A DNA stretch of 64,000 bases from Candidatus Bathyarchaeia archaeon (GTDB taxonomy: Archaea > Thermoproteota > Bathyarchaeia > Bathyarchaeales > Bathycorpusculaceae). This document shows, one piece after another, positions 1 through 64,000 of this stretch. The translations under genes were made by a program, and so were the position numbers. Numbering within the stretch: position 1 is the stretch's first letter; the number at the start of each line of letters is the position of its first letter. The notes beneath the pieces were generated by a model. It saw nothing but the letters and a program-made list of their open reading frames with translations. It did no database searches and had not been told where the DNA came from. Where the stretch lies: contig JBEKXL010000005.1 of the NCBI GenBank assembly GCA_049512075.1, positions 69,847 to 133,846 on the forward strand, in the 5' to 3' direction.

Positions 1-745
1 GCTTAACTATGTAGTCGATGCTGTCGAGTAGGTCGTCGACGGTACATTTGTCTGGATCCTTGCTTATGAGTCGCGGGAATGCAGTCACGCCGATGACGCC
101 GCCTCTCTCAGCTATCGTTTTTATTTCTTCGTCTGTCTTGTTTTGATATTCGTCCACGAGTGCTCTGGGGTTCGAGTGCGAAGCTATCACGGGATCTTCT
201 GAGGCTTCCGCGGCTTCCAGGACACTCTTTTTTCCGACATGCGCCAAATCCACAACCATTCCCAAGCGGTTCATCTCTTTGACAAGTGAGATCCCGAAAA
301 GACTAAGGCCGGAATCTGTTCGCTCTCCGCCGCCATCAGCCGCAGCATTCCTGAAATGGTAACTCAACTGGATTATTCTAACTCCCAAGTAATGGTAGAG
401 CTTCAACAGTCTCAGATCATTCTCAAGTGGCTGGATATTCTGAAAGCCCAAAATAATAGCAGTCTTTCCCTCCCGTTTTGCCTTGACAATATCTTCTACT
501 GTAGTCGCAAGAACCACAGTTTCGCTCTCTCCAGTTACCATATCTTGCATGTCCAGAATCCTCTTGACAGTCTCAGACATGTTGTGCATCATAGCGATGG
601 TGTAGTTTGTGGCCGTGACTCCTCCCTTTTGAAGTTTCTTAAAATACTCATCTGACATGATTGATGCGTTCAAAGAATCAACTATGACAGCATCTCGATG
701 AATATTCAGAGCTCTCTTCATCTCTTCAGCGCCAAGTTTTCTCAC
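1..745 (-). CDS. Membrane dipeptidase (peptidase M19 family), runs off the window edge
   Basis: Not in the ORF track. Manual translation from GTG at 745 gives MRKLGAEEMKRALNIHRDAVIVDS...MVVDLAHVG...PVIASHSNPRAL...NKTDEEIKTIAERGGVIGV...DSIDYIVK, typical of renal-dipeptidase-family proteins. Confidence 0.85.
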   Translation of the reverse strand, partial: MRKLGAEEMKRALNIHRDAVIVDSLNASIMSDEYFKKLQKGGVTATNYTIAMMHNMSETVKRILDMQDMVTGESETVVLATTVEDIVKAKREGKTAIILGFQNIQPLENDLRLLKLYHYLGVRIIQLSYHFRNAAADGGGERTDSGLSLFGISLVKEMNRLGMVVDLAHVGKKSVLEAAEASEDPVIASHSNPRALVDEYQNKTDEEIKTIAERGGVIGVTAFPRLISKDPDKCTVDDLLDSIDYIVK

Positions 746-943
746 TCTATTCACCTGTAATAAATCAAACGTTCAAGTCAGAGGCTAGACAAAATGCTTT
801 CTGGCTTATAGAACTTGCTGAACAGGGTCTCTGTAAGACTATTGACATGCATTCTGGCCCGCCCTGGGAAGGCGTAACGTGCAGGTATGCGCGTAGGCTC
901 GCTTTTACCGAAGACTCTACAGAACTCCGAACAGGAATCAGGC

Positions 944-1747
944 CTATTGCTTGAAGTTCCATGTTTCTGTTGAATATTTTTCATTGTGCAGCTTCTCGGC
1001 AAGTGCTCCCTCTTCTTCAGTCATCTCGCCATCTGCAAGCCTAATCATAAAGTCCTTTTCAAAACCTCTTCTGAGCGAATCCTTCACCTCTGCAATAGTT
1101 AGCTCTCTGCCGAGTTCGATCGAAAGAGTTGAAACCTCTTTCCTAACGCTGCGCACACGGGGTCTTTCAGCTGAGTTCTCGTCAGAATTCAAAACCTCCA
1201 AGAGCGTTTTCAAGTCTGAACTGACCAAGATGGAGCAATGATGAAAAACGAACCCTGATTTCACGGCCCCAGCCCCTCCGGCAATCTTCCGCCCATTTAC
1301 TTGAATACTGTTTGGGAATTCAAACCTTGCAGGCGCACCGAGTAATCTGAGACCTTCGATCACCCCCTGCGATAGCCTGGCGAAGGTCTCTCCCAGTTCT
1401 GTCCTGATCAAAGGATGAAATCTCCGCACAGAGATTGCGCAATTGAGATTTCCAAAGTCATGATAAACAGCTCCTCCTCCCGTAAACCTTCTCACAACGG
1501 CAACTTTATGCTTATTGCAACGGTCTAGGTTGACTTCCGTATCTGCAGACTGGAAGTTGCCTACGACAACGGCATTCGGGTTTCTCCAGAAACGTATAGT
1601 GTTCGGAGACGCGCCCTTTCCCACATTGGATGGAATGGCTTCTTCCAGGGCCAAGTTCATATATGGGTTTGGATATTCCACGTCAAGCAGTCGCCAAGTC
1701 TCTTCGTACTTCATTGGAGTCAGCAGCTTTGGAACTGTTTCAGCCAT
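944..1747 (+). other. Shadow ORFs on the + strand opposite the lipoate ligase (not genes)
   Basis: Short + strand ORFs (951..1241, 1515..1757) lie antisense to a well-supported CDS. Confidence 0.2.
944..1747 (-). CDS. lplA: Lipoate-protein ligase A (catalytic domain)
   Basis: NLALEEAI, VVRRFTGGGAVYHDFGNLN, GRKIAG motifs; directly downstream of the E2 gene. Confidence 0.9.
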   Translation of the reverse strand: MAETVPKLLTPMKYEETWRLLDVEYPNPYMNLALEEAIPSNVGKGASPNTIRFWRNPNAVVVGNFQSADTEVNLDRCNKHKVAVVRRFTGGGAVYHDFGNLNCAISVRRFHPLIRTELGETFARLSQGVIEGLRLLGAPARFEFPNSIQVNGRKIAGGAGAVKSGFVFHHCSILVSSDLKTLLEVLNSDENSAERPRVRSVRKEVSTLSIELGRELTIAEVKDSLRRGFEKDFMIRLADGEMTEEEGALAEKLHNEKYSTETWNFKQ

Positions 1748-2951
1748 TCAACGCTGATGGGTTTTCCAGAATTCGTTTCATCGTCTGCAAAAATCGGGCT
1801 GCTTCTGCCCCGTTGATGATTCTGTGATCGTACACGAGGCTCAGGTTGAGTATGGATCTTGCCTCAATCTTTCCTTTGACAATCGCCGGTCTATCTTCGA
1901 CAGCCCCTACTCCCAGAATGGCTGCTTGAGGCGGGTTTATTATCGGAATAAAAGTGTGCACTCCCAGCATGCCCAGGTTGGTCACGGTGAACGTCCCAGC
2001 CGACACTTCTTCCATAGAAAGGGTTCGATTTCTCGCTTTTTCGGCAAGTCTTGCTAAGAGTGCTGCGATTTCAGTGAGCGATTTTTGGTCTGCCCCGCGA
2101 ATTACTGGGACTATTAGTCCTTCTTCAACATCGACGGCGACTCCTAAGTTAACGTTTTTGAGAATCTTGATTTCGTGGTCTTCCAGCGTTGAATTCACAA
2201 TCTTGTGCTCCCTGAGAGCCAACGCTGCTGCTTTAACGATTATGCAGGTGTAAGTCAGGGAGACTCCTGTTTCCTCTTTGACTTTGACTAGGAGGTCTTT
2301 GCGGAAGTTTGAAGCGTCAGTCATGTCAACTTCAGTTACCACCGTAGTGTGCACAGCTGAATTGTAGCTTTGAGACAATCGATCGGCTATCGTCTTTCTC
2401 GTACCAACTAGCGGAATGATTTCAGCTACCTCAACTCCCTCCTTCGACAGAGAGGGTGTTGATGGACCGACCGCTTCTTGTTTTCCTAGAGCTTTCAGGA
2501 CATCTTCTCTGACTATTCGGCCATCCGGACCTGTTCCCGTGATTTTTGTCAGGTCGACTTTCTGTTCTTCAGCAATTTTCCTAGCCAACGGTGAAATTCT
2601 CATCTTCTCGGGAGAGGCCATAGCCTCGGGTGGCTTCACACCTCCTGTTTCGGGCGCTGCCTCGGAGATTTCGGCCTCAGCTACATCGTTCTGAATCATT
2701 GAAACATCTTCATCGGGCTCACCGATTATTCCCAAAAGCCCGGATACTGGAACAATCGAGCCCTTTCCGGCTGTAATCTTCAGAAGGACACCGGATGCTG
2801 GAGCCTCCAGCTCGGTAGATATTTTTTCAGTCTCTACTTCAAGAAGAGGGTCTCCTTTCTGGACGCGTTCTCCTTCCTTCTTGAGCCAGTTGACAACAGT
2901 TCCATCTTTCATGGTGAGACCGAGCTTAGTCATAATCACTTTGGTTGCCAA
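1740..2951 (-). CDS. 2-oxoacid/acetoin dehydrogenase E2 (dihydrolipoamide acyltransferase)
   Basis: Lipoyl domain VETEKI, E3-binding ISPLARKIA...GTGPDGRI, catalytic DHRIING. Start placed at TTG 2951 after GGAGGAG. Confidence 0.92.
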
Positions 2952-2991
2952 TTTCTGTTCTCCTCCAATTTTCAAAGATCATCCTTCGTTT

Positions 2992-3987
2992 TTATTTAAC
3001 GATTTCTTGAACTGCCCTGACGATGTCGTTCTCGTTCGGAATGACCCATTTCTCCAAGGCTGGACTGAATGGGGCTGGAGTGTTCATTCCGCCGACTCTC
3101 TTGATGGGCGCATCCAGATAATCCATAGCCTCTTCTGCCACCATGGATGCGAATTCTGCGCCCACGCCGCCTCTTTTCCACGCTTCATGAACCACTACGA
3201 ACCTGCCTGTCTTCTTAACTGAATTCATGAGCGCGTCCTTGTCAAACGGAGTCAATGTTCTGGGGTCGATTACTTCCGCGCTGATTCCTTCTCTTTCAAG
3301 CTTCTGAGCTGCTAATAAAGTCTTACTCACCATCAGCCCAGTGGCTAGAATCGTGACGTCTTTGCCGTCTCTCTTGATTTCAGCTTTGCCGAAGGGAACG
3401 TAGTACTCAGCTTCAGGCACTTGGCCCTTGCTGCTGTAGAGGAGCTTGTGTTCAAAAAAAATCACGGGGTTGTCGCTTCTAATGGCGGTCTTGAGCAGTC
3501 CTTTCGCATCGTATGGGTTTGAGGGCATAGCGACTTGCAGTCCAGGAATGTGCATGAAAAACGCTTCAGGACTCTGTGAGTGTTGTGGGCCGGCGCTTAT
3601 TCCAGCACCGTACGCTGTCCTGATGACTATTGGAGTTTTGACCTGTCCACCGGACATGTAGCGCATTTTTGCCACTTGGTTGAGTATCTGGTCCATGCAC
3701 ACGCCGAGGAAGTCGGAAAACATTATTTCTGCCACGGGTCTCATTCCAACCGAAGCTGCTCCCAGTGAAAGGCCGACTATGGCTGTCTCAGATATGGGAG
3801 TGTCTCTGACCCTGTTTTCTCCAAATTCTTCCAGAAGCCCCTTCGTGACTCCGAAGTCGCCGCCGTGCACTGCTATGTCTTCGCCGAGAACAAACACCGT
3901 TTCGTCCTTCAACATTTCTTCACGTATAGCTTCCCGAAGCGCGTCAACGTATGTTATTTCTCGCATTTCCATTTCACCCCTGCTCAT
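2992..3987 (-). CDS. TPP-dependent 2-oxoacid/acetoin dehydrogenase E1 beta subunit
   Basis: GEDI, RVRDTPISE, GMRPVAEIMF, QHSQS, FFEHKLLY motifs. Confidence 0.93.
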   Translation of the reverse strand: MSRGEMEMREITYVDALREAIREEMLKDETVFVLGEDIAVHGGDFGVTKGLLEEFGENRVRDTPISETAIVGLSLGAASVGMRPVAEIMFSDFLGVCMDQILNQVAKMRYMSGGQVKTPIVIRTAYGAGISAGPQHSQSPEAFFMHIPGLQVAMPSNPYDAKGLLKTAIRSDNPVIFFEHKLLYSSKGQVPEAEYYVPFGKAEIKRDGKDVTILATGLMVSKTLLAAQKLEREGISAEVIDPRTLTPFDKDALMNSVKKTGRFVVVHEAWKRGGVGAEFASMVAEEAMDYLDAPIKRVGGMNTPAPFSPALEKWVIPNENDIVRAVQEIVK

Positions 3988-4940
3988 GCGAACAGGTCTT
4001 TTGTCACTTCTTCAGGTTCGGGGTACGGGCTTTCCTGTGCGTATTTTACCGCCTCTTCCACGGCCGATTTGACCTCCTGATCGATTTTCTGAAGGTCTGC
4101 ATCTGTCAGAACGCCCATGTTGACAAGTTTTTCACCGAAGTTGAGTGGGTCCTTCATCTGCCACTCTTCTCTCTCGCTCTTCGTTCTGTAACGCTGCGGA
4201 TCGCCTTCGAAGGATCCGTAGAACCTGTAAGTCTTACATTCAATCAACGTTGGGCCCTGTCCCTTTCTTGCTCTTTCCACAGCCTTGTGAGCTGATTCGT
4301 AAACTGCCATTACGTCCATTCCGTCTGCGATTATGCCAGGGATGCCGTAGGAAGCAGCTCGATCGGCTATGTTGCTTATCGGCGTGGATCTTGTTGTGCG
4401 AGTGGAAATTGCGTACAAATTGTTTTCGCAGACAAAAATCACGGGCAGTTTCCACGCTGCTGCTATGTTGATTCCTTCATGAAAAGCTCCAGTGTTCGAT
4501 GCGCCGTCGCCGAAGAAAGCAACTGCTACCTGATTGGTTCCTTTCGATTTGGCTGCAAAGGCAGCGCCAGCCGCGATGGGTATGTTGGCGCCTACGATTG
4601 CGTTTGCGCCCAGTATTCCTGAACTGTAATCTGCAATGTGCATTGAGCCTCCTTTGCCCTTGCAGTAGCCTGTCTTCTTTCCGAAGAGTTCAGCCATCAT
4701 TCTTCTCAGATCCGCACCCTTCGCGATGCAGTGTCCATGACCCCTGTGTGTGCTCGTTATGTAATCGTTCCTCGTCAAGTTTGCGCACACGCCGACGGCG
4801 ACTGCTTCCTCTCCGATGTAAAGATGAACGAAGCCGGGAATCAGTCCCTTGGAGAATAATTCGCTGACTTTCTCCTCGAATCGTCTTATTCTCACCATTC
4901 CTCTGTACAATTCAATCATTTTCTCGCTACTGAGAGACAA
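3984..4940 (-). CDS. TPP-dependent 2-oxoacid/acetoin dehydrogenase E1 alpha subunit
   Basis: HLYIGEEA, STHRGHGH, GKGGSMH, FGDGA...N TPP motif, ENNLYAIS. Confidence 0.93.
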   Translation of the reverse strand: MSLSSEKMIELYRGMVRIRRFEEKVSELFSKGLIPGFVHLYIGEEAVAVGVCANLTRNDYITSTHRGHGHCIAKGADLRRMMAELFGKKTGYCKGKGGSMHIADYSSGILGANAIVGANIPIAAGAAFAAKSKGTNQVAVAFFGDGASNTGAFHEGINIAAAWKLPVIFVCENNLYAISTRTTRSTPISNIADRAASYGIPGIIADGMDVMAVYESAHKAVERARKGQGPTLIECKTYRFYGSFEGDPQRYRTKSEREEWQMKDPLNFGEKLVNMGVLTDADLQKIDQEVKSAVEEAVKYAQESPYPEPEEVTKDLFA

Positions 4941-5033
4941 CCAAGATCATCTCGCCTAACTTTCAGGGGTATCAAGCGCTCTGCCTTAACATAACTGTTA
5001 TGGAGAAACTGCAGATTCTATCAGGTCCAAGTT

Positions 5034-5984
5034 TCAGGGCACGACGCGTGTGCCAGTCTCTCCTCGCAGAGCGCGCTCAAGATTTTCTGGGTTGGTTATA
5101 AGAGCTTCTTTTCCCTCGTGTTCCAGGTAGCTTATTATCGCTTCAATTTTTGGGCCCATGCTGCCGGCGGTGAAATGTCCCCGTTCAAGGTATTCCTTGG
5201 CTTCCGTCAGTGTCATCTTGTCAAGCGATTTCTGGTTTGGCTCTCCGAAGTTTAGAGCTACTTTCTCCACGGCTGTTGAAATTAGAAAGAGGTCGGCTTT
5301 TATGCCGATGGCAAGAAGCGCCGAAGCGTAGTCTTTGTCGATTACTGCTTCTGCTCCTTTGAGCTTGCCGTCTTGTTCGATGACTGGGATTCCTCCGCCT
5401 CCGACGGCGACGACTACTATTCCTTTATTGACGAGGGCTTTGATGACGTCCTGCTCGATGATCCTAACGGGCATCGGAGAGGGTACTACGCGGCGCCAAC
5501 CGCGGCCTGCGTCTTCCATGACGTCCCAACCTCTTTCTTTCCTGTATTTTTCTGCTTTTTCTTTGTCGTAAAAGGGGCCGATGGGCTTAGCTGGGTTTTG
5601 GAATGCGGGATCGTTCTTCTTGACCAATGTCTGAGTCACGACTGACACGACGCTTGTTTTGATTCCTCTTTGTTTGAGTTCATTGTAGAGGCATTGTTGT
5701 ATCATGTAGCCTATGGCTCCCTGGGTGTCAGCTCCACAGGAATCAAGCGGGACCGTGTGAAGGACGTTGCTTGCCAGTTCTGAGCGCAAGAGAATGAAGC
5801 CCACTTGAGGGCCGTTTCCGTGAGTTACGACCACTTTCCATCCTTGTTCTATCATGCTAGCGATGTGGGTACAAGTTTCACGGGTTGCTTCAAATTGATC
5901 AGGCACCGTCTGATGGTTTTTATCCTTAATAAGAGAGTTGCCACCGATGGCCACGACTGCTACGTTTCCCATGTGCTTTTTCAC
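5034..5984 (-). CDS. arcC: Carbamate kinase
   Basis: VAIGGNSL, THGNGPQVG, KPIGPFY, GRGWRRVVPSP, GGGGIPV, AVIDKD, GSMGPKI. Confidence 0.95.
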   Translation of the reverse strand: MKKHMGNVAVVAIGGNSLIKDKNHQTVPDQFEATRETCTHIASMIEQGWKVVVTHGNGPQVGFILLRSELASNVLHTVPLDSCGADTQGAIGYMIQQCLYNELKQRGIKTSVVSVVTQTLVKKNDPAFQNPAKPIGPFYDKEKAEKYRKERGWDVMEDAGRGWRRVVPSPMPVRIIEQDVIKALVNKGIVVVAVGGGGIPVIEQDGKLKGAEAVIDKDYASALLAIGIKADLFLISTAVEKVALNFGEPNQKSLDKMTLTEAKEYLERGHFTAGSMGPKIEAIISYLEHEGKEALITNPENLERALRGETGTRVVP

Positions 5985-6097
5985 CTATACGCTGAGGGGT
6001 AAGTTGTAGGAATATTCATTGTCCTATAAATATGAGCGCGTCTTCTTCAAGTACCGACGGTTTTGTCACGCGTACTGTGCATCAGGTTCGACCGCGT

Positions 6098-7135
6098 TCA
6101 AGCCACATTTAGTTTTGGTTCCTGTCCTATTGTCAGAGAAAGAACGGCCATTTTGGCGTAGAAACTGTCTTCAGCCTGTTCGAAAATAGCGGAGTTCGGT
6201 CCCTCCACAACTTCGTCGGTGGCCTCTTCGCCTCTGAAGACTGGAAGCACATGGGTGACGATAGCCTGCTTGCTCATGAGTTCATCGACATGCCTCTGAT
6301 CCAGCTTCCAATTCCTGTATTTGTTGTGTATTCTGATCTCGTTGTCTGCTCCAAAAGCGGTTAAGCCTTTCTTGCCAAGTTCAGAGGTGACCCAGCTTCG
6401 CGGGAAAACCGCATCTGCATCTTTCAAGGCTTCTTTGAAATCGTTGCTTGTTTCCAAGCTTCCGCCGCTTGCTTTCGCGTTCTTTCTTGCTGTTTCAATG
6501 ATTCTGGTGTCGATTTCAAACTCAGGCGGGTGGGCAAGCACAACGTCCATTCCGAACCTTGTAGCTATCTGCAGCTCTTCCTGTATGCTGCATCTTCCTC
6601 TAAGCTTACTGGAGTAAGCCCAAGTGACAGCGTACTTTTTTCCCTTCAGGTTTCGAAGTTTTCTTCTGAGAGTCATTATGTCTCCGATAGCTTGAGTCGG
6701 ATGGTACGTGCAACAGGCCATGTTTATAACCGGAACCTTCGCGGCTCTTGCGAACTGCTCCACGATTCTTCGTCCGTTGCCGTAGACAAAGTCGATGGTC
6801 TCATCCAGCACTCTCACTCCAATGCCGTCGCCAAACGTGCTGTACATGCGAGCCGCGTCCTCCAGAGTTTCTCCAGTTCCGATCCTCGTGGTGGCAACGT
6901 CAATGTACGCAGCGTGTCCGCCGAGCAGTTCCATTCCCGCCTCAAACGCCGCCCGTGTCCTGGTTGACGGCGCCCAAAAAAGCATGAAAAAGCTTTTCCT
7001 GTCCAGCATCTTTGGCGGAAGTTTGCCTTTCTTTCTTATGCTCTTCAGTTTTTCAGCAAGCTTCATCGTGGTTAATAATTCGTCGATGCTCCAGTCTTGG
7101 GTTGTTATCAGGTCCCTTCCAAACAAGCTCGACAT
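6098..7135 (-). CDS. Transcarbamylase, YgeW-like/knotted type (divergent)
   Basis: STRTR carbamoyl-phosphate motif, HPTQ, TWAYS, TRFGMDVVLAHP; HVLP in place of HCLP. Start set at the ATG of MSSLFG. Confidence 0.8.
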   Translation of the reverse strand: MSSLFGRDLITTQDWSIDELLTTMKLAEKLKSIRKKGKLPPKMLDRKSFFMLFWAPSTRTRAAFEAGMELLGGHAAYIDVATTRIGTGETLEDAARMYSTFGDGIGVRVLDETIDFVYGNGRRIVEQFARAAKVPVINMACCTYHPTQAIGDIMTLRRKLRNLKGKKYAVTWAYSSKLRGRCSIQEELQIATRFGMDVVLAHPPEFEIDTRIIETARKNAKASGGSLETSNDFKEALKDADAVFPRSWVTSELGKKGLTAFGADNEIRIHNKYRNWKLDQRHVDELMSKQAIVTHVLPVFRGEEATDEVVEGPNSAIFEQAEDSFYAKMAVLSLTIGQEPKLNVA

Positions 7136-7263
7136 CTTTACCGCCCAACAAAGGATTGAGAGCGTTCTAGTTTTGTGAAATTCCGCCAACGCTAAGAGCG
7201 CGTTAATGGTTTTATAGGCTGTCAGGGTATTTTAGTTTTGTTTTAAGGGAGAGCAAAGCCGAG

Positions 7264-8517
7264 TTAGTCTTTGTTGATGGACTCGAACTCTTTGAGATCG
7301 GGTTTTATCGTAGGGGCTTTCATAGACTGGTTTATCACCGCTTCTGGATCCTTCAGTCCGCTTCCTGTTATCAGCACAACCACCGTCTCATCTTTTTTCA
7401 CCATGTCTAGACTGACGAGTTTGACGAGGCCGGCGAGAGACGCGACGCCTGTGGGTTCTGCGAATATCCCCTCAGTCGAAGCCAGAAGGCCCTGTGACTC
7501 CAGTATCTCTTTGTCAGAGACTGCCTCAGCCGTTCCGCCTGTTTCTCTCAACGCAACTAAAGCAGCATCTCCGTCCCATGGGAATACATCTGAAAGGCCG
7601 CCTGCAATCGTTGTGGGGCGGTCCCAAGGTTCTATTTCAAACGGACCCCTGTTCTGTTTGAAGGCTCTGACCAGCGGGGCGCAGCCCTCAGGTTGTATCG
7701 CAGCGAGTTTTGATGTGGGCTCTATGAAGCCAAGGTTTTGGAAGTCGTTGAAGCCTTTCCAAATTCCAGCTAGGAGGCATCCCGAGCCCGTGGGCACTAT
7801 TACCCAGTCCGGTGTGTTCCAGTCGAGCTGTTCGATGATTTCATACGCCATCGTCTTTGGGCCTTCGACTTGGTAAGGGTTGAACGGGCCGAAGCTGGGG
7901 CATGGATACCATCCGTATTTGTCAACGACCATCTGAAGCATTTGCACTGTGGGATCTTTGCCTTTTTCGGCAGCTTTCAACCGTGTGACTTTTGTTCCGT
8001 AGAGGCGGATTTGAGCAAGCTTGACTTCAGGCGCGGATTCTAGGACGAAAGCGTAGCATTTCAATCCTGCCTTTGCAGAGTGAGCGGCGAGGGCTGCGGC
8101 AGCGTTGCCGCTTGACGCTGTGGCGGTCGTGTCAACGCCAAACTCGACGGCTTTCGAAACCCCGACAGTCATCGATCGGTCCTTGAAGGAGCCGGTGGGG
8201 CTTCGAGTCTCATCTTTGAGGTAGAGGTTTCTGAGTCCGAGTTTCCAGGCAAGTTTGGTTGCTTTTATGAGTGGTGTTCCTCCAGCATCGAGGGTGACAA
8301 TGTTTTTCTTGTTTTTGATTGGAAGAAGCTCGTAGTATTTCCAAACGTTTGAGGCTCTTCGGCTGAGGGTTGGTTTATCTACTCTTTCTGCTATGGCCGA
8401 ATAGTCGTAGTATATGTCAAGGCGCCCTCTGTCCTTGTTGAGGCACATGCACACCTTTTCATCGGCTGAGTATTCTCGTCCACAGCGAGCACATTTCATT
8501 TTCGCGACGAAGGCCAA
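7264..8517 (-). CDS. thrC: Threonine synthase-like PLP enzyme with N-terminal Zn ribbon
   Basis: CARC Zn ribbon, PTGSFKDR, ASSGNA, EGPKT, VPTGSG, EGIFAEP, TGSGLKD. Confidence 0.8.
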   Translation of the reverse strand: MAFVAKMKCARCGREYSADEKVCMCLNKDRGRLDIYYDYSAIAERVDKPTLSRRASNVWKYYELLPIKNKKNIVTLDAGGTPLIKATKLAWKLGLRNLYLKDETRSPTGSFKDRSMTVGVSKAVEFGVDTTATASSGNAAAALAAHSAKAGLKCYAFVLESAPEVKLAQIRLYGTKVTRLKAAEKGKDPTVQMLQMVVDKYGWYPCPSFGPFNPYQVEGPKTMAYEIIEQLDWNTPDWVIVPTGSGCLLAGIWKGFNDFQNLGFIEPTSKLAAIQPEGCAPLVRAFKQNRGPFEIEPWDRPTTIAGGLSDVFPWDGDAALVALRETGGTAEAVSDKEILESQGLLASTEGIFAEPTGVASLAGLVKLVSLDMVKKDETVVVLITGSGLKDPEAVINQSMKAPTIKPDLKEFESINKD

Positions 8518-8549
8518 TCACAACACCAGCACATGCGTCCTTGACTGTT

Positions 8550-10016
8550 TTATGGCAAGGCGACTTTCTCGTTGAACTGATTGATTAGTTCATCTATCTT
8601 GGGTACTAGTTTCTGGTTCTCGGCCCAGTATAAGTCATAATCGTACCATTGACTGTTCAGTTCGGGGAGACTGAACATTTGCTGCTCTATCCATGTGAAG
8701 TATTTCAGGTGATGTATTCGTTTGCGGTCGTAATGCGTGAGTTCCATCATCGAATCAGTCTTCACGGCCATCAGGTGCCTGTGGAAATCTCGGATCGCAT
8801 CTTTCTCATGGTATTCGCCGTTTCGTTCTTGCGCCTCTCGCAGGCGGGATTGATACAGTTCCATCGAGTCCGTAAACACCGTCAGCACAACATCCTTGCG
8901 GGTGAGCTCGTAGTATTTTGCGAATTTTATTGACATGAGCACGTTGGCTATGCTGGAAATGCCCAGCAGGTCAAGCTTAGAAACCAGCTCCTCGGGAACG
9001 CCGACCTCTTTTGTTAGATATCTGCGTCCTGCAGGCTCGTTGAACAGTCTCATCAAGCTGAGCGGGTCGTCATCGTCAATTCCAATGGCGACGTCCGTGT
9101 TTCTCACGTTGTGAATCCAGGGAACATGCTTGTCGCCTATGCCTTCTATTCTGTGAGCACCGTACCCATTGAGCAGAAGCGTAGGACACTGAAGAGCTTC
9201 TCCAGCAGCGATCTTTGAAGCGGGGTACACTTGCTTCAAGTAGTCGCCGCACGCAATCGTCCCTGCTGATCCGGTTGTTAGGCATACGCCTTGAAATCCG
9301 CCTCCTCCAAGCTCCTTTTTGAGGACCTCGTCCATCGCGTGTCCTGTAACGTCATAATGGAACAGGTAGTTGCCGAACTCGCTGAACTGGTTGAAAACGA
9401 AAATGTCTTTTCTTGTTCGCTTGAGCTCCCACACCTTGTCGTATATCTCTTTCACGTTGCTCTCGCTTCCGGGTGTGGCAATTATCTCACCTGCCACGGT
9501 CTTCAGCCATTCAAATCGTTCCCTGGACATTTGCTCGGGAAGAATCGCAATGCTGTCGCATCCGAGAAGCGTCGCATCGTAGGCGCCTCCTCTGCAAAAG
9601 TTCCCAGTGCTGGGCCATACTGCCTTATGCCTTGTGGGATCGAACTGGCCTGTCACAAGCGGGGGAACCAGACAACCGAAAGTCGCGCCTACCTTGTGTG
9701 ACCCTGTTGGAAACCACTTCCCGACTAGGGCGATTATTCTCGCCTCAACGCCGGTGAGTTCCGACGGCAACTCTATATAATTGGCTGCGGACCGAAACAA
9801 CCCGCCGCTGGGTACAGGGTCGTTCTTCCAAATGATTCTGAACAGGTTTTGAGGGGCAACGTCCCAGAGCCCTGTGTTCCTAAGCTGTTCCTTGATTGCA
9901 CTCGGCGCGGTGTTGGGGTTCTTTAGCTGAGCAAAGGTGGGAACCACTATCTTCCTTTCTCTGCACCTCTGAACTGTTCTCTCAAGCTGCTCTTCGTTCA
10001 TCGTGAGATCTATCAA
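8550..10016 (-). CDS. Fold-type II PLP-dependent enzyme (cysteine synthase/ammonia-lyase superfamily)
   Basis: FPTGSHKVGA (PLP Lys), PSTGNFCRGG, TTGSAGT, HRIEGIGDKHVPW. Confidence 0.8.
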   Translation of the reverse strand: MIDLTMNEEQLERTVQRCRERKIVVPTFAQLKNPNTAPSAIKEQLRNTGLWDVAPQNLFRIIWKNDPVPSGGLFRSAANYIELPSELTGVEARIIALVGKWFPTGSHKVGATFGCLVPPLVTGQFDPTRHKAVWPSTGNFCRGGAYDATLLGCDSIAILPEQMSRERFEWLKTVAGEIIATPGSESNVKEIYDKVWELKRTRKDIFVFNQFSEFGNYLFHYDVTGHAMDEVLKKELGGGGFQGVCLTTGSAGTIACGDYLKQVYPASKIAAGEALQCPTLLLNGYGAHRIEGIGDKHVPWIHNVRNTDVAIGIDDDDPLSLMRLFNEPAGRRYLTKEVGVPEELVSKLDLLGISSIANVLMSIKFAKYYELTRKDVVLTVFTDSMELYQSRLREAQERNGEYHEKDAIRDFHRHLMAVKTDSMMELTHYDRKRIHHLKYFTWIEQQMFSLPELNSQWYDYDLYWAENQKLVPKIDELINQFNEKVALP

Positions 10017-10052
10017 TTATACCGCCCTTCGTCCTTTCTGAAGAGATAAAAC

Positions 10053-10060
10053 TTATAAAT
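10053..10060 (+). promoter_or_regulatory. Candidate archaeal TATA box with purine-rich BRE, in a short divergent intergenic region
   Basis: GAGATAAAAC-TTATAAAT, about 27 bp upstream of GTG 10088. Confidence 0.45.
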
Positions 10061-10087
10061 CCACCTACTGTTTTTCCTCAACCCAAG

Positions 10088-11149
10088 GTGTACGAAATGA
10101 AGCCATACATTGGAGCTTTTAAGGGAAAAGATTGGCTCGAGACACAATCCTGGAGCCAAGAAGATCTTAAGCTGCTCATAACGGCCTCCAAGGACTTGAA
10201 GCAGAAGTACAAAGCAAGAAAATCCACAGCTGAAATTCTCCGCGACCGCACGCTGTTCATGATTTTCTTCAATCGCTCACTGCGGACGAGAAACAGTTTT
10301 GAAGCCGGCATGACTCAACTGGGCGGGCATGCTCATTTCCTTTCGCCCCAAGACATTTACGTCCCTGCTTTGCCCGAGGATGAAGAGGCTTACAAGACGG
10401 AGCGGATCGCTGACGTGGCCCGCGTACTTGACGAGATGGGAGACGCTATCGCCATCAGAATTTACGGTGATGCTGCCAAGTGGATGTATGGACGCGGACA
10501 TCGCACCGTTGAAGAGTTTGCCAAGTGGGCAAAGATTCCGGTCATCAACATGGAAGATGATGTTTATCATCCCTGTCAAGAAATGGCTGACATTCAGGCT
10601 GTAGACGAACACGTTGGCAAGTTCCAGGGTAAGAAGTTCGTTATGTCGTGGGCTTTCAGCGAAGGATTAAAACCGCTTGCAGTACCTCAGAGCTGTGTCT
10701 TGATAGCTTCGAAAATGGGTATGGACGTCGTCTTTGCCAGGCCTAAGGGCTTTGAACTTGATGATAGGATCATTGAATGGGCTAAAGATAACGCGGACAG
10801 GTATGGGGGCAGCTTCTCGGAGACGGATAACATGGAAGAGGCTTTTGAAGGGGCACACGTGGTCTATCCTAAAAGCTGGACTGCGAGGGCTGCACTGCCA
10901 GGACCATGGGGAGGCCCAGCTCAACCGGACAAACAACTGGCGTTAGAGTACGCTAGGAAGAACAAATCTTGGATTTGCGATCAGGCGAAGATGGATTTGA
11001 CAGCCAAGGCCATTTACATGCACTGCCTGCCCGCAGACCGCGGGATGGAAGTGACCGACGAAGTCATCGACGGACCTCAAAGCGTCGCGTTCGACGAAGC
11101 CGGAAACCGATTGCACGCCCAAAAAGCAATAATGGCCGCGATCATGTAA
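10088..11149 (+). CDS. Transcarbamylase, YgeW/N-acetylornithine carbamoyltransferase-like
   Basis: NRSLRTR, HPCQ, MSWA...KPLAVPQ, YPKSW, HCLPADRG, GNRLH. Confidence 0.85.
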   Translation: MYEMKPYIGAFKGKDWLETQSWSQEDLKLLITASKDLKQKYKARKSTAEILRDRTLFMIFFNRSLRTRNSFEAGMTQLGGHAHFLSPQDIYVPALPEDEEAYKTERIADVARVLDEMGDAIAIRIYGDAAKWMYGRGHRTVEEFAKWAKIPVINMEDDVYHPCQEMADIQAVDEHVGKFQGKKFVMSWAFSEGLKPLAVPQSCVLIASKMGMDVVFARPKGFELDDRIIEWAKDNADRYGGSFSETDNMEEAFEGAHVVYPKSWTARAALPGPWGGPAQPDKQLALEYARKNKSWICDQAKMDLTAKAIYMHCLPADRGMEVTDEVIDGPQSVAFDEAGNRLHAQKAIMAAIM

Positions 11150-11186
11150 CAAAGGCAGCTGAACTAGGATTCACTCTTCAACACTT

Positions 11187-12275
11187 TCACTTTTTCCTCA
11201 ACGGTTTCTTGACTTTCTCAAAGCGTTCGGCCATTGCCTCAAACAAGTTCTCCACGCCGAACCTCTGGACATCAGTTGCGGGCAAATTCGTTTCCTTTTC
11301 GGCTTGCCTTATGGCCGCCCTGATTTCTTCATCCGACTTCAAACCGTTGTAATTGTAAATATAGCTAATTGCAATTCCAACAACCTTGGTCCTGGGGCAC
11401 AACGTTTCAATCAAACGTATTTCCTCTTTGAGACTTGGTACTTTCATTGTTGGAAAGCCGTCCCGTGTTCCTCTGAATGGATCGTGAACCATTATGACAG
11501 CGTCAGGCTGAGAACCGTAGAGTATCGCCAGGGTTTCAACTCCGTAGGCTGGGTGAGAGAGTGAAGCCTGTCCTTCAACGATGATTAGGTCCTTTCCCAT
11601 CTTCGCAACGTCAGCAGTCATTTTGGCCACGGTTCCAGGTATGAAGTCTCCGGGAATGGCGTCTATGGCTGCGCCAGCGTCGCCTCTTACCAGCATCATC
11701 GTCTGCCCTGTTGCTACGGCGCCGACGTTCAAGCCTCTTTTTTCGGCCTCTTTCACGAGTTCCATCATGACTATGTTCTTGCCAGTGGCAGCATCGGTGG
11801 CGAGGATTGCCACGACAGGCACTTTGATGTTTAATACTTCCATGAGTACTTCAAGATTCTTAGGAGGTTTTCTTAGATCGATCAATTTGACTCCATGCTG
11901 CTTTGCAAGGTCACTGAATTCCGGCTGGTCACCGAAGAAATAGTGCAGCCCACTCACGATGTCCAACCCGTTCTTGATAGCTTCTTTGATGATGCTCTTC
12001 CACTCTTCTGGAAGACTGCCTCCAGGCGGAGCGATTCCGATGATTAAGGCGTCTGGCTTGTACTTCAATGCTTCTTTAAGGCCTCCGACGATGGATATTT
12101 TCTTCTTGCCTATTCCTAAGACTTCTCCGGCGTCTTTTCCTGCTTTCTTCTCATCAATTACCGCTACGATTTTGTATTTGCCCCCGTATATCACGAGGTC
12201 GTTGGCAGTTTTTCCTTCAAGAGTGCCAAACGCTTTGCTTGCAAGAATTATCGCAGTTTTGAGATTTTCAGGCAC
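11187..12275 (-). CDS. DUF1611 family protein (DgcN-like)
   Basis: GKTA, IGIAPPGG, GLDIVSGLH, TDAATGK, ATGQT, EGQASLSHPAY, GSQPD. Confidence 0.85.
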   Translation of the reverse strand: MPENLKTAIILASKAFGTLEGKTANDLVIYGGKYKIVAVIDEKKAGKDAGEVLGIGKKKISIVGGLKEALKYKPDALIIGIAPPGGSLPEEWKSIIKEAIKNGLDIVSGLHYFFGDQPEFSDLAKQHGVKLIDLRKPPKNLEVLMEVLNIKVPVVAILATDAATGKNIVMMELVKEAEKRGLNVGAVATGQTMMLVRGDAGAAIDAIPGDFIPGTVAKMTADVAKMGKDLIIVEGQASLSHPAYGVETLAILYGSQPDAVIMVHDPFRGTRDGFPTMKVPSLKEEIRLIETLCPRTKVVGIAISYIYNYNGLKSDEEIRAAIRQAEKETNLPATDVQRFGVENLFEAMAERFEKVKKPLRKK

Positions 12276-12371
12276 GTATACAGCATCTCTTTTTTTAAGC
12301 CTTCACCGCCTTACTAAAATATAACTTTATTCATTGACAATTGATGTTTGCAGACTAGGGGTTCTGGGGAA

Positions 12372-13733
12372 ATGACTGTAGATCTTTTGCTGAAGGGAGG
12401 AAAAATAGCGACATCGACTGGCGTCACCGAGGCTGACATAGCGGTGGACCAGGGAAAGATTGTTGCCATCTCGAAAGAAACCAATCTGCCCAAGGCTGAC
12501 AAGGTGCTGAATGTGGGCGGGCTTTTCGTGCTGCCCGGAATTATTGACGCCCATGTGCACGTGTGCGATCCAGGGTTCATCCGTGAAAGCTTCAGGACAG
12601 GCACGGCGGCTGCGGCTGCGGGCGGAGTGACAACCATAATCGACATGGCCTCCTCCGCGCAGCTTCGCACTTCCTCGGTGGCAATGTTGAACAGGAAAAA
12701 GGAGATGGCTCAAAAGGAATCTTTCGTGGACTTCGGCCTGTACGGAGGGGAAATCGCTGATGAGAAGGACTTGGTGGAAATAGGAGACTTGGTTAGGGCA
12801 GGTGTGGTCGGTTTCGGCGAAATAATGATGTGCGGCGACATGCCTGTCAAGAACGACGAGATACTGTTTGAGGCTTTCAGGTTGATTTCAAAGGCGAAGT
12901 CAGTAGCGGCTGTGCATGCTGAGGACAACTCCGTGCTGACCGATATGAAGGAGCGGATGGTGTCTAAGGGAAGGAAAGACGTGATGGCGTTTGCCGACTC
13001 GCGGCCCAGCGAGGCGGAGGCGCAGGCCATAGCCAAGGCCTTGATCTTGTCTAGGAAGGTGAATGTGAGTCTTCATGTGTGTCACTTGTCAACAAGGGAA
13101 GGCGTGAGCTTGATTCAGGCAGCAAAGGCCCGAGGCTTGCACGTCACGACGGAAGTTTGTCCGCATCATCTGTTTTTCACGAGAGACTCGTACAGTGAAC
13201 TGGGCCCCTGCATCGTTACTACTCCACCTCTACGGACAAAATATGACGCACATGCGCTTTGGAACGGTCTGTATGATGGAACCGTAGACTTAGTTGTGTC
13301 TGATCATTGTGCCTTTAAGAAGAAAGAAAAGGACGTGGGTTTGCAAGACGTTTGGAAAACTCCGCCAGGGGTACCCGGACTCGAAACGCTTGCTCTAGTG
13401 ATGCTGGGAAAGGGAGTTAAAGAGGGAAAGATTTCGCTTGAAAGATTCGTCAAGGCTTCCTCTGAAAACCCGGCTAAACTCTTCGGGCTGTATCCGAAGA
13501 AGGGCGTTTTGCAGCAGGGCGCTGACGCAGACATCGTGGTTTTTGACTTTCACAAGCAGCACAGGATCAAGGCTGAGGATATGAAGTGCGTCGCCGACTA
13601 CACGCCCTACGAAGGGTGGGTGGTGGCTGCAGAGCATGCTGTGACGTTGGTTCGGGGACGAATCGTCGCGAAAGAGGGCGAGGTTGTGGGAAAAATGGGG
13701 TATGGCGCTTTCGTGAAGCCTTCATTAAGGTGA
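12372..13733 (+). CDS. Cyclic amidohydrolase (allantoinase/dihydropyrimidinase/dihydroorotase family)
   Basis: PGIIDAHVH, AAAGGVTTIIDM, VHAED, VCHLS, EVCPHHL, PPLR, SDH, GADADIVVFD. Confidence 0.88.
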   Translation: MTVDLLLKGGKIATSTGVTEADIAVDQGKIVAISKETNLPKADKVLNVGGLFVLPGIIDAHVHVCDPGFIRESFRTGTAAAAAGGVTTIIDMASSAQLRTSSVAMLNRKKEMAQKESFVDFGLYGGEIADEKDLVEIGDLVRAGVVGFGEIMMCGDMPVKNDEILFEAFRLISKAKSVAAVHAEDNSVLTDMKERMVSKGRKDVMAFADSRPSEAEAQAIAKALILSRKVNVSLHVCHLSTREGVSLIQAAKARGLHVTTEVCPHHLFFTRDSYSELGPCIVTTPPLRTKYDAHALWNGLYDGTVDLVVSDHCAFKKKEKDVGLQDVWKTPPGVPGLETLALVMLGKGVKEGKISLERFVKASSENPAKLFGLYPKKGVLQQGADADIVVFDFHKQHRIKAEDMKCVADYTPYEGWVVAAEHAVTLVRGRIVAKEGEVVGKMGYGAFVKPSLR

Positions 13734-13887
13734 AAAAGAACATCACAGGTGAAGAATTTACAGCTGTCTGTCGAAGACCATGGCGGGCGCAAAACCCAGC
13801 AAGCCATTCTTGTCAGGTTTTCTGGACGTAACCTACCCCGGTCTACTATGATACAAATATGACTTCAAGAAAAGTGTGCGCAGTAGG

Positions 13888-13962
13888 TGGGCCGGACCGG
13901 ACTTGAACCGGCGACCTTTGGCTCGTAAAGCCAATGTCCTAACCAAGCTAGACGACCGGCCC
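13888..13962 (-). tRNA. tRNA-Val(TAC), intronless; overlaps attR
   Basis: GGGCCGG/CCGGCCC acceptor stem, anticodon arm TTGGC-TTTACGA-GCCAA, T arm GCCGG-TTCAAGT-CCGGT. Confidence 0.95.
13921..13962 (-). repeat. attR, 42 bp (5' half of tRNA-Val)
   Basis: gctcgtaaagccaatgtcctaaccaagctagacgaccggccc. Confidence 0.92.
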
Positions 13963-14246
13963 ACATTTTTAGATTCTAAGCCTAAATCATTGAGTTTATG
14001 TTCAATGGTATTTTCGGTTCTACATTGAACACTTGAACACTGGCCGTTGTTGCTAGTGCCCAAGTTTTCATTAGGCCCAAGTTCCTTTGGTATCCTCTCT
14101 ACATAATCTTTACTCTGTTGATGATAGAAGAACTCTGATTTTTTAGTGACAGGATTCAGTCCTTTATAGTGCCTTATCCGATAGTAGTTTTTGCCTACCT
14201 TCTGTAAGAATCCCTCAATTCCACATTGTTCACATTTCAATCTCAC
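13921..14246 (-). pseudogene. Int(N): N-terminal fragment of the split tyrosine integrase
   Basis: GTG start after GGAGGTGA; MRLKCEQCG...RIRHY...; reads into the att as GRSSSLVRTLALRA, then runs on through the tRNA to a stop at 13833. Confidence 0.85.
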
Positions 14247-14537
14247 TATTTCACCTCCTTAGTTTCCATTATGCACTCAGCCTGAGAGCTTTTCAAGGAT
14301 ATAATGACCATTGAGAAGTTTTCAGGGTTCGTTAATAGGATGTAAAAGGTACACATTGTAGGATACATCTTAAACTGCAGTATAGCCTTAGTCTTCAGGA
14401 CAGTATTAAATCCTATAGAGACAGAAGACAAAAGATCCATGACACTATCGGTTCTGTTAACTTTTCGAGACTTGAGTGATGGAAGATCTTCCTGAATTAC
14501 TAGCACAACTCAAAATGGAAAAATAAAGACTCCTACA

Positions 14538-15044
14538 CTATTTCGCATCTGCCAGATATTTCAGGTGAAATGGTTTTCTAATACTTGTTGGGTTAATGTT
14601 TGCGATGAAGCTTTGACTATCAATCAATAAGTTTGAAAACTCACTGTTGTGCTCTCTCATGAACTCTACATAGTCTGAATAGCTCTTGTGGAATGAAACA
14701 AAGATGCCATCCCATCCCATTCCTTGTCCTTCTATGGCTAAGATAACATTCGGTTGTTTCATCATCCACTCTTTCACTCTCTTGAAAGCTGCTTCGCTCA
14801 CTTCAGGTTTGGTATACTTAATATTGTGTTTTACAAAGCTGAACACAACAAGTTCAAAACCAATTTTCTCCCATTTCGGTATCGCCGTATACCCATCAAT
14901 AAAGCTCTTTTCAAGATTGACCCTTTTCCTGCTGACAGTGGGCTGAGAAATTCCGAGAACCTTAGCCAATTCTCTGTCACTCCTGCGGCTATTCTTCATC
15001 AGTTCACACAGAAGTTTGTTATCGATAGTTTTCATTTTATCCAT
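14538..15044 (-). CDS. Lrp/AsnC family transcriptional regulator
   Basis: NSRRSDRELAKVLGISQPTVSRKR HTH, IDGYTAIPKWEKIG. Confidence 0.85.
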   Translation of the reverse strand: MDKMKTIDNKLLCELMKNSRRSDRELAKVLGISQPTVSRKRVNLEKSFIDGYTAIPKWEKIGFELVVFSFVKHNIKYTKPEVSEAAFKRVKEWMMKQPNVILAIEGQGMGWDGIFVSFHKSYSDYVEFMREHNSEFSNLLIDSQSFIANINPTSIRKPFHLKYLADAK

Positions 15045-15250
15045 GGCACATCATTAATTAGTCCTTTTTACAATTCTTAAGACTTTTGGAAGACTCTTCG
15101 ATTGAAATCCTGAAATTGGTTCTGTTGACTCTTGCCTTTCTTATATTATGTCATTTCAAGCTGTATTAGTAATTTAAGAAAATCGGTTCTCCCTCTTTGG
15201 TTAACGTAGGCATATCTTTATCCATGCAAGCCCTAAGAGTTAACAGAACC

Positions 15251-15288
15251 ACATTATCTTATCTTCAACATAACATTATCTTATCTTC
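15251..15288. repeat. Two 16-bp direct repeats with a 22-bp period
   Basis: ACATTATCTTATCTTC at 15251..15266 and 15273..15288. Confidence 0.8.
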
Positions 15289-15332
15289 TATCTTTCTTTC
15301 TGCTACATCAGATCCTTGAGATCAATGCTAAG

Positions 15333-15755
15333 ATGGATGTGGTCAATGTTAAGTCTCCAAAGCATCTTGAACTGAAACCATTTATCATAGAGAAAAAAGA
15401 CGGAAGCAAAATCGGTTTTGTATCCCATTTCTACGTCCTACATCCTGCAGCTAGGCAACTGGAAATAGGCTATATTTTGGTGCCGAGTGAGAGGGGGAAA
15501 GGCTACTGCACAGAAGCCGTCAACATTATGGTGGACTACTTGTTTCTTTCAAATAATATAGAGCGTATTCAAGCCCAGACTGATGTGAGAAATGTGGGTT
15601 CACAGAAGGTTCTGGAAAAAGCAGGTTTCAAGAAGGAAGGAACAATTCGCAAACTCTTTTTCCTCAGAGGACAACTCAGAGACGCTTGTTTGTATAGCAT
15701 TCTCAGAGAAGAATGGAAGGAACCAAAAATACTAACAAGAACCGAGAAGAAGTAG
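15333..15755 (+). CDS. GNAT N-acetyltransferase, RimJ/RimL-like, probably N-terminally truncated
   Basis: EIGY, ERGKGYCTEA, NVGSQKVLEKAGFKKEG, YSILREEW. Confidence 0.8.
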   Translation: MDVVNVKSPKHLELKPFIIEKKDGSKIGFVSHFYVLHPAARQLEIGYILVPSERGKGYCTEAVNIMVDYLFLSNNIERIQAQTDVRNVGSQKVLEKAGFKKEGTIRKLFFLRGQLRDACLYSILREEWKEPKILTRTEKK

Positions 15756-15905
15756 AAAGATTCTGTCTGTTATTAACATATAAACTATTGAATAAGGCTG
15801 TTCGGAGATCATAATGTCAATTCCTCATAATTCTCAGATCCCCAGTTGCTCTTCCAAAAGCTAGAGGCTCCATAGAAGTTCAGAGCCTAAGCATTTAATC
15901 TTCTT

Positions 15906-16049
15906 TTAGTATCTTGTTCTCTCTTTTTTGGAGGGTTTCTTTCCTTTTCTTCCACTCCACTGGTATCCACATACTTCACACTTCTTGGAACCAGCTTGAA
16001 CTATTATTTTCTTACTTCCACATTGGGAACATCGTTCTTTTCGAGCCAT
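15906..16049 (-). CDS. Small basic Zn-ribbon protein (47 aa), below the ORF-track cutoff
   Basis: MARKERCSQCGSKKIIVQAGSKKCEVCGYQWSGRKGKKPSKKERTRY*, with two CxxC knuckles. Confidence 0.7.
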   Translation of the reverse strand: MARKERCSQCGSKKIIVQAGSKKCEVCGYQWSGRKGKKPSKKERTRY

Positions 16050-16123
16050 CTACTTCATCCACTAGGCATGTTTCATTTATCCAGTAATGCTTATGCTTCT
16101 AGATAGTTATTTCTATTGATCAA

Positions 16124-16160
16124 GATTTCAGGGACTCCCTAGAAGTTTTTCATCGAAGTT
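16124..16160. repeat. 37-bp direct repeat, copy 1
   Basis: gatttcagggactccctagaagtttttcatcgaagtt; 36/37 identical to 16554..16590. Confidence 0.9.
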
Positions 16161-16218
16161 TCAACTGTTCTACAGACAAAGAAAAGAGGGAACTAGTGAT
16201 GTGCGAAAATGCTGGGTC

Positions 16219-16500
16219 TTAGGTAACCAGAACACTTTGTATCAGTGATGAAGAATCAAATTCCTCAATCAGCTTCAACCCTTCATCTGTGGTTTGGTAT
16301 ATGTTGCCCTTTTCTTCAATAAAACCATGGGCTTTCAGAAACTCGATATACCTGGTGAATTGTCCGTAACTTAGAGAAACCGAACTAAGCAAGTGTATTT
16401 GCCTGATGCCCTTCTTTGCAGCTTTCAGAATGGCTACAGAAATGATCAAAGAACTTCTCCTTTTCGACGGGAAAGTCAGGTCCATAACACTCTCCCCCAC
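16219..16500 (-). CDS. Small archaeal winged-helix regulator
   Basis: KRRSSLIISVAILKAA...VSLSYGQFTRYIEFLKAHGFI...YQTTDEG. Confidence 0.75.
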   Translation of the reverse strand: MGESVMDLTFPSKRRSSLIISVAILKAAKKGIRQIHLLSSVSLSYGQFTRYIEFLKAHGFIEEKGNIYQTTDEGLKLIEEFDSSSLIQSVLVT

Positions 16501-16553
16501 TGTATAGAACTATCTTCTAGAAGATAAACATACCTTATGAGCGGGAAAAGGAG

Positions 16554-16590
16554 GATTTCAGAGACTCCCTAGAAGTTTTTCATCGAAGTT
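16554..16590. repeat. 37-bp direct repeat, copy 2
   Basis: gatttcagagactccctagaagtttttcatcgaagtt. Confidence 0.9.
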
Positions 16591-16634
16591 CTAAGGGCTA
16601 TATGAAAAGAAAGTGGAATGTCGAACTGTTTCGA

Positions 16635-17544
16635 TTAGGTAGTTTTGTTGAATGTTTGTTCTAGCTCTGACAATGCCTTTAGTGTTCTGTCTCTTAACTC
16701 TGACAGCTTTAGGAGTCCAATAATGTTTCACAAAGATGCTTGGTGGTATTCTGCCTTGTAAGAGGTTAATCTCTTGTTCCAATATTCCATGTCTCAGTAG
16801 ATAGGTACCGAAGAAATCTCTTAATTCGTTTATCCTGCATCTCTGTTTGTTTCTCAATAATCTTTTCCTAATCATCTCATAGGTTATGGGCTCGCTGTTA
16901 GCTATCTCACCTGTGCCATGTTTTCTGTTATGAATGTGATGAAGCAATTCTTAGTTTTTCGTATGAAGTCTTTGGGATATTTGAAGTGCCATAAACAGTT
17001 AAGGCTAGAATCATAGTATTCTGATAATCTATGGTTTTTGGCTAATTCGATGATCCTGTTGAAAGACTTGATGGCCTCATTTTTTCTGAGTCCAGAAAAC
17101 AGCAGATACTTCAGGAAAGTCCTTTCGTTATTTCTGAGTAGATCTTGAACTTCAGCATACCATTTTAGGATATCTAAGTCATTTCCGTTCATTATTCTTA
17201 AGAAGGCATTGAAAGTACTTGGACTCGATAGTTTAATACCGTGATTCTTCAGCTTAGATGCAAAGTTATCATAGACTCCTAGATATTTGCTGAGAATTGT
17301 TAGAGACTTGACGCAGTTGTTTTTGATGGATTGAGGCAATAAGTCTAGGTCCCTAAGGTTATCAGAGAATACAAATCTGTAGTATCTCTTGACATAACAC
17401 ATTATTGTATGATGGTAGGATTCTGCATACTTGCCCTTGACCCAGTGGTCAAATTCATCTAGATTTAATGTTGTTTCATGGTTTGGGTCAATGTTAGAAC
17501 ATGCTCGTAAAGCCAATGTCCTCACCAAGCTAGACGACCGGCCC
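16635..17544 (-). pseudogene. Int(C): catalytic fragment of the tyrosine integrase, with two frameshifts
   Basis: SGLRKNEA (Arg I), RKTKNCF, NELRDF, LQGR, KHY (Tyr). Frame breaks near 16910 and near 16708. Confidence 0.85.
17503..17544 (-). repeat. attL, 42 bp (orphan 5' half of tRNA-Val)
   Basis: gctcgtaaagccaatgtcctcaccaagctagacgaccggccc. Confidence 0.92.
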
Positions 17545-17576
17545 TTTTGCACTATCCTAACACTCATCAAGCCATT

Positions 17577-18569
17577 TTACTTTTCTGTCCTCGTCAGCTC
17601 AGCAGCAACTCTTCCAATGATGCCGACGGGGTCTTCCAGACGAGCAAGCTTGGATTTCACGTCAAACCGTTTGCCAAGATACTTCTTCGAATACCTCAAT
17701 GCTTCGCGTGTATTTGTTATAAACAAGGGAAACCCGAGCTTTGCGAGATACTTGTTAACATAGGTGCGTCCTATTTCAGAGACTACTATGCTGGGCACAC
17801 CCTGCAATGCAGCCTCTCTAGATATTGTTCCGCCTACACTAACAACCAAGTCCGCATGCGCAACAACACTGGCCGAATCCACAAAATCTGACTCGGTAGC
17901 TGCGCCTTCCTTTTCAGTCCTCTCATATCGAGAGATGAAAAGAACGTTTCCCAGTGAACCCAGTTTCTCGGTGAGCTCCACTGTTTCATCACGTTTTCCA
18001 AGCGCGTACGCGGCTCTGGTCTCCATCTGCCTTACCACAATCAGCGGCTTCTCAAACTCGAACTTTCCAATGGGCTTGAAGTCTTTAATCCATGCGACCT
18101 CATCTACTCCTTTGAACTGGACGATGCTCTTTGCCCCGAATCTTCTGAAAAACCCCTGAGGGATGGCTTCAGAAATAACCAGGGTTTCCGCTAGAGGCAC
18201 CGTCAACCTGTTCACCGCGTTCGCGTGCGGCGTGTCCGCGGTCAAGATTACTGGCACACCCAGCCCAAATGCGACACGGCACAGCTCGACAGACTGGTGC
18301 GATATGGCCACGTCGGGCAAGCGATCCTTGAACAATTCTGCGAGCTGAACCATTCGCTTAGCGCTTTCCTCTAACCTGGAAAAAAGTGATGTGGGGGAGT
18401 ACTTTCCGACGACAACGGGGTTTTCACCTAGCACTCGGGCCAAAAACAAGGTGTCAGGATGCTCCCTAGTCGTAAAAATAACTTCGTGTCCCGCTTTCCT
18501 TAACTGCTTAGCTATGGCGGCGCCGTACCTGACGTGTTTGCCCGTACAGGCATCGTACCACACCCTCAT
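17577..18569 (-). CDS. DUF354 family putative GT-B glycosyltransferase
   Basis: VWYDACTGKHV, SVELCRVAFGLGVP, DTPHA, GGTISREAALQGVPS. Confidence 0.8.
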   Translation of the reverse strand: MRVWYDACTGKHVRYGAAIAKQLRKAGHEVIFTTREHPDTLFLARVLGENPVVVGKYSPTSLFSRLEESAKRMVQLAELFKDRLPDVAISHQSVELCRVAFGLGVPVILTADTPHANAVNRLTVPLAETLVISEAIPQGFFRRFGAKSIVQFKGVDEVAWIKDFKPIGKFEFEKPLIVVRQMETRAAYALGKRDETVELTEKLGSLGNVLFISRYERTEKEGAATESDFVDSASVVAHADLVVSVGGTISREAALQGVPSIVVSEIGRTYVNKYLAKLGFPLFITNTREALRYSKKYLGKRFDVKSKLARLEDPVGIIGRVAAELTRTEK

Positions 18570-18573
18570 TCTT

Positions 18574-19086
18574 TCACCTGCCGGGGCGCTTCAGAAAGGC
18601 GTTACGTTTGGCTTCATATGCCTCCAAAGTCATCGCTGGCCTTGCTGGAACCCCCATCACAACCGTCTTGGGCGGAACATCACGGGTCACTACGCTTCCG
18701 CCACCGACGACGGAGCCTTCTCCAACTGTGACATCTGGCAGGATTGTGACGCCGCCGCCTATGATTGCCCTGTTCTTGACGAAGACGGGCGTCAACGTAC
18801 CGCTCTTGGGGTATTTGTCGTTCAAGAGACTTGTGTTGGGAGCTATGAAGACGGAGTCGCCTATCTTGCATTCGTTTGAAATCGTCACATGCGCCTGAAT
18901 GCTGCAGTCTTTTCCGATCACCACGTTCTTGCCGATGTCGCAGAAGCTGCCGATCACGGTTCCGTCGCCAATTTTCGTGTTGTCGCCTAAGACAACGAAG
19001 TTCCAAACTGTGACGTCCTTGCCGAACTTGACGTTTTCTCCTGTCTCAACGCTTTTTCCTATCTTCGGCTTCAGCATGAAGTCCAC
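18574..19086 (-). CDS. Hexapeptide-repeat sugar N-acetyltransferase (WbpD-like)
   Basis: Left-handed beta-helix repeats, NDKYP, GGGSVVTRDVP...GVPA. Confidence 0.85.
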   Translation of the reverse strand: MDFMLKPKIGKSVETGENVKFGKDVTVWNFVVLGDNTKIGDGTVIGSFCDIGKNVVIGKDCSIQAHVTISNECKIGDSVFIAPNTSLLNDKYPKSGTLTPVFVKNRAIIGGGVTILPDVTVGEGSVVGGGSVVTRDVPPKTVVMGVPARPAMTLEAYEAKRNAFLKRPGR

Positions 19087-19290
19087 TTTCCCGCTTCTAC
19101 GATTTTACAAGTGCCAAGTTTAAATAGTTTGGTAGTTCGATGCCAGCGCGCGCGCTTTCGCATCTGGGGGTCAGGAGCTCGCCCATTCTTCATCGTTGAA
19201 CACTCCATTATAATCATGAATTCAATTCGTTTATTAAGAGTGCTTGCCCACCCTGCCGATTTGTATCAGTGCGTGCTAGTCTATGCGAGG

Positions 19291-20664
19291 TTAGCGGGCG
19301 TAAGCTATCCACTTGTCTTTTTCAAGCCTTGCGGTGTACCCTCTCTTCCTGAGTCCCTCGTAGAGTGGCGCACCAGCGTACTCCTTGTTGAGGACAACTA
19401 TATCCGCGAGTTCTGCCGCTCGTTCTTCAAAGTCGAGTTCCAATTTGGTAGCGTAGTCTTTTCCGCTGAAATACGAGATAGGGTAGGTGAACTCCTTGGG
19501 CAAAGCGGCTATGGTGCGTCCTTCAATCGCGGATATTTCCTTGAAAATCTCTGTGTCGGCCTCACTGACAAGATATTTCTGATGTCTGCCGAAAAGTCTC
19601 AACACGTAGTAGTAGCCTATAGCGATGCCCGCAACGATGAAAGGGGCGTAGGCCCATAACAGATTTGATGAATAATTAACTGCGGACGCAGCCCAGAAAG
19701 CCAATGGAAAAACCATGTACCCCAGATACCGCCATCCCTCACCTATTATTCTGAACCTCCAGAAATTGGTCAATACTGCGAATAGCGCTAACGTGATGAT
19801 CCATACAAATGAGGAAATCAATGAGGCTGAAAAAATGTTTCCCCAGAGGACAAATATCGAGGCAGTAAAGAATAGGATCCAAGGACAATAGATTGCCAAC
19901 GCTGCTGTCTTTCTCAGGGGGCTTTCGGTGCGACTGTATACGAATTGTTTCAAGTAGCTTGATTTCAAGTGGTCAACGTGGGCTTTTAGCACTTTAAGAT
20001 AATACCCCTTTGAGATAGCCCGGGAGATGAGGAAGCCCGCTGCGACAGAAAGCAGATAGTCAAATCTTCCGATGAACAGGAACGCCAAGGACGTGAAGAG
20101 TACTACTTGAGCCGCGAACTTGTGAAGCAGAAGAATGAAAGCGACTAATACGGAAATGACAAGGAAATTGAACCACGAAAAATTGAGGGAAAAGAGGTAG
20201 ATGAATGAAACCAAAAGAATACTAAGCGGTCGGATACAAAAGCAGAAAGTCTGCTGAAAAATCATAGGAGAACTCAAGTACACGCCCGCAGCCAGAGCCG
20301 CGAGCACGACATTGTTCGTTATCAGAATCGTTGAAATAGTAAGAATGAGCGAGATGAAAGCGTCTGCAAGAGCCGGACCGTATTTCACCATTGGTTTCAC
20401 GAAGTTTTCTGGAATAACAGCCAGCAAATAGAAAAAAAGCGGAGGATAATACTTGTCCGCTTCAACGCTTTCTCCTCTGATTCTGCTGGAAAGCTTGAAA
20501 CCGTGTTCTCTTATCTTCTTGGCATCAATCAGAAATATCCAGGTATCGGCGCTGGACAGAAACATTCCCTTCAGTCTTCTGCCTAGGTAGAAGTGCCACT
20601 GAGTAAGTCTCGCAAAAAAAACGATTGCGCCAAGGAACACTGAAGGCAGCAAATCTAGTCCCAT
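19291..20664 (-). CDS. Multi-pass membrane protein, possible GT-C glycosyltransferase
   Basis: About 11 hydrophobic segments, YYPPLF and GEGWRY motifs, glycan-cluster context. Confidence 0.6.
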   Translation of the reverse strand: MGLDLLPSVFLGAIVFFARLTQWHFYLGRRLKGMFLSSADTWIFLIDAKKIREHGFKLSSRIRGESVEADKYYPPLFFYLLAVIPENFVKPMVKYGPALADAFISLILTISTILITNNVVLAALAAGVYLSSPMIFQQTFCFCIRPLSILLVSFIYLFSLNFSWFNFLVISVLVAFILLLHKFAAQVVLFTSLAFLFIGRFDYLLSVAAGFLISRAISKGYYLKVLKAHVDHLKSSYLKQFVYSRTESPLRKTAALAIYCPWILFFTASIFVLWGNIFSASLISSFVWIITLALFAVLTNFWRFRIIGEGWRYLGYMVFPLAFWAASAVNYSSNLLWAYAPFIVAGIAIGYYYVLRLFGRHQKYLVSEADTEIFKEISAIEGRTIAALPKEFTYPISYFSGKDYATKLELDFEERAAELADIVVLNKEYAGAPLYEGLRKRGYTARLEKDKWIAYAR

Positions 20665-20881
20665 CTCAAGGCCTTCGTCTTATCATTAGACAAAATATAA
20701 CAAAGCCGACGCAATATAACCTCTTACTTCAAACGTCAGGTTTTGCATCTTGCCTCTCAGATGGAGCTATGCATTTGCATAGTGCGTGGCGTGCATGACG
20801 AAAAAGCTATGAACAGAGGATGATTTCTTATATGCTAGCGCGTGGGAGAAATTGCGAACGCGAAGGTAATGGTGTTGAACA

Positions 20882-21628
20882 ATGCGTCTGAAAGATAAAG
20901 TATGCATAGTAACTGGAAGCTCCAGAGGTATCGGGAAGGGAATCGCAACAGCATTCGCAAAAGAAGGTGCAAAGACAGTAATCAACTATTGCTCTCAAGA
21001 AGACGCGGCAAAGGAAACTGCAAATGAGATTGTTCAGAAATATCAGACTGATGTAGAAATTGTAAAATCAGATGTTTCGAAAGAGGAAGAAGTTGTTAAG
21101 ATGGTCAAAATAACAAAGGAGAGATTTGGGACTGTAGATATCTTAGTCAATAATGCTGGTGTACATAACGATAGAGTTGTCTGGAAAATGGATAAAAACA
21201 TCTGGGATGAAGTAATGTTCACCAATCTCACAGGAGTCTTTCTTTGCACAAAACATGTAGTACCTGTGATGAGGGAGAAAGGGTGGGGAAGAATCGTAAA
21301 CATTTCATCAGTGGTCGGGCAGACAGGATTATTCGGTGCAAGCAATTATGTTGCATCAAAATCTGGTCTTTTTGGTTTTACAAAAACAGTTGCTAAGGAG
21401 GTCGCTAATAGAAACATCACTGTCAACTGTGTCGCCTTTGGCTATATTGAGGCAGGCATGAACCTTAGACTGACAGAAGAAACGAGGCAAAAAGTTCTAC
21501 AAGAAATCCCCATGAAACGCTTTGGAAAGATAGAGGAGGTGGCTAGTCTAATTGTGTTCCTGTGCAGCGATGAAGCCGCATACATTACAGGTCAAGTAAT
21601 TCATATTAATGGTGGTTATTATGGGTAG
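20882..21628 (+). CDS. Short-chain dehydrogenase, FabG/PhaB-like
   Basis: TGSSRGIG, VNNAG, NISSV, YVASK, GQVIHINGG. Confidence 0.88.
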   Translation: MRLKDKVCIVTGSSRGIGKGIATAFAKEGAKTVINYCSQEDAAKETANEIVQKYQTDVEIVKSDVSKEEEVVKMVKITKERFGTVDILVNNAGVHNDRVVWKMDKNIWDEVMFTNLTGVFLCTKHVVPVMREKGWGRIVNISSVVGQTGLFGASNYVASKSGLFGFTKTVAKEVANRNITVNCVAFGYIEAGMNLRLTEETRQKVLQEIPMKRFGKIEEVASLIVFLCSDEAAYITGQVIHINGGYYG

Positions 21629-21636
21629 GTGGAACT

Positions 21637-22833
21637 GTGCAGCATGCAATACAATACGAAACTGGTGAGATTGAAGCTGGAGTAACGTTAGGAGCGAATC
21701 TAAAGATCAAAGCCAGAACGCTTCTGATAAAAAAGAACTGCACTATCGGAGATAACACAGAGATATGTACAGATGATTTGTTCATAGATGAAGGTGTGAA
21801 AATAGAACCTGACGTGGTTATAAAAAGCAAAAAAGTGCATTTCGCCAAAAATGTGAAAATTGCACTACGAACAAGTGTATTTTCGCATGATGTTTACGTT
21901 GATCAAGACACAAGGATAGACGCCGATACTAGGATAATTGCGTACGAGAAGCTAAGAATAGGAAAGAATAGCATTATAAGAAGAAACGCTAGATTTAAGG
22001 CAAGAAACATTGAGATAGGCGATTTCTTCTATTCAGACGACAACCCTACTCCCCTAATAATAGGTGGCGGTGGTGCAGATCGCCCAACCGCACAAATAAA
22101 AATTGGCTCACGATGCGTAATTCATGACAGTTTCATAAACGTGTGCATGCCTGTAGAAATAGGAAACAATGTTGGTTTCAGCGGAGGTTCAACGATCATA
22201 ACCCACGGTTTCTGGAACTCGGTAATAGAAGGATATAGCAGTGAATTTGCACCCGTCAAAATTGGAAACAACGTGATTATAGGGTACAGAGCTGTGATTT
22301 TACCCGGAGCAAGAATCGGAGATTATTGCACTATTGGTGCTGGTGCCGTCGTTACCAAGAGTTTTCCATCCTACTGTGTCATCGGGGGAGTACCTGCAAA
22401 GGTAATAAAGACGCAACCAGACTACCCCAAGAAGTTGACATTCGAAGACAAGATCAAGATAATGGAGGACCTGCTGAAGAAATACGCAGAACTACTCGAA
22501 GATAAAGTAGATGGGGTAACTCTCACCAAAAGCGATGATGCCTTAATCATCGCTGGAGAGTACCTGTCCAGAAAATTTCAGATAATTTTTTCACCTTCCA
22601 TCAGAGGCAAACCATATGATCAGAGCTTAAGGAATGTCTTTCTAACTTTCGAGAGCATGCCGGTTTCAGACAAAAATTTCTTGATAAATCTTTCAGACTA
22701 TACATATAGCGGGAAAGATGATGAAGTTACTGATGATTTAAGAGATTTTTTGAGGCATTATGGTATTCGCGTTTTTTCGAGACAGTTTCGTTCAATCCCT
22801 CCAAAACTCGGAAGGGAGCTTTTTGACACATAG
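21637..22833 (+). CDS. Long hexapeptide-repeat acyltransferase
   Basis: Extended beta-helix, THGFW, GAGAVVTK, GGVPAK, extra C-terminal domain. Confidence 0.8.
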   Translation: MQHAIQYETGEIEAGVTLGANLKIKARTLLIKKNCTIGDNTEICTDDLFIDEGVKIEPDVVIKSKKVHFAKNVKIALRTSVFSHDVYVDQDTRIDADTRIIAYEKLRIGKNSIIRRNARFKARNIEIGDFFYSDDNPTPLIIGGGGADRPTAQIKIGSRCVIHDSFINVCMPVEIGNNVGFSGGSTIITHGFWNSVIEGYSSEFAPVKIGNNVIIGYRAVILPGARIGDYCTIGAGAVVTKSFPSYCVIGGVPAKVIKTQPDYPKKLTFEDKIKIMEDLLKKYAELLEDKVDGVTLTKSDDALIIAGEYLSRKFQIIFSPSIRGKPYDQSLRNVFLTFESMPVSDKNFLINLSDYTYSGKDDEVTDDLRDFLRHYGIRVFSRQFRSIPPKLGRELFDT

Positions 22834-23006
22834 GTGTCTATGCATAGGGAAAGAGTTGGAAGATTCTGCGATGATCACCAAGCTCAAAAATTCTGCACAC
22901 CCCGCCCGCGATTTTTGGAACAGCGCACGCGAAGACGGAGTTGAAGGTACCGTGATAGGGGTGTGGCGAAATTAGACAAGGAACCAAAAAAGTAGGAGAC
23001 GTTGCC

Positions 23007-23777
23007 TTGCTCAACAGGCTCAGAGATTTCACTTACGACGCCTACATTGACTTCATTAACCTGCTAAAGAAGAAATACAGAATAATACCCTTCTGCGAAG
23101 TCACGGACACCAATGCGCCCTTCCTTATTCTTCGTCACGACGTGGATGCCTCTCTTGAAGCGGCGCTAAAAATGGCGGAACGGGAGAAAAAGCTTGAAAT
23201 CAAATCCACCTACTTTGTATTGTTTTCTCACAAGCTCTACAACCTTCTGGAGAAAGACAGCCTAAACACCTTGAAGGAAATTTCAGGATTGGGCCATGAA
23301 ATCGGGCTTCACTACGACGTCGAAACTTACGAAAGCTACGGGCGAACTCCTAGAGAATCAATGCACAACGAAATTCAAATGCTTGAACGCCTCTTAAACA
23401 GGAAGATCTTCAGCGTTGCCTGCCACAATGTGTCTCTTATTACCGGAGAAGACCCACTTAGAAATGTCAAAGGGTACATCAATGTTTACGACCCTAGATT
23501 TTGCGAGAATTACGTTTCCGACTCTTGCAGAGCCTGGTTCTTGAGAGACCTGTCCAGGCTTCTGGAATTCAAGTCCACACGTGTGCATTTGCTGATTCAT
23601 CCATTCTTGTGGACAGAAAATGCCTGCAAGAGAGAGACTGTTTTAGCAAACTTGTTCAATGAAGTTGCAGCAAGAAATAGAATATATAAAGAAGAATGGC
23701 TACGAGTTTGGCACGAAAACGCGAAAGTCAAGGCCTATGACAAATCAGTGAGAAAGCTGAAACGCGACGAGGACTGA
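23007..23777 (+). CDS. Polysaccharide deacetylase-like protein (WbmS-like)
   Basis: LRHDVD, STYFV, HEIGLHYD, YVSDS, LLIHPFLW. Confidence 0.75.
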   Translation: MLNRLRDFTYDAYIDFINLLKKKYRIIPFCEVTDTNAPFLILRHDVDASLEAALKMAEREKKLEIKSTYFVLFSHKLYNLLEKDSLNTLKEISGLGHEIGLHYDVETYESYGRTPRESMHNEIQMLERLLNRKIFSVACHNVSLITGEDPLRNVKGYINVYDPRFCENYVSDSCRAWFLRDLSRLLEFKSTRVHLLIHPFLWTENACKRETVLANLFNEVAARNRIYKEEWLRVWHENAKVKAYDKSVRKLKRDED

Positions 23778-23816
23778 CATCGATTCTCGGATGACGTTTC
23801 ACGTTAAAGCTAACCA

Positions 23817-24869
23817 CTATCCATTCCTGGTGGTCATCGGCAAGAACCTTGCTTTAGTAGGAAGCAGAAATCTTATTACTCTAATCTCTATTTCTGTCCT
23901 TCTCTTCGTGTATGTTTTGTTTGAGAGATCAAAGATTGTTGTCTCATAGCAGTACTTACTTGTAGTGTTCTTCTTGGCAAAGATAATTTCTTTCGCATCT
24001 TCCTTAATTGCCTGGTCGTTTGCCTCTTCAAGGAAGATAATGTTGTATGATTGGTGATCTTCTTCTATGTGCCAGCCATTTTCCAGTTCTGTAAGATTAT
24101 TCGCTTTGACTGCGGTCACAAATTCCTTCATGAATTTTTTCATCATCTCATATTTTTCTTCGACAGTAACCTGTTTGTAAGGATGCAATTTCTCTGTTAT
24201 GTCTTTGGCTGGGTTGCCAGCAACACACGCATAAGGTGGGACGTCTTTCGTTACAACTGAACCAGTCAAGACAACCGATCTTCTTCCCACGGTTATCCCT
24301 GGTGATACGACGTTGAAAGAACCGACCAACCAAACATCGTCTTCGATAGTTACGGGAGCCACTTTGAAAATCGTACAGCCCTCGATTAGTTCTCCAAAAA
24401 AGCCATGGGTCCATACGCAGCTGTATGTCCCTATTCCAACACCATTGCCTATCGTCAACCTGTCTGTGGAGTTCAAAATACAGTTCTGCCCGATCCATAC
24501 ATTATGACCTAGCGTGCAAGGCTTGTAACCATTAACAAGTAGATGGTTGTGCAGTGAAACGTAATCTCCAGCCTCAAAAGAAGAAACAATTATTTTGCTG
24601 TCATATCCAATGAAGCAGTTGTCGCCGATTGAGAATTTGCTATTCTGCCCAGTCAGTTGTATCCTGCAGTTATCTTCAATCTTTGATCCAAAGCCTATGT
24701 GTATATGGTCTGCTGAAATAGTGGTGTTATTGCCTATCACGACATTATCCTCGACAAGTATTTCCTTTCCCTTAATGGTTGTGTTCCTCCCTATTTTTAG
24801 GGATTTGCACAGCTGCACTTGTTCGCCCTCGATACTACTTTCGCCTTCAAATGTTATCTTGTCAGCCAT
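23817..24869 (-). CDS. Long hexapeptide-repeat acyltransferase, paralog of 21637..22833
   Basis: Beta-helix, WTHGFF, GSVVTKDVP, AGNPAK, similar C-terminal domain. Confidence 0.8.
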   Translation of the reverse strand: MADKITFEGESSIEGEQVQLCKSLKIGRNTTIKGKEILVEDNVVIGNNTTISADHIHIGFGSKIEDNCRIQLTGQNSKFSIGDNCFIGYDSKIIVSSFEAGDYVSLHNHLLVNGYKPCTLGHNVWIGQNCILNSTDRLTIGNGVGIGTYSCVWTHGFFGELIEGCTIFKVAPVTIEDDVWLVGSFNVVSPGITVGRRSVVLTGSVVTKDVPPYACVAGNPAKDITEKLHPYKQVTVEEKYEMMKKFMKEFVTAVKANNLTELENGWHIEEDHQSYNIIFLEEANDQAIKEDAKEIIFAKKNTTSKYCYETTIFDLSNKTYTKRRTEIEIRVIRFLLPTKARFLPMTTRNG

Positions 24870-25035
24870 CCTTCCACGACTGTCACATCAATATATATGA
24901 ACTGACTATGGATCGTGCTAACTGAATACCAAACAGTACTCGGTTTTTCTTATTATCTTTTCTGCATGGGTTTCTAATAGTACTCGGGATGTTTCTTAAC
25001 GTCGCGCGCGCGTTCAAGATAAGGGCTTTGCATTT

Positions 25036-26001
25036 CTAGTAGAACTTTGGATGTTTCGTAATGTCTTTAGCAACCTCAGCCAAGCCCGCTTCAAATCCAA
25101 CTCTAGGTTTGAACTTCAACATTTTTTCTATTTTTGAAATATCAGCCTGCCGTCTGCGCACAATAATCTTTTGTTCTTTTTGGTAATCCGGCTCGAGCTT
25201 GCTGTTGAACAGCTTGATCACGGTTTCTGCAAGCATTTTGACTGAAGTTGAAACGCCGCTCCCCACGTTAAATGCTTCGCCCCAAACATCACTTTCTGCG
25301 GCAAGAATGTTGGCGTCTACCACATCGTAAACGTTCACGAAATCCATTGATTGGCTACCGTCACCGGAAATGACCGGCGGCTTTCCCCCCTGAACATTCT
25401 TCATAAAATTAATTATCACAGACGAATAAAAGGCATCAACGCTCTGTCTCGGACCGTAAACATTGAAGTTCCTCAGAATGTTATATTTCAGTCCTTTAGG
25501 CGCAAAGATTTTCAAGGCATATTCTCCGGCGATCTTGCTAACACAATACGGAGTTATGGGGTTGAAGGGGTGCTTTTCATCCATGGGAAGGTACTGTGGA
25601 TTTCCATAAACTGAGGCTGAAGAAGCAAATATTAGCTTTTCAACCCCTGTGTCTGACGCTGCTTTGAAAACGTTGAAGCTTCCGTCTACGTTTATCTGGA
25701 TGCTTTCTTCTGGATGCGCAACGGAATAGTTAATGCAGACAGCGGCTTCGTGAAAAACGTATTTTGCGCCTTTCACAACGTCGCGGACAGTCTGCGAATT
25801 CCTTATATCACCTTCAATGAATTTCGCCTTCTTGGCGTCAACCAGATCCTGTATGTATTCGCATCTTCCTCTTGTCAGATTGTCCAGTATAACAACATCG
25901 TATCCTAAATCAACAAGCTTGTGTGACAGGTGTGAGCCGATGAAACCTGCGCCTCCTGTGACTACGACTTTATTCTTCGGCATGGTCTTTACTCTCAACA
26001 T
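25036..26001 (-). CDS. NAD-dependent nucleotide-sugar epimerase/dehydratase
   Basis: TGGAGFIGS, ASSASVYG, YCVSK, RNFNVYGPRQ. Confidence 0.9.
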   Translation of the reverse strand: MLRVKTMPKNKVVVTGGAGFIGSHLSHKLVDLGYDVVILDNLTRGRCEYIQDLVDAKKAKFIEGDIRNSQTVRDVVKGAKYVFHEAAVCINYSVAHPEESIQINVDGSFNVFKAASDTGVEKLIFASSASVYGNPQYLPMDEKHPFNPITPYCVSKIAGEYALKIFAPKGLKYNILRNFNVYGPRQSVDAFYSSVIINFMKNVQGGKPPVISGDGSQSMDFVNVYDVVDANILAAESDVWGEAFNVGSGVSTSVKMLAETVIKLFNSKLEPDYQKEQKIIVRRRQADISKIEKMLKFKPRVGFEAGLAEVAKDITKHPKFY

Positions 26002-26080
26002 GTATCAGAAACAATAATGTTAAAAACGTTTTCTCCTTAAATAGGAAAACCTTGCGATACTAAAGACAAGAAAGCTGGCA

Positions 26081-27199
26081 ATGTATATGCCTGAAAAGAA
26101 AATCAAACTAATCGAGCCCGTTATTGGAGAAGAAGAAATTGAAGCGGTAAAACAAGTTCTCCGGTCGGGATGGCTCACAGAAGGAGAAAAAACAAGGGAA
26201 TTCGAGGAAATCGTAAGAAAATATGTCGGTGCTAAATACGCCTTTGCCACAACGTCCTGCACGACAGCGTTGGAGTTAGCCCTAAGAGCGCTGTGCGTAG
26301 GCCCAGGCGACGAAGTAATAGTACCCGACTTCACCCACCCAGCAACGGGAAACGTGGTAGCATGGATGGGGGCAACCCCAGTCCTTGTTGACGTGGACAC
26401 GTCCTCTCGCAATATAGACGTTCAAGAGATAGAGAATGCCCTCAGCAAAAAAACCAAGTGTATAATCGCGGTCTCTTGGGGCGGAAACCCGTTAGACACG
26501 AGACCGATAAGCGCGCTAAAAGACAAGTATGGCCTCTCCGTCATAGAGGACGCCGCTTGCAGCCTGGGAGCTGAATATGGCAGCAGGAAAACCGGAACAA
26601 TGGCCGACATCACATGCTTCAGCTTCCACCCGAGAAAAGTGATTACAACTGGCGAGGGAGGAATGACCGTCACAGACGATCCCGCGCTTGCAGAGAGACT
26701 TCAAAGACTGAGAATGTTCGGCATGGAGACAAAGAACGGAGAAATCATATTCACGCAAATGGGAACGAACTGCAAGATGAGTAATGTCTTGGCATCCATC
26801 GGTGTAGAGCAAATGAAGAAGATAGATTCAATAATAAACAGAAGAATCGAACTAGCCGCCTATTACGACAAGCTGATTGCTGAAGTCGATATGCTGAGAC
26901 CGCCTACCCGGAACAAGAACGTCAAGCACACCTATCAAACTTATGCGGTTTATGTTGAGAAGGAAGGAGTAAGGAACAAAATCATCGAAGACCTGCGAAA
27001 GAGAAATATCGAAACACAGATAGGAACATACGCGTTGCACCTGCAACCAAGCTATGCAGAGACACGTAAGGTCGGAAAATTAGACAGAGCAGAGAAGCTG
27101 TACAGAAATCTGCTTGCATTGCCAATGTGTCACATCATGACCAAAAGGGACCAAGAACTGGTAGTCTCGGAAGTCTCAAAATCCCTCCACACACGATAA
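26081..27199 (+). CDS. DegT/DnrJ/EryC1/StrS sugar aminotransferase
   Basis: SCTTALELAL, EDAACSLG, FSFHPRKVITTGEGG, ALPM. Confidence 0.92.
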   Translation: MYMPEKKIKLIEPVIGEEEIEAVKQVLRSGWLTEGEKTREFEEIVRKYVGAKYAFATTSCTTALELALRALCVGPGDEVIVPDFTHPATGNVVAWMGATPVLVDVDTSSRNIDVQEIENALSKKTKCIIAVSWGGNPLDTRPISALKDKYGLSVIEDAACSLGAEYGSRKTGTMADITCFSFHPRKVITTGEGGMTVTDDPALAERLQRLRMFGMETKNGEIIFTQMGTNCKMSNVLASIGVEQMKKIDSIINRRIELAAYYDKLIAEVDMLRPPTRNKNVKHTYQTYAVYVEKEGVRNKIIEDLRKRNIETQIGTYALHLQPSYAETRKVGKLDRAEKLYRNLLALPMCHIMTKRDQELVVSEVSKSLHTR

Positions 27200-27401
27200 C
27201 ACTCGCGCACAAATTCCTTTTTTGGCCCTATTTTTAGCAAAAACTACGGTGCAAACAAGGCCATTTTTCAAAACGCATTTGCGGAGCATCTCAATACATT
27301 TTCCGTGCATCGACAGTGGAGTGTAATAACATGTGGCGCGCAAAGCTATCACCGAAATCTGTAAATATGCAGGACAGCATAACGTAGCAAGAGAACCTTC
27401 T

Positions 27402-28538
27402 ATGAAAGTCCACGTAACATCAATAGTGAGTTTGACGTTGATTATCGTGATGTTGGCGTTGTCCTCAAGTGTTCTCACGACAACAACTACACCCATAAAA
27501 GCCAGTAATGAATCAACGATCCTCGTTGTTCAGAACTCGCAGCAGCGTTTTTGGTTCACGGATAACGCTTTGAACCAGCTGGGAATCAGTCATGACACCG
27601 TTAACGTGTCCGAGTTTGCAACCATGAACATCTCAAAATACAAGATCATCATTGTCGGAACTCAAATTGGACCGGCCGAGGAAGTGGACTCGTATTTGGA
27701 CAGCGTATCGGCAGAGGTAGAAGCTTGGGTCACCTCAGGAGGTTGCATAATGGTCTCAGGGCAGTACGTCAACGCTAGCGTTTTTGACCTGAACGGTGCA
27801 CTGTGCTATGATCAGGGTTCCGGGTACTACGCGTGGCTGCCAGGCCAGCCGGGTTTTGTTAGCGTGTCCACTGAGTGGGTTAGCATAGCTGACAGTAACC
27901 ATCCGATAACTGAGAACTTTACTGATTATGATCTTTCCAATTGGGGCAGCAGTGCAGACGGCTACTTTATTCTAACTTCTGGAGAAACGCCACTAGCCGT
28001 GCATGAGGGTTATCCGGACCGTCCAGTCCTCTATGCCAAAACGCTCGGCGCGGGCAAAATTGTTGCAACGGGCCTTGACCCAGACTACCATGGCTTCATT
28101 TACAATGCTCGCGGAGACGAAGGAAAACAAATGGCTCAAAACCTGCTGAAAGCAATTCTTAACTGGTTCAGCAAACAAGAGGTAGACGTTGAAGGCACGC
28201 TTACCGCCGCTGTCAACGGCTCGCCTTTCGGTGGCGATGTGATCGGCGAATATCAGCTCAGTGTAGCTGACAGTCATTTCGTGACGGTCACAGCCACGTT
28301 AAACATAACTCCTGCCAGTAACACTGTTTTTGAGGGCTGGCTGGTTAACTCAAATGCTAGCTACAGCCTAAGCCTCGGAATGCTGGGTGGAAACAATGGC
28401 ACTAGGCTGAGCTTCCAGCAGTTGATGGTTAACCCTTTCATCTACGACTCTATAATCATAAGCCAAGAGCCAGTGAACGACACAAATCCAAACCCGTCTG
28501 CTCCGATCGGTGGAGCTCAACTCCCAAACTTCAGCTAA
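27402..28538 (+). CDS. Secreted/surface protein with a GATase-like fold and a C-terminal beta domain
   Basis: N-terminal signal peptide, WVTSGGCIMV, HPIT, GAGKIVATG; C-terminal FEGWLV...SQEP...P. Confidence 0.6.
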   Translation: MKVHVTSIVSLTLIIVMLALSSSVLTTTTTPIKASNESTILVVQNSQQRFWFTDNALNQLGISHDTVNVSEFATMNISKYKIIIVGTQIGPAEEVDSYLDSVSAEVEAWVTSGGCIMVSGQYVNASVFDLNGALCYDQGSGYYAWLPGQPGFVSVSTEWVSIADSNHPITENFTDYDLSNWGSSADGYFILTSGETPLAVHEGYPDRPVLYAKTLGAGKIVATGLDPDYHGFIYNARGDEGKQMAQNLLKAILNWFSKQEVDVEGTLTAAVNGSPFGGDVIGEYQLSVADSHFVTVTATLNITPASNTVFEGWLVNSNASYSLSLGMLGGNNGTRLSFQQLMVNPFIYDSIIISQEPVNDTNPNPSAPIGGAQLPNFS

Positions 28539-28700
28539 TAGCACATGACCCGCGCCTCAGAACTCGAGGCTCTTCGAACACAAATAACGAACCCTAAGTA
28601 TTCTAGATATACCTGAAAAAACCTCCAACCACGCGGCAGAGCACAAGCAACAGAATAGAACTCGAGAGAGTTGCCAGTCGAGACAACTGAGCCGTGAATA

Positions 28701-28845
28701 GCGCGCCGCTCTACATCGATCGAGCGACATTTGATCATGCTTTTAAAATCACACTCGAGCTTATGAAAAAACTAGATTATAACAATATTCTAGAGATAGG
28801 ATGTGGAAAAGCGGAATTTAGAACTTTCCCAATTATACCGCGCGC
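28701..28845 (+). pseudogene. Class I SAM methyltransferase fragment bracketed by (CG)n tracts
   Basis: NILEIGCGKAEF motif I only; GCGCGC at 28701 and CGCGCGC at 28839. Confidence 0.55.
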
Positions 28846-28919
28846 TCACTGCCCAGAAAACTCGAGGACAAAGGATATTCAGTTAGACTCGAAAAGGAGA
28901 GGTGGATCGTTTATGCATG

Positions 28920-29894
28920 CTAGTTTTCGTGAGTTGGCTCAGCGCTTTTTCTTCCAAACTTTTCTTTCTTGTACCATTTGATGAACATACGAAGCCCAGT
29001 CTCAAAGTCATATTCTGGTTTCCACCCAAGGATTCTCTTTGCCTTCCTCGTGTCTGCAACTAGCTTGTTAACCTCCCCAATTCTGGGTTTATCATGGATA
29101 GGTTTAATCTTTCCCTCTTTGCCACATAATCTAATGACCATATTGGCCAGGTCAAGTATGCTGACATCTTTGCCATAACCTATATTGACTGGCTCAAGGC
29201 TCGGTTTATGGTTAAGAATGAGGTCAAATGCTCTCACTATATCCTCTATATACGTGTAATCTCTTGTCTGCATACCCTTGCCATACACGATCGGTTGCAT
29301 ATTGCTCAGAACTCTCTTGGTGAACATTGGTATGACAGCCCCATACCCGCTGTCTCTTTGCCGAGGCCCAAAAACATTGAAGAATCTAGGTATGGAAATG
29401 TTCATACCATACGTCTTAACGTATGCGTTGCACATTCGATCAGCAGCTATCTTGCTGGCACCATAAGGATGAGGCGCGTCAAGGGGATGCTTTTCATCTA
29501 TGGGAATGTATTGAGCAGATCCGTATACCTCACTTGTAGAAGTATGAATCACTTTCTTCACGTCACGCGATCGAGCAATTTCCAGAACATTCTGCGTTCC
29601 CATGACGTTTATATCATAAGTAAGCTTCGGCTCAGCATATGACATATCTACGTGAACCTGCGCCGCAAGATGAAAGACCACGTCAATGTCTCTTACAGTC
29701 TTTTTCAAAAGAACAGCATCTCTGATGTCGCCTTCTATCAGCTTGAAATTCCGGTGGTCCAAAAGAGGCTTGACATTCGCTACATCACCACTCAAGAAAT
29801 TGTCCAAGCAGATCACTGAGTGGCCGTCTTTCGTATATTTCTCGCAAAGATGACTGCCGATGAAGCCTGCTCCGCCTGTTATCAGCATCCTCAT
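28920..29894 (-). CDS. NAD-dependent nucleotide-sugar dehydratase/epimerase
   Basis: TGGAGFIGS, HLAAQVHV, STSEVYG, YGASK, FNVFGPRQ. Confidence 0.9.
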   Translation of the reverse strand: MRMLITGGAGFIGSHLCEKYTKDGHSVICLDNFLSGDVANVKPLLDHRNFKLIEGDIRDAVLLKKTVRDIDVVFHLAAQVHVDMSYAEPKLTYDINVMGTQNVLEIARSRDVKKVIHTSTSEVYGSAQYIPIDEKHPLDAPHPYGASKIAADRMCNAYVKTYGMNISIPRFFNVFGPRQRDSGYGAVIPMFTKRVLSNMQPIVYGKGMQTRDYTYIEDIVRAFDLILNHKPSLEPVNIGYGKDVSILDLANMVIRLCGKEGKIKPIHDKPRIGEVNKLVADTRKAKRILGWKPEYDFETGLRMFIKWYKKEKFGRKSAEPTHEN

Positions 29895-29897
29895 TTT

Positions 29898-31022
29898 TCA
29901 TCTTTCCTGCTTTGTCGCGTTGTGTTCCTCTATAGCCTCTTCGTAAATTTGTTCCAGTTTCGCCATTTCCTTTGCGTAGTTATCCTTATCTTCGATTATC
30001 TGTCTATTAATCTTTCCAAACCTATTTCGCGTATCTTCATGTTTCAACAAGAAGATAATTTTCTCTGCGAGGGACTTCGGATCTTTAGCTGGAAAAACAA
30101 ACCCGTTTTCACCGTCGTCTACCCATTTCCTGTTGTCCGCCACGTCAGTGACAATTACCGGTAGTTCGCATGCCATGGCTTCAGCCGTACTAACGGAGAT
30201 ACTCGAATCTGAGAGTGACGTAGAAACATAAACGTCCGCGGCGCTTAGATAATCAGGAAGCTCATCATTTGATATATGGCCCATAAACTTTACATTGTTG
30301 GTGATGCCAAAAGAACGGGCCGCTGCCTTCAGTTTTTCTTCCTCTGATCCCTTGCCAGCTACCAAAAATGATGTTTCTGGGAATTCTTGCAGTACAGCCG
30401 GAATCGCTCTTATCAATGTTCCAACATCGTATATCGGATAGAAATTCCTTGAGCTTATCACTATTGGACTGGAGAGATCAAGTTTCTTCTTTACTAGCGC
30501 GCCACGTTCACTGTGCTTGAACTTGTTCATGTCTATCCCGAACTGAAACATTTTTATCTCTTGAGGTTTGACTCCAAGCTGCTGCATGCGCTCGGCGGTA
30601 TTGATACCGTTTGTCGTTATGACATCAGCCTTCTTCAAAGCGCTCTTAGCCAGCCTCTTCTTGACCCATCGAACCAGTCCCAGTTCAACACCTAAAGACA
30701 ACACGTCAGAACCCAGTGCCGTCAACACAAATGGATGGAAATCGGATTTTGATGCAAAATAGCCATAATTTGTCGCATAAATAGCATGAACCACATCCGG
30801 ATCTATTTCTTTCACCAGACTTCTTATTCTACCGACATAAAGAAGCTTCAATGGAAATGTCTTGTTACGAGCCATGACGGGCATCTTTATTCTGTGAACC
30901 TTCGCCCCTTGTATCTCTCCTTCTTCAAAACTTATGGCGTGCACTTCATGTCTCTTGACAAAAAAGCTCGCCAACCTGCGGGTATGAATGCTCGATGCGT
31001 TAGCCAAATAGCATATTCTCAA
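29898..31022 (-). CDS. GT4 glycosyltransferase
   Basis: GSDV, ADVYVSTS, EAMACELPVI, ENGFVF. Confidence 0.88.
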   Translation of the reverse strand: MRICYLANASSIHTRRLASFFVKRHEVHAISFEEGEIQGAKVHRIKMPVMARNKTFPLKLLYVGRIRSLVKEIDPDVVHAIYATNYGYFASKSDFHPFVLTALGSDVLSLGVELGLVRWVKKRLAKSALKKADVITTNGINTAERMQQLGVKPQEIKMFQFGIDMNKFKHSERGALVKKKLDLSSPIVISSRNFYPIYDVGTLIRAIPAVLQEFPETSFLVAGKGSEEEKLKAAARSFGITNNVKFMGHISNDELPDYLSAADVYVSTSLSDSSISVSTAEAMACELPVIVTDVADNRKWVDDGENGFVFPAKDPKSLAEKIIFLLKHEDTRNRFGKINRQIIEDKDNYAKEMAKLEQIYEEAIEEHNATKQER

Positions 31023-31617
31023 GTTTACACATCCTTCGACATTGCATGTCTAAATAACAAAACACGGACATAGAAAGCGACAAAGTATCGAATTCGGTAA
31101 AGCGTTTGAGTTCATACAGAATACTCTTCAACCTTCTGAATAGATTCTTACCATTACGAAACGCTCTCTTTACTGGCAACGCACTATCAAGATCGGACCT
31201 ATTAATAAATACTATTCGACAACCTGCACGTGCCAATTCCGCACGTGCATCAACGCCTAGTATCGTGTTAGTCCTTACCCCACTAGTGCGGTATATCAAC
31301 GTTTATTATCCCGTTTCTGAACACTGACAAGAGTCGAGATTACTGCTTGCACCATTCGGAAGATACGTAAGTGGCCTTTGTGCCCGGTCAAATGGCCTAT
31401 CGGAATTCGCGGATACCCCCCTGAGACAAGATTTAATTCGCGCGCGCTCCAAAGAACCGACTGAAGCCGAGACTTTGGCAATTGCATTATTTAAAAGCGC
31501 AGCAAAGGCCGAATTCGGATGCTTGAGCATGGATGATCATTTGAAGAGTGCTCTGAACTATTCTCCTGTGGTTAAGGGAAGCAGCAAATCGCATATAGAT
31601 CGAAGCCACAGTTTCAA

Positions 31618-33126
31618 GTGATGCAGATGGAAAAACCATTGATAACACTGAGAATTGACGTAGACTACCCTTATCCATCGAGACTGAGGAGTTTTCTGTA
31701 CACGGGCGTAGGTATCAGAACAAGCAAGGAATATCTGAAGAACTCCAAAATCGTTGCAAGGATGATCAATGAATCACCTCGGAAGGTCAAAGCGTACTGG
31801 TTCTTCACGCCGAAGACCGTTCCTGACAAAGAACTGCTAGCACTTTTGAACAATAAAAGGCACGAAGTGGCACTTCATGTTGTCAATGATCCTTATGGCG
31901 AACTGAAGAACTTGGAGAACTTAACTGGCCAGAGGATCAGACATTACACGATCCATGGGACAGAGAGACTGTTCGGAAGACTCATGTGGAGAAGATGGAG
32001 AAGACGGGCCCCGAGAATTCCAGAAGGTTTTCCCCTGCAATCTTTCCACCAATTCCCCACGCTAGGCTTGGACAGCTTGTGTCATACGACCTCACTTGAC
32101 CAAGCCCTAAGAAAGGCTGAAGACCACATCAGAAAAGGCGACGTAGTATACTTCCATCCAATATGGCTTTTTCAGCGGGGAAAACTGAACCACAGAGGGC
32201 CATTCTACGAAGCTTTTAAGCGGATTCTATCAGTCGATAGCGAACTTGACTATCTAACGATTATCAAGAAATTCTCGATTAGAATAGCCAGAGATCAGAT
32301 GGAGTACGAGAGGAACATCGTTCCAACCGCAGGGCTTCTTCAGAAACTCGAGGACAGAAGAATAGACTTGTTCACGTTTCTTGAGAGAAGCTGGTGTTGC
32401 AAAATTCAAAACCCTGAAAAGTCTTGGGCGAAAGCTGACGAAGACTTTGCGCTCTTAAACTTGAATAGTTACGATGAATGGTTGAAAAACATAGGCAAAA
32501 AAACGCGCAACATGGTTCGCAAAGCAGAAAAAAGCGGGATAAGGACGAGTCTTGCCGAACCGAACGGAAAACTGGCTGAAGGCATATGGAAAATCTACAA
32601 TGAAACGCCGATACGGCAAGAAAGGGGTTTCCCGCATTACGGGATTTCCTTGCAGCAAGTGACAAGAGACATACTTCCACGACAAAACTGTACCTACGTC
32701 GGAGCATACTTCCAAGATGAGCTTGCAGGATTCATACAGCTCGTCAACGGCGACAACATAGCGATAATATCGCAAATACTCTCGATGCAGAAGCATTTGG
32801 ACAAGGCAGTGAACAATGCACTGCTGGCTAAGGCGATTGAAGTCTGCGCTGGCAAGGGCGTTAAGTGGATTATGTACGGCGGAATGGGAAATCATCCATC
32901 GTTGGACAATTTTAAACAAAGCAACGGATTCACCCGAATCCAGCTTACTCGGTACTACGTACCCATAACGAGAAAAGGGAAAGTGGCCACCAAACTAGGC
33001 TTACACAAGGAAGTGAAGGACAGGCTACCACAGCCAATGAAGCACATCTTTATTCCGATTCATAACTGGCTGAGCAGAATTAGAATGAAGATCAGACTCC
33101 ACTCAAAACCCAAAACCGTTGTTTAG
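31618..33126 (+). CDS. Two-domain protein: deacetylase-like N-terminus plus GNAT/FemAB-like C-terminus
   Basis: LRIDVD, HEVALH, HGT, FHP; then KKTRNMVRKAEKSG, ELAGF, LDNFKQSNGF. Confidence 0.65.
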   Translation: MMQMEKPLITLRIDVDYPYPSRLRSFLYTGVGIRTSKEYLKNSKIVARMINESPRKVKAYWFFTPKTVPDKELLALLNNKRHEVALHVVNDPYGELKNLENLTGQRIRHYTIHGTERLFGRLMWRRWRRRAPRIPEGFPLQSFHQFPTLGLDSLCHTTSLDQALRKAEDHIRKGDVVYFHPIWLFQRGKLNHRGPFYEAFKRILSVDSELDYLTIIKKFSIRIARDQMEYERNIVPTAGLLQKLEDRRIDLFTFLERSWCCKIQNPEKSWAKADEDFALLNLNSYDEWLKNIGKKTRNMVRKAEKSGIRTSLAEPNGKLAEGIWKIYNETPIRQERGFPHYGISLQQVTRDILPRQNCTYVGAYFQDELAGFIQLVNGDNIAIISQILSMQKHLDKAVNNALLAKAIEVCAGKGVKWIMYGGMGNHPSLDNFKQSNGFTRIQLTRYYVPITRKGKVATKLGLHKEVKDRLPQPMKHIFIPIHNWLSRIRMKIRLHSKPKTVV

Positions 33127-33242
33127 ATTCTCAAAACCAAATTGCCAAAGTTCCTTCTGCAAGAAGAAGGGGTGCAATGAAATTCACTGCGCAAGATTAA
33201 TTATGTACAAACATTAGGCATAAACAGCGGAAAGGGCTTGAG

Positions 33243-34739
33243 TTGGAAAAGAAAGAAATCAGGATGGAATATTCTGGTTTCGTGATATTCGCGGCCAAAA
33301 TGATTAGCGTCATCAGCGGATTAGTTTTTGCGTACATGGTAGCCCGCGAGTTACTAGTGACTGCACCAGGTACGGGAAAGACCTACTACGACATGTGGTA
33401 TAACGTCACTGACTTAACGGCATATTTCACATTGATGGCTGGGGTGCTGCCCTTTTGGACAATGCGATTTGCGACGAGAGGAAAAGAAGGAGCAATCAAG
33501 ACGGGAATTCTGGCAAACCTCACGATTGCAGGAATAGCTGCGCTTTTCTATCTTTTGCTGATTCCCTTCATAACCGCAGGTCTTGGCATCGGCCCAGCAT
33601 ACCTTGGTGTATATTTTGTCGTTGCAATCTTGATAATAGAGACTTACTCCGTCAACATGATAGAAGCAAGTCTCCAAGCAAAGATGCCACAAGCGATAGG
33701 ATATGGACTTATCGTGCAGCAAATTGGCAGAGTCGTACTGGGCTACATTTTGATCATCAATTTCCATCTACTGCTTCTTGGGGCCGTAGTCGCAAATTTG
33801 GCAGCATACGCTCCTCAAATACTCTACTATCTTAAGCTTCTTGCAGAGGAACTGAAGCAGAGATTCAGACGAGAATACGTTACCGAATGGCTGAAAGGAT
33901 CCCTGGCCAACATTTACAATGTCGTTGGAAGCCAATTAGCCTCTCTTGTATTCATTATGTTGTTCATTTATGGCGGTGAAAATGGCCGAGGCGAGCTTGG
34001 CGCAGGCGCAACGATAGTGAATGTGATCACATACTCTTCATTCTTGGCGTACGCCCTATACCCCAAGCTTCTGGCAGAAAGAAAGAGTGAACACATAACA
34101 ACTGCCCTCAAAATGGTCTTAATGTTTGCGATTCCATTAACAATCGGTGCAATAGCACTGTCAGATTCCTACATAAGAATTCTGACAGACAAATACACGG
34201 ACGCAGGACCAATACTGATCGTGCTGGCAATGGACTCTTTCGTTCTCGTAATTTCGAGCTTCTTCACCACCGTGTTATATGGAGTCGAAAATGTTGATGA
34301 AGGATCACGACTATCATTACGGCAATTGGTCAGAAGCCGACTTTTCCTAGCATTCTCATTACCATACATTCAATCTATGATTACCCTTCCAGCAGCCTTC
34401 TACCTTCTTACAAATTATGCCCGAAACCAAGCATTTCAAGCTGCATTATACGTGAGCGTAGTAAATGCGGTGGCTCGCTTTGCGATGTTCTTGATATTGT
34501 ACACCATAGTCCGAAAAATGATCAAGATACAAATCCCATGGAGAACCACAGCAAAATACGTCCTTGCCGCAGCTGCCATGGGAGCCATCCTGTACATCAT
34601 CCCACACCCAACAAGAACACTCACAATCTTGGTTGAAACCGCAGTCGGCGGACTGATATACATACTCATAATAATGGCCATCGACAAAGAAGCCAGAACG
34701 CTACCCAAGTTCATACTGAAGGAACTCAGGGCCAGATAA
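33243..34739 (+). CDS. Oligosaccharide flippase (MOP/Wzx-like)
   Basis: About 14 transmembrane segments, ALYPKL motif, end of the glycan cluster. Confidence 0.75.
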   Translation: MEKKEIRMEYSGFVIFAAKMISVISGLVFAYMVARELLVTAPGTGKTYYDMWYNVTDLTAYFTLMAGVLPFWTMRFATRGKEGAIKTGILANLTIAGIAALFYLLLIPFITAGLGIGPAYLGVYFVVAILIIETYSVNMIEASLQAKMPQAIGYGLIVQQIGRVVLGYILIINFHLLLLGAVVANLAAYAPQILYYLKLLAEELKQRFRREYVTEWLKGSLANIYNVVGSQLASLVFIMLFIYGGENGRGELGAGATIVNVITYSSFLAYALYPKLLAERKSEHITTALKMVLMFAIPLTIGAIALSDSYIRILTDKYTDAGPILIVLAMDSFVLVISSFFTTVLYGVENVDEGSRLSLRQLVRSRLFLAFSLPYIQSMITLPAAFYLLTNYARNQAFQAALYVSVVNAVARFAMFLILYTIVRKMIKIQIPWRTTAKYVLAAAAMGAILYIIPHPTRTLTILVETAVGGLIYILIIMAIDKEARTLPKFILKELRAR

Positions 34740-34855
34740 AGAAAACACAGCTCTCTATTTTCGCAAACCATAAGGATACGTCGCTTCGTCATTCTAGCTG
34801 GCCAAGTGATGCAAGGAAAGAAATGGCCTTCCGCTTCAGGAATGACTGAAAGACA

Positions 34856-35125
34856 CTAGGACAGAAGCTCGGACAAGAGAGCATTCAATTCTTCTTTGTC
34901 TTTCAAATCGCGGAAAATAGCCTTGCCGCTTCCATATAATCGAAAAGAAAATTTCCCAAACGTCAATTCGAAAACTATCCCGGCAATGGATTTCTTAAGA
35001 GTGGCCTTTGCCAGAATCTTCTTGACTGCCTCATCTTTCTTGTCGAACTTGAACATCACGATGACGTCTTGTTCCTTGCCGCACGTGCCCTCAGTTCTAG
35101 CCACGTAATCCTCTACTGTGACCAT
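34856..35125 (-). CDS. Small protein co-transcribed with the Fe-S genes
   Basis: Start overlaps the sufS stop. TCG and RLYGSGKAIF resemble the C-terminal domain of some ThiF/MoeB proteins (tentative). Confidence 0.6.
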   Translation of the reverse strand: MVTVEDYVARTEGTCGKEQDVIVMFKFDKKDEAVKKILAKATLKKSIAGIVFELTFGKFSFRLYGSGKAIFRDLKDKEELNALLSELLS

Positions 35126-36360
35126 TAGAACCGGCCAATCTCCTTCAGGACTTCAGCGAACCGGTCAATCTCCTCACGAGTGTTATATATGTAGAAGCTA
35201 GCCCTTGCAGTTGAGCTCAGCTTGAACACCTCATGTAACGGTTGGGCACAGTGGAAGCCGCTTCTGACCATTATGCCATAATTGTCAAGAAACAGGGCAA
35301 CATCATGTGAACTAAGCCCGTCTATTCCAAACGGGACTATTCCACACTTGACAGACGTGTCTTGCGTTCCAAAGATTTTGCATTTCTTGCAGCTTTTCAT
35401 ACGTGGAAGAGCGTATTTCGTCAGCATCTCTTCATGTGCCTTCACGTTTTCCATGCCTATTCGCTTGAGGTACCTCACAGCCTCCATCAAACCCACGCCG
35501 CCGCAGATGTTTGGTGTTCCGGCCTCGAACTTCCAGGGGAGAACGTTCCAAGAGATTGAGCAGCGCTTTGTTTTCGGGTTGAAGGAGACTTCTCGTATCA
35601 TCTCTCCTCCCCCGTGAAAGGGTTCCATGCTTTCAAGAATATCCTTCTTGCAATAGAGCACGCCTATTCCCGTTGGACCCAACATTTTATGGCCGGAAAA
35701 AGCGAGGAAATCAGCGTCCAACTCTTTAACGTTAACTGGCATATGCGGAACGGACTGGGCTCCATCTATAAGTGCCAAAGCGCCGTTTTCATGGGCGACT
35801 TTTGTTACCCTCTTAACGTCATTTATGATTCCAGTGACGTTTGACACGTGGGAAAGGCAGACCATCCTGGTCTTTCTTGATATCAGATTTTCAAAGGACT
35901 CATAATCCAAGGTTCCGTCGTCGTGGACTTCACCGTACTTCACGTTTGCCTTGGTGATTCCAGAGATTATTTCCCAAGGAACGATGTTGCTGTGATGCTC
36001 CATCAACGACACGACGATTTCGTCGCCTCTCTTGAGGTTGTGAAGCCCCCAAGCGTAAGCCACGAGGTTTATCGCTTCCGTCGTTCCTCTCACAAAAACT
36101 GTCTCTTCCATCCCCTTTGCGTTAATGAACCTCGCAACCTCTTCATGTGCACTCTCGTAGAGTTCTGTGGCTTCCTGTGAAAGGGTGTGGACGGCTCTGT
36201 GAACGTTAGCGTTGTGGTTCTCGTAGAAATCCTTAATGGCGTCAATGACCTGTTTTGGTTTTTGCGAGGTTGCTGCGTTGTCAAAGTAAATGAGCGGATT
36301 GTCGTTCACTTTTCGCTTGAGGATAGGAAAATCTTCCCGAATCTCGCGGGGATCCAGCAC
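35125..36360 (-). CDS. sufS: Cysteine desulfurase, group II
   Basis: FDNAATSQKP, EHHSN, DGAQ, SGHKMLGP, EAGTP, RSGFHCAQP, RASFY. Confidence 0.93.
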   Translation of the reverse strand: MLDPREIREDFPILKRKVNDNPLIYFDNAATSQKPKQVIDAIKDFYENHNANVHRAVHTLSQEATELYESAHEEVARFINAKGMEETVFVRGTTEAINLVAYAWGLHNLKRGDEIVVSLMEHHSNIVPWEIISGITKANVKYGEVHDDGTLDYESFENLISRKTRMVCLSHVSNVTGIINDVKRVTKVAHENGALALIDGAQSVPHMPVNVKELDADFLAFSGHKMLGPTGIGVLYCKKDILESMEPFHGGGEMIREVSFNPKTKRCSISWNVLPWKFEAGTPNICGGVGLMEAVRYLKRIGMENVKAHEEMLTKYALPRMKSCKKCKIFGTQDTSVKCGIVPFGIDGLSSHDVALFLDNYGIMVRSGFHCAQPLHEVFKLSSTARASFYIYNTREEIDRFAEVLKEIGRF

Positions 36361-36857
36361 TATTTTCCCTCAGCCGCCTTCATCCTCTTGGAAAGCATTC
36401 TTGCCAGTTCTTCCTCTTCCAAAGCCTGCTTCTCTTCAAAGCTCGGCTCCGTCTGCAACCAGCTCGGACACACCTTTTTTTCGAAATATTTTCTTATGGC
36501 CCTCTTAAGCGCTCCAACTGCCAATATGCCGCAGTGAAACTTGACGCTGGGAAGTCCACCCACCGCCTCCGTCACACTTTGATAGGAGATTTTCCAAGCG
36601 TCTTCAAGCTTCATTCCCTTAATCATTTCCGTGACTATGCTTGACGTGGCTATGTTTGCTGCGCAACCGTAACTTTCGAAGGACGCTTTTTCGATAACGT
36701 CTTGATCATTGATTTTCAGATAGAAGGTTATCATGTCCCCGCACATCGGGTTTCCTGCAACTGAAACAACAGTGGCGTCTTCCATTTTTCCCAGGTTTTT
36801 AGGATTCTTAAACAGTTCAAGTATTTTAGGGTTGTACGGTAGCGGTGCACGTGACAT
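36360..36857 (-). CDS. iscU: Fe-S scaffold IscU/NifU-N
   Basis: NPKNLG, GNPMCGD, GCAANIA, KFHC. Confidence 0.9.
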   Translation of the reverse strand: MSRAPLPYNPKILELFKNPKNLGKMEDATVVSVAGNPMCGDMITFYLKINDQDVIEKASFESYGCAANIATSSIVTEMIKGMKLEDAWKISYQSVTEAVGGLPSVKFHCGILAVGALKRAIRKYFEKKVCPSWLQTEPSFEEKQALEEEELARMLSKRMKAAEGK

Positions 36858-36858
36858 A

Positions 36859-38085
36859 CTATTCCACTCCTGTGGACCCAGTTATCCCTCTTATCCTTTC
36901 AACGGCTTGTGGAATAACGTCTAAAGCGCAGTTTATCTCCTCTTCGGTGTGATACCTGGTGACTTTCATCAATATGCTACTGTGAGCTTGATCAAACTTT
37001 CTGCCTATGGCAACAAGAACGTGGCTCGGCTGCAAGAGCCTTCTCGAACACGCGCTTCCACTTGAAACGTAGACGCCGCTCAGGCTTAACTCGATCGTTA
37101 ACGCTTCTCCCTCGCATCTCAAGAAACTTATGTTCGCGTTGTCAGGAACTCTCTTCTGTCTTTTCGGTCCGTTAAGCAGCACGTCAGACACTCTGCTGGA
37201 AATCCCTTCGGTCAATTTATCCCGAAGCTTTCGCAGGCGATTCGTTCCTTCTTCGAAGTTTTCGAAAGCCAGTTCGGATGCTTTTGTGAAACCGACGATT
37301 AACGGAGTGTTTTCAACGCCGGGCCACAGTCTTTGTGTTCCTATCTGGCCTTCCAAGATTTTCTCAACGTTCACGCGTTCTTTCACGTACAAGGCGCCTA
37401 TTCCGCGAGGCCCTGATATCTTGTAGCTGCTGAGCGTTGCCAAGTCTACGTTAAGGTCTTGCACGTTGAACGGAATCTTTCCGTATGCGTCTGAGGCGTC
37501 CGTGTGAAAAACCGTCGCAGGGTTCTTGTCCTTAACTATTTTTATCGCTTCTTTTATCGGCTGTATCGTCCCAATCTCGTGGTTTGCTGTTGACAGGCTT
37601 ACAAGAATTGTTTCCTTGTCAACCGCTTCCTTCAATCTCTCAAGGTTTATGAAGCCTTCGCCGTCTACAGGAATTTTCGTCAACGTAAAGCCGCTTTTCT
37701 GAAGCATTTCCGCAACGTTCAACACGTTTATCGGCTCAATCTCTGAAATCACAATCTTCTTGCCCTTATCCCTCATTGAAGGTGCCGTTCCCAAAAATGC
37801 CAAGTTGTTTGCTTCAGTTTCTCCGGGCGTGAAGTTGATTTCTTCGAGCGTTTTACAGCCGAGGAAGGACGCGATCTTCTGTGCTGATTCCATTATCGTT
37901 TCGAAAGCTTCCCAGCCAGGCTTATGAGTCAGCGTCGGATTTCCGTATGCACGCTGATTAAAATATGGAAGCATCGCCCTGACCACTTCATCAGGAACCC
38001 TGCTCGAATTTTCATTGTCTAAGTAAACGTCACATTCCAAACCTTCATGCGCTTTCAACAGCTCCTTCACGTTCTCAATCATCAT
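36859..38085 (-). CDS. iscS: IscS/NifS-like group I desulfurase homolog with a degenerate active site
   Basis: YGNP, EIGTIQP, YKISGP, SSGSACS retained; several PLP and substrate residues replaced. Confidence 0.8.
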   Translation of the reverse strand: MMIENVKELLKAHEGLECDVYLDNENSSRVPDEVVRAMLPYFNQRAYGNPTLTHKPGWEAFETIMESAQKIASFLGCKTLEEINFTPGETEANNLAFLGTAPSMRDKGKKIVISEIEPINVLNVAEMLQKSGFTLTKIPVDGEGFINLERLKEAVDKETILVSLSTANHEIGTIQPIKEAIKIVKDKNPATVFHTDASDAYGKIPFNVQDLNVDLATLSSYKISGPRGIGALYVKERVNVEKILEGQIGTQRLWPGVENTPLIVGFTKASELAFENFEEGTNRLRKLRDKLTEGISSRVSDVLLNGPKRQKRVPDNANISFLRCEGEALTIELSLSGVYVSSGSACSRRLLQPSHVLVAIGRKFDQAHSSILMKVTRYHTEEEINCALDVIPQAVERIRGITGSTGVE

Positions 38086-38246
38086 GGACTCAAGCCTTCC
38101 ACGCACGAATTCTTTTGTTCACTCTCACTATTCACTTTCTCTAATAAAAAAGCCTAACCCAGAAAAACCGAAATTTCGAGCTTGCGCAACGCTTTAAATG
38201 ACCACCCTGCTAAACCTGTTGTAACGAAAGAGATGGACGCGGTCAA

Positions 38247-40478
38247 GTGAAAATAGAGGAACTATCGATACCAGAAGCCGTCAAAGAATTGACAATCAAA
38301 TCTGGAATTGTTGAACTCTATCCGCCGCAGGAGGAGGCGATAAAGGCAGGGGCTCTTGAAGGAAAAAACCTCGTCTTGGCCAGTCCAACCGCTTCCGGGA
38401 AGACCTTGGTGGCGGAGTTTTGCGCCTTAAAACACGTACTGGAAAGAAACGGAAAGGCCATTTACCTGACACCTCTGAGGGCATTGGCAAACGAGAAATT
38501 TGAAGAGTTCAAAAAGTACACCTCGATAACGAAGAAGAGTGGAAGAAAGATAAGGGTTGGAATAAGCACAGGCGACTTTGACAGCACCGACGCTTGGTTG
38601 GAAAGATTTGACGTAATCATCACGACGAACGAAAAAGCCGATTCACTCTTGAGGCACAGGACCAAGTGGATGGATGAAATTTCCCTCGTAGTTGCGGATG
38701 AGATTCACCTGTTGAATGAAGCTGAGCGCGGACCGACGCTTGAGGTGGTTCTGGCGAGACTGATGCTTACCAATCCTGATGTGCAGATTTTGGCCTTAAG
38801 TGCAACGATAAACAACGTGGACGAGATCGCCCAGTGGCTTAAAGCAGATTACGTCACGACCGAATGGCGACCCGTTGCTCTCAAGGAAGGGGTTCTGCTT
38901 AATGAAGAAATCCAATACCGCGACGGGGACTCCCGAAAGTTAGAAAAGAAAACGCGCGATCCAACCTTGAACTTGGTTTTGAACACTGTTAGGACGGGAG
39001 GACAGGCCTTGGTTTTCGCTTCGACAAGGAAAAACGCGGCTGTTCTGGCCAAGAGAATTGCTGGCGAAATCGGACCAGTCCTGTCTAAGCCTGCCAAGCG
39101 GTCGTTGGAGCACGATGCAAATCGCATCTTAGCTGTTGGAGAAAGAACGTCGCTCGGCGAGTCGCTTGCCGAAACGGTCAAGTGCGGCACCGCTTTCCAT
39201 CACGCTGGCTTAGGCGGCGGCCACCGAAAGTTGATAGAGGATGCGTTCAGACAGGGGAGAATCAAGGTTCTGACAGCAACGCCGACGTTGGCTTTCGGCG
39301 TAAACCTGCCGGCTAGAACGGTCGTCATACAAGATTACCGGCGATACGAAGCAGGTTACGGCTACTACCCAATCAGCGTGTTGGAGTACAAGCAGATGGC
39401 CGGCAGGGCTGGGAGACCAAAATACGACAAGACAGGCGAAGCCATACTCATAGCCAAAACCAACGACGAGGCAGATTATCTGCTGGAAAGCTACATTCTC
39501 GCGAGGCCAGAACGCATCTGGTCCAGGCTCGCCGTTGAAAGGATAATGAGGACTCACGTGCTGGCCACTGTTGCAGCGGACTACGCTCACACGGAGCGTG
39601 GAATCTACGAGTTCTTCGGCAAGACCTTCTATGCCTTCCAGTACGACGTCAACGCAATCAAGGGCATAGTAGCCAAAATTCTCAAGTATCTCTATGATGA
39701 GGACATGATAGAAGTCTTCGGCGAAGACATCAACGCCACAAGATTCGGAAAACGAGTCAGCGAACTCTACATCGACCCGTTCTCAGCCGTCATAATCCGC
39801 GACGCTCTGAGGCAAAAACCTGCACTCCTGACGGATTTCAGCTTGTTACAGATGATCGCCCACACCCCCGACATGGGTCCCGTACTGCGGCCGTACACGC
39901 GGGAGCTGGATGAGATTGGGGTCTTTCTAGAGCAGCACAAACAAGAGCTTCTAATAGCCCCACCAGACGAGTGGCAGGACAGCATAGCCTATGAAGAGTT
40001 TCTCGGAGAAGTCAAAACAGCCATGACCCTGGGCGCGTGGATTGAAGAGGTGAGCGAAGACCAACTGATAGAAAAGTTCAGAGTGCAACCAGGAGACCTT
40101 TACAGGACGATTGAAAACGCCAAGTGGCTACTCCACGCCACAGATGAAATCGCACAGCTCTTCGGCAACAGACAGATGCTGCCCCAGATTCTTGAAGTGA
40201 ATCGGAGGGTAGAGAAAGGAGTCAAGAAAGAGCTGTTGCCATTAGTGAAGCTGGAAGGAGTTGGCAGGGCTCGCGGGCGCATAATCTACAACGCCGGATA
40301 CAAATCGGCAGAAGAGATAAAACGGGCATCCCTGAATGACCTGGCCAATTTGCCATTGATAGGGCCCAAGCTTGCCAAGAAGATAAAGGAACAAGTCGGC
40401 GGCTTTTTCAAGAGAGAAGCGCTGGAAAAACTTGAAAGAGAAGCTGAATGGAAACAGAAAGCATTGACAGAATACTGA
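38247..40478 (+). CDS. hel308: Ski2-like DNA helicase Hel308/Hjm
   Basis: PTASGKT, DEIH, ALSAT, AFHHAGL, ATPTLAFGVNLPA, QMAGRAGRP, C-terminal HhH. Confidence 0.95.
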   Translation: MKIEELSIPEAVKELTIKSGIVELYPPQEEAIKAGALEGKNLVLASPTASGKTLVAEFCALKHVLERNGKAIYLTPLRALANEKFEEFKKYTSITKKSGRKIRVGISTGDFDSTDAWLERFDVIITTNEKADSLLRHRTKWMDEISLVVADEIHLLNEAERGPTLEVVLARLMLTNPDVQILALSATINNVDEIAQWLKADYVTTEWRPVALKEGVLLNEEIQYRDGDSRKLEKKTRDPTLNLVLNTVRTGGQALVFASTRKNAAVLAKRIAGEIGPVLSKPAKRSLEHDANRILAVGERTSLGESLAETVKCGTAFHHAGLGGGHRKLIEDAFRQGRIKVLTATPTLAFGVNLPARTVVIQDYRRYEAGYGYYPISVLEYKQMAGRAGRPKYDKTGEAILIAKTNDEADYLLESYILARPERIWSRLAVERIMRTHVLATVAADYAHTERGIYEFFGKTFYAFQYDVNAIKGIVAKILKYLYDEDMIEVFGEDINATRFGKRVSELYIDPFSAVIIRDALRQKPALLTDFSLLQMIAHTPDMGPVLRPYTRELDEIGVFLEQHKQELLIAPPDEWQDSIAYEEFLGEVKTAMTLGAWIEEVSEDQLIEKFRVQPGDLYRTIENAKWLLHATDEIAQLFGNRQMLPQILEVNRRVEKGVKKELLPLVKLEGVGRARGRIIYNAGYKSAEEIKRASLNDLANLPLIGPKLAKKIKEQVGGFFKREALEKLEREAEWKQKALTEY

Positions 40479-40574
40479 TTGGCATGAGCCTGCAGCAACT
40501 GACTGCTTTTCTTGGGTCATCAGCCCCAAAAATCATTCGCAGGCTTCCGATGATAGTATTTGCGTTGAAAGCGC

Positions 40575-41936
40575 TTATCCTCTTGTTCTGCGTTTCTCAA
40601 TTGTTTTCTTGACCGCAGAGTCAATTTGGCTCGTTGCGGTGCCCAAGTAATTCCTGGGGTTCAAGGCTTTGTCTATCTCCTTTTTATCTAGCTTTTTACT
40701 CACAACTTTATCTTCCTGAAGTATTTCTTTGAATGGCTGCATCTCTCGTTCGCTTTTCAAAGCCAGTTTTCTCATCAGTTCGTGAGCTTCCTGTCGATTC
40801 ATACCCTTCTGTACCAACGCCATCATCACGGCTTCAGACATAAGGCGTCCCTGGGTCAATCCAATATTGCTTAACATCTTCTGTTCGTCAACGTGTAAGC
40901 CATCGATGATAGTGGTCATCAGAAAAAGCATATAATCCGTCAGTATGCATATTTCTGGAAATATGAAGCGTTCAGCAGATGATTGGGTCAAATCTCGTTC
41001 GTGCCAGGTTGTGACATCCTCCAATGCTGGAATAACCAGGCTTCTGGCAATTCTTGCCAAGCCGCAAATTCTTTCACAAGTCTCGGGGTTCCGTTTGTGA
41101 GGCATCGTTGAACTGCCAACCTGCTTTTCTGCCTCGAAATATTCGGAAAGCTCGCCGATTTCGGGCCTCTGCAGTTCGCGAATTTCGGTGGCAAAATTCT
41201 CCAGTGTGGAAGCGATTCCGGCCAGCAGGCACACCATTTCAGCGTGACGGTCTCTCTGTACGATTTGGGTGGAGATGTCGGCAGGTTCAATGCCTAAACG
41301 TTGCATGACGAGGTTCTGGATTTTTCTAGCGTTTGTTCCCAAACCCGCCTGTGTGCCTACGGCACCGCTCATTTTTCCAACCACAACCCGTTGCTCGCAT
41401 TGTCTAAGCCGCTCAATGTGTCTGGAAACCTCACGTATCCAAACGGCAAATTTGAAACCCAGCGTTATTGGTAGCGCGTGTTGTCCGTGAGTCCTCCCGA
41501 CCATCAACGTGTTCTTGTATTTCAAGGCCTTCTCCATCAGAATCTTTTCAAGGTCGCCTAATCTCATGTCGATGAGCTGCAGCGCATCCTTCAGTTGCAG
41601 AGCAGTCGCAGTGTCCACGATGTCGTAGCTTGTAGCTCCCAAATGAACGTAAGCTCCGCTTGGTCCGCAAGCCTCAGCCAACGCTCTGACTAGAGAGGCA
41701 ACGTCATGTTTTATTTCACGCTCAATTTCTTTGATTCGGCGCAGTTCTACATGTTCCAGCAAACACACAGACGCGATTTTCTCCGCGTCCTTTCGAGGTA
41801 TATCCCCCACTTCGGCGTGCGCCCAAACCAATGCAGCCTCAACGTCGAGCATTTTTTGGACCCGTGTCTCCTCCTCAAAAATCTTCTTCATTTCAGGCGT
41901 GCCATAGCGGCCCGTGTCAACGGGGAGAATTGGCAA
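40575..41936 (-). CDS. purB: Adenylosuccinate lyase
   Basis: HDV, HLGATSYD, GRTHGQHA, GSSTMPHKRNP, HERDL. Confidence 0.95.
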   Translation of the reverse strand: MPILPVDTGRYGTPEMKKIFEEETRVQKMLDVEAALVWAHAEVGDIPRKDAEKIASVCLLEHVELRRIKEIEREIKHDVASLVRALAEACGPSGAYVHLGATSYDIVDTATALQLKDALQLIDMRLGDLEKILMEKALKYKNTLMVGRTHGQHALPITLGFKFAVWIREVSRHIERLRQCEQRVVVGKMSGAVGTQAGLGTNARKIQNLVMQRLGIEPADISTQIVQRDRHAEMVCLLAGIASTLENFATEIRELQRPEIGELSEYFEAEKQVGSSTMPHKRNPETCERICGLARIARSLVIPALEDVTTWHERDLTQSSAERFIFPEICILTDYMLFLMTTIIDGLHVDEQKMLSNIGLTQGRLMSEAVMMALVQKGMNRQEAHELMRKLALKSEREMQPFKEILQEDKVVSKKLDKKEIDKALNPRNYLGTATSQIDSAVKKTIEKRRTRG

Positions 41937-42024
41937 CTTCAGTGTCCCTCATGCAGAGTAAGCTGACTAAAGATTAATGCTTTACCAAACACTGTGTAGA
42001 GACTGGCCTGAAGGTTCCTTTGAA

Positions 42025-43491
42025 ATGGGCGCACTAGTGGCAGTTCTGAACAAGAGGGGCGAGGACGCGGTAGGAACAGCACTCGCCATGGTCGAAGCAA
42101 TGAACTCTAATGACTCTGAAGCCTACGGAATAGCTTCATCCACGATCGTGAGGACAGAAGGATCCCTTTCGATTCTCAAGAAAACGAACATAGAGTCTTC
42201 GACTGCCGTTGGTTACGCGTTCTCCAAGATTCTTCCCAAAGACAAGCCTCAACCGTTGAAGCTAGAGGATGCGGCAATGGTTTTTGATGGAAGACTCTAT
42301 CCCGTTGAAACTGCAAAACCCGATGCAGAGATCGCGGCGAAAAAGCTGGAGGCGAACCTTGAACAGGCGGCCACAGTGTTTGTCAAGAAAACAAACGGCG
42401 ACTTCGCCTTTGCGATAGCCAAACCTGAAAAAATCATAACAGCTAGAGACTCTATGGGCGTTCGCCCGCTTTATTATGGCGAGAACGCAGAGTTTGCAGC
42501 CTTGGCTTCTGAACGAAAAGCATTGTGGAGCATCGGAATGAGGGAGACAGCTTCATTTCCGCCAGGGTGTGTGTCACTAGTTGAGAGAAGCGGTTTCAAA
42601 TTCACCGTCGCGAGAACAATCACTTATTCCAGACCAAAGCGAATCACAATGCAGACCGCGGCACGCAGGCTTCGAACGCTCTTAGAGCATTCTGTCCGAG
42701 AAAGGGTCTCAGGTTTGAAGGAAGTGGTAATTGCTTTCTCCGGCGGCTTGGACAGCAGCATCATTGCCTCTTTGGCAAAGAAAGCCGGGAGTAACGTCAT
42801 TCTGATTCACGTAAGTTTGGAGAACGAGCCGGAAGTAGAATACGCCAAGCAGGCAGCAGAAGAACTGAAACTCCCGTTATACTGTTACCTTCACGATGAG
42901 CACGAAGTCCTTCAGACAATCCCGAAAGTCATCGGCGCCATTGAGGAACCACAACCCGTCAAAGTGAGTATAGGCATCCCGATATACTGGACTGCCGAAA
43001 AAACCGCCGAAATGGACTTCAGGGTGATGCTGGCCGGGCAAGGGGCGGACGAGCTTTTCGGCGGCTACAAGCGGTACCTAGACGAATACTTAGGAGGTGG
43101 CAGTGAGAAGGCGCAAAAGGCAATTTTCAACGATATCATTGGAATGTATGAAGACAATCTAGAGAGAGATTCCAAAATCTGTAACCACTTGAACGTTGAG
43201 CTCCGACTGCCTTTCGCAACGATCAGCATGGCGAAATTCGCGATAAATCTACCGTTGGAGCTGAAGATGGAACGAACAAGCAACACGCTCAGGAAGCTCG
43301 TCCTGAGGAGGGTGGCCAAAGATCTTCTGCTGCCACAATCAATCGTGGACAGACCGAAGAGAGCTATCCAGTACACGACAGGCATAAACAAGGCCCTCAA
43401 GAAACTTGCCAAGCAAGAAGGGGTGCCAATGGCCGAATACTTCGAGAAAGTGTTTGAAAAAACTTTCGGGGAACAAGCTCCTCACGACTAA
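42025..43491 (+). CDS. Asparagine synthetase B-like amidotransferase
   Basis: RDSMGVRPLYY, FSGGLDSS, GQGADELFGGY, RPKRAIQY. The N-terminal Cys is absent (MGALV). Confidence 0.85.
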   Translation: MGALVAVLNKRGEDAVGTALAMVEAMNSNDSEAYGIASSTIVRTEGSLSILKKTNIESSTAVGYAFSKILPKDKPQPLKLEDAAMVFDGRLYPVETAKPDAEIAAKKLEANLEQAATVFVKKTNGDFAFAIAKPEKIITARDSMGVRPLYYGENAEFAALASERKALWSIGMRETASFPPGCVSLVERSGFKFTVARTITYSRPKRITMQTAARRLRTLLEHSVRERVSGLKEVVIAFSGGLDSSIIASLAKKAGSNVILIHVSLENEPEVEYAKQAAEELKLPLYCYLHDEHEVLQTIPKVIGAIEEPQPVKVSIGIPIYWTAEKTAEMDFRVMLAGQGADELFGGYKRYLDEYLGGGSEKAQKAIFNDIIGMYEDNLERDSKICNHLNVELRLPFATISMAKFAINLPLELKMERTSNTLRKLVLRRVAKDLLLPQSIVDRPKRAIQYTTGINKALKKLAKQEGVPMAEYFEKVFEKTFGEQAPHD

Positions 43492-43729
43492 AGTGACTTG
43501 GCACGCACTGATAACAGAGCCAATCTTACGACTAGATCCCTTTTCGTTTATCGCTTGACTGACAGGCAAGTTGACCCAAAATCGCGCACACGCATGTCTG
43601 CTCTCTCAAAAACTGCTGCCAAAAAATGTTACACCTGACGCAACAGCACAAGGAGAGGACACACGACCTAACATTGCCACAGATTAATTACAGATTACAT
43701 CTGACGCAAGTAGAAGAGGGAGGGAAGCT

Positions 43730-43913
43730 CAACATCGAAATGTTACAATGCAACATTACATCTGACGTTACAAATAAACGGAACGGGTTAGCTCTGAACG
43801 GAGGTCCAGGCCCGTTTTCTTCATGGTTTGTTACAATCCACATTACATCGGACATTACAAACAAAAAGAGGGGGGGGCAAAAACAAAACATCGCGATCTT
43901 GTAAAACATAATG
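43730..43913 (+). repeat. Dispersed intergenic repeat, copy A
   Basis: Two ACATTACATC(T/G)GAC(G/A)TTACA motifs ending at 43772 and 43859; homologous to 49027..49142 and 63624..63809 in reverse orientation. Confidence 0.9.
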
Positions 43914-44082
43914 CGCGCGCGCTTGAAAAATGCACGCACTCCGAACGGTAAAGCCCATGCTTCCGTAATGCACGGTATAGGGCAGCATAGCGCGTGTGTA
44001 GAGTGAATAAAAAAGTGCGAAAGAGTCTAAGATGCGTCAGCAGAGTTTAGTGTATGAAACGCACACAATGAACTCTGAGATT

Positions 44083-44265
44083 TTACTCGACCACTTGGAT
44101 TGCACTTTCGGGGCATTGGACTTCGCATGCTCTGCACACGAGGCATTCTTCAGATTTGACAGCGACGGACTTCTTCTCCTTGACCTCGTAGACACCTACC
44201 GGGCATGTATCAGCACACGTGCCGCATCCAGTGCACTTAGCATTATCTATGACTATTTTCACCAT
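44083..44265 (-). CDS. 2[4Fe-4S] ferredoxin
   Basis: CTGCGTCADTCP and CLVCRACEVQCP. Confidence 0.92.
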   Translation of the reverse strand: MVKIVIDNAKCTGCGTCADTCPVGVYEVKEKKSVAVKSEECLVCRACEVQCPESAIQVVE

Positions 44266-44331
44266 TTTCATTTCCCCTGAGACCGGAATTTCAGTGAAAA
44301 ATGAAAGTGGAATAAAAGTGTTTAGGTGCAT

Positions 44332-46071
44332 TTAGTGGGTTTCTTCACGTAGTCTTAAGAGGATTCCATTAATCGTTGTTTTGGCTCTGTCTTTCCTGCG
44401 CTCGTAATCTCCCAGAAGCTTACGGTAGGTTTCCAACGATATCTCTCCCCTAGTTTGGCGGGCTTCAATGCTTTTAATGTTACCCTCTGCTTCGTCGATT
44501 TCGGTTTCGGCAACTTCAAGCTGTCGCATCAGATCTGAGTAGTGACCGCCAGCCGAGTGCATTTTGCCCCCCGCCTCTGCCAGCGTTCTATCCAACGCGC
44601 TGAGGCGAGTTTCCAAGGTTTTCTTCTGCACCTTGTACCTTCGCCTGGGGATTCTTCCTTTCTGCACCCTGGCCTCAAGAGCGTCGATCTCTCCTTCTAT
44701 TTTCATTTTCTCGTCATACGCATCCACAAAGGCCCTAGTATCTTCTGGACGAAGCCTCAGAGTCGTTGAAGGAACCGCGACTCCGCTTGGAGCCCTGGGC
44801 CTTTTCCAAATCATGACAACCACAGAGCCAACAATCGCGAAGGCCCAAACCCACATTGTGGGACCTAAAGCCAGCCACAAGGGATTATACGTGTAGCTAA
44901 GGTTCACGGTGAAACTGTCAAGAGAGATTACGTTCTGCTCGCTTACACTCATGGTCTCCTGGTAAACGTCACGGTTGACACCGTAGAAATTGCCTGCCAG
45001 GGTGGTTTCGAAACTTGACAGTCGCGCACCTTCAGGCAAGACGAAGCCGACTGAAGCCTGGTCAATGTAGCTAATCGAGTCTTGGAAAAAGCTCATGTTT
45101 ACAGCGAAGCTGCCAGCCTGTTTACTAACGTAGACGTTATCAGGCAGATTGTAGTTCACCGTAAACTTCATTGCATTGTTAGGGTCCACTGGCAACGTGA
45201 AGCTAATTGTGTACCGATTCGGGTTGTTACCAGTAGCCGCCGGTGTCACAGCTGGTATCCCGACTTGATCATTCCCGGCTAGGTTCGACGCGTTAGGAGG
45301 CACAACGAAATCCATTGACTCCATCGTGAACGTCGAGTTGTTCGTTACATAATAGAAGTCAGAAACGCTCGCCTGACCGAACGCGTTTATGCTCACCTCA
45401 CGAGTGAGCTGTTTAATATCAGAAATCTGAACACTTCCTGCTGGCAGCAAGAAAATCACTTGAGACGTATTGTAGGTGAAGGCACTCAAATTCTCCACGT
45501 TGTAAGTGAGGCTGCTAATCGTTCCATTTATGTACTGTGCGTCTGGGACAACAACCGAGCAATTGCAAACAGGGGCGGTTTCTGTCAGGCTTGGAAATGC
45601 TGGAAAAACAAGTCGAAACATACTTGCATTCGAATAGGCCTGCTGAAAACTGTTTGAAAATACAGATATGACGCTGAAGACCTGCGGTGTTCCTTTCGAA
45701 AAATCGACTTTCACTCCGTAGAAACCAACACGATCTTCAAGCGGCACGTTAAGTGAGACTGGAAACGTGTTAGCTGTGTCATTGGTGCTGTAAGCAATCG
45801 CACTGACTACACTCGGACCAAAAGTGTGCGGAAAACCAAGCAGAAAGCTGTCTGTTTGCCCGGATATCGCTATCGTGTCATTCACAAGAACGTATCCGTT
45901 GTACAAGACCCCCACCGTGTGGTTCACGCTTTCTATACTGTAGCTGGAGCTTGCCCTGGCAGACGTGATGTTGAAAGAAGCCAAAGCAAGAACTACCATA
46001 GCCAAGGCCAAGATGATGAACGCGGCGACGGTTTTCTTCACGCTTATTCCTCCGACCAGACTAACACTCAT
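44332..46071 (-). CDS. Ribophorin I (RPN1/Ost1)-like type I membrane protein
   Basis: Signal peptide, beta-rich extracellular region, one TM helix, helical C-tail; LTREVSINAFGQ, VPPNA...DQVG, FTVNYNLP, VLPEGA, SYTYN. Confidence 0.7.
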   Translation of the reverse strand: MSVSLVGGISVKKTVAAFIILALAMVVLALASFNITSARASSSYSIESVNHTVGVLYNGYVLVNDTIAISGQTDSFLLGFPHTFGPSVVSAIAYSTNDTANTFPVSLNVPLEDRVGFYGVKVDFSKGTPQVFSVISVFSNSFQQAYSNASMFRLVFPAFPSLTETAPVCNCSVVVPDAQYINGTISSLTYNVENLSAFTYNTSQVIFLLPAGSVQISDIKQLTREVSINAFGQASVSDFYYVTNNSTFTMESMDFVVPPNASNLAGNDQVGIPAVTPAATGNNPNRYTISFTLPVDPNNAMKFTVNYNLPDNVYVSKQAGSFAVNMSFFQDSISYIDQASVGFVLPEGARLSSFETTLAGNFYGVNRDVYQETMSVSEQNVISLDSFTVNLSYTYNPLWLALGPTMWVWAFAIVGSVVVMIWKRPRAPSGVAVPSTTLRLRPEDTRAFVDAYDEKMKIEGEIDALEARVQKGRIPRRRYKVQKKTLETRLSALDRTLAEAGGKMHSAGGHYSDLMRQLEVAETEIDEAEGNIKSIEARQTRGEISLETYRKLLGDYERRKDRAKTTINGILLRLREETH

Positions 46072-46197
46072 ATGAGGCTTGTATTTATTGATACGCTCAT
46101 TTATTTACTTTTAGACTTAGACCATCTCGGTCACGTATATACTTAGCTTTTCTTTCCAGGGGACAAAGAAATAGTACCGCGCCCCCGCACGATTCAG

Positions 46198-46572
46198 CTA
46201 TCGTCTTCTGTGCTTGAGGTAGTAATCTTGCTCTTTCTTGGTGCCGAAGCTTCTAACGCTCTTCTCTTTGAGCTGCTCCCTGAGCTTCTGAGCGTATTCT
46301 TTGTCGATTTCGCCCCTTTTCTCCAAGTAACAGACTATTTCTTCAGCCTGTTCCTTCGTGTCGCATCGCCTGATGAAGTCTATCACGTCCGGCATGTAGT
46401 CATCGAAGCTCTGTGAGGTTGCAGCCTTTTCCCCGTCTTCTTGGTTAGTTCGAACAGAGTTCACTCGAACTTTGTTTTCATCAGCCTGCAAGTCTTTGAC
46501 CAGGTTAGGGAACATCCTCTTCAAGGATTCTCTGTCCAATTCCATACTTGCACCTTCCCTTCTAGCGTCCAT
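46198..46572 (-). CDS. DUF2095 family protein
   Basis: FPNL, PDVIDFIRRC, YLEKRGEI, VRSFG. Confidence 0.8.
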   Translation of the reverse strand: MDARREGASMELDRESLKRMFPNLVKDLQADENKVRVNSVRTNQEDGEKAATSQSFDDYMPDVIDFIRRCDTKEQAEEIVCYLEKRGEIDKEYAQKLREQLKEKSVRSFGTKKEQDYYLKHRRR

Positions 46573-46674
46573 TCACTCATATTGTCTTTTGCAAAAACCA
46601 ATATTTAAGAATCCTCAAATTTCGCCAGTAAATACTAGTGGGAGCGCCGTCTAGACTCAAGCCTGCCATAAGAT

Positions 46675-47925
46675 CTAATGCTTCACCATTTGCTCGTACA
46701 GTTCCAGCGTTTTCTCAGCTATCTTGTCCCAGGTGAATTCTTCCAAGACTCGTTTTCTGCCGTTCTTTCCAAGCCATTTCATCTTCTCTGGGCTTTCTAG
46801 GACGCTGATGATCCCCCAGGCGATGTCCGTCGGGTTGCCCGGATCTATGTGGAACCCGCACTGGTCTTCTCCACAACATATAACTATCTCTCGCATTCCG
46901 CTAACTCCTGCTGCGCCGACGACAACGGGTTTTTCCATGCTCATAGCCTCTAGGACAACTATGCCGAATGGTTCATAGTGGCTTGGGAATACGGCCACGT
47001 CGCAGGCCGCGTAATGAAGAATGCGTTCCTCCTCGGGGAGGAATTCGAAGCGGAATTTCACGTAGTCGTTCAGTCTCATGTAGTTGACCAAGTTCTTCAA
47101 GTAGTCTTGAAGATCGCCCAAACCTAAGACGACCAGTTTGGCTTTAGGTATCTTCTGAAGAATGTGAGGCATAGCCATTATGAGCTTGTCAACTCCCTTG
47201 ACGCCGACAAGTCTGCCGATAAAGAGAATCATGACCTCGTCGTCCTTGACACCGTAGAGGCTTCTAATCTTCTTTACCTGTTCAGCCGCCACGTCTTGTG
47301 GGTTATATTTCTGTGCATCAACGCCGTTGTAGCACACCTGTATTCTATCTTTGGGAAATCCGAGCTTTGTGAGCTCTTCCTTCATTGCGTAAGAAACCGT
47401 AACAATCATGTCAGCTGCCTTTGCAGCGTGAAGTTCAATGTTGCTGACCACCTCGGAACCGTTTCCAAGCGTCCTCCCCTTCTCCGTAGAGTGCACGTGA
47501 AAAGCGAAGGGCAGTCCGACTTCTTTCTTGACTGTGATGCCGCCGATGGCTGAAAGCCAGTCGTGTGCAACGACAAGGTCATACTTAATGTTCTCCTTCT
47601 TGATGAGTTCGTTGACGAGTTTTGAAGCGCTCAGATAGTTGTAGATGAGAATTTTAGAGAACAGATGGAGGCCTCGGCCCCATTTTCTGATGTCTTCAGC
47701 AATTACGTCTGGGAGAGAATCAGAGATGTCAATGTGTAGGGGGCGATGTATCTCAATGCCGCGCCATATCTCCCGTGTTGGGAGGGTTCCAGCATCGTCA
47801 TTCATCGTGAAGACCGTGACGTCATTGTCCGTTAGAACAAATTTTCTCGTGATCTCGGCAGCGTAGGTTCCTAAACCGCCAACGATCTTCGGAGGATACT
47901 CGTAGACGAGAACAGCCATCTTCAT
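46675..47925 (-). CDS. GT4 glycosyltransferase, glycogen-synthase-like
   Basis: EYPPKIVGGLG, HDWL, HSTEKGR, YEPFGIVVLEAM. Confidence 0.88.
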   Translation of the reverse strand: MKMAVLVYEYPPKIVGGLGTYAAEITRKFVLTDNDVTVFTMNDDAGTLPTREIWRGIEIHRPLHIDISDSLPDVIAEDIRKWGRGLHLFSKILIYNYLSASKLVNELIKKENIKYDLVVAHDWLSAIGGITVKKEVGLPFAFHVHSTEKGRTLGNGSEVVSNIELHAAKAADMIVTVSYAMKEELTKLGFPKDRIQVCYNGVDAQKYNPQDVAAEQVKKIRSLYGVKDDEVMILFIGRLVGVKGVDKLIMAMPHILQKIPKAKLVVLGLGDLQDYLKNLVNYMRLNDYVKFRFEFLPEEERILHYAACDVAVFPSHYEPFGIVVLEAMSMEKPVVVGAAGVSGMREIVICCGEDQCGFHIDPGNPTDIAWGIISVLESPEKMKWLGKNGRKRVLEEFTWDKIAEKTLELYEQMVKH

Positions 47926-48147
47926 CTTTCGACGTTTCTCCTTCTAACAAATGGTGTCTATTGATTACTGAGCCATTGTTTATTTACCTTCCTAATGGAC
48001 TTTACGTACTTGCAATCATTATCGAGAGTCCTCGAAGCTTCCCATCAATTGCCTTTTAACCAGCTTCGAGTCAATGATCGTGAAGTCACGGAAGAACCAT
48101 GAAAAGCCTATTAGGCACATGTGACAAACTAAGACGAGTGCAACAGT

Positions 48148-48735
48148 ATGAGCATATCGCCTGTTAAACGTTTAGTTCTTGAAACCATATGGTTGTTGGA
48201 CAGACCTGCAAAGGCCACGGAGATAGCAAAAGAGGCTGGACTGGGTTTTCCGCCGGTTATGATGCACATTCTAGGACTCACAAAGATGGGACACATTGAA
48301 ATGCCAGAAAAAGGAATGTACGTCATAACGGAAAGCGGCAAAAAAATGCTCGGCCTCCCCGATATCAGCAGGGAAAAGGCGGCTGAAATCCTCGCGTACT
48401 TGCCAATGGAAAAATCGTTCCACTTCTACGCCGACATCGGCAAGCCTCTCAACGTTCATGCCGCAAGCCTGGGTGACTTCTGCGACAAAATCCAGAAAGT
48501 TGACCTGTCTTCTATAGAGTTTCACATCGACCGCGGCGATTTCGAAGCTTGGTTTGCCGGGTTAGGCGATGCAGAACTCGCAAGGAAAACGCTGCTCGTC
48601 CGAGAAGAAAAGATAGCCGGAGAGGACCTGCGCAAGAAGCTCTACGAAATAGTGAAAACCCGTTGCGACCTGCTGGCAAGAACAAGGAACACGGCGCTAC
48701 GGCCAGAGCCTTCAACCAAAATCAGGCTGGCTTGA
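48148..48735 (+). CDS. Winged-helix plus DUF5752-like domain protein
   Basis: N-terminal HTH; FHFY...G...ASL..F...SIEFH..RGDFEAW...LGDAELA. Confidence 0.7.
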   Translation: MSISPVKRLVLETIWLLDRPAKATEIAKEAGLGFPPVMMHILGLTKMGHIEMPEKGMYVITESGKKMLGLPDISREKAAEILAYLPMEKSFHFYADIGKPLNVHAASLGDFCDKIQKVDLSSIEFHIDRGDFEAWFAGLGDAELARKTLLVREEKIAGEDLRKKLYEIVKTRCDLLARTRNTALRPEPSTKIRLA

Positions 48736-49026
48736 ACCGTCCCTTAAGCTTCTGAAGAACCTGCTACAACGTCATATACTCTATCTAGCGCGCGCAGGCA
48801 AGTGGATAGCTGCAGTACAAAACGACATTATAGAAGGAAAACTCGGCAAAAGAAGTCGTTGAACGAGCAGGGGCAAAATACCCAAAGACTTTTCGTAATG
48901 AAAATTCCTAAAATGCATATATGTTGCTCTAAAAAGTGGCGCGCGGCTTGGTGCCCGCGTTGTCAATTCAAGTATGCTGAAACACCTTTTGCATCATAGC
49001 CTTTCGAAGTCGCTTCCCTTTTTCAC

Positions 49027-49142
49027 TTGTAATGTCAGATGTAATGTGTATTGTTACAAACCATGGAGAAAACTAGGCTGGACTACTGTTCAGAGTTGAC
49101 TCAGCCCGTTTATTTGTAATGTCAGATGTAATTTTCATTGTA
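49027..49142 (-). repeat. Dispersed intergenic repeat, copy B (core only)
   Basis: TGTAATGTCAGATGTAAT at 49028 and 49115 (87-bp spacing), with a conserved spacer. Confidence 0.9.
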
Positions 49143-49297
49143 TTAGTCAGGGATTGTAGGTAGTGTTGCCCGTGGCACAAAGCCAGAATGGTTAGTTTGG
49201 CAAGCTTACTAGCGCGCGCTTTTAAAAAGATGTTCCTGAAGAACCTGATAGAAGAAACCGTGAAATAATAAGAGTTCCAATACTGGATTGCGAGGGC

Positions 49298-49804
49298 GTG
49301 CTTATGGGTGAGTTGAGAGTCATATCTGCGAAGATTCCTGATGAAGTTTACAAGGAAATGATTCTGCGCATTCCTGAAGGAGATCGAAGCAACTTCATTC
49401 GCGACGCTATCTTGGAGAAGCTGCAGAAAACGCCCAAGCCCGATAGAATTCTAGAACTCGAGGGCAGATTTGAAAAGATGGAGAAGGACTTTTCAGAAAT
49501 CAAGAAGTACCTCGGAGACCTTGAACTACTCACATATGAACGGGGAAAAACCAACCCGCACGCTTTCGGAATGGACGAGACAGACCACAAAATGATCGAT
49601 TACCTCGTGCACTACAAAGGGGCAACTACGCCTGAGCTGGCCCAGTACTTGAAGACGAACAGGTGGCTGGTCTTGAACAGGTTGAGAAGAATGCAGAAGA
49701 CTTCCAAGAAACAGCTCGGAAAATCAATAATAGACTATTATCCTGGGGAAAGGTCAGGCAAGAAAAAGGCTTGGTGGATAAACGAAGAATTGGCCGAGAT
49801 GTAG
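49298..49804 (+). CDS. Ribbon-helix-helix, coiled-coil and winged-helix regulator
   Basis: VISAKIPDE...RSNFIRDAI (RHH); ATTPELA...VLNRL (HTH). Confidence 0.7.
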   Translation: MLMGELRVISAKIPDEVYKEMILRIPEGDRSNFIRDAILEKLQKTPKPDRILELEGRFEKMEKDFSEIKKYLGDLELLTYERGKTNPHAFGMDETDHKMIDYLVHYKGATTPELAQYLKTNRWLVLNRLRRMQKTSKKQLGKSIIDYYPGERSGKKKAWWINEELAEM

Positions 49805-49848
49805 TTGGCACAGCAACAATTAATTTCAGTTGTGACTATGTTTGTGTT

Positions 49849-49965
49849 GGGCCCGTAGCCCAGTCAGGATTAAGGCGTCGAACCGCAAACCGGTGCGCAA
49901 GCCTCCGGGCATCAAGCATGGAAGAAAGCCGGAGAACAGGGGTTCAAATCCCCTCGGGCCCGCCA
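49849..49965 (+). tRNA. tRNA-Arg(CCG) with two BHB introns (29/30 and 37/38) and encoded CCA
   Basis: Removing 49881..49900 and 49909..49926 gives the anticodon arm TCGGC-CTCCGGA-GCCGG. Acceptor GGGCCCG/CGGGCCC; T arm AGGGG-TTCAAAT-CCCCT. Confidence 0.88.
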
Positions 49966-50167
49966 GTTTCTTGAATCAACTAGACAAACCGCACACACAT
50001 TGTTGACAGGGACAGAATGACTTGATTGCTCCCATGCTAACGGGATGATGTGAAAGCAGATTGTAGCCTTGGCTTAATACACGTGCTGTAGACAAAAATA
50101 GAAGAAAAGTGGAGGTTAGAGACGCGCACCAGTCCTTTGGACCTGACCTTAATTATAGGAACTCAGC

Positions 50168-50668
50168 TTAGGACGCTGGTGGAGGGGGTGGAGGCGTTGA
50201 GACAGAGGAGAATGCTTGTTTCACTGAGACCACAGTAGTTCCAGCAATACGATCAGTGTATTTCTGGCGTTGGTCGTTTCCAGGGGTAGCGACTCCTAAT
50301 ATCCAGTCTAGTAGGAGGAAAAGCCAAAATATCTTGCTTATGTTGCGGATGAATGCTTTGTCAAACGTTACTTTGCTGCCGTTTACCATTTGCACCTGCA
50401 ATCCCAAGACTTTCTTCCCCAGTGTTGCGCCATAAGAAGCTTCCATAAACATGAAGTAAAGGAGTTCAAGTATGCCTAAGAGAAAGGGAAGACCTAGGTA
50501 AAATCCCCACCCAAACAACAAAAGGCCGCCGCCGAAGATCAGTGACAGAATTACGAAGAAGTAAATGATGCTTGCTACGATGCCGATTATTATGCTATCG
50601 ATTATGAATGCGATAAGGCGTAAGAGCCAATGGTTCATATCGAACTGTGAACTGCTTCCTGTAGACAT
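50168..50668 (-). CDS. RDD family membrane protein
   Basis: RLIAFIID, TLGKKVLGL, RN, DRIAGTTVV. Confidence 0.88.
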   Translation of the reverse strand: MSTGSSSQFDMNHWLLRLIAFIIDSIIIGIVASIIYFFVILSLIFGGGLLLFGWGFYLGLPFLLGILELLYFMFMEASYGATLGKKVLGLQVQMVNGSKVTFDKAFIRNISKIFWLFLLLDWILGVATPGNDQRQKYTDRIAGTTVVSVKQAFSSVSTPPPPPPAS

Positions 50669-50952
50669 CTTTTCATCTCTCCCGTTATTTCATCGCAACT
50701 CGTTATTATCGCTTGCGCTCTTTTCCATTGCCTTGTTGTCTCAGGCTTTTACTCCATGTCCTGTTGGCGCTGGAAAGGCGCATGCTAACGCAGAATCGGT
50801 ACTGGCTTTGGCTATATGTGTGCGCACGGCAATCAGACTCTTACAGGATAATCAACCGAGGGGACTAATTCGGACTCCCAAAAAACTTGTGGTGCGCGCC
50901 AAAACTTATAAGACGTCACCCACCTAAAGATTCAGACAACGGAGCGATATGA

Positions 50953-51327
50953 ATGGCGAGACAGGAAAAAGAGAAGAAAGTCATGACGAAAGATCGCCTG
51001 ATAGGCATGCAGGTAATCGACAATGAGGGAAACGACGCTGGAACCGTTCAGGACATCGCATTCACCGTGGGAAAAGTGGGCATGACATTGATTGTTGAAA
51101 GCAAAAAGGGTGAAACCAAGGAAATCCCGTGGGAAGAAATCCAGGCTGCAGGAGACTTCGTCGTTCTGAAGCCCGAAACGGCACAAGCACGACCTTTTGG
51201 TGGCCAACCGATGGGCCAACAGCTTCAGCAGTCACAAACGCCAACCTGCCCAACGTGCGGAGGCCCTCTGACCTACATTCAGCAGTATCAACGATGGTAC
51301 TGTTACAAAGACAAGAAGTACGTCTAA
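50953..51327 (+). CDS. PRC-barrel protein with a C-terminal Zn-ribbon-like tail
   Basis: LIGMQVIDNEG...GTVQDI...IPWEEIQAAGDFVVL; Gln-rich linker; CPTCGGPLTYIQQYQRWYCYKDKKYV. Confidence 0.85.
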   Translation: MARQEKEKKVMTKDRLIGMQVIDNEGNDAGTVQDIAFTVGKVGMTLIVESKKGETKEIPWEEIQAAGDFVVLKPETAQARPFGGQPMGQQLQQSQTPTCPTCGGPLTYIQQYQRWYCYKDKKYV

Positions 51328-51802
51328 GATGCGCAAAGAAGGAACATGAAAATCTACACTTTTTGTGTATGACTAGTTTCTGTGTTGCTCTGAAAGAAAA
51401 AAGGGTTTGTTTAAGGATATTTTTTGCAGTTGGTGTAGTACCAGCGGTTGTATTGTGCACGTAGGTCAACCGCTTTCCGCAGGTTTGCGCGCGCATAGAA
51501 CAAAACTGTTGACGACGAATAGTCCTGTGAACTTCACCATGTCCCTCCACGACAATAGCCGGCGCAGCAGCGCTAAGGACAATGACACCGAACAGGAATC
51601 CTGTCAGACTCGCGGCAAGAGAATCATGCAAATAACCTTCAGTGAGACTCATTCAGACCACCACTGCATCACAATGAACTTTTTTTCACGAGTTCTACGT
51701 ATTTAGATTTTATCACGCGCTTCACTGACTATGGAGATGCACCAAAAAATGTTAAATACTCAACGACGAAATATGGTGCATTAGCGACTTGAGGAAATTT
51801 GT

Positions 51803-52426
51803 ATGACTGAAAAAGCAGAAGCCTACTTGATTGACTACATTGCTGTCGGAGTGATAGGATTTGTCATCGGACAAGCAATCGCAAGCGTCGGTGGATTCCA
51901 GAGCTTATTCTCAGGTGTGGCAGCAGCAACATTCAGGTACGTAGGTCCCGATTGGGGAAGAATAGTAGGAGCTGACGTTATCACCGGCATCTTCGCGTTC
52001 CTCCCAGCGGGTTTCCTGGCCGGATACCTTTGTTATAAGCTGCTCAAAGCGGAAGGAAAAATGGAAGGCTTAGCAGGCGGCTTTATGTCCTTCATAGTAT
52101 ACTTGATAATTACCTTGATAGTGACGCTCGCCCAAACTGGCATCTGGGGAAACATGGGATTAGACTTAGGAATAGGAGTGGAGCTTTGGGTCGTGCTCAT
52201 GGTGTTTGCTCTGATATTCTTCCCGATAGGAGGCTTCCTTGCAGGCATGATTCACGAGATGAAAACGCCGATGCCATCCTTCCTGAGAATGCAATTCCAG
52301 AGAGGCCCTGCAGCTCCTCCACCTCCTCCGGGCACGGCAACAACATGCCCCACCTGCGGCGGACCATTAAGATACATCGAGCAATACAAGAAATGGTACT
52401 GCGACAAAGAAAAAAAATACGTTTAG
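51803..52426 (+). CDS. Membrane protein with a poly-Pro linker and the same C-terminal tail
   Basis: About 4 TM segments, PPPPP, CPTCGGPLRYIEQYKKWYCDKEKKYV. Confidence 0.8.
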   Translation: MTEKAEAYLIDYIAVGVIGFVIGQAIASVGGFQSLFSGVAAATFRYVGPDWGRIVGADVITGIFAFLPAGFLAGYLCYKLLKAEGKMEGLAGGFMSFIVYLIITLIVTLAQTGIWGNMGLDLGIGVELWVVLMVFALIFFPIGGFLAGMIHEMKTPMPSFLRMQFQRGPAAPPPPPGTATTCPTCGGPLRYIEQYKKWYCDKEKKYV

Positions 52427-52524
52427 CAAACAACCATTCCTTTTTTCTTGTTGATACGCGCGCGCAAACGGGCGCGACGACCTGCTGATGAGAGCGCAAC
52501 AGTAGGTGAGAACCAAAAACCACG

Positions 52525-53103
52525 CTAATACTGGCCTGTCAGTTTGTGCATCAGCTCCATTTCGAGGGTTTCCTCTTCTATCTTGAAGGTTTCAGGCTCG
52601 TCCTTTTTCAGTATGGCCTTCAGTTCTTCAGCCGTAAGCTGAGTCACGAGTCGGAGTATCTCTCTTTTTGCGTTTTCAAGATGCTTCCGCAGCAGCTGCT
52701 TGTCTTGGTACACCGCTCCTGAGAGTTGGCATATACTCTTCATCTTGACGAACCATTCAATCTTTCGTGTCTTGACGTTTATGTCGAAAGTGATGGGTCC
52801 CGCCACGCAAGTTTCGGGTTTCACGGGGTGAATGACACACTTTTTCGTTTTCTTGTCATGAAACACGCAGTAGCCGCCAACAACTAGCCTTGGAAAAACA
52901 TACTCCGTCCGCTGGAACGAGTTTGAGATGGATATTCTGTTTTTCTTCAAGTAAGCCTCTATGAGTTTTCTGCGTTCAGGCGTCACTGGCGGTGTCGTAT
53001 CGTTGCAGCAGGAATAGCTGGTTCCGCAGTTGCTGCATACGTCGAAGAAATTGCTCTGTCTTTTGTTTGCATTTTTGCTCAACGTTTGGCTCTCCGTTTG
53101 CAA
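52525..53103 (-). CDS. YkgJ/CxxCxxCC family cysteine-cluster protein
   Basis: CSNCG..SCC, CVFH, CVIHPVKPETCVAGP. Confidence 0.8.
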   Translation of the reverse strand: MQTESQTLSKNANKRQSNFFDVCSNCGTSYSCCNDTTPPVTPERRKLIEAYLKKNRISISNSFQRTEYVFPRLVVGGYCVFHDKKTKKCVIHPVKPETCVAGPITFDINVKTRKIEWFVKMKSICQLSGAVYQDKQLLRKHLENAKREILRLVTQLTAEELKAILKKDEPETFKIEEETLEMELMHKLTGQY

Positions 53104-53104
53104 G

Positions 53105-54286
53105 TCAGAAGTAGGGCCGATTGTCCATAAGGCTTTCTGCGAGCTTTGAATAGACGGTGATTACTGCTTCTCTGAAATCCGTTTTCTGAGTTTTCTTCTC
53201 CACTCTCTCGCGTATAATTTCCGACAGGCTCCCATTGTCTATTCTTTTCCTGACGATTGGCAGGTATTTCCTCTCTTGCCGCGAGGCGTTTTTCCACGCG
53301 ACCGCGTATAGAGATTCGCAGACAGCGCGTGCGGAGCGCCCGCTCGGTCGTGCGTTGAGGCCTTCGGCTACAACGGAGTTCAAATCGTTCACTAGGACTT
53401 CGTGGGGTAGAAGCTGCAGGTTTTCGTTGAACACTCCTCGCAGCAACGCTCTGATAAAGCAGCCTATCGCTACGTCGGACTTGATGCATTCCTGTTCGTC
53501 CATCACTCGTATTTCCAGTGCCTTTCTGTCAAACCTGAAGATTACGCCTCGAGAGTTAATCCATTCCTTGTGAAGGAGCAACGGGTCTGCGCCGGCCCGA
53601 GCCATTTCTGAAGAGTATCTTTCGATTATTTCGGTGCGGTATTGGCCGAAGGAGTTCACATATTCCGGGATTATGTCCCCGGTGACTGAGGGAATCTCAC
53701 GTTGGTTCAACCGGTAGAAGTGCAGTCTGTTGTCGACGTCTTCTCCGAACATGCCTTCGCAGATGGGGGATGAAGCTGCGAACGTGGGCACATAGGGGAT
53801 GATGTTGGCGAGAAGATTGTGCATTTTAACGCCGTCTTGCTCGTTCCAGTATGGAAGGTTCAGCTGGAAGCTTTGAATGTTCAGCCACCCGTGCTGGTTG
53901 AGGTTGAACAGTCTGCTGTAGGCCTCGTAAATTTGGCGGTGACGGTGCGGCCAGATGCCCGTTTCTTCAAGCCTCAGCAGAGGGTGCATTCCAGTTCCAA
54001 GGAGACGTGCTCCGTGTTTTCGCCGCAGAAAATCCGAGATCAACAACACCGCGGCTTGCATATTCTCCTCGAAGGTTTCCGGTAATCTGAAGGGCGCGTT
54101 GGGTTTGATTTCCATAACGTGCAATTGCAGCTCTTTTCCAAAAGTGAAGTCACCTCGTTCTACAGAGTTGACTATACGCCCACGAAAATCTTTCAGTATC
54201 TCGTCAACAATTGGTAAGACTCTTAAATCATTGTCAACCACTGAAAACTCGTGCTCTGGGCCTAGAACCTCAAGGGTTTTGTACGT
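53105..54286 (-). CDS. Glutamate-cysteine ligase family 2 (GCS2) protein
   Basis: GPEHEF upstream of the track start, KELQLHVMEI, GTGMHP, QSFQLN, AASSP, NSRG, EIRVMDEQ. Inferred start at ACG 54286. Confidence 0.8.
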   Translation of the reverse strand, partial: TYKTLEVLGPEHEFSVVDNDLRVLPIVDEILKDFRGRIVNSVERGDFTFGKELQLHVMEIKPNAPFRLPETFEENMQAAVLLISDFLRRKHGARLLGTGMHPLLRLEETGIWPHRHRQIYEAYSRLFNLNQHGWLNIQSFQLNLPYWNEQDGVKMHNLLANIIPYVPTFAASSPICEGMFGEDVDNRLHFYRLNQREIPSVTGDIIPEYVNSFGQYRTEIIERYSSEMARAGADPLLLHKEWINSRGVIFRFDRKALEIRVMDEQECIKSDVAIGCFIRALLRGVFNENLQLLPHEVLVNDLNSVVAEGLNARPSGRSARAVCESLYAVAWKNASRQERKYLPIVRKRIDNGSLSEIIRERVEKKTQKTDFREAVITVYSKLAESLMDNRPYF

Positions 54287-54427
54287 ACAAGCTCCTCTTA
54301 CATTCTACTGTTTTCAAAGAATCGAATATAAGCCTGCGGATGATCCTGGGCGACTCGCTGTCCAATTTGTAAAGACGTGCCCCCTGAAACCAAGAGCTTT
54401 TCCTGATTAGAAAGTGAGGTTTTGTCT

Positions 54428-55012
54428 CTAGGTCATATGTTGGTTGATGAGTCTTGCCATATCTATTGCTTCGAGGCTGTATCCACAGTTTGGGCAGATT
54501 TTGAGTACTTCCTCGGATTTTGATCCAACTTCTAAAGGAGTCCCGCAGTGACAGCAGTGGTAGGTCAGTGTTTGTCCTCTGTCAACCAGCTGTCTGATAA
54601 GGCTGTTGAGATCATCACGTAAAGCAGTTATCTCTTCTTGTTTTTGTCGGAGATGCTCTGCTCTTTCTGGCATTCCGAGTTTTTCACACATCTGAGCTGC
54701 TTCGTCGTAGCGTCCAGTTTTTTCAAGATTGTCAACAGCCTTCTGCTCGCTCTCAACTTCTTCTTTATAGTAAGCGCATTTTTCTGCTTGAACAAAATAG
54801 TCCATGTATCCAATCGAGGTTGGCGTCAGTTTGCTTCCAGTTAATTCGCAAGAATCTTTGTCAAAGTGTGTGCAATCATCGCAGTTTTTCTTTTTGCCGT
54901 ATTCCTCTTTGATTTTTGCGTAACAGTCAGCACAAAAAGTCTTCTGTTTTCCATCTAACGTCAAGCTCAGTCCGGAGCCTGAAAATTTCTTTCCACAGGC
55001 ATCGCATCGCAT
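54428..55012 (-). CDS. Multi-Zn-ribbon protein with a TPR-like helix
   Basis: CDAC, CADC, CDDC, CCHC, CPNC; LEKTGRYDEAA. Confidence 0.65.
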   Translation of the reverse strand: MRCDACGKKFSGSGLSLTLDGKQKTFCADCYAKIKEEYGKKKNCDDCTHFDKDSCELTGSKLTPTSIGYMDYFVQAEKCAYYKEEVESEQKAVDNLEKTGRYDEAAQMCEKLGMPERAEHLRQKQEEITALRDDLNSLIRQLVDRGQTLTYHCCHCGTPLEVGSKSEEVLKICPNCGYSLEAIDMARLINQHMT

Positions 55013-55133
55013 GTTCTATCTTTCTTATTCTAGCATAATCATCTTTATTTGTCTTATAGTCGGCCTCGGATGGCAGTCTGAAGCAAAGTCTTATACAATC
55101 TGGGTCAAAACTGACTATTTGTGGGTCTGAGGG

Positions 55134-55883
55134 TTGCGCATGGTGAAATATGAGCGCAGAAGCAAGACGTCAAAACCCTTTGTGAGTTTTTGGGAATCGC
55201 TTACGAGCAAGGAAGGGGCAAGAGAGAGGGCGCGTTGTGTCTTGGAACCTATAAATGCATATCACAAACCGGCGAAGAAGATATTGGAAATAGGTTGTGG
55301 GATTGGAGAGGTCTTGGTCAATCTTCCCCGGAGATACGTTGTGTATGGTTTGGACATTGAAAGGGGTTACATTGAGGTCTGCAGAAGGAGGATCCTGAGG
55401 GGCAAGTTCTTTGTTTCCAGCATGCACAACTTCAAGATTGACGAGAAATTTGATGTTATATTCTCCGCTAACGATGCAATCAACTTTCTGGAAGACTTTG
55501 CCCAGTGGAAATCAACATTCAAAACAGTAAATGAGCATCTCGACAGAGATGGGCTGTTCATCTTTGACGTTTATACTCCAAAAATGCTGAGAGATACGCT
55601 TCATTGGTTGGAAAAATACAATAGGTCCACTTCATCGGTTAAGGAATTCCCAAAAGGATACTACTATGACAAAGAGACGGTGAAGGGCAATACACTGATT
55701 TGGGATTCCAGAATCTTTGAAAAACTCCCGAATGGACTCTATCAGCTTAACAAATACAAGTTCAAAGAGACAATATACCCCGTTGCAAAGATGAAATCTG
55801 CTCTCTCCACGCATTTCGATATCGTTGAAGCCAATTTGAGAGAAGAAGGCAGGAAGATTCTGTTTATCTGCAGAAAGAAGTGA
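55134..55883 (+). CDS. Class I SAM-dependent methyltransferase
   Basis: ILEIGCGIG, GLD, FDVI, HLDRDGLFIFD. Confidence 0.85.
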   Translation: MRMVKYERRSKTSKPFVSFWESLTSKEGARERARCVLEPINAYHKPAKKILEIGCGIGEVLVNLPRRYVVYGLDIERGYIEVCRRRILRGKFFVSSMHNFKIDEKFDVIFSANDAINFLEDFAQWKSTFKTVNEHLDRDGLFIFDVYTPKMLRDTLHWLEKYNRSTSSVKEFPKGYYYDKETVKGNTLIWDSRIFEKLPNGLYQLNKYKFKETIYPVAKMKSALSTHFDIVEANLREEGRKILFICRKK

Positions 55884-56185
55884 AAGATAGAACACATGCC
55901 CTTTCTCTTTTTCCAGAAGAACTTCTCTGCACCCTCTTTTTCTACTCCTGGCAAGAGCAGCGCGCTGACAATAAGAACACCCGATATTCCTCCAGTAATG
56001 TTTTCTTGAAAAACATTTTGTTCAATCAGCAATAGTGTTGGATTAGAGCTAGTGTTGGTGAGGAGAGCAGTAGACGGAGAAAGGAGAGAGTTCTACCGTC
56101 TCCCACACACCATGGACAACTATTGAGCAGACACACTCTTAGTACTATGTTTTAGAACAGAGAATCCAAACTGTAGAACACCCTC

Positions 56186-56467
56186 TTACCACAAATCTGA
56201 GTCCCGCATTCCAGGCATTCTGTGGAATTCCTGAAACCATTGTTGAGTGCGAAACTTGAAGGAGACTGATTTGCCCAGAAGTTGTGTTTTTCCTCCTTCC
56301 TTCTTTGCTCCGTTCTTCATCATGTACAATCCAACAAGCAGGAAAACAATGCTGCCGAAGATTTCAGGTGTCAAGTATCGCAAGTCCAAGCCTGTGCTAA
56401 TCGCAAGCGTGTACCAGAATATGTTGAACAGGACGCAAACGGAAATAGCTGAAAATATCAACCCCAC
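56186..56467 (-). CDS. Small membrane protein or remnant
   Basis: Two hydrophobic segments followed by GLYMMKNG; start uncertain. Confidence 0.4.
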   Translation of the reverse strand: MGLIFSAISVCVLFNIFWYTLAISTGLDLRYLTPEIFGSIVFLLVGLYMMKNGAKKEGGKTQLLGKSVSFKFRTQQWFQEFHRMPGMRDSDLW

Positions 56468-57060
56468 CAGATAACTGTCTTTTCACCCTCTAACACAGTG
56501 TGTCACCTTGTAACATGTCTGTTGAACGGTCTCAGTTCTCGTGACTTGTGGAAGAATCAACAATGGAATTGAACGCGCGAGATTGACATGAAAAACAAGG
56601 CGTATCTCAGCCTTCACAGCCGAGATTCAAGGAGACGATGTTACAGACTGATTTTCTGTAATATAGTATGAGGAAGGGCAGAGGGGCAGTATTTCTCTTT
56701 TTGAGCATTGGCAATTTAGTTAAGGCTTATCTCAGGAGCTGGCAGGCTTGCTGTTGCGCGCACGCGTGTTCCTAAAATGGTTGAAAATGGTCTTCAGTCC
56801 GTTCTTGCATGTACAGGTTCATTATGGATTTGCTGGATGAGCGTGTTTTAGCTCTGCCCAAGGAATAGAAACTATTATATACCAATTTCGGGACAAGGCG
56901 GCGCGCAAAATAGTGCCACACAAATTATAAAGGAACGCAATTTTCAGTTCCCCCTTTTTCTCATGCGCGTTGAAAAAACGATCTTCTGGACAGATAGAAT
57001 TCCAAAGCTCACCGCAGGCTAAACTCTGGAGTTTGAAAAGCCAGGGTTCTTTGCTATATG

Positions 57061-57174
57061 TTAAGGGTTTCTCCATTTGTCGGGGTTCTTGTATTCTACC
57101 TTTGGGCCGTCCTGCCTGATTGCGTCCAGTGTCTTTAGGAAGTCCTCTCGTGAGAGCCTTCTCCTTCTCCGCAT
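57061..57174 (-). CDS. Candidate 37-aa microprotein with a YKNPDKW motif
   Basis: MRRRRRLSREDFLKTLDAIRQDGPKVEYKNPDKWRNP*; TATA-like CTTATAT upstream. Confidence 0.5.
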   Translation of the reverse strand: MRRRRRLSREDFLKTLDAIRQDGPKVEYKNPDKWRNP

Positions 57175-57240
57175 CCCTAAGCCTCAACAAGTTTGTAAGC
57201 CTTGAATGGATATAAGCGAAATTGCGATAACGCTAGTATG

Positions 57241-57411
57241 TCAAAAACAGAAACATGCGACTCCCATGTACAGGTTGAAGGCTAGGAAGCTGAGCTGAAA
57301 GGTGGCCCATTTGTCGGGGTTTTTGTAATTCAGCTCTTGGCCTACATCAAGCTCCCGAATCAACTCCGTAAGGCGTGAAAACCAAGATCCGGCTTTTCCG
57401 AAGTTCTGCAA
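57241..57411 (-). CDS. Candidate 56-aa microprotein or fragment with a YKNPDKW motif and hydrophobic tail
   Basis: (TTG)QNFGKAGSWFSRLTELIRELDVGQELNYKNPDKWATFQLSFLAFNLYMGVACFCF*. Confidence 0.4.
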   Translation of the reverse strand: MQNFGKAGSWFSRLTELIRELDVGQELNYKNPDKWATFQLSFLAFNLYMGVACFCF

Positions 57412-57537
57412 TCGCCCAGGCGCGCGAATAGAAGATTCCTCTAGAACTAGAATCCATGATTCTAATATATCTCTTGCGTACAGAACCCGAACCAGAAAGG
57501 AGAAGCTGGGGAACCAGCAAAATCGTCAGAGTGATTA

Positions 57538-59763
57538 ATGCGCATGGCTAAAAGCACTAGCTCATTTGTTCATACTGGTCAGCCACAAAAAGCTTGGACT
57601 GCGAATGAGGCGAATAATAACGTGCCCGTCTGCTTTGAACAGGAGGCATCCAAACAGACGAGGAAGTTGCATCAGACCATAGTCAACCTGGAGAATGAAA
57701 AACGAACTCTTCTCGGCGAAATGAAAACTCTTGAAGCCAAAGCAATGCGCGGGTGGACAGGGATGAGTCGCAGACAGGTATATTCCATCGTAATGCTGGG
57801 AATCATTATGACTGCGATAGTCATTTTTGTTCCTCCGTTTTTCATAGTTCCTTTTGCTTCTGGAAACCTGCCGCTCACAACTCTGGACAAGCAAACAAAG
57901 CTTGTCTCTTACCTGCGAGAAGTTCAATCTTATCCAAACATCTTTCTCGCTGTTCACGGTTACGATCACAAGTGTCCCATCGATGGCTCGACTGGGTACG
58001 AGTTTCTATGTCCCACCGGGCAGCTTTCGCTTGAAGAAATAAACCGACGAATTGAAGCTGGCATCGACATATTCGAAAAGTGCGGTCTGGAAATTGACAC
58101 ATACGCTTTTCCAGGCCAATATTATGATCAAAGAATACTCTCCGTCCTAAGGAATTACGCCCCCACAGCCTCAGTATATAACAAGACAAAGCTGGTAGGA
58201 CTCGGGTTGACAGCAAATTCCTCCCTGACAGATATTATCGATTACTACGGTTTCAGGGAATACACTTGGATGTGGCGCGACGGTGTTTCCGAAAAACAAT
58301 TCCAGGACGCGCTGAATCAGCTTTACCAGGACAAGCCTAGCCTACTTTTGGTACACGTCCAAGACATAACAAACCAGACACTCAACCTGCTTAAAGAATA
58401 CGCCCTTCTTCAAGGTAACGCAGGAATTATTCGGCTGGACGACATAACATTTGACAGCCATGTGGAAGCGACCAAAAAAGTGGTAGACCTCGCGATTGCG
58501 TATAACGTCAGCCTAGTCTTGGCAGTAATCCCGGCTTCTCCGTACACAGGGGGAAGCTCAAACAGTTTCTTTTCTGACACCATGATTGACGCTCTCTGGG
58601 TGATTTCAACAAGTCTGTTCGTTTTCCCTATAGTCGTCATGCTACCGTGGGCGCTTATTTTCAAGATGAAAAAGCGGAAGCCTTATGCAAAGTGGAATCC
58701 TCACTGTCCCATGGTCAGCATAATACTCCCCGCCTACAACGAGGAGAAAACTATAGCTAAATCCATCGAACGAAGTTTGAGCCAACGCTACAAAGGCGGC
58801 ATCGAGGTCATCGTCGTAGACGACGGAAGCACAGACAAGACTTATGATATCGCCAAAACATACGCTGACAAACATGCTAACGTAAGAGCCATTCGACTGG
58901 AGAAGAATCAAGGCAAATCACACGCTCTGAACATGGGTTTTGCACAGGCAAAAGGTGAAATCTCGGTGTTCTCCGACACGGACAGTGTCTTGGCTCCCGA
59001 AGCCATCTCCAGGATGATTTCTCACTTCAAAGACTCTGAAGTTGGCATGGTAGCCGGGATGGTTGTGGTAGGAAACGAAAAAAACTTGTTGACACGCTTG
59101 CAACAGATCGAATATCTTCTTAGTCAGACGATTATTCGATTTTGTCAATCATCACAGAAGAACGTTCTAATATGTCCCGGCGCTTGCACGGCCGTGAGGA
59201 CGGATATAACAAGAAAAATCCCTGTGACGGACAGGACCGTAACCGAGGACGCAGACTTCACGTTTTCGGTCCGGAAAGAAGGATGGAAAATCTGCCAAGA
59301 ACCTGAATCGGTCAGCTATACAGAAGCCCCAGGAAATCTGAGAAGTTTAATAACCCAAAGAAAAAGATGGCTGTACGGAAGTTTGCAGACCATCGCAATT
59401 CATAAGTGGGCTGCAAAAGAAGGAAACCCTTGGGTCTTAAAAGCTTGGCTTGAATGTTTCCTAAGTCCATTCGCCCTGCTTTTCATTGCATCTCTTCCCT
59501 TGCAATACCTTTTCCTGGGTAACAGTTTCCCCTTGTTTCTCCTCACGTATGGACTGCTGCCCTTGACCATTCTGGGAATCAGCGGAGCCATAGGCGTAAG
59601 ACTCTTCAACAAAGGTGAAAAATCAAAACTCGCCTTTCTGATGCCGCTTTATGCTGCATACCAGTTGATGATGAACCTGCTTCTGGTATGCATGGTCTTA
59701 GCCTTCGTAACCAAGAGAGGAATACACCTTACACGCGGAGGAAAGATCATCCACGCGATCTGA
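57538..59763 (+). CDS. DUF2334-like deacetylase fused to a processive GT2 (PgaC/IcaA/CesA-like) synthase
   Basis: HGYDH and IRLDD; PAYNEE, DDGSTD, GKSHALN, DTD, TED, QRKRW; C-terminal TM helices. True start may be about 57763. Confidence 0.88.
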   Translation: MRMAKSTSSFVHTGQPQKAWTANEANNNVPVCFEQEASKQTRKLHQTIVNLENEKRTLLGEMKTLEAKAMRGWTGMSRRQVYSIVMLGIIMTAIVIFVPPFFIVPFASGNLPLTTLDKQTKLVSYLREVQSYPNIFLAVHGYDHKCPIDGSTGYEFLCPTGQLSLEEINRRIEAGIDIFEKCGLEIDTYAFPGQYYDQRILSVLRNYAPTASVYNKTKLVGLGLTANSSLTDIIDYYGFREYTWMWRDGVSEKQFQDALNQLYQDKPSLLLVHVQDITNQTLNLLKEYALLQGNAGIIRLDDITFDSHVEATKKVVDLAIAYNVSLVLAVIPASPYTGGSSNSFFSDTMIDALWVISTSLFVFPIVVMLPWALIFKMKKRKPYAKWNPHCPMVSIILPAYNEEKTIAKSIERSLSQRYKGGIEVIVVDDGSTDKTYDIAKTYADKHANVRAIRLEKNQGKSHALNMGFAQAKGEISVFSDTDSVLAPEAISRMISHFKDSEVGMVAGMVVVGNEKNLLTRLQQIEYLLSQTIIRFCQSSQKNVLICPGACTAVRTDITRKIPVTDRTVTEDADFTFSVRKEGWKICQEPESVSYTEAPGNLRSLITQRKRWLYGSLQTIAIHKWAAKEGNPWVLKAWLECFLSPFALLFIASLPLQYLFLGNSFPLFLLTYGLLPLTILGISGAIGVRLFNKGEKSKLAFLMPLYAAYQLMMNLLLVCMVLAFVTKRGIHLTRGGKIIHAI

Positions 59764-60137
59764 CAACAAAGCAATTCTGCTCCAACATCATGGAGTCGTT
59801 TGAACCAGAACTTGTTTTGCAGCCTTCAAAACGCGTCTGGGCCGAACCAGATACGCGCGCGAGGCAAACACTCTAATGACGCACGGAAACAGTTCAAATT
59901 CTGAAACCTTCGCGTTCCACATAATACTCCATCCGTTTCGTTTACGCGCGCGCTATTACCCGCTCGCAGTATGTGCTCGTTGAGCTGCTAGACGCACAGC
60001 CGAATGCTTGACTTTCAGAGCTGGTCCAACTACTGAAGAACCCTGCCCAACTCGCGCAGTCTGAAGCTTGGGTAGAAGATAGTTTCATAAGTCTTAAAAA
60101 GATCACGGGTTGAGAATACTCGAGGGAGAAGGACAGA

Positions 60138-61511
60138 ATGTCATCTGTTCGAAGCAATAGGAAAGTCCGAGATAGTCTTATCATAACAACAATTCTTATG
60201 ATAGCGTCCGTTGGCTTGCTGATACAGGTCAAGTCAGTATCGGCCGCAACATGGGATCCCTCCCTCGGATGGGATTTCGAGTGCCACACGAACACTCACC
60301 CAAGCCTCATTGACATGAGTACCGCCGCGATAATCGCGGAGCTGCAAGCCGTCAACACCGCTTTTCAATCACACGGCTACCCGCCTCCGCAGCACATGGC
60401 ATACCCCTACGGCGACTACAACTCAACCGTCGAAGGCATCGTATCCCGATACCGAAAGTCAGCGCGAACCGTCTCAGACTACATGACAAAATATCCAGTG
60501 ACAAACTGGTACGAGATGAACGCTGCCCAACTCGTCGCCACCACAACAAAGACCGACATCACCAACTGGGTAGCTCAATGCATCTCCACCAAATCACTAC
60601 TCCTCATATTCACCCACGATGTTTCAGCAAACCCGTCTGAATACGGCTGCACACCAGCCATGCTCACATATCTCCTAGACAACCTCGTCACACAGCAAAA
60701 CGCCGGCAAAATCGTCGTCATGACCATGGCCCAAGCATACGACTACTGGCACAACGCCGCAACTCAACCCAAACCAACCGTCGTAGTTAGCTTCGACGAT
60801 GCCCACGAAAGCGACTACCTTGTAGTCTACCCACTCTTCACGGCGCGAGGCTTGAAAGGCACAAGCTACATCGTCACCAGCTATATCGACTGGCAAGACC
60901 AACTCAGCTGGGCCGAAATCGCAAAAATGAGAACAAGCACTATAACCGTTACTGCTCCGAACGGCGGACAGAGCTGGGTGAGGGGCACGGTTCACTCAAT
61001 AACGTGGGCTTCTACGGGCAGCCCCGGGGCCAACGTCAAGATTGAGTTGTTGAAGGGCGGCGTGCTGAACATGGTCATATCGTCGAGCACGGCGAATGAC
61101 GGTTCCTACAGCTGGACCATCTCTTCCACGCAGACGCTTGGAACTGATTACAAAATAAGGATCACGAGCGCAAGCAATTCGGCGATCACCGACTCCAGCA
61201 ACAGCAACTTTGCCATAACTGTGGGGGCATTGACCGTTACTGTTCCGAACGGAGGACAGACATGGGCGAGAGGTTCCGTCCACACGATAACGTGGGCTTC
61301 TACGGGCAGCCCCGGGGCCAACGTCAAGATTGAGTTGTTGAAGGGCGGCGTGCTGAACATGGTCATATCGTCGAGCACGGCGAATGACGGTTCCTACAGC
61401 TGGACCATCTCTTCCACGCAGATGGTAGGAAGCGACTACAAGATCAGGATAACGAGCACGTCAATCACGGCGATCACAGATTCTAGCGACAGCAACTTCG
61501 CCATCAGCTAA
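60138..61511 (+). CDS. Secreted CE4 polysaccharide deacetylase (permuted) plus two Ser/Thr-rich Ig-like repeats
   Basis: Signal peptide; HTNTHP, AYPYG, FTHDV, then SFDD; two copies of TVT.PNGG..W..G....ITW...D.S...F.I. Confidence 0.85.
   Translation: MSSVRSNRKVRDSLIITTILMIASVGLLIQVKSVSAATWDPSLGWDFECHTNTHPSLIDMSTAAIIAELQAVNTAFQSHGYPPPQHMAYPYGDYNSTVEGIVSRYRKSARTVSDYMTKYPVTNWYEMNAAQLVATTTKTDITNWVAQCISTKSLLLIFTHDVSANPSEYGCTPAMLTYLLDNLVTQQNAGKIVVMTMAQAYDYWHNAATQPKPTVVVSFDDAHESDYLVVYPLFTARGLKGTSYIVTSYIDWQDQLSWAEIAKMRTSTITVTAPNGGQSWVRGTVHSITWASTGSPGANVKIELLKGGVLNMVISSSTANDGSYSWTISSTQTLGTDYKIRITSASNSAITDSSNSNFAITVGALTVTVPNGGQTWARGSVHTITWASTGSPGANVKIELLKGGVLNMVISSSTANDGSYSWTISSTQMVGSDYKIRITSTSITAITDSSDSNFAIS
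60999..61422 (+). repeat. 136-bp identical intragenic repeat (60999..61134 and 61287..61422)
   Basis: Direct comparison; 288-bp (96-aa) period. Confidence 0.9.
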
Positions 61512-61610
61512 AGGGCACGCAACTGAGTGAAGCCTAAGCGGACCATCCTTTTCCACTCTTTTTCTATATCGCCTTGTTCACTATGAGTGCTGTGGCTACC
61601 ACCACTCTAA

Positions 61611-61892
61611 AGCGCGTGCGCTAACACATATTTCGAGAATGGAGGACCCTTCGCCGAGGCAATAGGGAGTTTCCAAGAGGATTTGGGCGAGATGAAAATG
61701 GTGAGGAACAGAATAGCGCACTGTTCGCGGCATTCAAGAACCAAATTTGAGGACTTTGTCCGCCAAGAACTCGGTCATGTCCCGATCTCCCGCCCAGGAG
61801 AGCTACTGTCAGCCAAATTTGCCACAAATCAGACTTATTTTGAGCACTACAGCAATATCTTGAAAGGCCTAGGCAAGTTTATTGTTAAGTGA
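61611..61892 (+). pseudogene. HEPN-domain C-terminal fragment
   Basis: The open frame from 61611 contains MVRNRIAH (R-x4-H). It is preceded by an in-frame TAA and begins at GCGCGTGCGC. Confidence 0.5.
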
Positions 61893-61990
61893 AAGAATCG
61901 AGCATGTGTATAGAGTTTCTTCTGTCAACTTGAGCGTCGGTTAATCTGGGTCTCCTTCTTATTGAGATAGACCTTCAGCCAATAACACGT

Positions 61991-63361
61991 GTGCTAACAG
62001 AGTTTCGTGACGCTCAAATACTTCTTGGGCCGAAAACGAGGGCAACTCTAGCGCGCGCGTTGGTCAGCACAACAACCTTCAGCGAGATTAAGGGTTGGAT
62101 AGACACCTGTATTGCTCGCAAGGCGCTGCTGCACATATTCACGCATGATGTGTCATCGAAGCCGTCTGAATACGGTTGCACTCCGGCAATACTTACGCAA
62201 ATGTTGGACTATCTGGTTCAGAAACAAAGTGCTAGCCAACTGACGGTTATGACGGTGGCCCAGGCATACGATTACTGGAGCACCGCCACGGCGGGCAAAG
62301 CAACCGTGGTCGTTAGCTTCGACGACGCAAACGAAAGCGACTACACAGTCGTCTATCCCCTCTTCGTAGCACGAGGGTTGAAGGGCACGAGCTACATCGT
62401 CACGAGCGTCATAGACGAATCTGACCAGCTGACCTGGACTGAGATAGCCACGATGAGAGGAGCCCGTCCCACTTACGCCGTTCATTTGGAGTCCAAGCAG
62501 AATTCGAGCGCAACCGTCAACCTTGGAACCATAACTCTTGGCGGCACTTCGCACAGTCTTCCGAGCAACATTTCTGAAACTGCTGAGACTTATCAGGCAC
62601 AGTTCTACGCAGCATCAGGATACGCTTTCGATCATTGGGAAACAACGGGCAGCGTCACCGTAACGAGCGCAACTGTCAACCCGGCAACGGTGACTGTCAA
62701 AGGCGCTGGAACACTGAGGGCCGTTTACAAGGTCGGCACATCTGTTCTCTTTGCAGACGGCTTTGAGTCCGGCACTTTCAGCACTTGGACGGGCACAGGA
62801 GTTACCTCCGGTGAGACCACAGCCGTCGTCAAAACGCTCCCACACCAGGGAGCCTATTCTGCCAAGTTCACGTCAAACGGCGCCGGCGGATTTGAGTATG
62901 CTTACTGTTACAAGAGCATTGCTTCTTCAGGCGAGCTCTACGGCAGCGGATACTTCTATGTGTCCAAGTCAGGGATTGCGAGTGAGGGTAACCGTTTCTT
63001 CCCAATCGTGTTCACTGCTGGAGGCAACCCTGTGGCGTATGCTGGTTGGGTAAGGGTGGGCGGCGTCGTCAGGTGGAACTTGCTCGTCAGGGATGGAACA
63101 GGCTGGGCGACAGTCCACTCTGCGACTAGTCCCCTGCTGAACAGGTGGTACACTGTTCAGCTTCACTGGAAGAACAGCGCTTCAGGCGGTGTTGGCGAGC
63201 TTTGGGTGGACGGCACACTAGTATGCTCCATCACTGGCAAGAACACAGCCGCGTACGGAAACGCGAATCAAGCGCGGTTCGGGCTGCCCGAACTCTACAA
63301 CTGCGGTGCCACTTCAGTCTACTGCGATGACTGCACAGTATCCAGAACAAAGATAGGATAG
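61991..63361 (+). pseudogene. 5'-truncated paralog of the permuted CE4 deacetylase, with B-repeat-like and ConA/LamG-like domains
   Basis: Homology to 60138..61511 starts at about 62060 (LVSTTT...FTHDV...SFDD). No signal peptide and no HxxxH. GYAFDHW, LFADGFESG, NRWYTVQL, ELWVDG. Confidence 0.7.
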
Positions 63362-63623
63362 GCCACTCACATCTGCGCCAAAAGCGCCCAACACCCCAGA
63401 ATTCTCTTTTAGCCCAGCTATAAACGAGCATTTTCAGAACAGCGCGCGCTTACAATCACAGTCCGAAGAAAATAACCTTCAGTTTAGTTGAAATAAGGTC
63501 AATGATTTTGTTTGGGCAGAAGATCCTTGAAAAAATCATGTGAAGAAGAGAGAGTATCAACAGCGCGCGCGTTTTTTTGTACTCTTCAAAAGCGACCCCC
63601 GCCTTTTTTTTATTTACGTCTGA

Positions 63624-63809
63624 CATTATGTTGTTTTACAAGATCGCGATGCTGTGTTTTTGACCCCCCCTCTTTTTGTTTGTAATGTCCGATGTAATGT
63701 GGATTGTAATAAACCATGAAGAAGACAGGCCTGGACTGCCCTTCAGAGCTAATCCGTTCGGTTTATTTGTAATGTCAGATGTAATGTTGAATTGTAAAAT
63801 TCGATGTTG
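63624..63809 (-). repeat. Dispersed intergenic repeat, copy C
   Basis: TGTAATGTC(C/A)GATGTAATGT at 63681 and 63768 (87-bp spacing), plus an inverted motif TTACGTCTGACATTA at 63614..63628. Confidence 0.9.
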
Positions 63810-64000
63810 TGAGGTGACATGCATAACTGGCTCTAGCTGTTAACACAGGCGTGTACGGCGTTGGTTTGGGTATTAGCGCGCTGCCTTGTCCCGAAATTGG
63901 TGTAAAATGGTAATAATTCTTGTTTTCGGGTTTAGGGGCAGTTTTGAGGCTCATATGTGTTTTTAGCCCTTCTGTGTGCCTTGACTTTCAAGATGGGCTA

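Follow-up and report, generated by a model that had tools for sequence, protein, structure and literature searches.

Alternating-CG tracts at rearrangement joints in a Bathyarchaeia genome as candidate scars of rejoined DNA breaks

How does one short palindrome come to recur again and again in the spacers of an archaeal genome? The window, a stretch of 64,000 nucleotides analysed here from a Bathyarchaeia contig, holds 13 alternating-CG runs of 8-10 nt, with 14 matches to GCGCGCGC when overlaps are counted. In 100 dinucleotide-preserving shuffles, the chance level for GCGCGCGC in the window was 0.87 ± 1.04 and none of the shuffles reached 14, in agreement with the guess of an earlier sequence-only reading that about one random 8-mer should be expected; the coordinates which that reading had given for the 13 runs, and for nine others of 6-7 nt, proved correct throughout. 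Six further 6-mers were found beyond its list, at 5071, 26511, 30497, 38953, 55960 and 56574, and at least four of them fall within long ORFs.

The whole genome, a 2.73-Mb MAG of an uncultured Bathyarchaeia archaeon from peat, carries 581 alternating-CG runs of at least 8 nt, including 284 of 8 nt, 186 of 9 nt and 105 of 10 nt, with only six of 11 nt or longer. The genome-wide distribution of run lengths dips at 7 nt (n=195), and a comparable bump is absent from every other alternating dinucleotide. The enrichment holds under a Markov background as well, since GCGCGCGC is the commonest 8-mer of the genome, with 646 sites and an observed/expected ratio of 14.5 in an order-3 model. The consensus of the tracts is (T)A(GC)4-5T(A), with flanks that are otherwise unique; the flank logo is flat past position -2 and the conserved part covers only 8-12 nt.

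The motif was found in all four of the other genus genomes searched, at 168-460 sites each; the suspected genome-wide signal is thus confirmed, extends to the lineage and stands far above any background. Contigs from three other public peat metagenome runs are letter-identical to the window at 48200-48998 and 50905-53000, stretches which contain the runs at 48788, 51487 and 52457. As the tracts are present both in the four genus mates and in contigs of three other runs, comparison with related and independent assemblies shows that they are not an assembly artefact. The consensus, the length range and the non-coding bias are all seen again in a genome from another family (39% GC), in which no GCGCGC-ended repeats were found. 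The distribution is patchy, with tracts in several families of Bathyarchaeia and in a single lineage from another class, and a literature search found no paper on these GC tracts.

The tracts had been described as restricted to intergenic DNA, which is nearly but not strictly true, since 494 of the 581 runs are intergenic, while 8 lie across a gene edge and 79 count as 'coding'; these assignments come from a home-made ORF model in which coding DNA makes up 77% of the genome. Among these 79 runs, 25 lie at most 60 nt from a predicted start, and the density is 0.79 runs per kb in non-coding DNA versus 0.038 in coding DNA. In the window, 11 of the 13 runs fall outside all ORFs of this crude model. 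All three kinds of spacer carry tracts, at no fixed distance from starts or stops. Small genes often have tracts on both sides, and fragments of genes stop at tracts, as seen in 4 of 14 integrase-family matches.

The comparison which bears most on the origin of the tracts is that with a sister genome of ~94.6% identity, carried out on this one genome pair over 80% of the sister genome and with the crude gene model. Both 150-nt flanks could be paired in the sister for 8 of 81 runs, whereas the same test paired 273 of 600 points placed at random in intergenic DNA and 406 of 600 in coding DNA; the runs occupy fast-changing, variable DNA. Pairing over more sequence recovered 63 of 340 and 108 of 572 runs, giving 171 paired sites. 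The run is conserved at 52 of them (27 and 25 by direction, largely the same loci), and 47 differ by point changes, which may reflect either decay or creation by mutation. The run allele is 4-30 nt longer at 15 sites, the run stands where the sister keeps 100-4,400 bp extra at 45, and 12 show other length differences. Changes within runs comprise 62 base substitutions, with 20 C>T and 17 G>A among them, and 28 gap columns.

Among the 45 sites with a long sister allele, at least one boundary lies within a confident gene of that allele in 14 cases, and both lie in the same gene in five. Deletion is proven as the direction for these 14 gene-cutting cases only, and whole-gene differences are also compatible with insertion at a tract followed by tract loss. 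The genes that were lost are of ordinary kinds: Pfam matches were obtained for 16 of 24, such as aminotransferase, AIR-synthase-like, TauE, SDR and DNA glycosylase genes, and none of the 24 is a transposase or integrase. In ~25 of 31 long alleles, judged by eye, neither boundary shows a tract or a MITE end, which argues that the tract is new at the joint. In the other ~6 of 31 a boundary does carry tracts or a MITE end, and among 121 cases with one conserved flank a tract stands at the matching point of the sister in 17 and is missing there in 104; some tracts have therefore been re-used.

Viewed from the side of the rearrangements, 41 of 98 large indels between the two genomes (~42%) have a short allele with a near-(GC)4 stretch, defined as 8 nt with at most one mismatch from (GC)4, compared with 213 of 5000 strings drawn at random from intergenic DNA and 69 of 5000 drawn from the genome as a whole. 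Such a stretch is carried by 32 of the 54 joints with at least one extra nucleotide. Clean small insertions exist, for instance GCG[GCGCGCGC]GATACTG, and two small insertions show a 5-nt target duplication, as with a filled-in staggered break. Tract pairs can flank a remnant of 42-50 nt from inside the lost segment, and some segments have a tract at both ends where the other genome has just one.

Similar joints are found in the window, where the runs and repeats are given without a strand. The GCGCGCGCGC run at 43913..43922 is the joint of a deletion (site C5:113759), at which ~186 nt kept by the sister have become 23 nt with the run first; the deletion also removes the end of a ~200-nt intergenic repeat. 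Two GCGCGCGC runs, one at 48788..48795, 52 nt past the stop of the gene 48148-48735, and the other at 49212..49219, flank 416 nt absent from the sister genome. Homology to the sister stops within the first run, at a point where the sister carries a GCGCGC-ended MITE, and restarts ~26 nt beyond the second, the variable segment between 48788 and 49219 including a 7-nt run, GCGCGCG, at 48939..48945. The GCGCGCGCG run at 62051..62059 lies 60 nt inside the 5' end of the ORF 61991-63361, the start of which is probably set too early. The product of this ORF matches only the last quarter of a deacetylase domain, starting just downstream of the run, and the run may be a truncation joint.

On balance, the tracts are best read as filler, or scars, created at the rejoining of DNA breaks. 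Tract location, the direction of deletion in a sizeable subset, turnover and independence from the IS and MITE families are matters of observation, and we infer in addition that the filler arises as the ends are joined. A chromosome would break and be rejoined with a short self-complementary filler, (T)A-(GC)4-5-T(A), at the joint, usually of 8-13 nt and standing in for a lost interval of nothing to ~4.5 kb. The scar would be kept only where the extra 8-13 nt or the deletion is harmless, namely in spacers, in dead genes and in the variable gene pool. This would account for why intact genes have almost no tracts. The scar would later decay, chiefly via C>T and G>A. A possible route is that an end-processing polymerase or primase tails both ends with self-annealing alternating GC.

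More speculatively, and less probably than not, the scars might be the work of an undescribed archaeal end-joining system, in which self-complementary TA(GC)n tails on both broken ends would make any two ends cohesive and ligatable and would leave a sequence-defined scar at each deletion, insertion or gene capture. Such an agent would be able to move horizontally, and this would account for the scattered occurrence among several families of Bathyarchaeia and in another class. To our knowledge, no known end-joining system writes a constant sequence. Filler or N-nucleotides are left by Ku/LigD NHEJ in bacteria and by TdT in V(D)J joints, and such filler either has a variable sequence or is a copy of DNA close by. 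The tracts share with NHEJ filler that extra nucleotides stand where two non-homologous ends join, foreign to both sides and exactly at the joint, often with DNA loss; they differ in that one palindrome re-appears hundreds of times, in an abundance independent of Ku. A Ku-LigD operon is present in this genome (G000) and Ku-LigD in the sister (G031) too. Dependence on Ku/LigD was rejected, as Ku was not found in three motif-rich genomes (G085, G094 and G105) and, present in 89 of the 301 genomes of the class, shows no relation to tract counts. Co-occurrence with the tracts also failed in five motif-rich genomes for Ku, reverse transcriptase, PrimPol, Y1 transposase, N4/N6 methylase and GCGCGC-ended IS/MITEs.

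Should it hold that the tracts are written as breaks are rejoined, an activity of DNA repair or DNA writing would be implied that makes one fixed product and has no described counterpart. The scars would then be a natural barcode of genome rearrangement, by which gene loss and gain in uncultured archaea would be date-stamped, with about two in five large indels between the two sister genomes marked, and how fast and in what manner genomes shrink and the flexible gene pool changes could be read directly from sequence. An enzyme adding a defined self-annealing tail to DNA ends might also serve as a tool.

Among the other explanations, the one that survives best, though unlikely, takes the tracts as footprints or collapsed remains of a mobile element with TA-GCGCGC ends. 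Excision or slippage between the palindromic termini would yield TA-GCGC+GCGC-TA, and deletions would arise via recombination or aberrant transposition between copies. An IS of ~1.1 kb with a DDE_Tnp_1 transposase and MITE families of 150-490 bp are indeed present in this genome, with inverted repeats that begin GCGCGC, often with TA at both sides, amounting to 25 complete pairs and 79 terminus matches; for the scar reading this is an uncomfortable coincidence. If two (GC)3 ends were joined with an overlap of 4 or 2 nt, the product would be 8 or 10 nt long, with 10 as the upper limit, which fits the sharp length cut-off in this genome, and at site C14:8000 a MITE in the sister genome faces a 10-nt tract here. 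Excision footprints are left by Tc1/mariner and Ac/Ds, and the tracts resemble them as a short, constant, TA-flanked palindrome of two tips in a genome with GCGCGC-ended IS/MITEs. They differ from such footprints in showing no cross-genome co-occurrence and no TA duplication, and in replacing large unrelated segments. The terminus pattern has no match in nine motif-rich genomes (G085, G094, G105, G223, G256, G221, G103, G158 and G196) versus 79 here, and a transposon footprint was rejected on this ground and on the lack of a consistent TA duplication at the 15 small insertions. The transposase occurs in 41 of 301 genomes without correlation and was not found in the richest, a kind of absence that by itself is weak evidence in MAGs, which under-assemble IS, short MITE termini being less affected. 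Motif-poor genomes (9 and 14 sites) still have transposase copies 78-80% identical, and in 400 kb of G085 none of the tracts has a repeated flank beside it. The 45 tracts which replace unrelated DNA, five of them within a single gene, would take several element insertions per event.

A kinship with REPs, which are 20-40 nt long with conserved arms, was likewise rejected: the tracts have only 8-12 conserved nt and no arms, their flank logo being flat past -2, and Y1_Tnp was found in only 2 of 5 motif-rich genomes. The likeness of the tracts to REP/BIME elements, which have RAYT transposases (PMC2817692, PMC12306157), is that both are intergenic palindromes, hundreds per genome, patchy by lineage and associated with rearrangement.

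It is improbable that the tracts are pre-existing fragile or recombinogenic sites, at which Z-DNA, with (CG)n as its classic former, or another non-B structure would cause frequent breaks and hence rearrangement borders. Tracts do gather in variable regions and at homology breakpoints, a few long alleles have them as boundaries, and in the 17 shared one-flank cases different DNA lies beyond the same point in both genomes. This speaks for the sequence-only reading in so far as its proposed recombination hotspot ties the tracts to recombination broadly, but they look like the product of rearrangement: the unrearranged allele lacks the tract, at both boundaries of the ancestral longer allele in ~25 of 31 cases and at the same point of the sister in 104 of 121. 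Fragility explains neither hundreds of identical 8-10-mers nor clean insertions of 8-13 nt. A Z-alpha search gave no match, and neither did the search controls.

An integron-like role as core sites of a site-specific recombination swapping gene cassettes is very improbable. Integron attC sites and CALIN arrays hold single accessory genes between short palindromic sites in variable regions, and here too single accessory genes are bracketed by short palindromes in variable DNA. The genome has a 15-member family of zinc-ribbon tyrosine recombinases, and some segments with a tract on both sides face a single tract in the other genome. The flanks are unconserved beyond 2 nt, so there are no recombinase-binding arms of the attC kind, and an integrase in linkage was not seen; the recombinase genes, present in many copies, are dispersed and in part truncated, with 4 of 14 themselves cut short at tracts. 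Deletions run through genes, and the reading was rejected as both boundaries are free of tracts and MITE ends in ~25 of 31 long alleles. Protelomerase target cores of phages N15 and KO2, at which DNA ends are cut and resealed, have the form TA-CGCGCG-TA and resemble the tracts as alternating CG flanked by TA; unlike the tracts, they are single sites embedded in ~50 bp palindromes.

Least probable of all is a functional or methylation-driven palindrome like HIP1, arising by biased mismatch repair at methylated GCGC/CGCG or as the binding site of an abundant protein, with codon constraints excluding it from genes. HIP1 is common within genes, and a methyltransferase model has been proposed for it. 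The tracts, at least 85% intergenic (79 of 581 coding), come in as insertions at indel joints and in place of long segments, not by point change alone, lie in all three kinds of spacer and at no fixed distance from starts or stops, and are mostly unconserved even at 95% identity. The suggested methylase site found no backing within the families covered: the C5 cytosine methyltransferase PF00145 exceeded the Pfam cut-off in none of five genomes (this one and four genus mates), and the N4/N6 methylase PF01555 was not found in the single-contig, motif-rich G085. In favour stand the 52 conserved and 47 point-changed sites among 171, and the 37 of 62 substitutions within runs that are C>T or G>A, as expected for methylated cytosines. 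HIP1 of cyanobacteria, GCGATCGC, is, like the tract, a lineage-specific, GC-rich 8-bp palindrome and the most over-represented word of a genome (PMC6604393, PMC6105098).

The window has further runs and repeats. A GCGCGCGCGC run at 19146..19155 is intergenic, with the end of one gene 59 nt away and the next gene at 135 nt; the CGCGCGCGCG run at 25003..25012 is intergenic too, 23 nt from the stop end of the minus-strand gene 25036-26001. The CGCGCGCGC run at 31439..31447 lies in a divergent intergenic region, a GCGCGCGC run at 51487..51494 is intergenic, and the CGCGCGCGC run at 52457..52465 stands between two convergent genes whose stops lie 30 and 59 nt away. A pair of runs, CGCGCGCG at 59854..59861 and, 91 nt away, CGCGCGCGC at 59945..59953, occupies the spacer that separates a glycosyltransferase gene from a deacetylase gene. 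Another GCGCGCGC run follows 80 nt past the stop of the gene 61991-63361, at 63442..63449, and the GCGCGCGCG run at 63563..63571, within a weak 56-aa ORF, adjoins a copy of the ~200-nt intergenic repeat at 63589-63797. The MITE of 151 bp at 56756..56906, with GCGCGC at both ends (GCGCGC-ACGCGTGTTCCTAAA ... GGGACAAGGCG-GCGCGC), is a phenomenon separate from the tracts and explains two of the listed 6-nt runs; the GCGCGC at 63876..63881 is the first 6 nt of the IS/MITE inverted repeat, in which GCGCGC-TGCCTTGTCCC follows a TA. Whichever reading applies, even that of an unseen mobile element or of fragile sites, the motif is a practical annotation marker for pseudogenes and rearrangement borders.

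All the alternating CG runs listed for the window in the sequence-only reading were recovered (13/13 of 8-10 nt and 9/9 of 6-7 nt), together with six 6-mers that it had overlooked. Its estimate of roughly one 8-mer by chance was sound, as GCGCGCGC occurred 0.87 +/- 1.04 times in dinucleotide-preserving shuffles against 14 times in the window, a count equalled by 0/100 such shuffles. The supposed genome-wide signal also held under a Markov background: in the genome of the window (the Bathyarchaeia MAG G000; 2.73 Mb, 86 contigs, 47.5% GC), GCGCGCGC is the top 8-mer, with 646 sites or 14.5 times the order-3 expectation. CG runs in G000 drop from 8834 at 4 nt to 195 at 7 nt, number 284, 186 and 105 at 8, 9 and 10 nt, and then 3, 2 and 1 at 11-13 nt. 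None of the other five alternating dinucleotides in this genome shows a rise at 8-10 nt, their counts declining steadily with small-count noise at the long end.

The core of the tracts (runs of at least 8 nt) in G000 is GCGCGCGC, with A at position -1 in 67% and T at -2 in 38%, mirrored on the opposite side, and no conservation was found beyond position -2. The sequences bordering the 581 long runs are near-unique, the top 10-mer flank being seen three times, and one known intergenic repeat lies beside just 8-11 tracts, so membership in some larger repeat was rejected. The tracts had been described as restricted to intergenic DNA, and this was largely but not strictly the case: by our own ORF-plus-codon-score gene model, which is crude (2506 genes, 77% coding), 494/581 runs are intergenic, 79 are "coding" and 8 lie across a gene edge, with 25 of the 79 at most 60 nt from a predicted start. 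In the window, 11/13 long runs lie outside all ORFs of this model; of the remaining two, one falls within the opening 60 nt of a long ORF and the other inside a weak ORF of 56 aa. Tract density in G000 is 0.79 per kb in convergent, 0.63 in tandem and 0.52 in divergent spacers, and no fixed spacing relative to start or stop codons was detected; the presence in every spacer type without a favoured codon distance rules out a promoter or terminator as the main role. A tRNA gene at 13888-13962 (-) adjoins 4 kb of DNA at 38-40% GC (14000-18000) whose ORFs are short, probably the integrated element of the sequence-only reading; these 4 kb contain 0 tracts of at least 8 nt.

In total, 168-460 sites are present in each of the four other genomes of the genus, while other genera of the same family mostly have 0-30. 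Independent assemblies carry the tracts as well, since three more public peat metagenome runs yielded contigs that match the window letter for letter over 48200-48998 and 50905-53000, and the CG runs at 48788, 51487 and 52457 lie inside these stretches. The same check found no long identical contigs over 43782-44236 and 48998-49331, which hold the CG runs 43913 and 49212, and none of the joints seen in the metagenome contigs (48023/48099 and 49877/49927) coincides with a tract. The Rfam search of the window returned two tRNAs and nothing else; the tRNA match at 49849-49962 (+) is probably intron-bearing, because it is 114 nt long, and in the peat contigs 11 different letters take the place of 49 nt within it (49878-49926), which points to related populations having a variant intron.

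The motif has a patchy distribution among 301 genomes of the class: at least five other families include genomes rich in it, with 601 sites in G085, 373 in G094, 325 in G110 and 346 in G248; in such motif-rich genomes GCGCGCGC is about twice as frequent as CGCGCGCG. Counts can also differ sharply inside one genus, as in g102 (41 versus 300 sites). In 400 kb of G085 (39% GC), 84 runs of at least 8 nt were found, with A at -1 in 77% and T at -2 in 55%, 63 of them outside ORFs of at least 100 aa, and the length limit is softer than in G000 (11 runs of 11-14 nt). The 12-mer TAGCGCGCGCTA, which occurs 16 times in G000, extends to another class of the same phylum, where 8/14 genomes of genus g126 (family f43) contain it (G326, G354, G382, G442, G396, G403, G448 and G347). 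The counts in these eight, listed from highest to lowest, are 35, 28, 26, 14, 11, 9, 4 and 1 sites, compared with 0-1 in controls. The positive g126 genomes tend to be larger, at 1.8-2.3 Mb for 7/8 versus 1.2-1.8 Mb for the negatives. No paper describing the motif in archaea appeared among the listings and abstract openings returned by a full-text literature search.

Comparison with the sister genome G031, a single pair covering 1.85/2.33 Mb of G031 at ~94.6% identity in shared DNA, placed a subset of the tracts at joints. Both 150-nt flanks were paired in the other genome for 8/81 runs, compared with 273/600 random intergenic points and 406/600 coding points. With all data, 63/340 runs (G031 to G000) and 108/572 (G000 to partial G031) were paired, and a single flank was found for 122 and 173 runs, respectively. 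The 171 paired sites comprise 52 conserved, 47 point-changed, 15 in which the run allele exceeds the other by 4-30 nt, 45 in which the run occupies the place of at least 100 nt kept in the other genome, and 12 others. In 31 clean cases the two genomes share both flanks, and flank-(0-3 nt)-GCGCGCGC-(0-3 nt)-flank stands opposite 130-4420 nt of unrelated sequence. For 14 of the 45 replacements at least one boundary falls inside a gene called with confidence in the long allele, the version keeping the DNA absent at the tract, and for five both fall in one gene, so that in those cases the allele with the tract is derived, by deletion. The genes hit are ordinary cellular genes, with transposases or integrases in 0/24.

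Approached from the indels, the short allele bears a perfect run of at least 8 nt in 20 of 98 large ones and a 6-7 nt run in 13. A match to (GC)4 with at most one mismatch is present in 41/98 short alleles, compared with 213/5000 random intergenic strings, and in 32/54 of the joints with extra nucleotides. The smallest fillers consist of the run alone, or the run plus A, TA or ATA on the left and T, TA or TT on the right, and a pair of tracts may enclose a 42-50 nt remnant of the middle of the lost segment. In the window, 186 nt of G031 correspond at the deletion joint 43913 to 23 nt beginning with the run, and the runs 48788 and 49212 flank 416 nt missing from G031.

The simplest account has each tract arising at the joint while a break is being resealed. 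It would then persist only in dispensable DNA and would decay through transitions; inside the runs of the 47 point-changed sites, C>T accounts for 20 and G>A for 17 of the 62 base substitutions. Our preferred guess for the source of the constant self-complementary TA(GC)nTA is that both ends gain an alternating GC tail by reiterative synthesis and then anneal, a suggestion that draws on the palindromy of the tracts and their range of lengths rather than on any gene found here, and leaning on the classical slippage chemistry of polymerases.

Pre-existing hotspots at which recombination takes place, as the sequence-only reading had proposed, explain a minority of the tracts. Their position at indel joints agrees with that proposal, and a G031 tract stands at the same point in 17/121 one-flank cases, but about 25 of the 31 long alleles, judged by eye, have no tract or MITE end at either boundary.

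Excision footprints of the form TA-GCGC+GCGC-TA, left by IS/MITEs ending in GCGCGC, at first looked an attractive source because the inverted repeats of these elements begin with GCGCGC after TA. The 6-nt runs are in part a separate thing, namely the start of such repeats (TA, then GCGCGC-ATGCNTGTTCCTAAA or GCGCGC-TGSCTTGTCCC). The inverted repeats read GCGCGC-T-GSCTTGTCCC and GCGCGC-AT-GCNTGTTCCTAAA, with TA on the flanks in most, and bound both 150-490 bp MITEs and an IS of ~1.1 kb encoding a DDE_Tnp_1 transposase (plus DUF772), intact on contig C39 of G000 (about 6538-7652) and broken by stops on C32 (7468-8577); copies in the window lie at 56756-56906 and from 63876 onward. The footprint reading fails in co-occurrence: the transposase is present in 41/301 genomes, some of them poor in tracts despite holding copies of 78-80% identity, but was not found in the genomes with the most tracts. 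Its ends in those other genomes likewise read (G)CGCGCT-GSCTTGTCCC. The terminus pattern, with 79 matches in G000 (the most among the 301), has 0 in nine tract-rich genomes. Moreover, no repeated flank adjoins the tracts in the 400 kb of G085, and the duplicated TA is missing from the 15 small insertions. MITE presence or absence between G000 and G031 could be read for few copies, the flanks being alignable for 2/25 and the pattern missing one family. The IS630-type (DDE_3) transposase (347 aa) of contig C58 (1927 bp), which lies beside AT-rich DNA, was rejected as a source, being GC-rich, without GCGCGC termini and probably foreign. C58 looks circular at ~1.8 kb, as its first 127 nt recur at the end, and may be a binning contaminant because its composition is unlike that of G000.

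Candidate enzymes were sought in five motif-rich genomes (G000, G031, G085, G094 and G105), of which the three from the other family are MAGs only 85-88% complete, which weakens every absence. Reverse transcriptase (RVT_1) was found in 0/5, Prim-Pol in 1/5, Y1 transposase (Y1_Tnp) in 2/5 and N4/N6 methylase (N6_N4) in 4/5. The suggested methylase site was not borne out, no C5 methyltransferase exceeding the cut-off in five genomes of the genus; the z-alpha profile gave 0/5, with its controls equally silent. Ku was found in G000 and G031 and not in G085, G094 or G105, and its occurrence in 89/301 genomes bears no relation to tract counts. A complete Ku-LigD operon, also present in G031, lies outside the window on contig C16 of G000 (5124-8090; 571-3536 of locus L200) and encodes a LigD polymerase domain of 280 aa, Ku of 270 aa and a ligase plus phosphoesterase of at least 434 aa that runs off the locus.

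A ~200-nt intergenic repeat, also present in G031, occurs in the window at 43737-43913 (+), 63589-63797 (-) and 49027-49142 (-) and adjoins two tracts. Two copies of ACATTACATCTGACATTACAA enclose its GC-rich middle, and it has a G-run tail; ACATTACA and TACATCTG are among the top over-represented 8-mers of G000. The repeat has no Rfam match, and its predicted fold is no better than those of shuffled sequences (z = -1.6). G000 also holds a nine-member family of IS6/IS240-like transposases with a SWIM finger. The gene cluster at 57538-63361 encodes a PgaC-like family-2 glycosyltransferase of 741 aa and, after it, two polysaccharide deacetylases, and the N-terminus of the second, directly after tract 62051, matches the domain end only. 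Tyrosine recombinases with an InsA-type zinc ribbon form a dispersed family of 15 (e.g. C10:65117-66445 and C14:54897-56054 of G000), several members of which are truncated exactly at CG tracts.

Follow-up and report, generated by a model that had tools for sequence, protein, structure and literature searches.

In the stretch of DNA analysed here (the window, 64,000 nucleotides from a Candidatus Bathyarchaeia genome, G000, of a peat archaeon; GCA_049512075.1, contig JBEKXL010000005.1), genes and repeats are cut short at runs of alternating C and G, and the question is why every joint carries one and the same short sequence, as if it had been left by a repair or mobile process. A motif scan finds 28 such tracts in the window. 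All the genomes compared below are metagenome bins. A sequence-only reading of this DNA had placed tracts at truncation breakpoints and proposed that the region erodes or is shuffled through them. In effect, a tract is present at every position that it named (28701, 28839, 43913, 48788, 51487, 57420, 59945 and 62051), that at 61612 being imperfect. The sites discussed here are as follows, none with an assigned strand:

19146..19155, GCGCGCGCGC: solitary, intergenic; beyond the range of the sequence-only reading
28701..28706 (6 nt), GCGCGC: at the beginning of a 96-codon frame (28691-28981) that has a G-x-G motif like that of SAM methyltransferases
28839..28845 (7 nt), CGCGCGC: within the 96-codon frame 28691-28981, where the sequence-only reading set the fragment's other boundary
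43913..43922 (10 nt), GCGCGCGCGC: where repeat copy A (43739-43912) breaks off
48788..48795 (8 nt), GCGCGCGC: first of three tracts bounding two unrelated modules in one intergenic region
48939..48945, GCGCGCG: on the left edge of a multi-copy repeat of ~260 nt (48946-49211)
49212..49219, GCGCGCGC: truncated right end of the 48946-49211 repeat copy
51487..51494 (8 nt), GCGCGCGC: solitary, intergenic
52457..52465, CGCGCGCGC: derived deletion joint, ~1.3 kb lost
56901..56906, GCGCGC: right terminus of an ISx-type MITE copy (~56619-56906)
57420..57426 (7 nt), GCGCGCG: solitary, intergenic
59945..59953 (9 nt), CGCGCGCGC: solitary, intergenic; a second tract at 59854-59861
61612..61621, degenerate tract GCGCGTGCGC: at the beginning of a 93-codon frame that lacks a start codon (61611-61892) and contains an RNRIAH motif
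62051..62059 (9 nt), GCGCGCGCG: where the second polysaccharide-deacetylase-like paralog (ORF 61991-63361) is truncated on its 5′ side
63563..63571, GCGCGCGCG: 61 nt beyond the edge of repeat copy C; another tract at 63442-63449
63876..63881, GCGCGC: left terminus of an ISx-type element running past the window end

Beside the tract at 19146, further ones lie at 25003-25012 and 31439-31447.

Two of the truncations proposed from the sequence are borne out by alignment. The BLASTP match of the second deacetylase-like paralog to the first (60138-61511) begins at residue 21, which corresponds to residue 129 of the first, with 68% identity, and in the DNA alignment similarity begins directly after the tract at 62051. 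The deacetylase domain (PF01522, 1.5e-10) lies in the part that is missing from the second paralog. Likewise, repeat copy A matches copy C (63632-63801, inverted) through ...CATAATG, ending at 43912, and the tract comes next; at the same locus (event 17), the sister species G002 has 184 nt of repeat and G000 has 22 nt including the tract. For the supposed methyltransferase and HEPN fragments, the tracts are real, but the identities are not confirmed. They rested on motifs spotted by eye (ILEIGCGKAEF in 28691-28981 and RNRIAH in 61611-61892); nothing relevant was found for either frame in Pfam at E ≤ 1, nor any paralog in G000 or G002, and an Atlas search with the 61611-61892 frame gave only weak HEPN leads (0.77-0.81).

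Other sites add different kinds of joint. At 52457, G000 lacks about 1.3 kb that is found between the same flanks in G002 (L030) and G004 (L014), and the lost gene survives only as its last ~16 codons, to the right of the tract. In the G002 orthologue the left boundary holds only 'cgcgc'. With G004 giving the polarity, this joint is a derived deletion. The repeat at 48946-49211 has 46 matches in G000, whose copies break off at many differing points in their interior, each time at a tract; for instance, other copies continue ('...CTTACTtcgccgttgccgtc') where the tract at 49212 stands. The orthologous spacers of the 48788 region in G002, G003 and G004 each have tracts with very different DNA between them, that of G002 holding a 352-nt MITE. 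Finally, some tracts are merely the ends of IS or MITE copies, such as those at 56901 (inverted repeat I3, TIR match C5:126746(-) and multi-copy matches) and 63876 (TIR match C5:133728(+), 'GCGCGC TGCCTTGTCCCGAAATTGGTG').

These sites are instances of a motif of defined form that is genome-wide and class-wide rather than a local feature. G000 contains 581 alternating C/G tracts of at least 8 nt, nearly all of 8-10 nt (284 of 8 nt, 186 of 9 nt and 105 of 10 nt, with 6 of 11-13 nt), unlike other dinucleotide alternations in this genome, which show a geometric decay of length. Typically the tract reads A(GC)4T or A(GC)5T, a self-complementary palindrome: 342 tracts start with G and end with C, versus 49 in the opposite phase, an A precedes in 58%, and a T comes after in 58%. 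The non-coding share is 88%, and intergenic density is about one tract per kb. The 8-mer GCGCGCGC is the most over-represented of G000, at 14.5 times expectation. In addition, the same form is found in all five genomes of the genus (G000-G004) and in other families, and among 301 genomes from the class the signature is enriched in 31, with a patchy distribution. Erosion confined to this region, as the sequence-only reading had it, is thus not what is observed.

The comparison of G000 with G002 (1.5 Mb at 94% identity, a single species pair) shows where the tracts arise. A tract-like run stands at the joint of the short allele in 32 of 78 clean indels (41%), where about 3.4 are expected from its presence in 4.3% of random intergenic zones (P 2.5e-23), so that the proposed excess at deletion and rearrangement joints is confirmed. 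In 21 of these 32 events the long allele is free of tracts at each of its two boundaries (12 short in G000 and 9 in G002), while it has a tract at one or both boundaries in the other 11. Of the earlier alternatives, a tract present in both parental sequences (microhomology) or absent from both (non-templated), the second is thus mostly, though not throughout, the one observed. The DNA that the short allele lacks is single-copy in 16 of the 21 events, and 10 of the 21 have a boundary within an ORF of at least 150 codons, versus 7 of 37 in the other classes. In event 51, for instance, a 957-codon frame stays open despite a loss of 316 nt, with a 10-nt filler at the joint. Outgroup polarity was settled for one event only (52457), G003 being too diverged for two others.

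Loss of DNA is not the only setting. Of 103 tracts that lie in well aligned DNA, at least 7 are simply small insertions, with a gap of at least 6 nt opposite the tract, and bare insertions of 8-12 nt, such as AGCGCGCGCG, occur within otherwise colinear DNA. Extra or captured DNA is bracketed by tracts in events 56 and 77 and at 48788-49219; event 77 is one clean filled/empty pair, whose empty allele has no tract. Within G000 itself, 501 of 3132 ends of intergenic repeat homology lie within 5 nt of a tract, compared with 3.5% of 5000 random intergenic positions. Tracts are thus tied to DNA joints and arise de novo at many of them. They also behave as neutral sequence. The same tract is found at the orthologous place in the other species for 41 of 103 (19/61 and 22/42), versus 50-56% for random intergenic 8-10-mers, and tract density is comparable across spacer types, at 0.74 per kb in divergent, 0.95 in tandem and 0.98 in convergent ones. 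This below-neutral conservation and these even densities give no sign of selection.

We tentatively interpret the tracts as scars of DNA joining, in which a putative enzyme puts a self-complementary GC filler de novo on the ends, an explanation with nearly even chances of being right. In its favor count the defined form of the motif, the excess at joints, the de novo joints, the bare insertions, the bracketed captures, the lack of any sign of selection and the same form in G089, a repeat-poor genome of another family in which 34 of 46 tracts are in the G/C phase, none exceeds 10 nt and no recurrent sequence was found adjoining the tracts (only 21 self-matches in 342 kb). Against it count that candidate enzymes do not follow the signature, that one species pair was compared and that polarity comes from one event.

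The main rival, which we consider less probable but worth serious attention, is that the tracts are excision footprints of cut-and-paste transposons: excision of ISx (IS5-family) or of MITEs would leave the outer 4-6 nt of both ends (A-GCGCGC..., ...GCGCGC-T) joined as A(GC)4-5T, and deletions would come from imprecise excision or element-mediated deletion. Tc1/mariner and P elements do leave short palindromic remnants of fixed size in non-coding DNA, sometimes with flanking deletions. G000 has a resident IS with matching termini, the 1109-nt ISx (transposase DDE_Tnp_1 + DUF772, 6e-17), each end of which reads GCGCGC-TG(G/C)CTTGTCCC, mostly with an A before; MITEs of ~220-480 nt (most ~303 nt) have these ends in common. 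The flank letters of solitary tracts (A...T) are those of the element ends, A(GC)4T is the residue expected of two of them (A-GCGC... and ...GCGC-T), and the bare 8-12-nt insertions resemble footprints. Moreover, in 10 of 15 one-ended comparisons among those listed, the genome without the element is also without the tract, and therefore the GC run travels with the element. Copies with at least 68% identity to the transposase of G000 occur in four of the five genomes of the genus (G000, G001, G003 and G004), the best match in G002 being 45%; beyond the genus the best matches are 30-42%, in 4 of 26 genomes. Across the class the association is positive but weak, with the TIR in 10 of 31 enriched genomes and 40 of 270 others (odds ratio 2.7, P 0.02, kinship ignored). 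Nevertheless, the signature for the most part does not follow the element from genome to genome: the ISx-rich G196 and G135 (52 and 40 TIR ends) are not tract-rich (AGCGCGCGCT 11 versus 4 for the control, and 16 versus 14), while no TIR match is found in the genomes richest in tracts (AGCGCGCGCT/control 131/2 in G089, where no repeat lies beside the tracts, 94/0 in G080, 65/0 in G100 and 63/0 in G153). Such absences are weak evidence, because metagenome bins frequently lack IS copies. In G000, ISx-like ends adjoin only ~87 tract sides. No locus was found at which one genome holds the element and the other a bare tract between the same two flanks, the empty allele of event 77, the sole clean filled/empty pair, lacks a tract, and a deletion retaining both termini would need several steps.

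The joining account also has to be weighed against an origin in two steps, in which tracts arise first, by small insertions or substitution, and recombination, slippage or microhomology joining between two of them follows; a tract would then be a pre-existing 8-10-bp recombination hot spot, of which one copy is left, and not the product of the joint. The 11 of 78 events in which the long allele, too, has a tract at one or both boundaries may include tract-to-tract recombination, as events 11, 12, 25 and 28 suggest, and neighbouring tract pairs are common because of the intergenic density. For the tracts in general this origin is rather improbable, since it conflicts with the 21 events without a long-allele tract, of which 10 cut long ORFs and would thus need two prior frame-breaking insertions per gene; event 51 keeps its frame in one step, and where the tracts come from is not accounted for. 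Still less probable is a functional palindrome, like HIP1 (GCGATCGC) of cyanobacteria, that is kept by selection, for instance as a binding, methylation or uptake site, and that spreads through substitution or biased repair, with joints incidental to its intergenic abundance. HIP1 and the tract are both single octamer palindromes with GC-rich ends, hyper-abundant in patchy lineages; the rank of the 8-mer and its presence across the lineage fit, and the 19 sites that are perfect in G000 but differ by one mismatch in G002 (3 in reverse, P 0.0009) could reflect conversion towards the perfect form. HIP1 is reported to be conserved, quasi-periodic and tied to core-recognising methyltransferases (PMC5861425, PMC4390886 and PMC13756078), and GCGCGC and archaea have 0 occurrences in the two HIP1 papers examined for them. 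The tracts, in contrast, are conserved below the neutral level and mostly non-coding, show no preference for promoter or terminator spacers and originate in many cases as joint insertions; no C5-methyltransferase above the cut-off was found in any of the five genomes of the genus, and the excess at joints persists against intergenic controls. As for an assembly, amplification or binning artefact, the main alternative of the sequence-only reading, GC-rich palindromes can disturb sequencing and only metagenome bins are at hand. Yet contigs of three other studies (X2, X3 and X4) span 13 window tracts, including 52457 and 62051, and thus these are not assembly chimeras. All three cover 48200-48998, 56647-61028 (X4 from 56650) and 61393-63400 with 0 differences, the last bridging 62051 and the second 59945; X2 and X3 cover 50905-56672, and X4 covers 50714-55429 and 55826-56667, bridging 51487, 52457 (0 differences) and 55960. 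The tracts identical at orthologous places in another species and the shared form across genus and families point the same way. As far as contigs can show, an artefact is rejected, and we give it hardly any weight.

Known systems resemble parts of the proposed filler. Filler and N/P nucleotides occur at end-joining junctions (Ku/LigD NHEJ, TdT). As in the junction fillers covered in parts of PMC4797286 and PMC8656161, additional letters stand at deletion joints, at times with a few unrelated letters beside the tract. Nevertheless, known fillers vary in sequence, while the tract has one defined form. In the sections compared of PMC2246262, PMC7215372 and PMC8537989, vertebrate interstitial telomeric repeats are constant short repeats inserted at colinear orthologous loci and read as by-products of double-strand-break repair, with the same comparative logic as here. 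That repeat is templated by telomerase RNA; the tract is a palindrome capped at 10 nt in archaeal hosts, and no reverse transcriptase was found in G000. The latter also sets it apart from DRT3, a bacterial defence reverse transcriptase whose protein directs the choice of nucleotides as it synthesises alternating poly(GT/AC) and which thus, in the part compared of PMC13314766, is an example of an enzyme writing an alternating dinucleotide repeat with no nucleic-acid template; its dinucleotide is another one, and its product is not known to become part of the genome.

The sequence-only reading had pointed to primase-polymerase, LigD/Ku and reverse transcriptase genes. G000 does carry a full Ku / LigD-primase-polymerase / ligase-phosphoesterase operon, but in hand tallies from tables over the 301 genomes Ku does not track the signature (8 of 31 enriched genomes versus 81 of 270 others), RVT_1 occurs in 1 and Prim-Pol in 3 of the 31; PolX was not found in the genus. 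Because none of these co-occurs with the signature, no enzyme can be assigned, and we know of no polymerase that makes alternating GC tails of fixed length. Overall, the earlier interpretation is partly supported.

If the filler account is correct, we infer the following steps whenever two ends are joined after a break, a segment loss or a segment capture. Each 3′ end would receive a short tail of one A and then alternating G and C, up to ~10 nt. The two tails could pair with each other, since (GC)n is its own complement, and gap filling and sealing would leave a short self-complementary run at the joint. In this way any two ends would become joinable, hence deletions marked by a single tract, captured segments flanked by two and, where nothing is lost, bare insertions of 8-12 nt. 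The scars would persist chiefly outside coding sequence and later be worn down by point mutation.

The alternating C/G tracts, whose usual form is A(GC)4-5T, are a genome-wide motif of this archaeon (genome G000; 2.73 Mb in 86 contigs) rather than a local oddity of the window. The window, which is 69847-133846 of contig C5 and has a G+C content of 47.1%, contains 28 strictly alternating C/G runs of at least 6 nt in its 64,000 nt, and 22 of these are intergenic according to our own crude gene calls. The whole genome holds 1445 such runs, whose lengths are not geometrically distributed: there are 669 runs of 6 nt, 195 of 7, 284 of 8, 186 of 9, 105 of 10, 3 of 11, 2 of 12 and 1 of 13, while the remaining five dinucleotide alternations fall off smoothly with length. 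In fact, GCGCGCGC is the most over-represented 8-mer of the genome, with 646 sites, or 14.5 times the order-3 Markov expectation. The runs also have a defined form, as GCGCGCGC (n = 250) and GCGCGCGCGC (n = 90) prevail over CGCGCGCG (n = 34) and CGCGCGCGCG (n = 15); the base 5′ of the run is A in 58% of cases, the base 3′ of it is T in 58%, and the flanks are random past two letters. Although only 21% of the genome is non-coding by our own gene calls, 500 of the 581 runs of at least 8 nt are intergenic, 9 straddle a gene end and 72 lie wholly within called genes. Divergent, tandem and convergent spacers differ little in tract density (0.74, 0.95 and 0.98 per kb, respectively), which suggests neither a promoter nor a terminator role. 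A comparison of the genome with itself places 501 of 3132 intergenic homology ends at most 5 nt from a tract; of 5000 random intergenic positions, 3.5% are this close.

The tracts are not an assembly artefact, as judged on contigs from elsewhere. Peat, wetland and sediment are the sources of the 24 sequencing runs (18 studies) in which the window region was found, and bridging contigs come from three studies (runs X2, X3 and X4) apart from the probable source study. The chimera or amplification artefact that had been raised as the main alternative is contradicted by these contigs, which together span 13 tracts of the window:

Window 48788, 48939, 51487, 52457, 55960, 56574, 56756, 56901, 57420, 59854, 59945, 61612 and 62051: tracts bridged by contigs of X2-X4

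There are no differences between these contigs and the window over 48200-48998, 56647-61028 (X4 from 56650) and 61393-63400, and further contigs cover 50905-56672 (X2 and X3) and 50714-55429 and 55826-56667 (X4). At window 49877-49927, a contig of X2, X3 and X5 (a further run) has 49 nt swapped for the 11 letters CCGGCCTTCGG, a population-level difference without a GC tract.

The clearest evidence on what the tracts mark comes from indels between this genome and that of a sister species (G002), of which a 1.52-Mb sample was used; 994 kb of its unique DNA aligned to G000 at 94.3% identity. Clean indels were defined by at least 40 nt on one side and at most 40 nt on the other, and 78 of 81 candidates were refined. 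In 21 of these 78 events, a tract is present at the joint of the short allele, which lacks the extra DNA, and at neither boundary of the long allele; the short allele is in G000 in 12 of these events and in G002 in 9. A further 11 have a tract at the joint as well as at one or both long-allele boundaries, and 9 have it solely at a long-allele boundary (one boundary, n = 7; both, n = 2). Another 15 have a direct repeat of at least 7 nt and no tract, and are ordinary mobile-element or att-type insertions, whereas 22 show none of the preceding features. The direct-repeat insertions, among them events 1, 2, 5, 18, 20, 24 and 60 of our numbering, measure 0.7-20 kb and carry repeats of 7-29 nt.

Tract-like joints are thus found in 32 of the 78 events, compared with 1.0% of random aligned zones, 2.9% of aligned intergenic zones and 4.3% of all intergenic zones (P = 2.5e-23 against the most generous control). 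Runs of at least 8 nt are present at 17 of the 78 joints, against 0.14-1.5% in controls. Tracts therefore lie at DNA joints far above chance, and at many joints they are new. The sequence-only reading had proposed that breakpoints coincide with tracts, and in this the alignment with relatives bears it out; its picture of a local erosion does not hold, since the motif is spread over the genome and the class. It had also weighed non-templated addition against microhomology between short seeds. On that test the outcome is mostly non-templated, with a tract at neither long-allele boundary in 21 events and at one or both boundaries in 11.

The 21 de novo events have a median size of 638 nt (range 79-4655), and the DNA missing from the short allele is single-copy in 16 of them. 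A boundary falls inside an ORF of at least 150 codons that extends into the shared flank in 10 of the 21, against 7 of the 37 events in the direct-repeat and featureless classes (P = 0.03). For instance, in event 51, 316 nt have gone out of a 1060-codon frame and 10 nt have come in, and a 957-codon frame stays open. At window 52457, about 1.3 kb with a gene is kept by G002 and by G004, another genome of the genus, while only the last codons are left in G000; this joint is polarised, and its tract exceeds by 4 nt the CGCGC seen at the G002 boundary. As for other outgroup comparisons, the extra DNA is missing from G003 of the genus at events 17 and 19, but its flanks there are too diverged for the joint to be read, and in event 53 only the left flank matches. 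The fillers consist of the tract alone or of the tract plus 1-5 more letters, and the flanks often supply a few C/G letters of the run.

Tracts can also be seen as bare insertions. Among 103 tracts of at least 8 nt in well aligned unique G000/G002 DNA, the other genome is identical in 41, one letter off in 22, two letters off in 8, further off in 8 and gapped in 24. Seven of the 103 face a gap of at least 6 nt with intact flanks, so that a constant repeat has been inserted at otherwise colinear orthologous loci; examples are AGCGCGCGCG inserted into ...GAAG|CTTCG... and CGCGCGCG into ...TGCGG|ATACTG.... Once present, tracts behave as neutral, and they are less conserved than neutral DNA: 19 of 61 G000 tracts and 22 of 42 G002 tracts are identical, against 56%, 53% and 50% of random intergenic 8-, 9- and 10-mers. 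One-letter variants of the tract are common: each transition occurs at about 55-63 per Mb and each transversion at about 28-38 per Mb, where the perfect form reaches 237 per Mb in G000. Over the aligned DNA genome-wide, a tract that is perfect in G000 is one letter off in G002 at 19 sites, with 3 sites reversed (P = 0.0009), an asymmetry that may come from quicker decay on the G002 side, from tracts gained recently by G000 or from conversion into the perfect tract.

Two other sources of the fillers were considered and rejected. Copying from elsewhere in the genome does not fit, as fillers of 10-26 nt occur 1-3 times and the exceptions are short and are just the common motif. A master copy for the recurrent filler TAGCACGCGC does not fit either, because the transition variants of the tract hardly differ in frequency in either genome (55-63 per Mb); decay explains this filler.

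All the tract positions that had been named from the sequence alone are among the 28 runs of the window, one of them as an imperfect run:

Window 61612: degenerate tract GCGCGTGCGC

What had been said of the genes and repeats beside them fared unevenly. The deacetylase paralog was correctly described: residue 21 of the second deacetylase-like gene corresponds to residue 129 of the first, similarity starts there, and the tract sits at that point; the PF01522 domain is in the part that the second gene lacks. Likewise, repeat copy A matches copy C as far as 43912, with the tract starting at 43913; here 184 nt of the repeat are kept in the G002 orthologue against 22 nt, tract included, in G000. 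The supposed methyltransferase and HEPN fragments do have tracts, but their identity as such gene fragments was not upheld, as Pfam and paralog checks gave no relevant match and Atlas gave weak HEPN leads only.

A repeat of about 260 nt, one copy of which is at window 48946-49211, has 46 matches in G000; individual copies break off at a variety of internal points, with an 8-10-nt tract at the cut and, in some, at both ends. The repeat family at window 48946-49211, 43739-43908 and 63632-63801 also carries TGTAATGT words, an 8-mer observed 167 times against 52.5 expected that often adjoins C or G runs, and depth over this family is up 5-12 fold in other samples. The first deacetylase-like gene holds two tandem 272-nt units (window 60945-61504), 88% alike and 288 nt apart, that correspond to its repeated Kre9/Ig-like domains. 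The second half of the window (28920-31022, 44332-47925 and 57538-63361) is given over to cell-surface polysaccharide and glycosylation functions; it has glycosyltransferases, an epimerase/dehydratase and proteins resembling deacetylases and lyases, and its synteny with relatives is patchy.

Beyond G000, the five genomes of the genus have 646, 168, 460, 253 and 447 GCGCGCGC sites, while 26 other relatives have 0-53, save one genome in which the control is equally high. In a hand count over 301 genomes of the class, with enrichment defined as at least 7 copies of AGCGCGCGCT and a ratio of 5 or more to its reversed control, 31 are enriched. Some of these are in four other families, such as G089 (131 copies against 2 of the control), G105 (119/1), G111 (106/5), G080 (94/0) and G243 (83/2). 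In a 342-kb sample of G089, tracts measure 8 nt (31), 9 nt (9) or 10 nt (6) and none is longer; 34 of the 46 are in G/C phase, 31 follow an A and 28 precede a T. Beside the tracts of this sample, which has just 21 self-matches, no recurrent sequence was found.

In the account we favour, at slightly under even confidence, the tract would be written by the act of joining. Each of the two DNA ends would carry a short A(GC)n tail, and the tails, being self-complementary, would pair with each other. Writing during joining would also explain DNA bracketed by two tracts, the bare insertions and the form that tracts take in a repeat-poor genome. A more specific and more tentative proposal is that several lineages of the class own a dedicated end-joining system, in which a template-independent or self-templating enzyme, so far unrecognised, adds to each end an A and an alternating G/C tail of about 10 nt at most, so that any two ends may pair and be sealed.

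The main rival, which we regard as rather unlikely, is excision of a cut-and-paste element whose ends carry GC runs, with the tracts as its footprints. This reading matches the letters of the tract well, as a resident IS5-family element (ISx) has such ends:

G000 contig C32, 7469-8577: ISx, 1109 nt, with a DDE_Tnp_1 and DUF772 transposase (PF01609, 6e-17; PF05598)
Window 56906: ISx-type end of the element at 56619-56906
Window 63876: ISx-type end of the element at 63876-64000

Both ends of ISx read GCGCGC-TG(G/C)CTTGTCCC and are terminal inverted repeats of 1.1-kb copies in G000, G001, G003 and G004, all of the genus; the GC run is at both ends of every copy inspected. MITEs with the same ends measure about 220-480 nt, most of them near 303 nt. 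No consistent target-site duplication was seen outside the GC run among the ISx and MITE copies inspected. The run could itself be the duplicated target: if the element entered A(GC)4T at its centre and duplicated 4 bp, exactly the flanks observed would result. Alternatively, the run may belong to the element; among the 15 one-ended comparisons listed, the genome lacking the element has no tract in 10, a tract in 3 and a degenerate one in 2. No empty sites were found for five full IS copies, whose flanks map to different contigs, and none of 12 G000 MITE/IS pairs has a joint orthologue in the G002 sample. Among the 78 events there is no site filled in one genome with a footprint in the other, and the empty allele of event 77 lacks a tract.

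The distribution among genomes fits the footprint explanation poorly. Copies at least 68% identical to the G000 transposase are present in four of the five genus genomes, and the best match in G002 is 45%. Over the class, the IS end motif was found in 99 of 301 genomes. In the hand count by enrichment, 10 of the 31 enriched genomes have it and 40 of the other 270 (odds ratio 2.7, P = 0.02, uncorrected for kinship). Nevertheless, the genomes richest in the IS (G196 and G135) are not enriched in tracts, and those richest in tracts (G089, G080, G100 and G153) have no match to the motif, although metagenome bins often lack IS copies. A two-step origin with recombination between tracts is improbable as an explanation and is conceivable for some events. 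Selection of a HIP1-like motif, also conceivable for some events, is quite improbable.

HIP1 of cyanobacteria is one of the two closest known things. As with HIP1, a single short palindrome heads the list of over-represented words in the genome, and it is common to related genomes and patchy at a larger scale. HIP1-type motifs, however, are conserved above neutral and have copies throughout genes, whereas tracts fall below neutral and 509 of 581 are non-coding or straddling. HIP1 is reported to be tied to DNA methyltransferases that recognise its core; the C5-type profile PF00145 is above cut-off in none of the five genus genomes. Tracts are unlike HIP1 in location, neutrality and insertional origin. 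The other closest likeness is to telomeric repeats at vertebrate break-repair sites, which share with the 7 bare tracts the insertion of a constant repeat at otherwise colinear orthologous loci; tracts differ in being a capped palindrome without a reverse transcriptase. REP elements associated with RAYT are imperfect palindromes of 20-40 nt with a Y1 transposase, compared with tracts of only 8-10 nt. No description was found among the part of the titles surveyed on GCGCGCGC in archaea, intergenic palindromes and archaeal highly iterated palindromes.

If joining writes the tract, known repair genes are natural candidates for the writer, and the sequence-only reading had named several. A LigD/Ku system does exist in G000, outside the window:

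G000 contig C16, 5124-8191: operon for Ku, LigD polymerase and ligase-phosphoesterase (PF21686, 3.8e-83; PF02735, 1.3e-40; PF01068, PF04679 and PF13298)

Its LigD primase-polymerase, Ku and fused ligase/3′-phosphoesterase make up a complete archaeo-prokaryotic NHEJ set. The operon is also in G002 and G004 and was not found in G001 and G003. Co-occurrence with the tracts was not borne out: in counts made by hand from tables of metagenome bins, where absences are weak evidence, Ku occurs in 8 of the 31 enriched genomes, compared with 81 of the 270 that are not enriched (Fisher P = 0.68), and G010 has the operon yet only 7 GCGCGCGC sites. The signature does not follow the pathway in these genomes. 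Ku is unusually common in the class (89 of 301 genomes). The other candidates fared no better: reverse transcriptase (PF00078, RVT_1) has no match in G000 and is in 1 of 31 enriched and 22 of 301 class genomes, Prim-Pol is in 3 of 31 and 24 of 301, and no PolX palm was found in the genus.

If tracts are scars of joints, the genomes of uncultured archaea carry their own log of deletion, insertion and capture, usable for measuring gene loss and DNA uptake. For annotators, pseudogene fragments, MITE ends and module boundaries are to be expected at tracts. The source of highly iterated palindromes such as HIP1 has been a question since the early 1990s, and here a palindrome is seen arising directly as an insertion at joints, not by substitution under selection. 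Such scars would also point to an end-joining chemistry with a defined product, and any enzyme that writes alternating GC at such ends would be new to enzymology. If end-tailing is real, it would amount to a natural linker tailing, a driver of deletion, of the capture of foreign DNA and of turnover between genes, and would leave a datable scar at every event.
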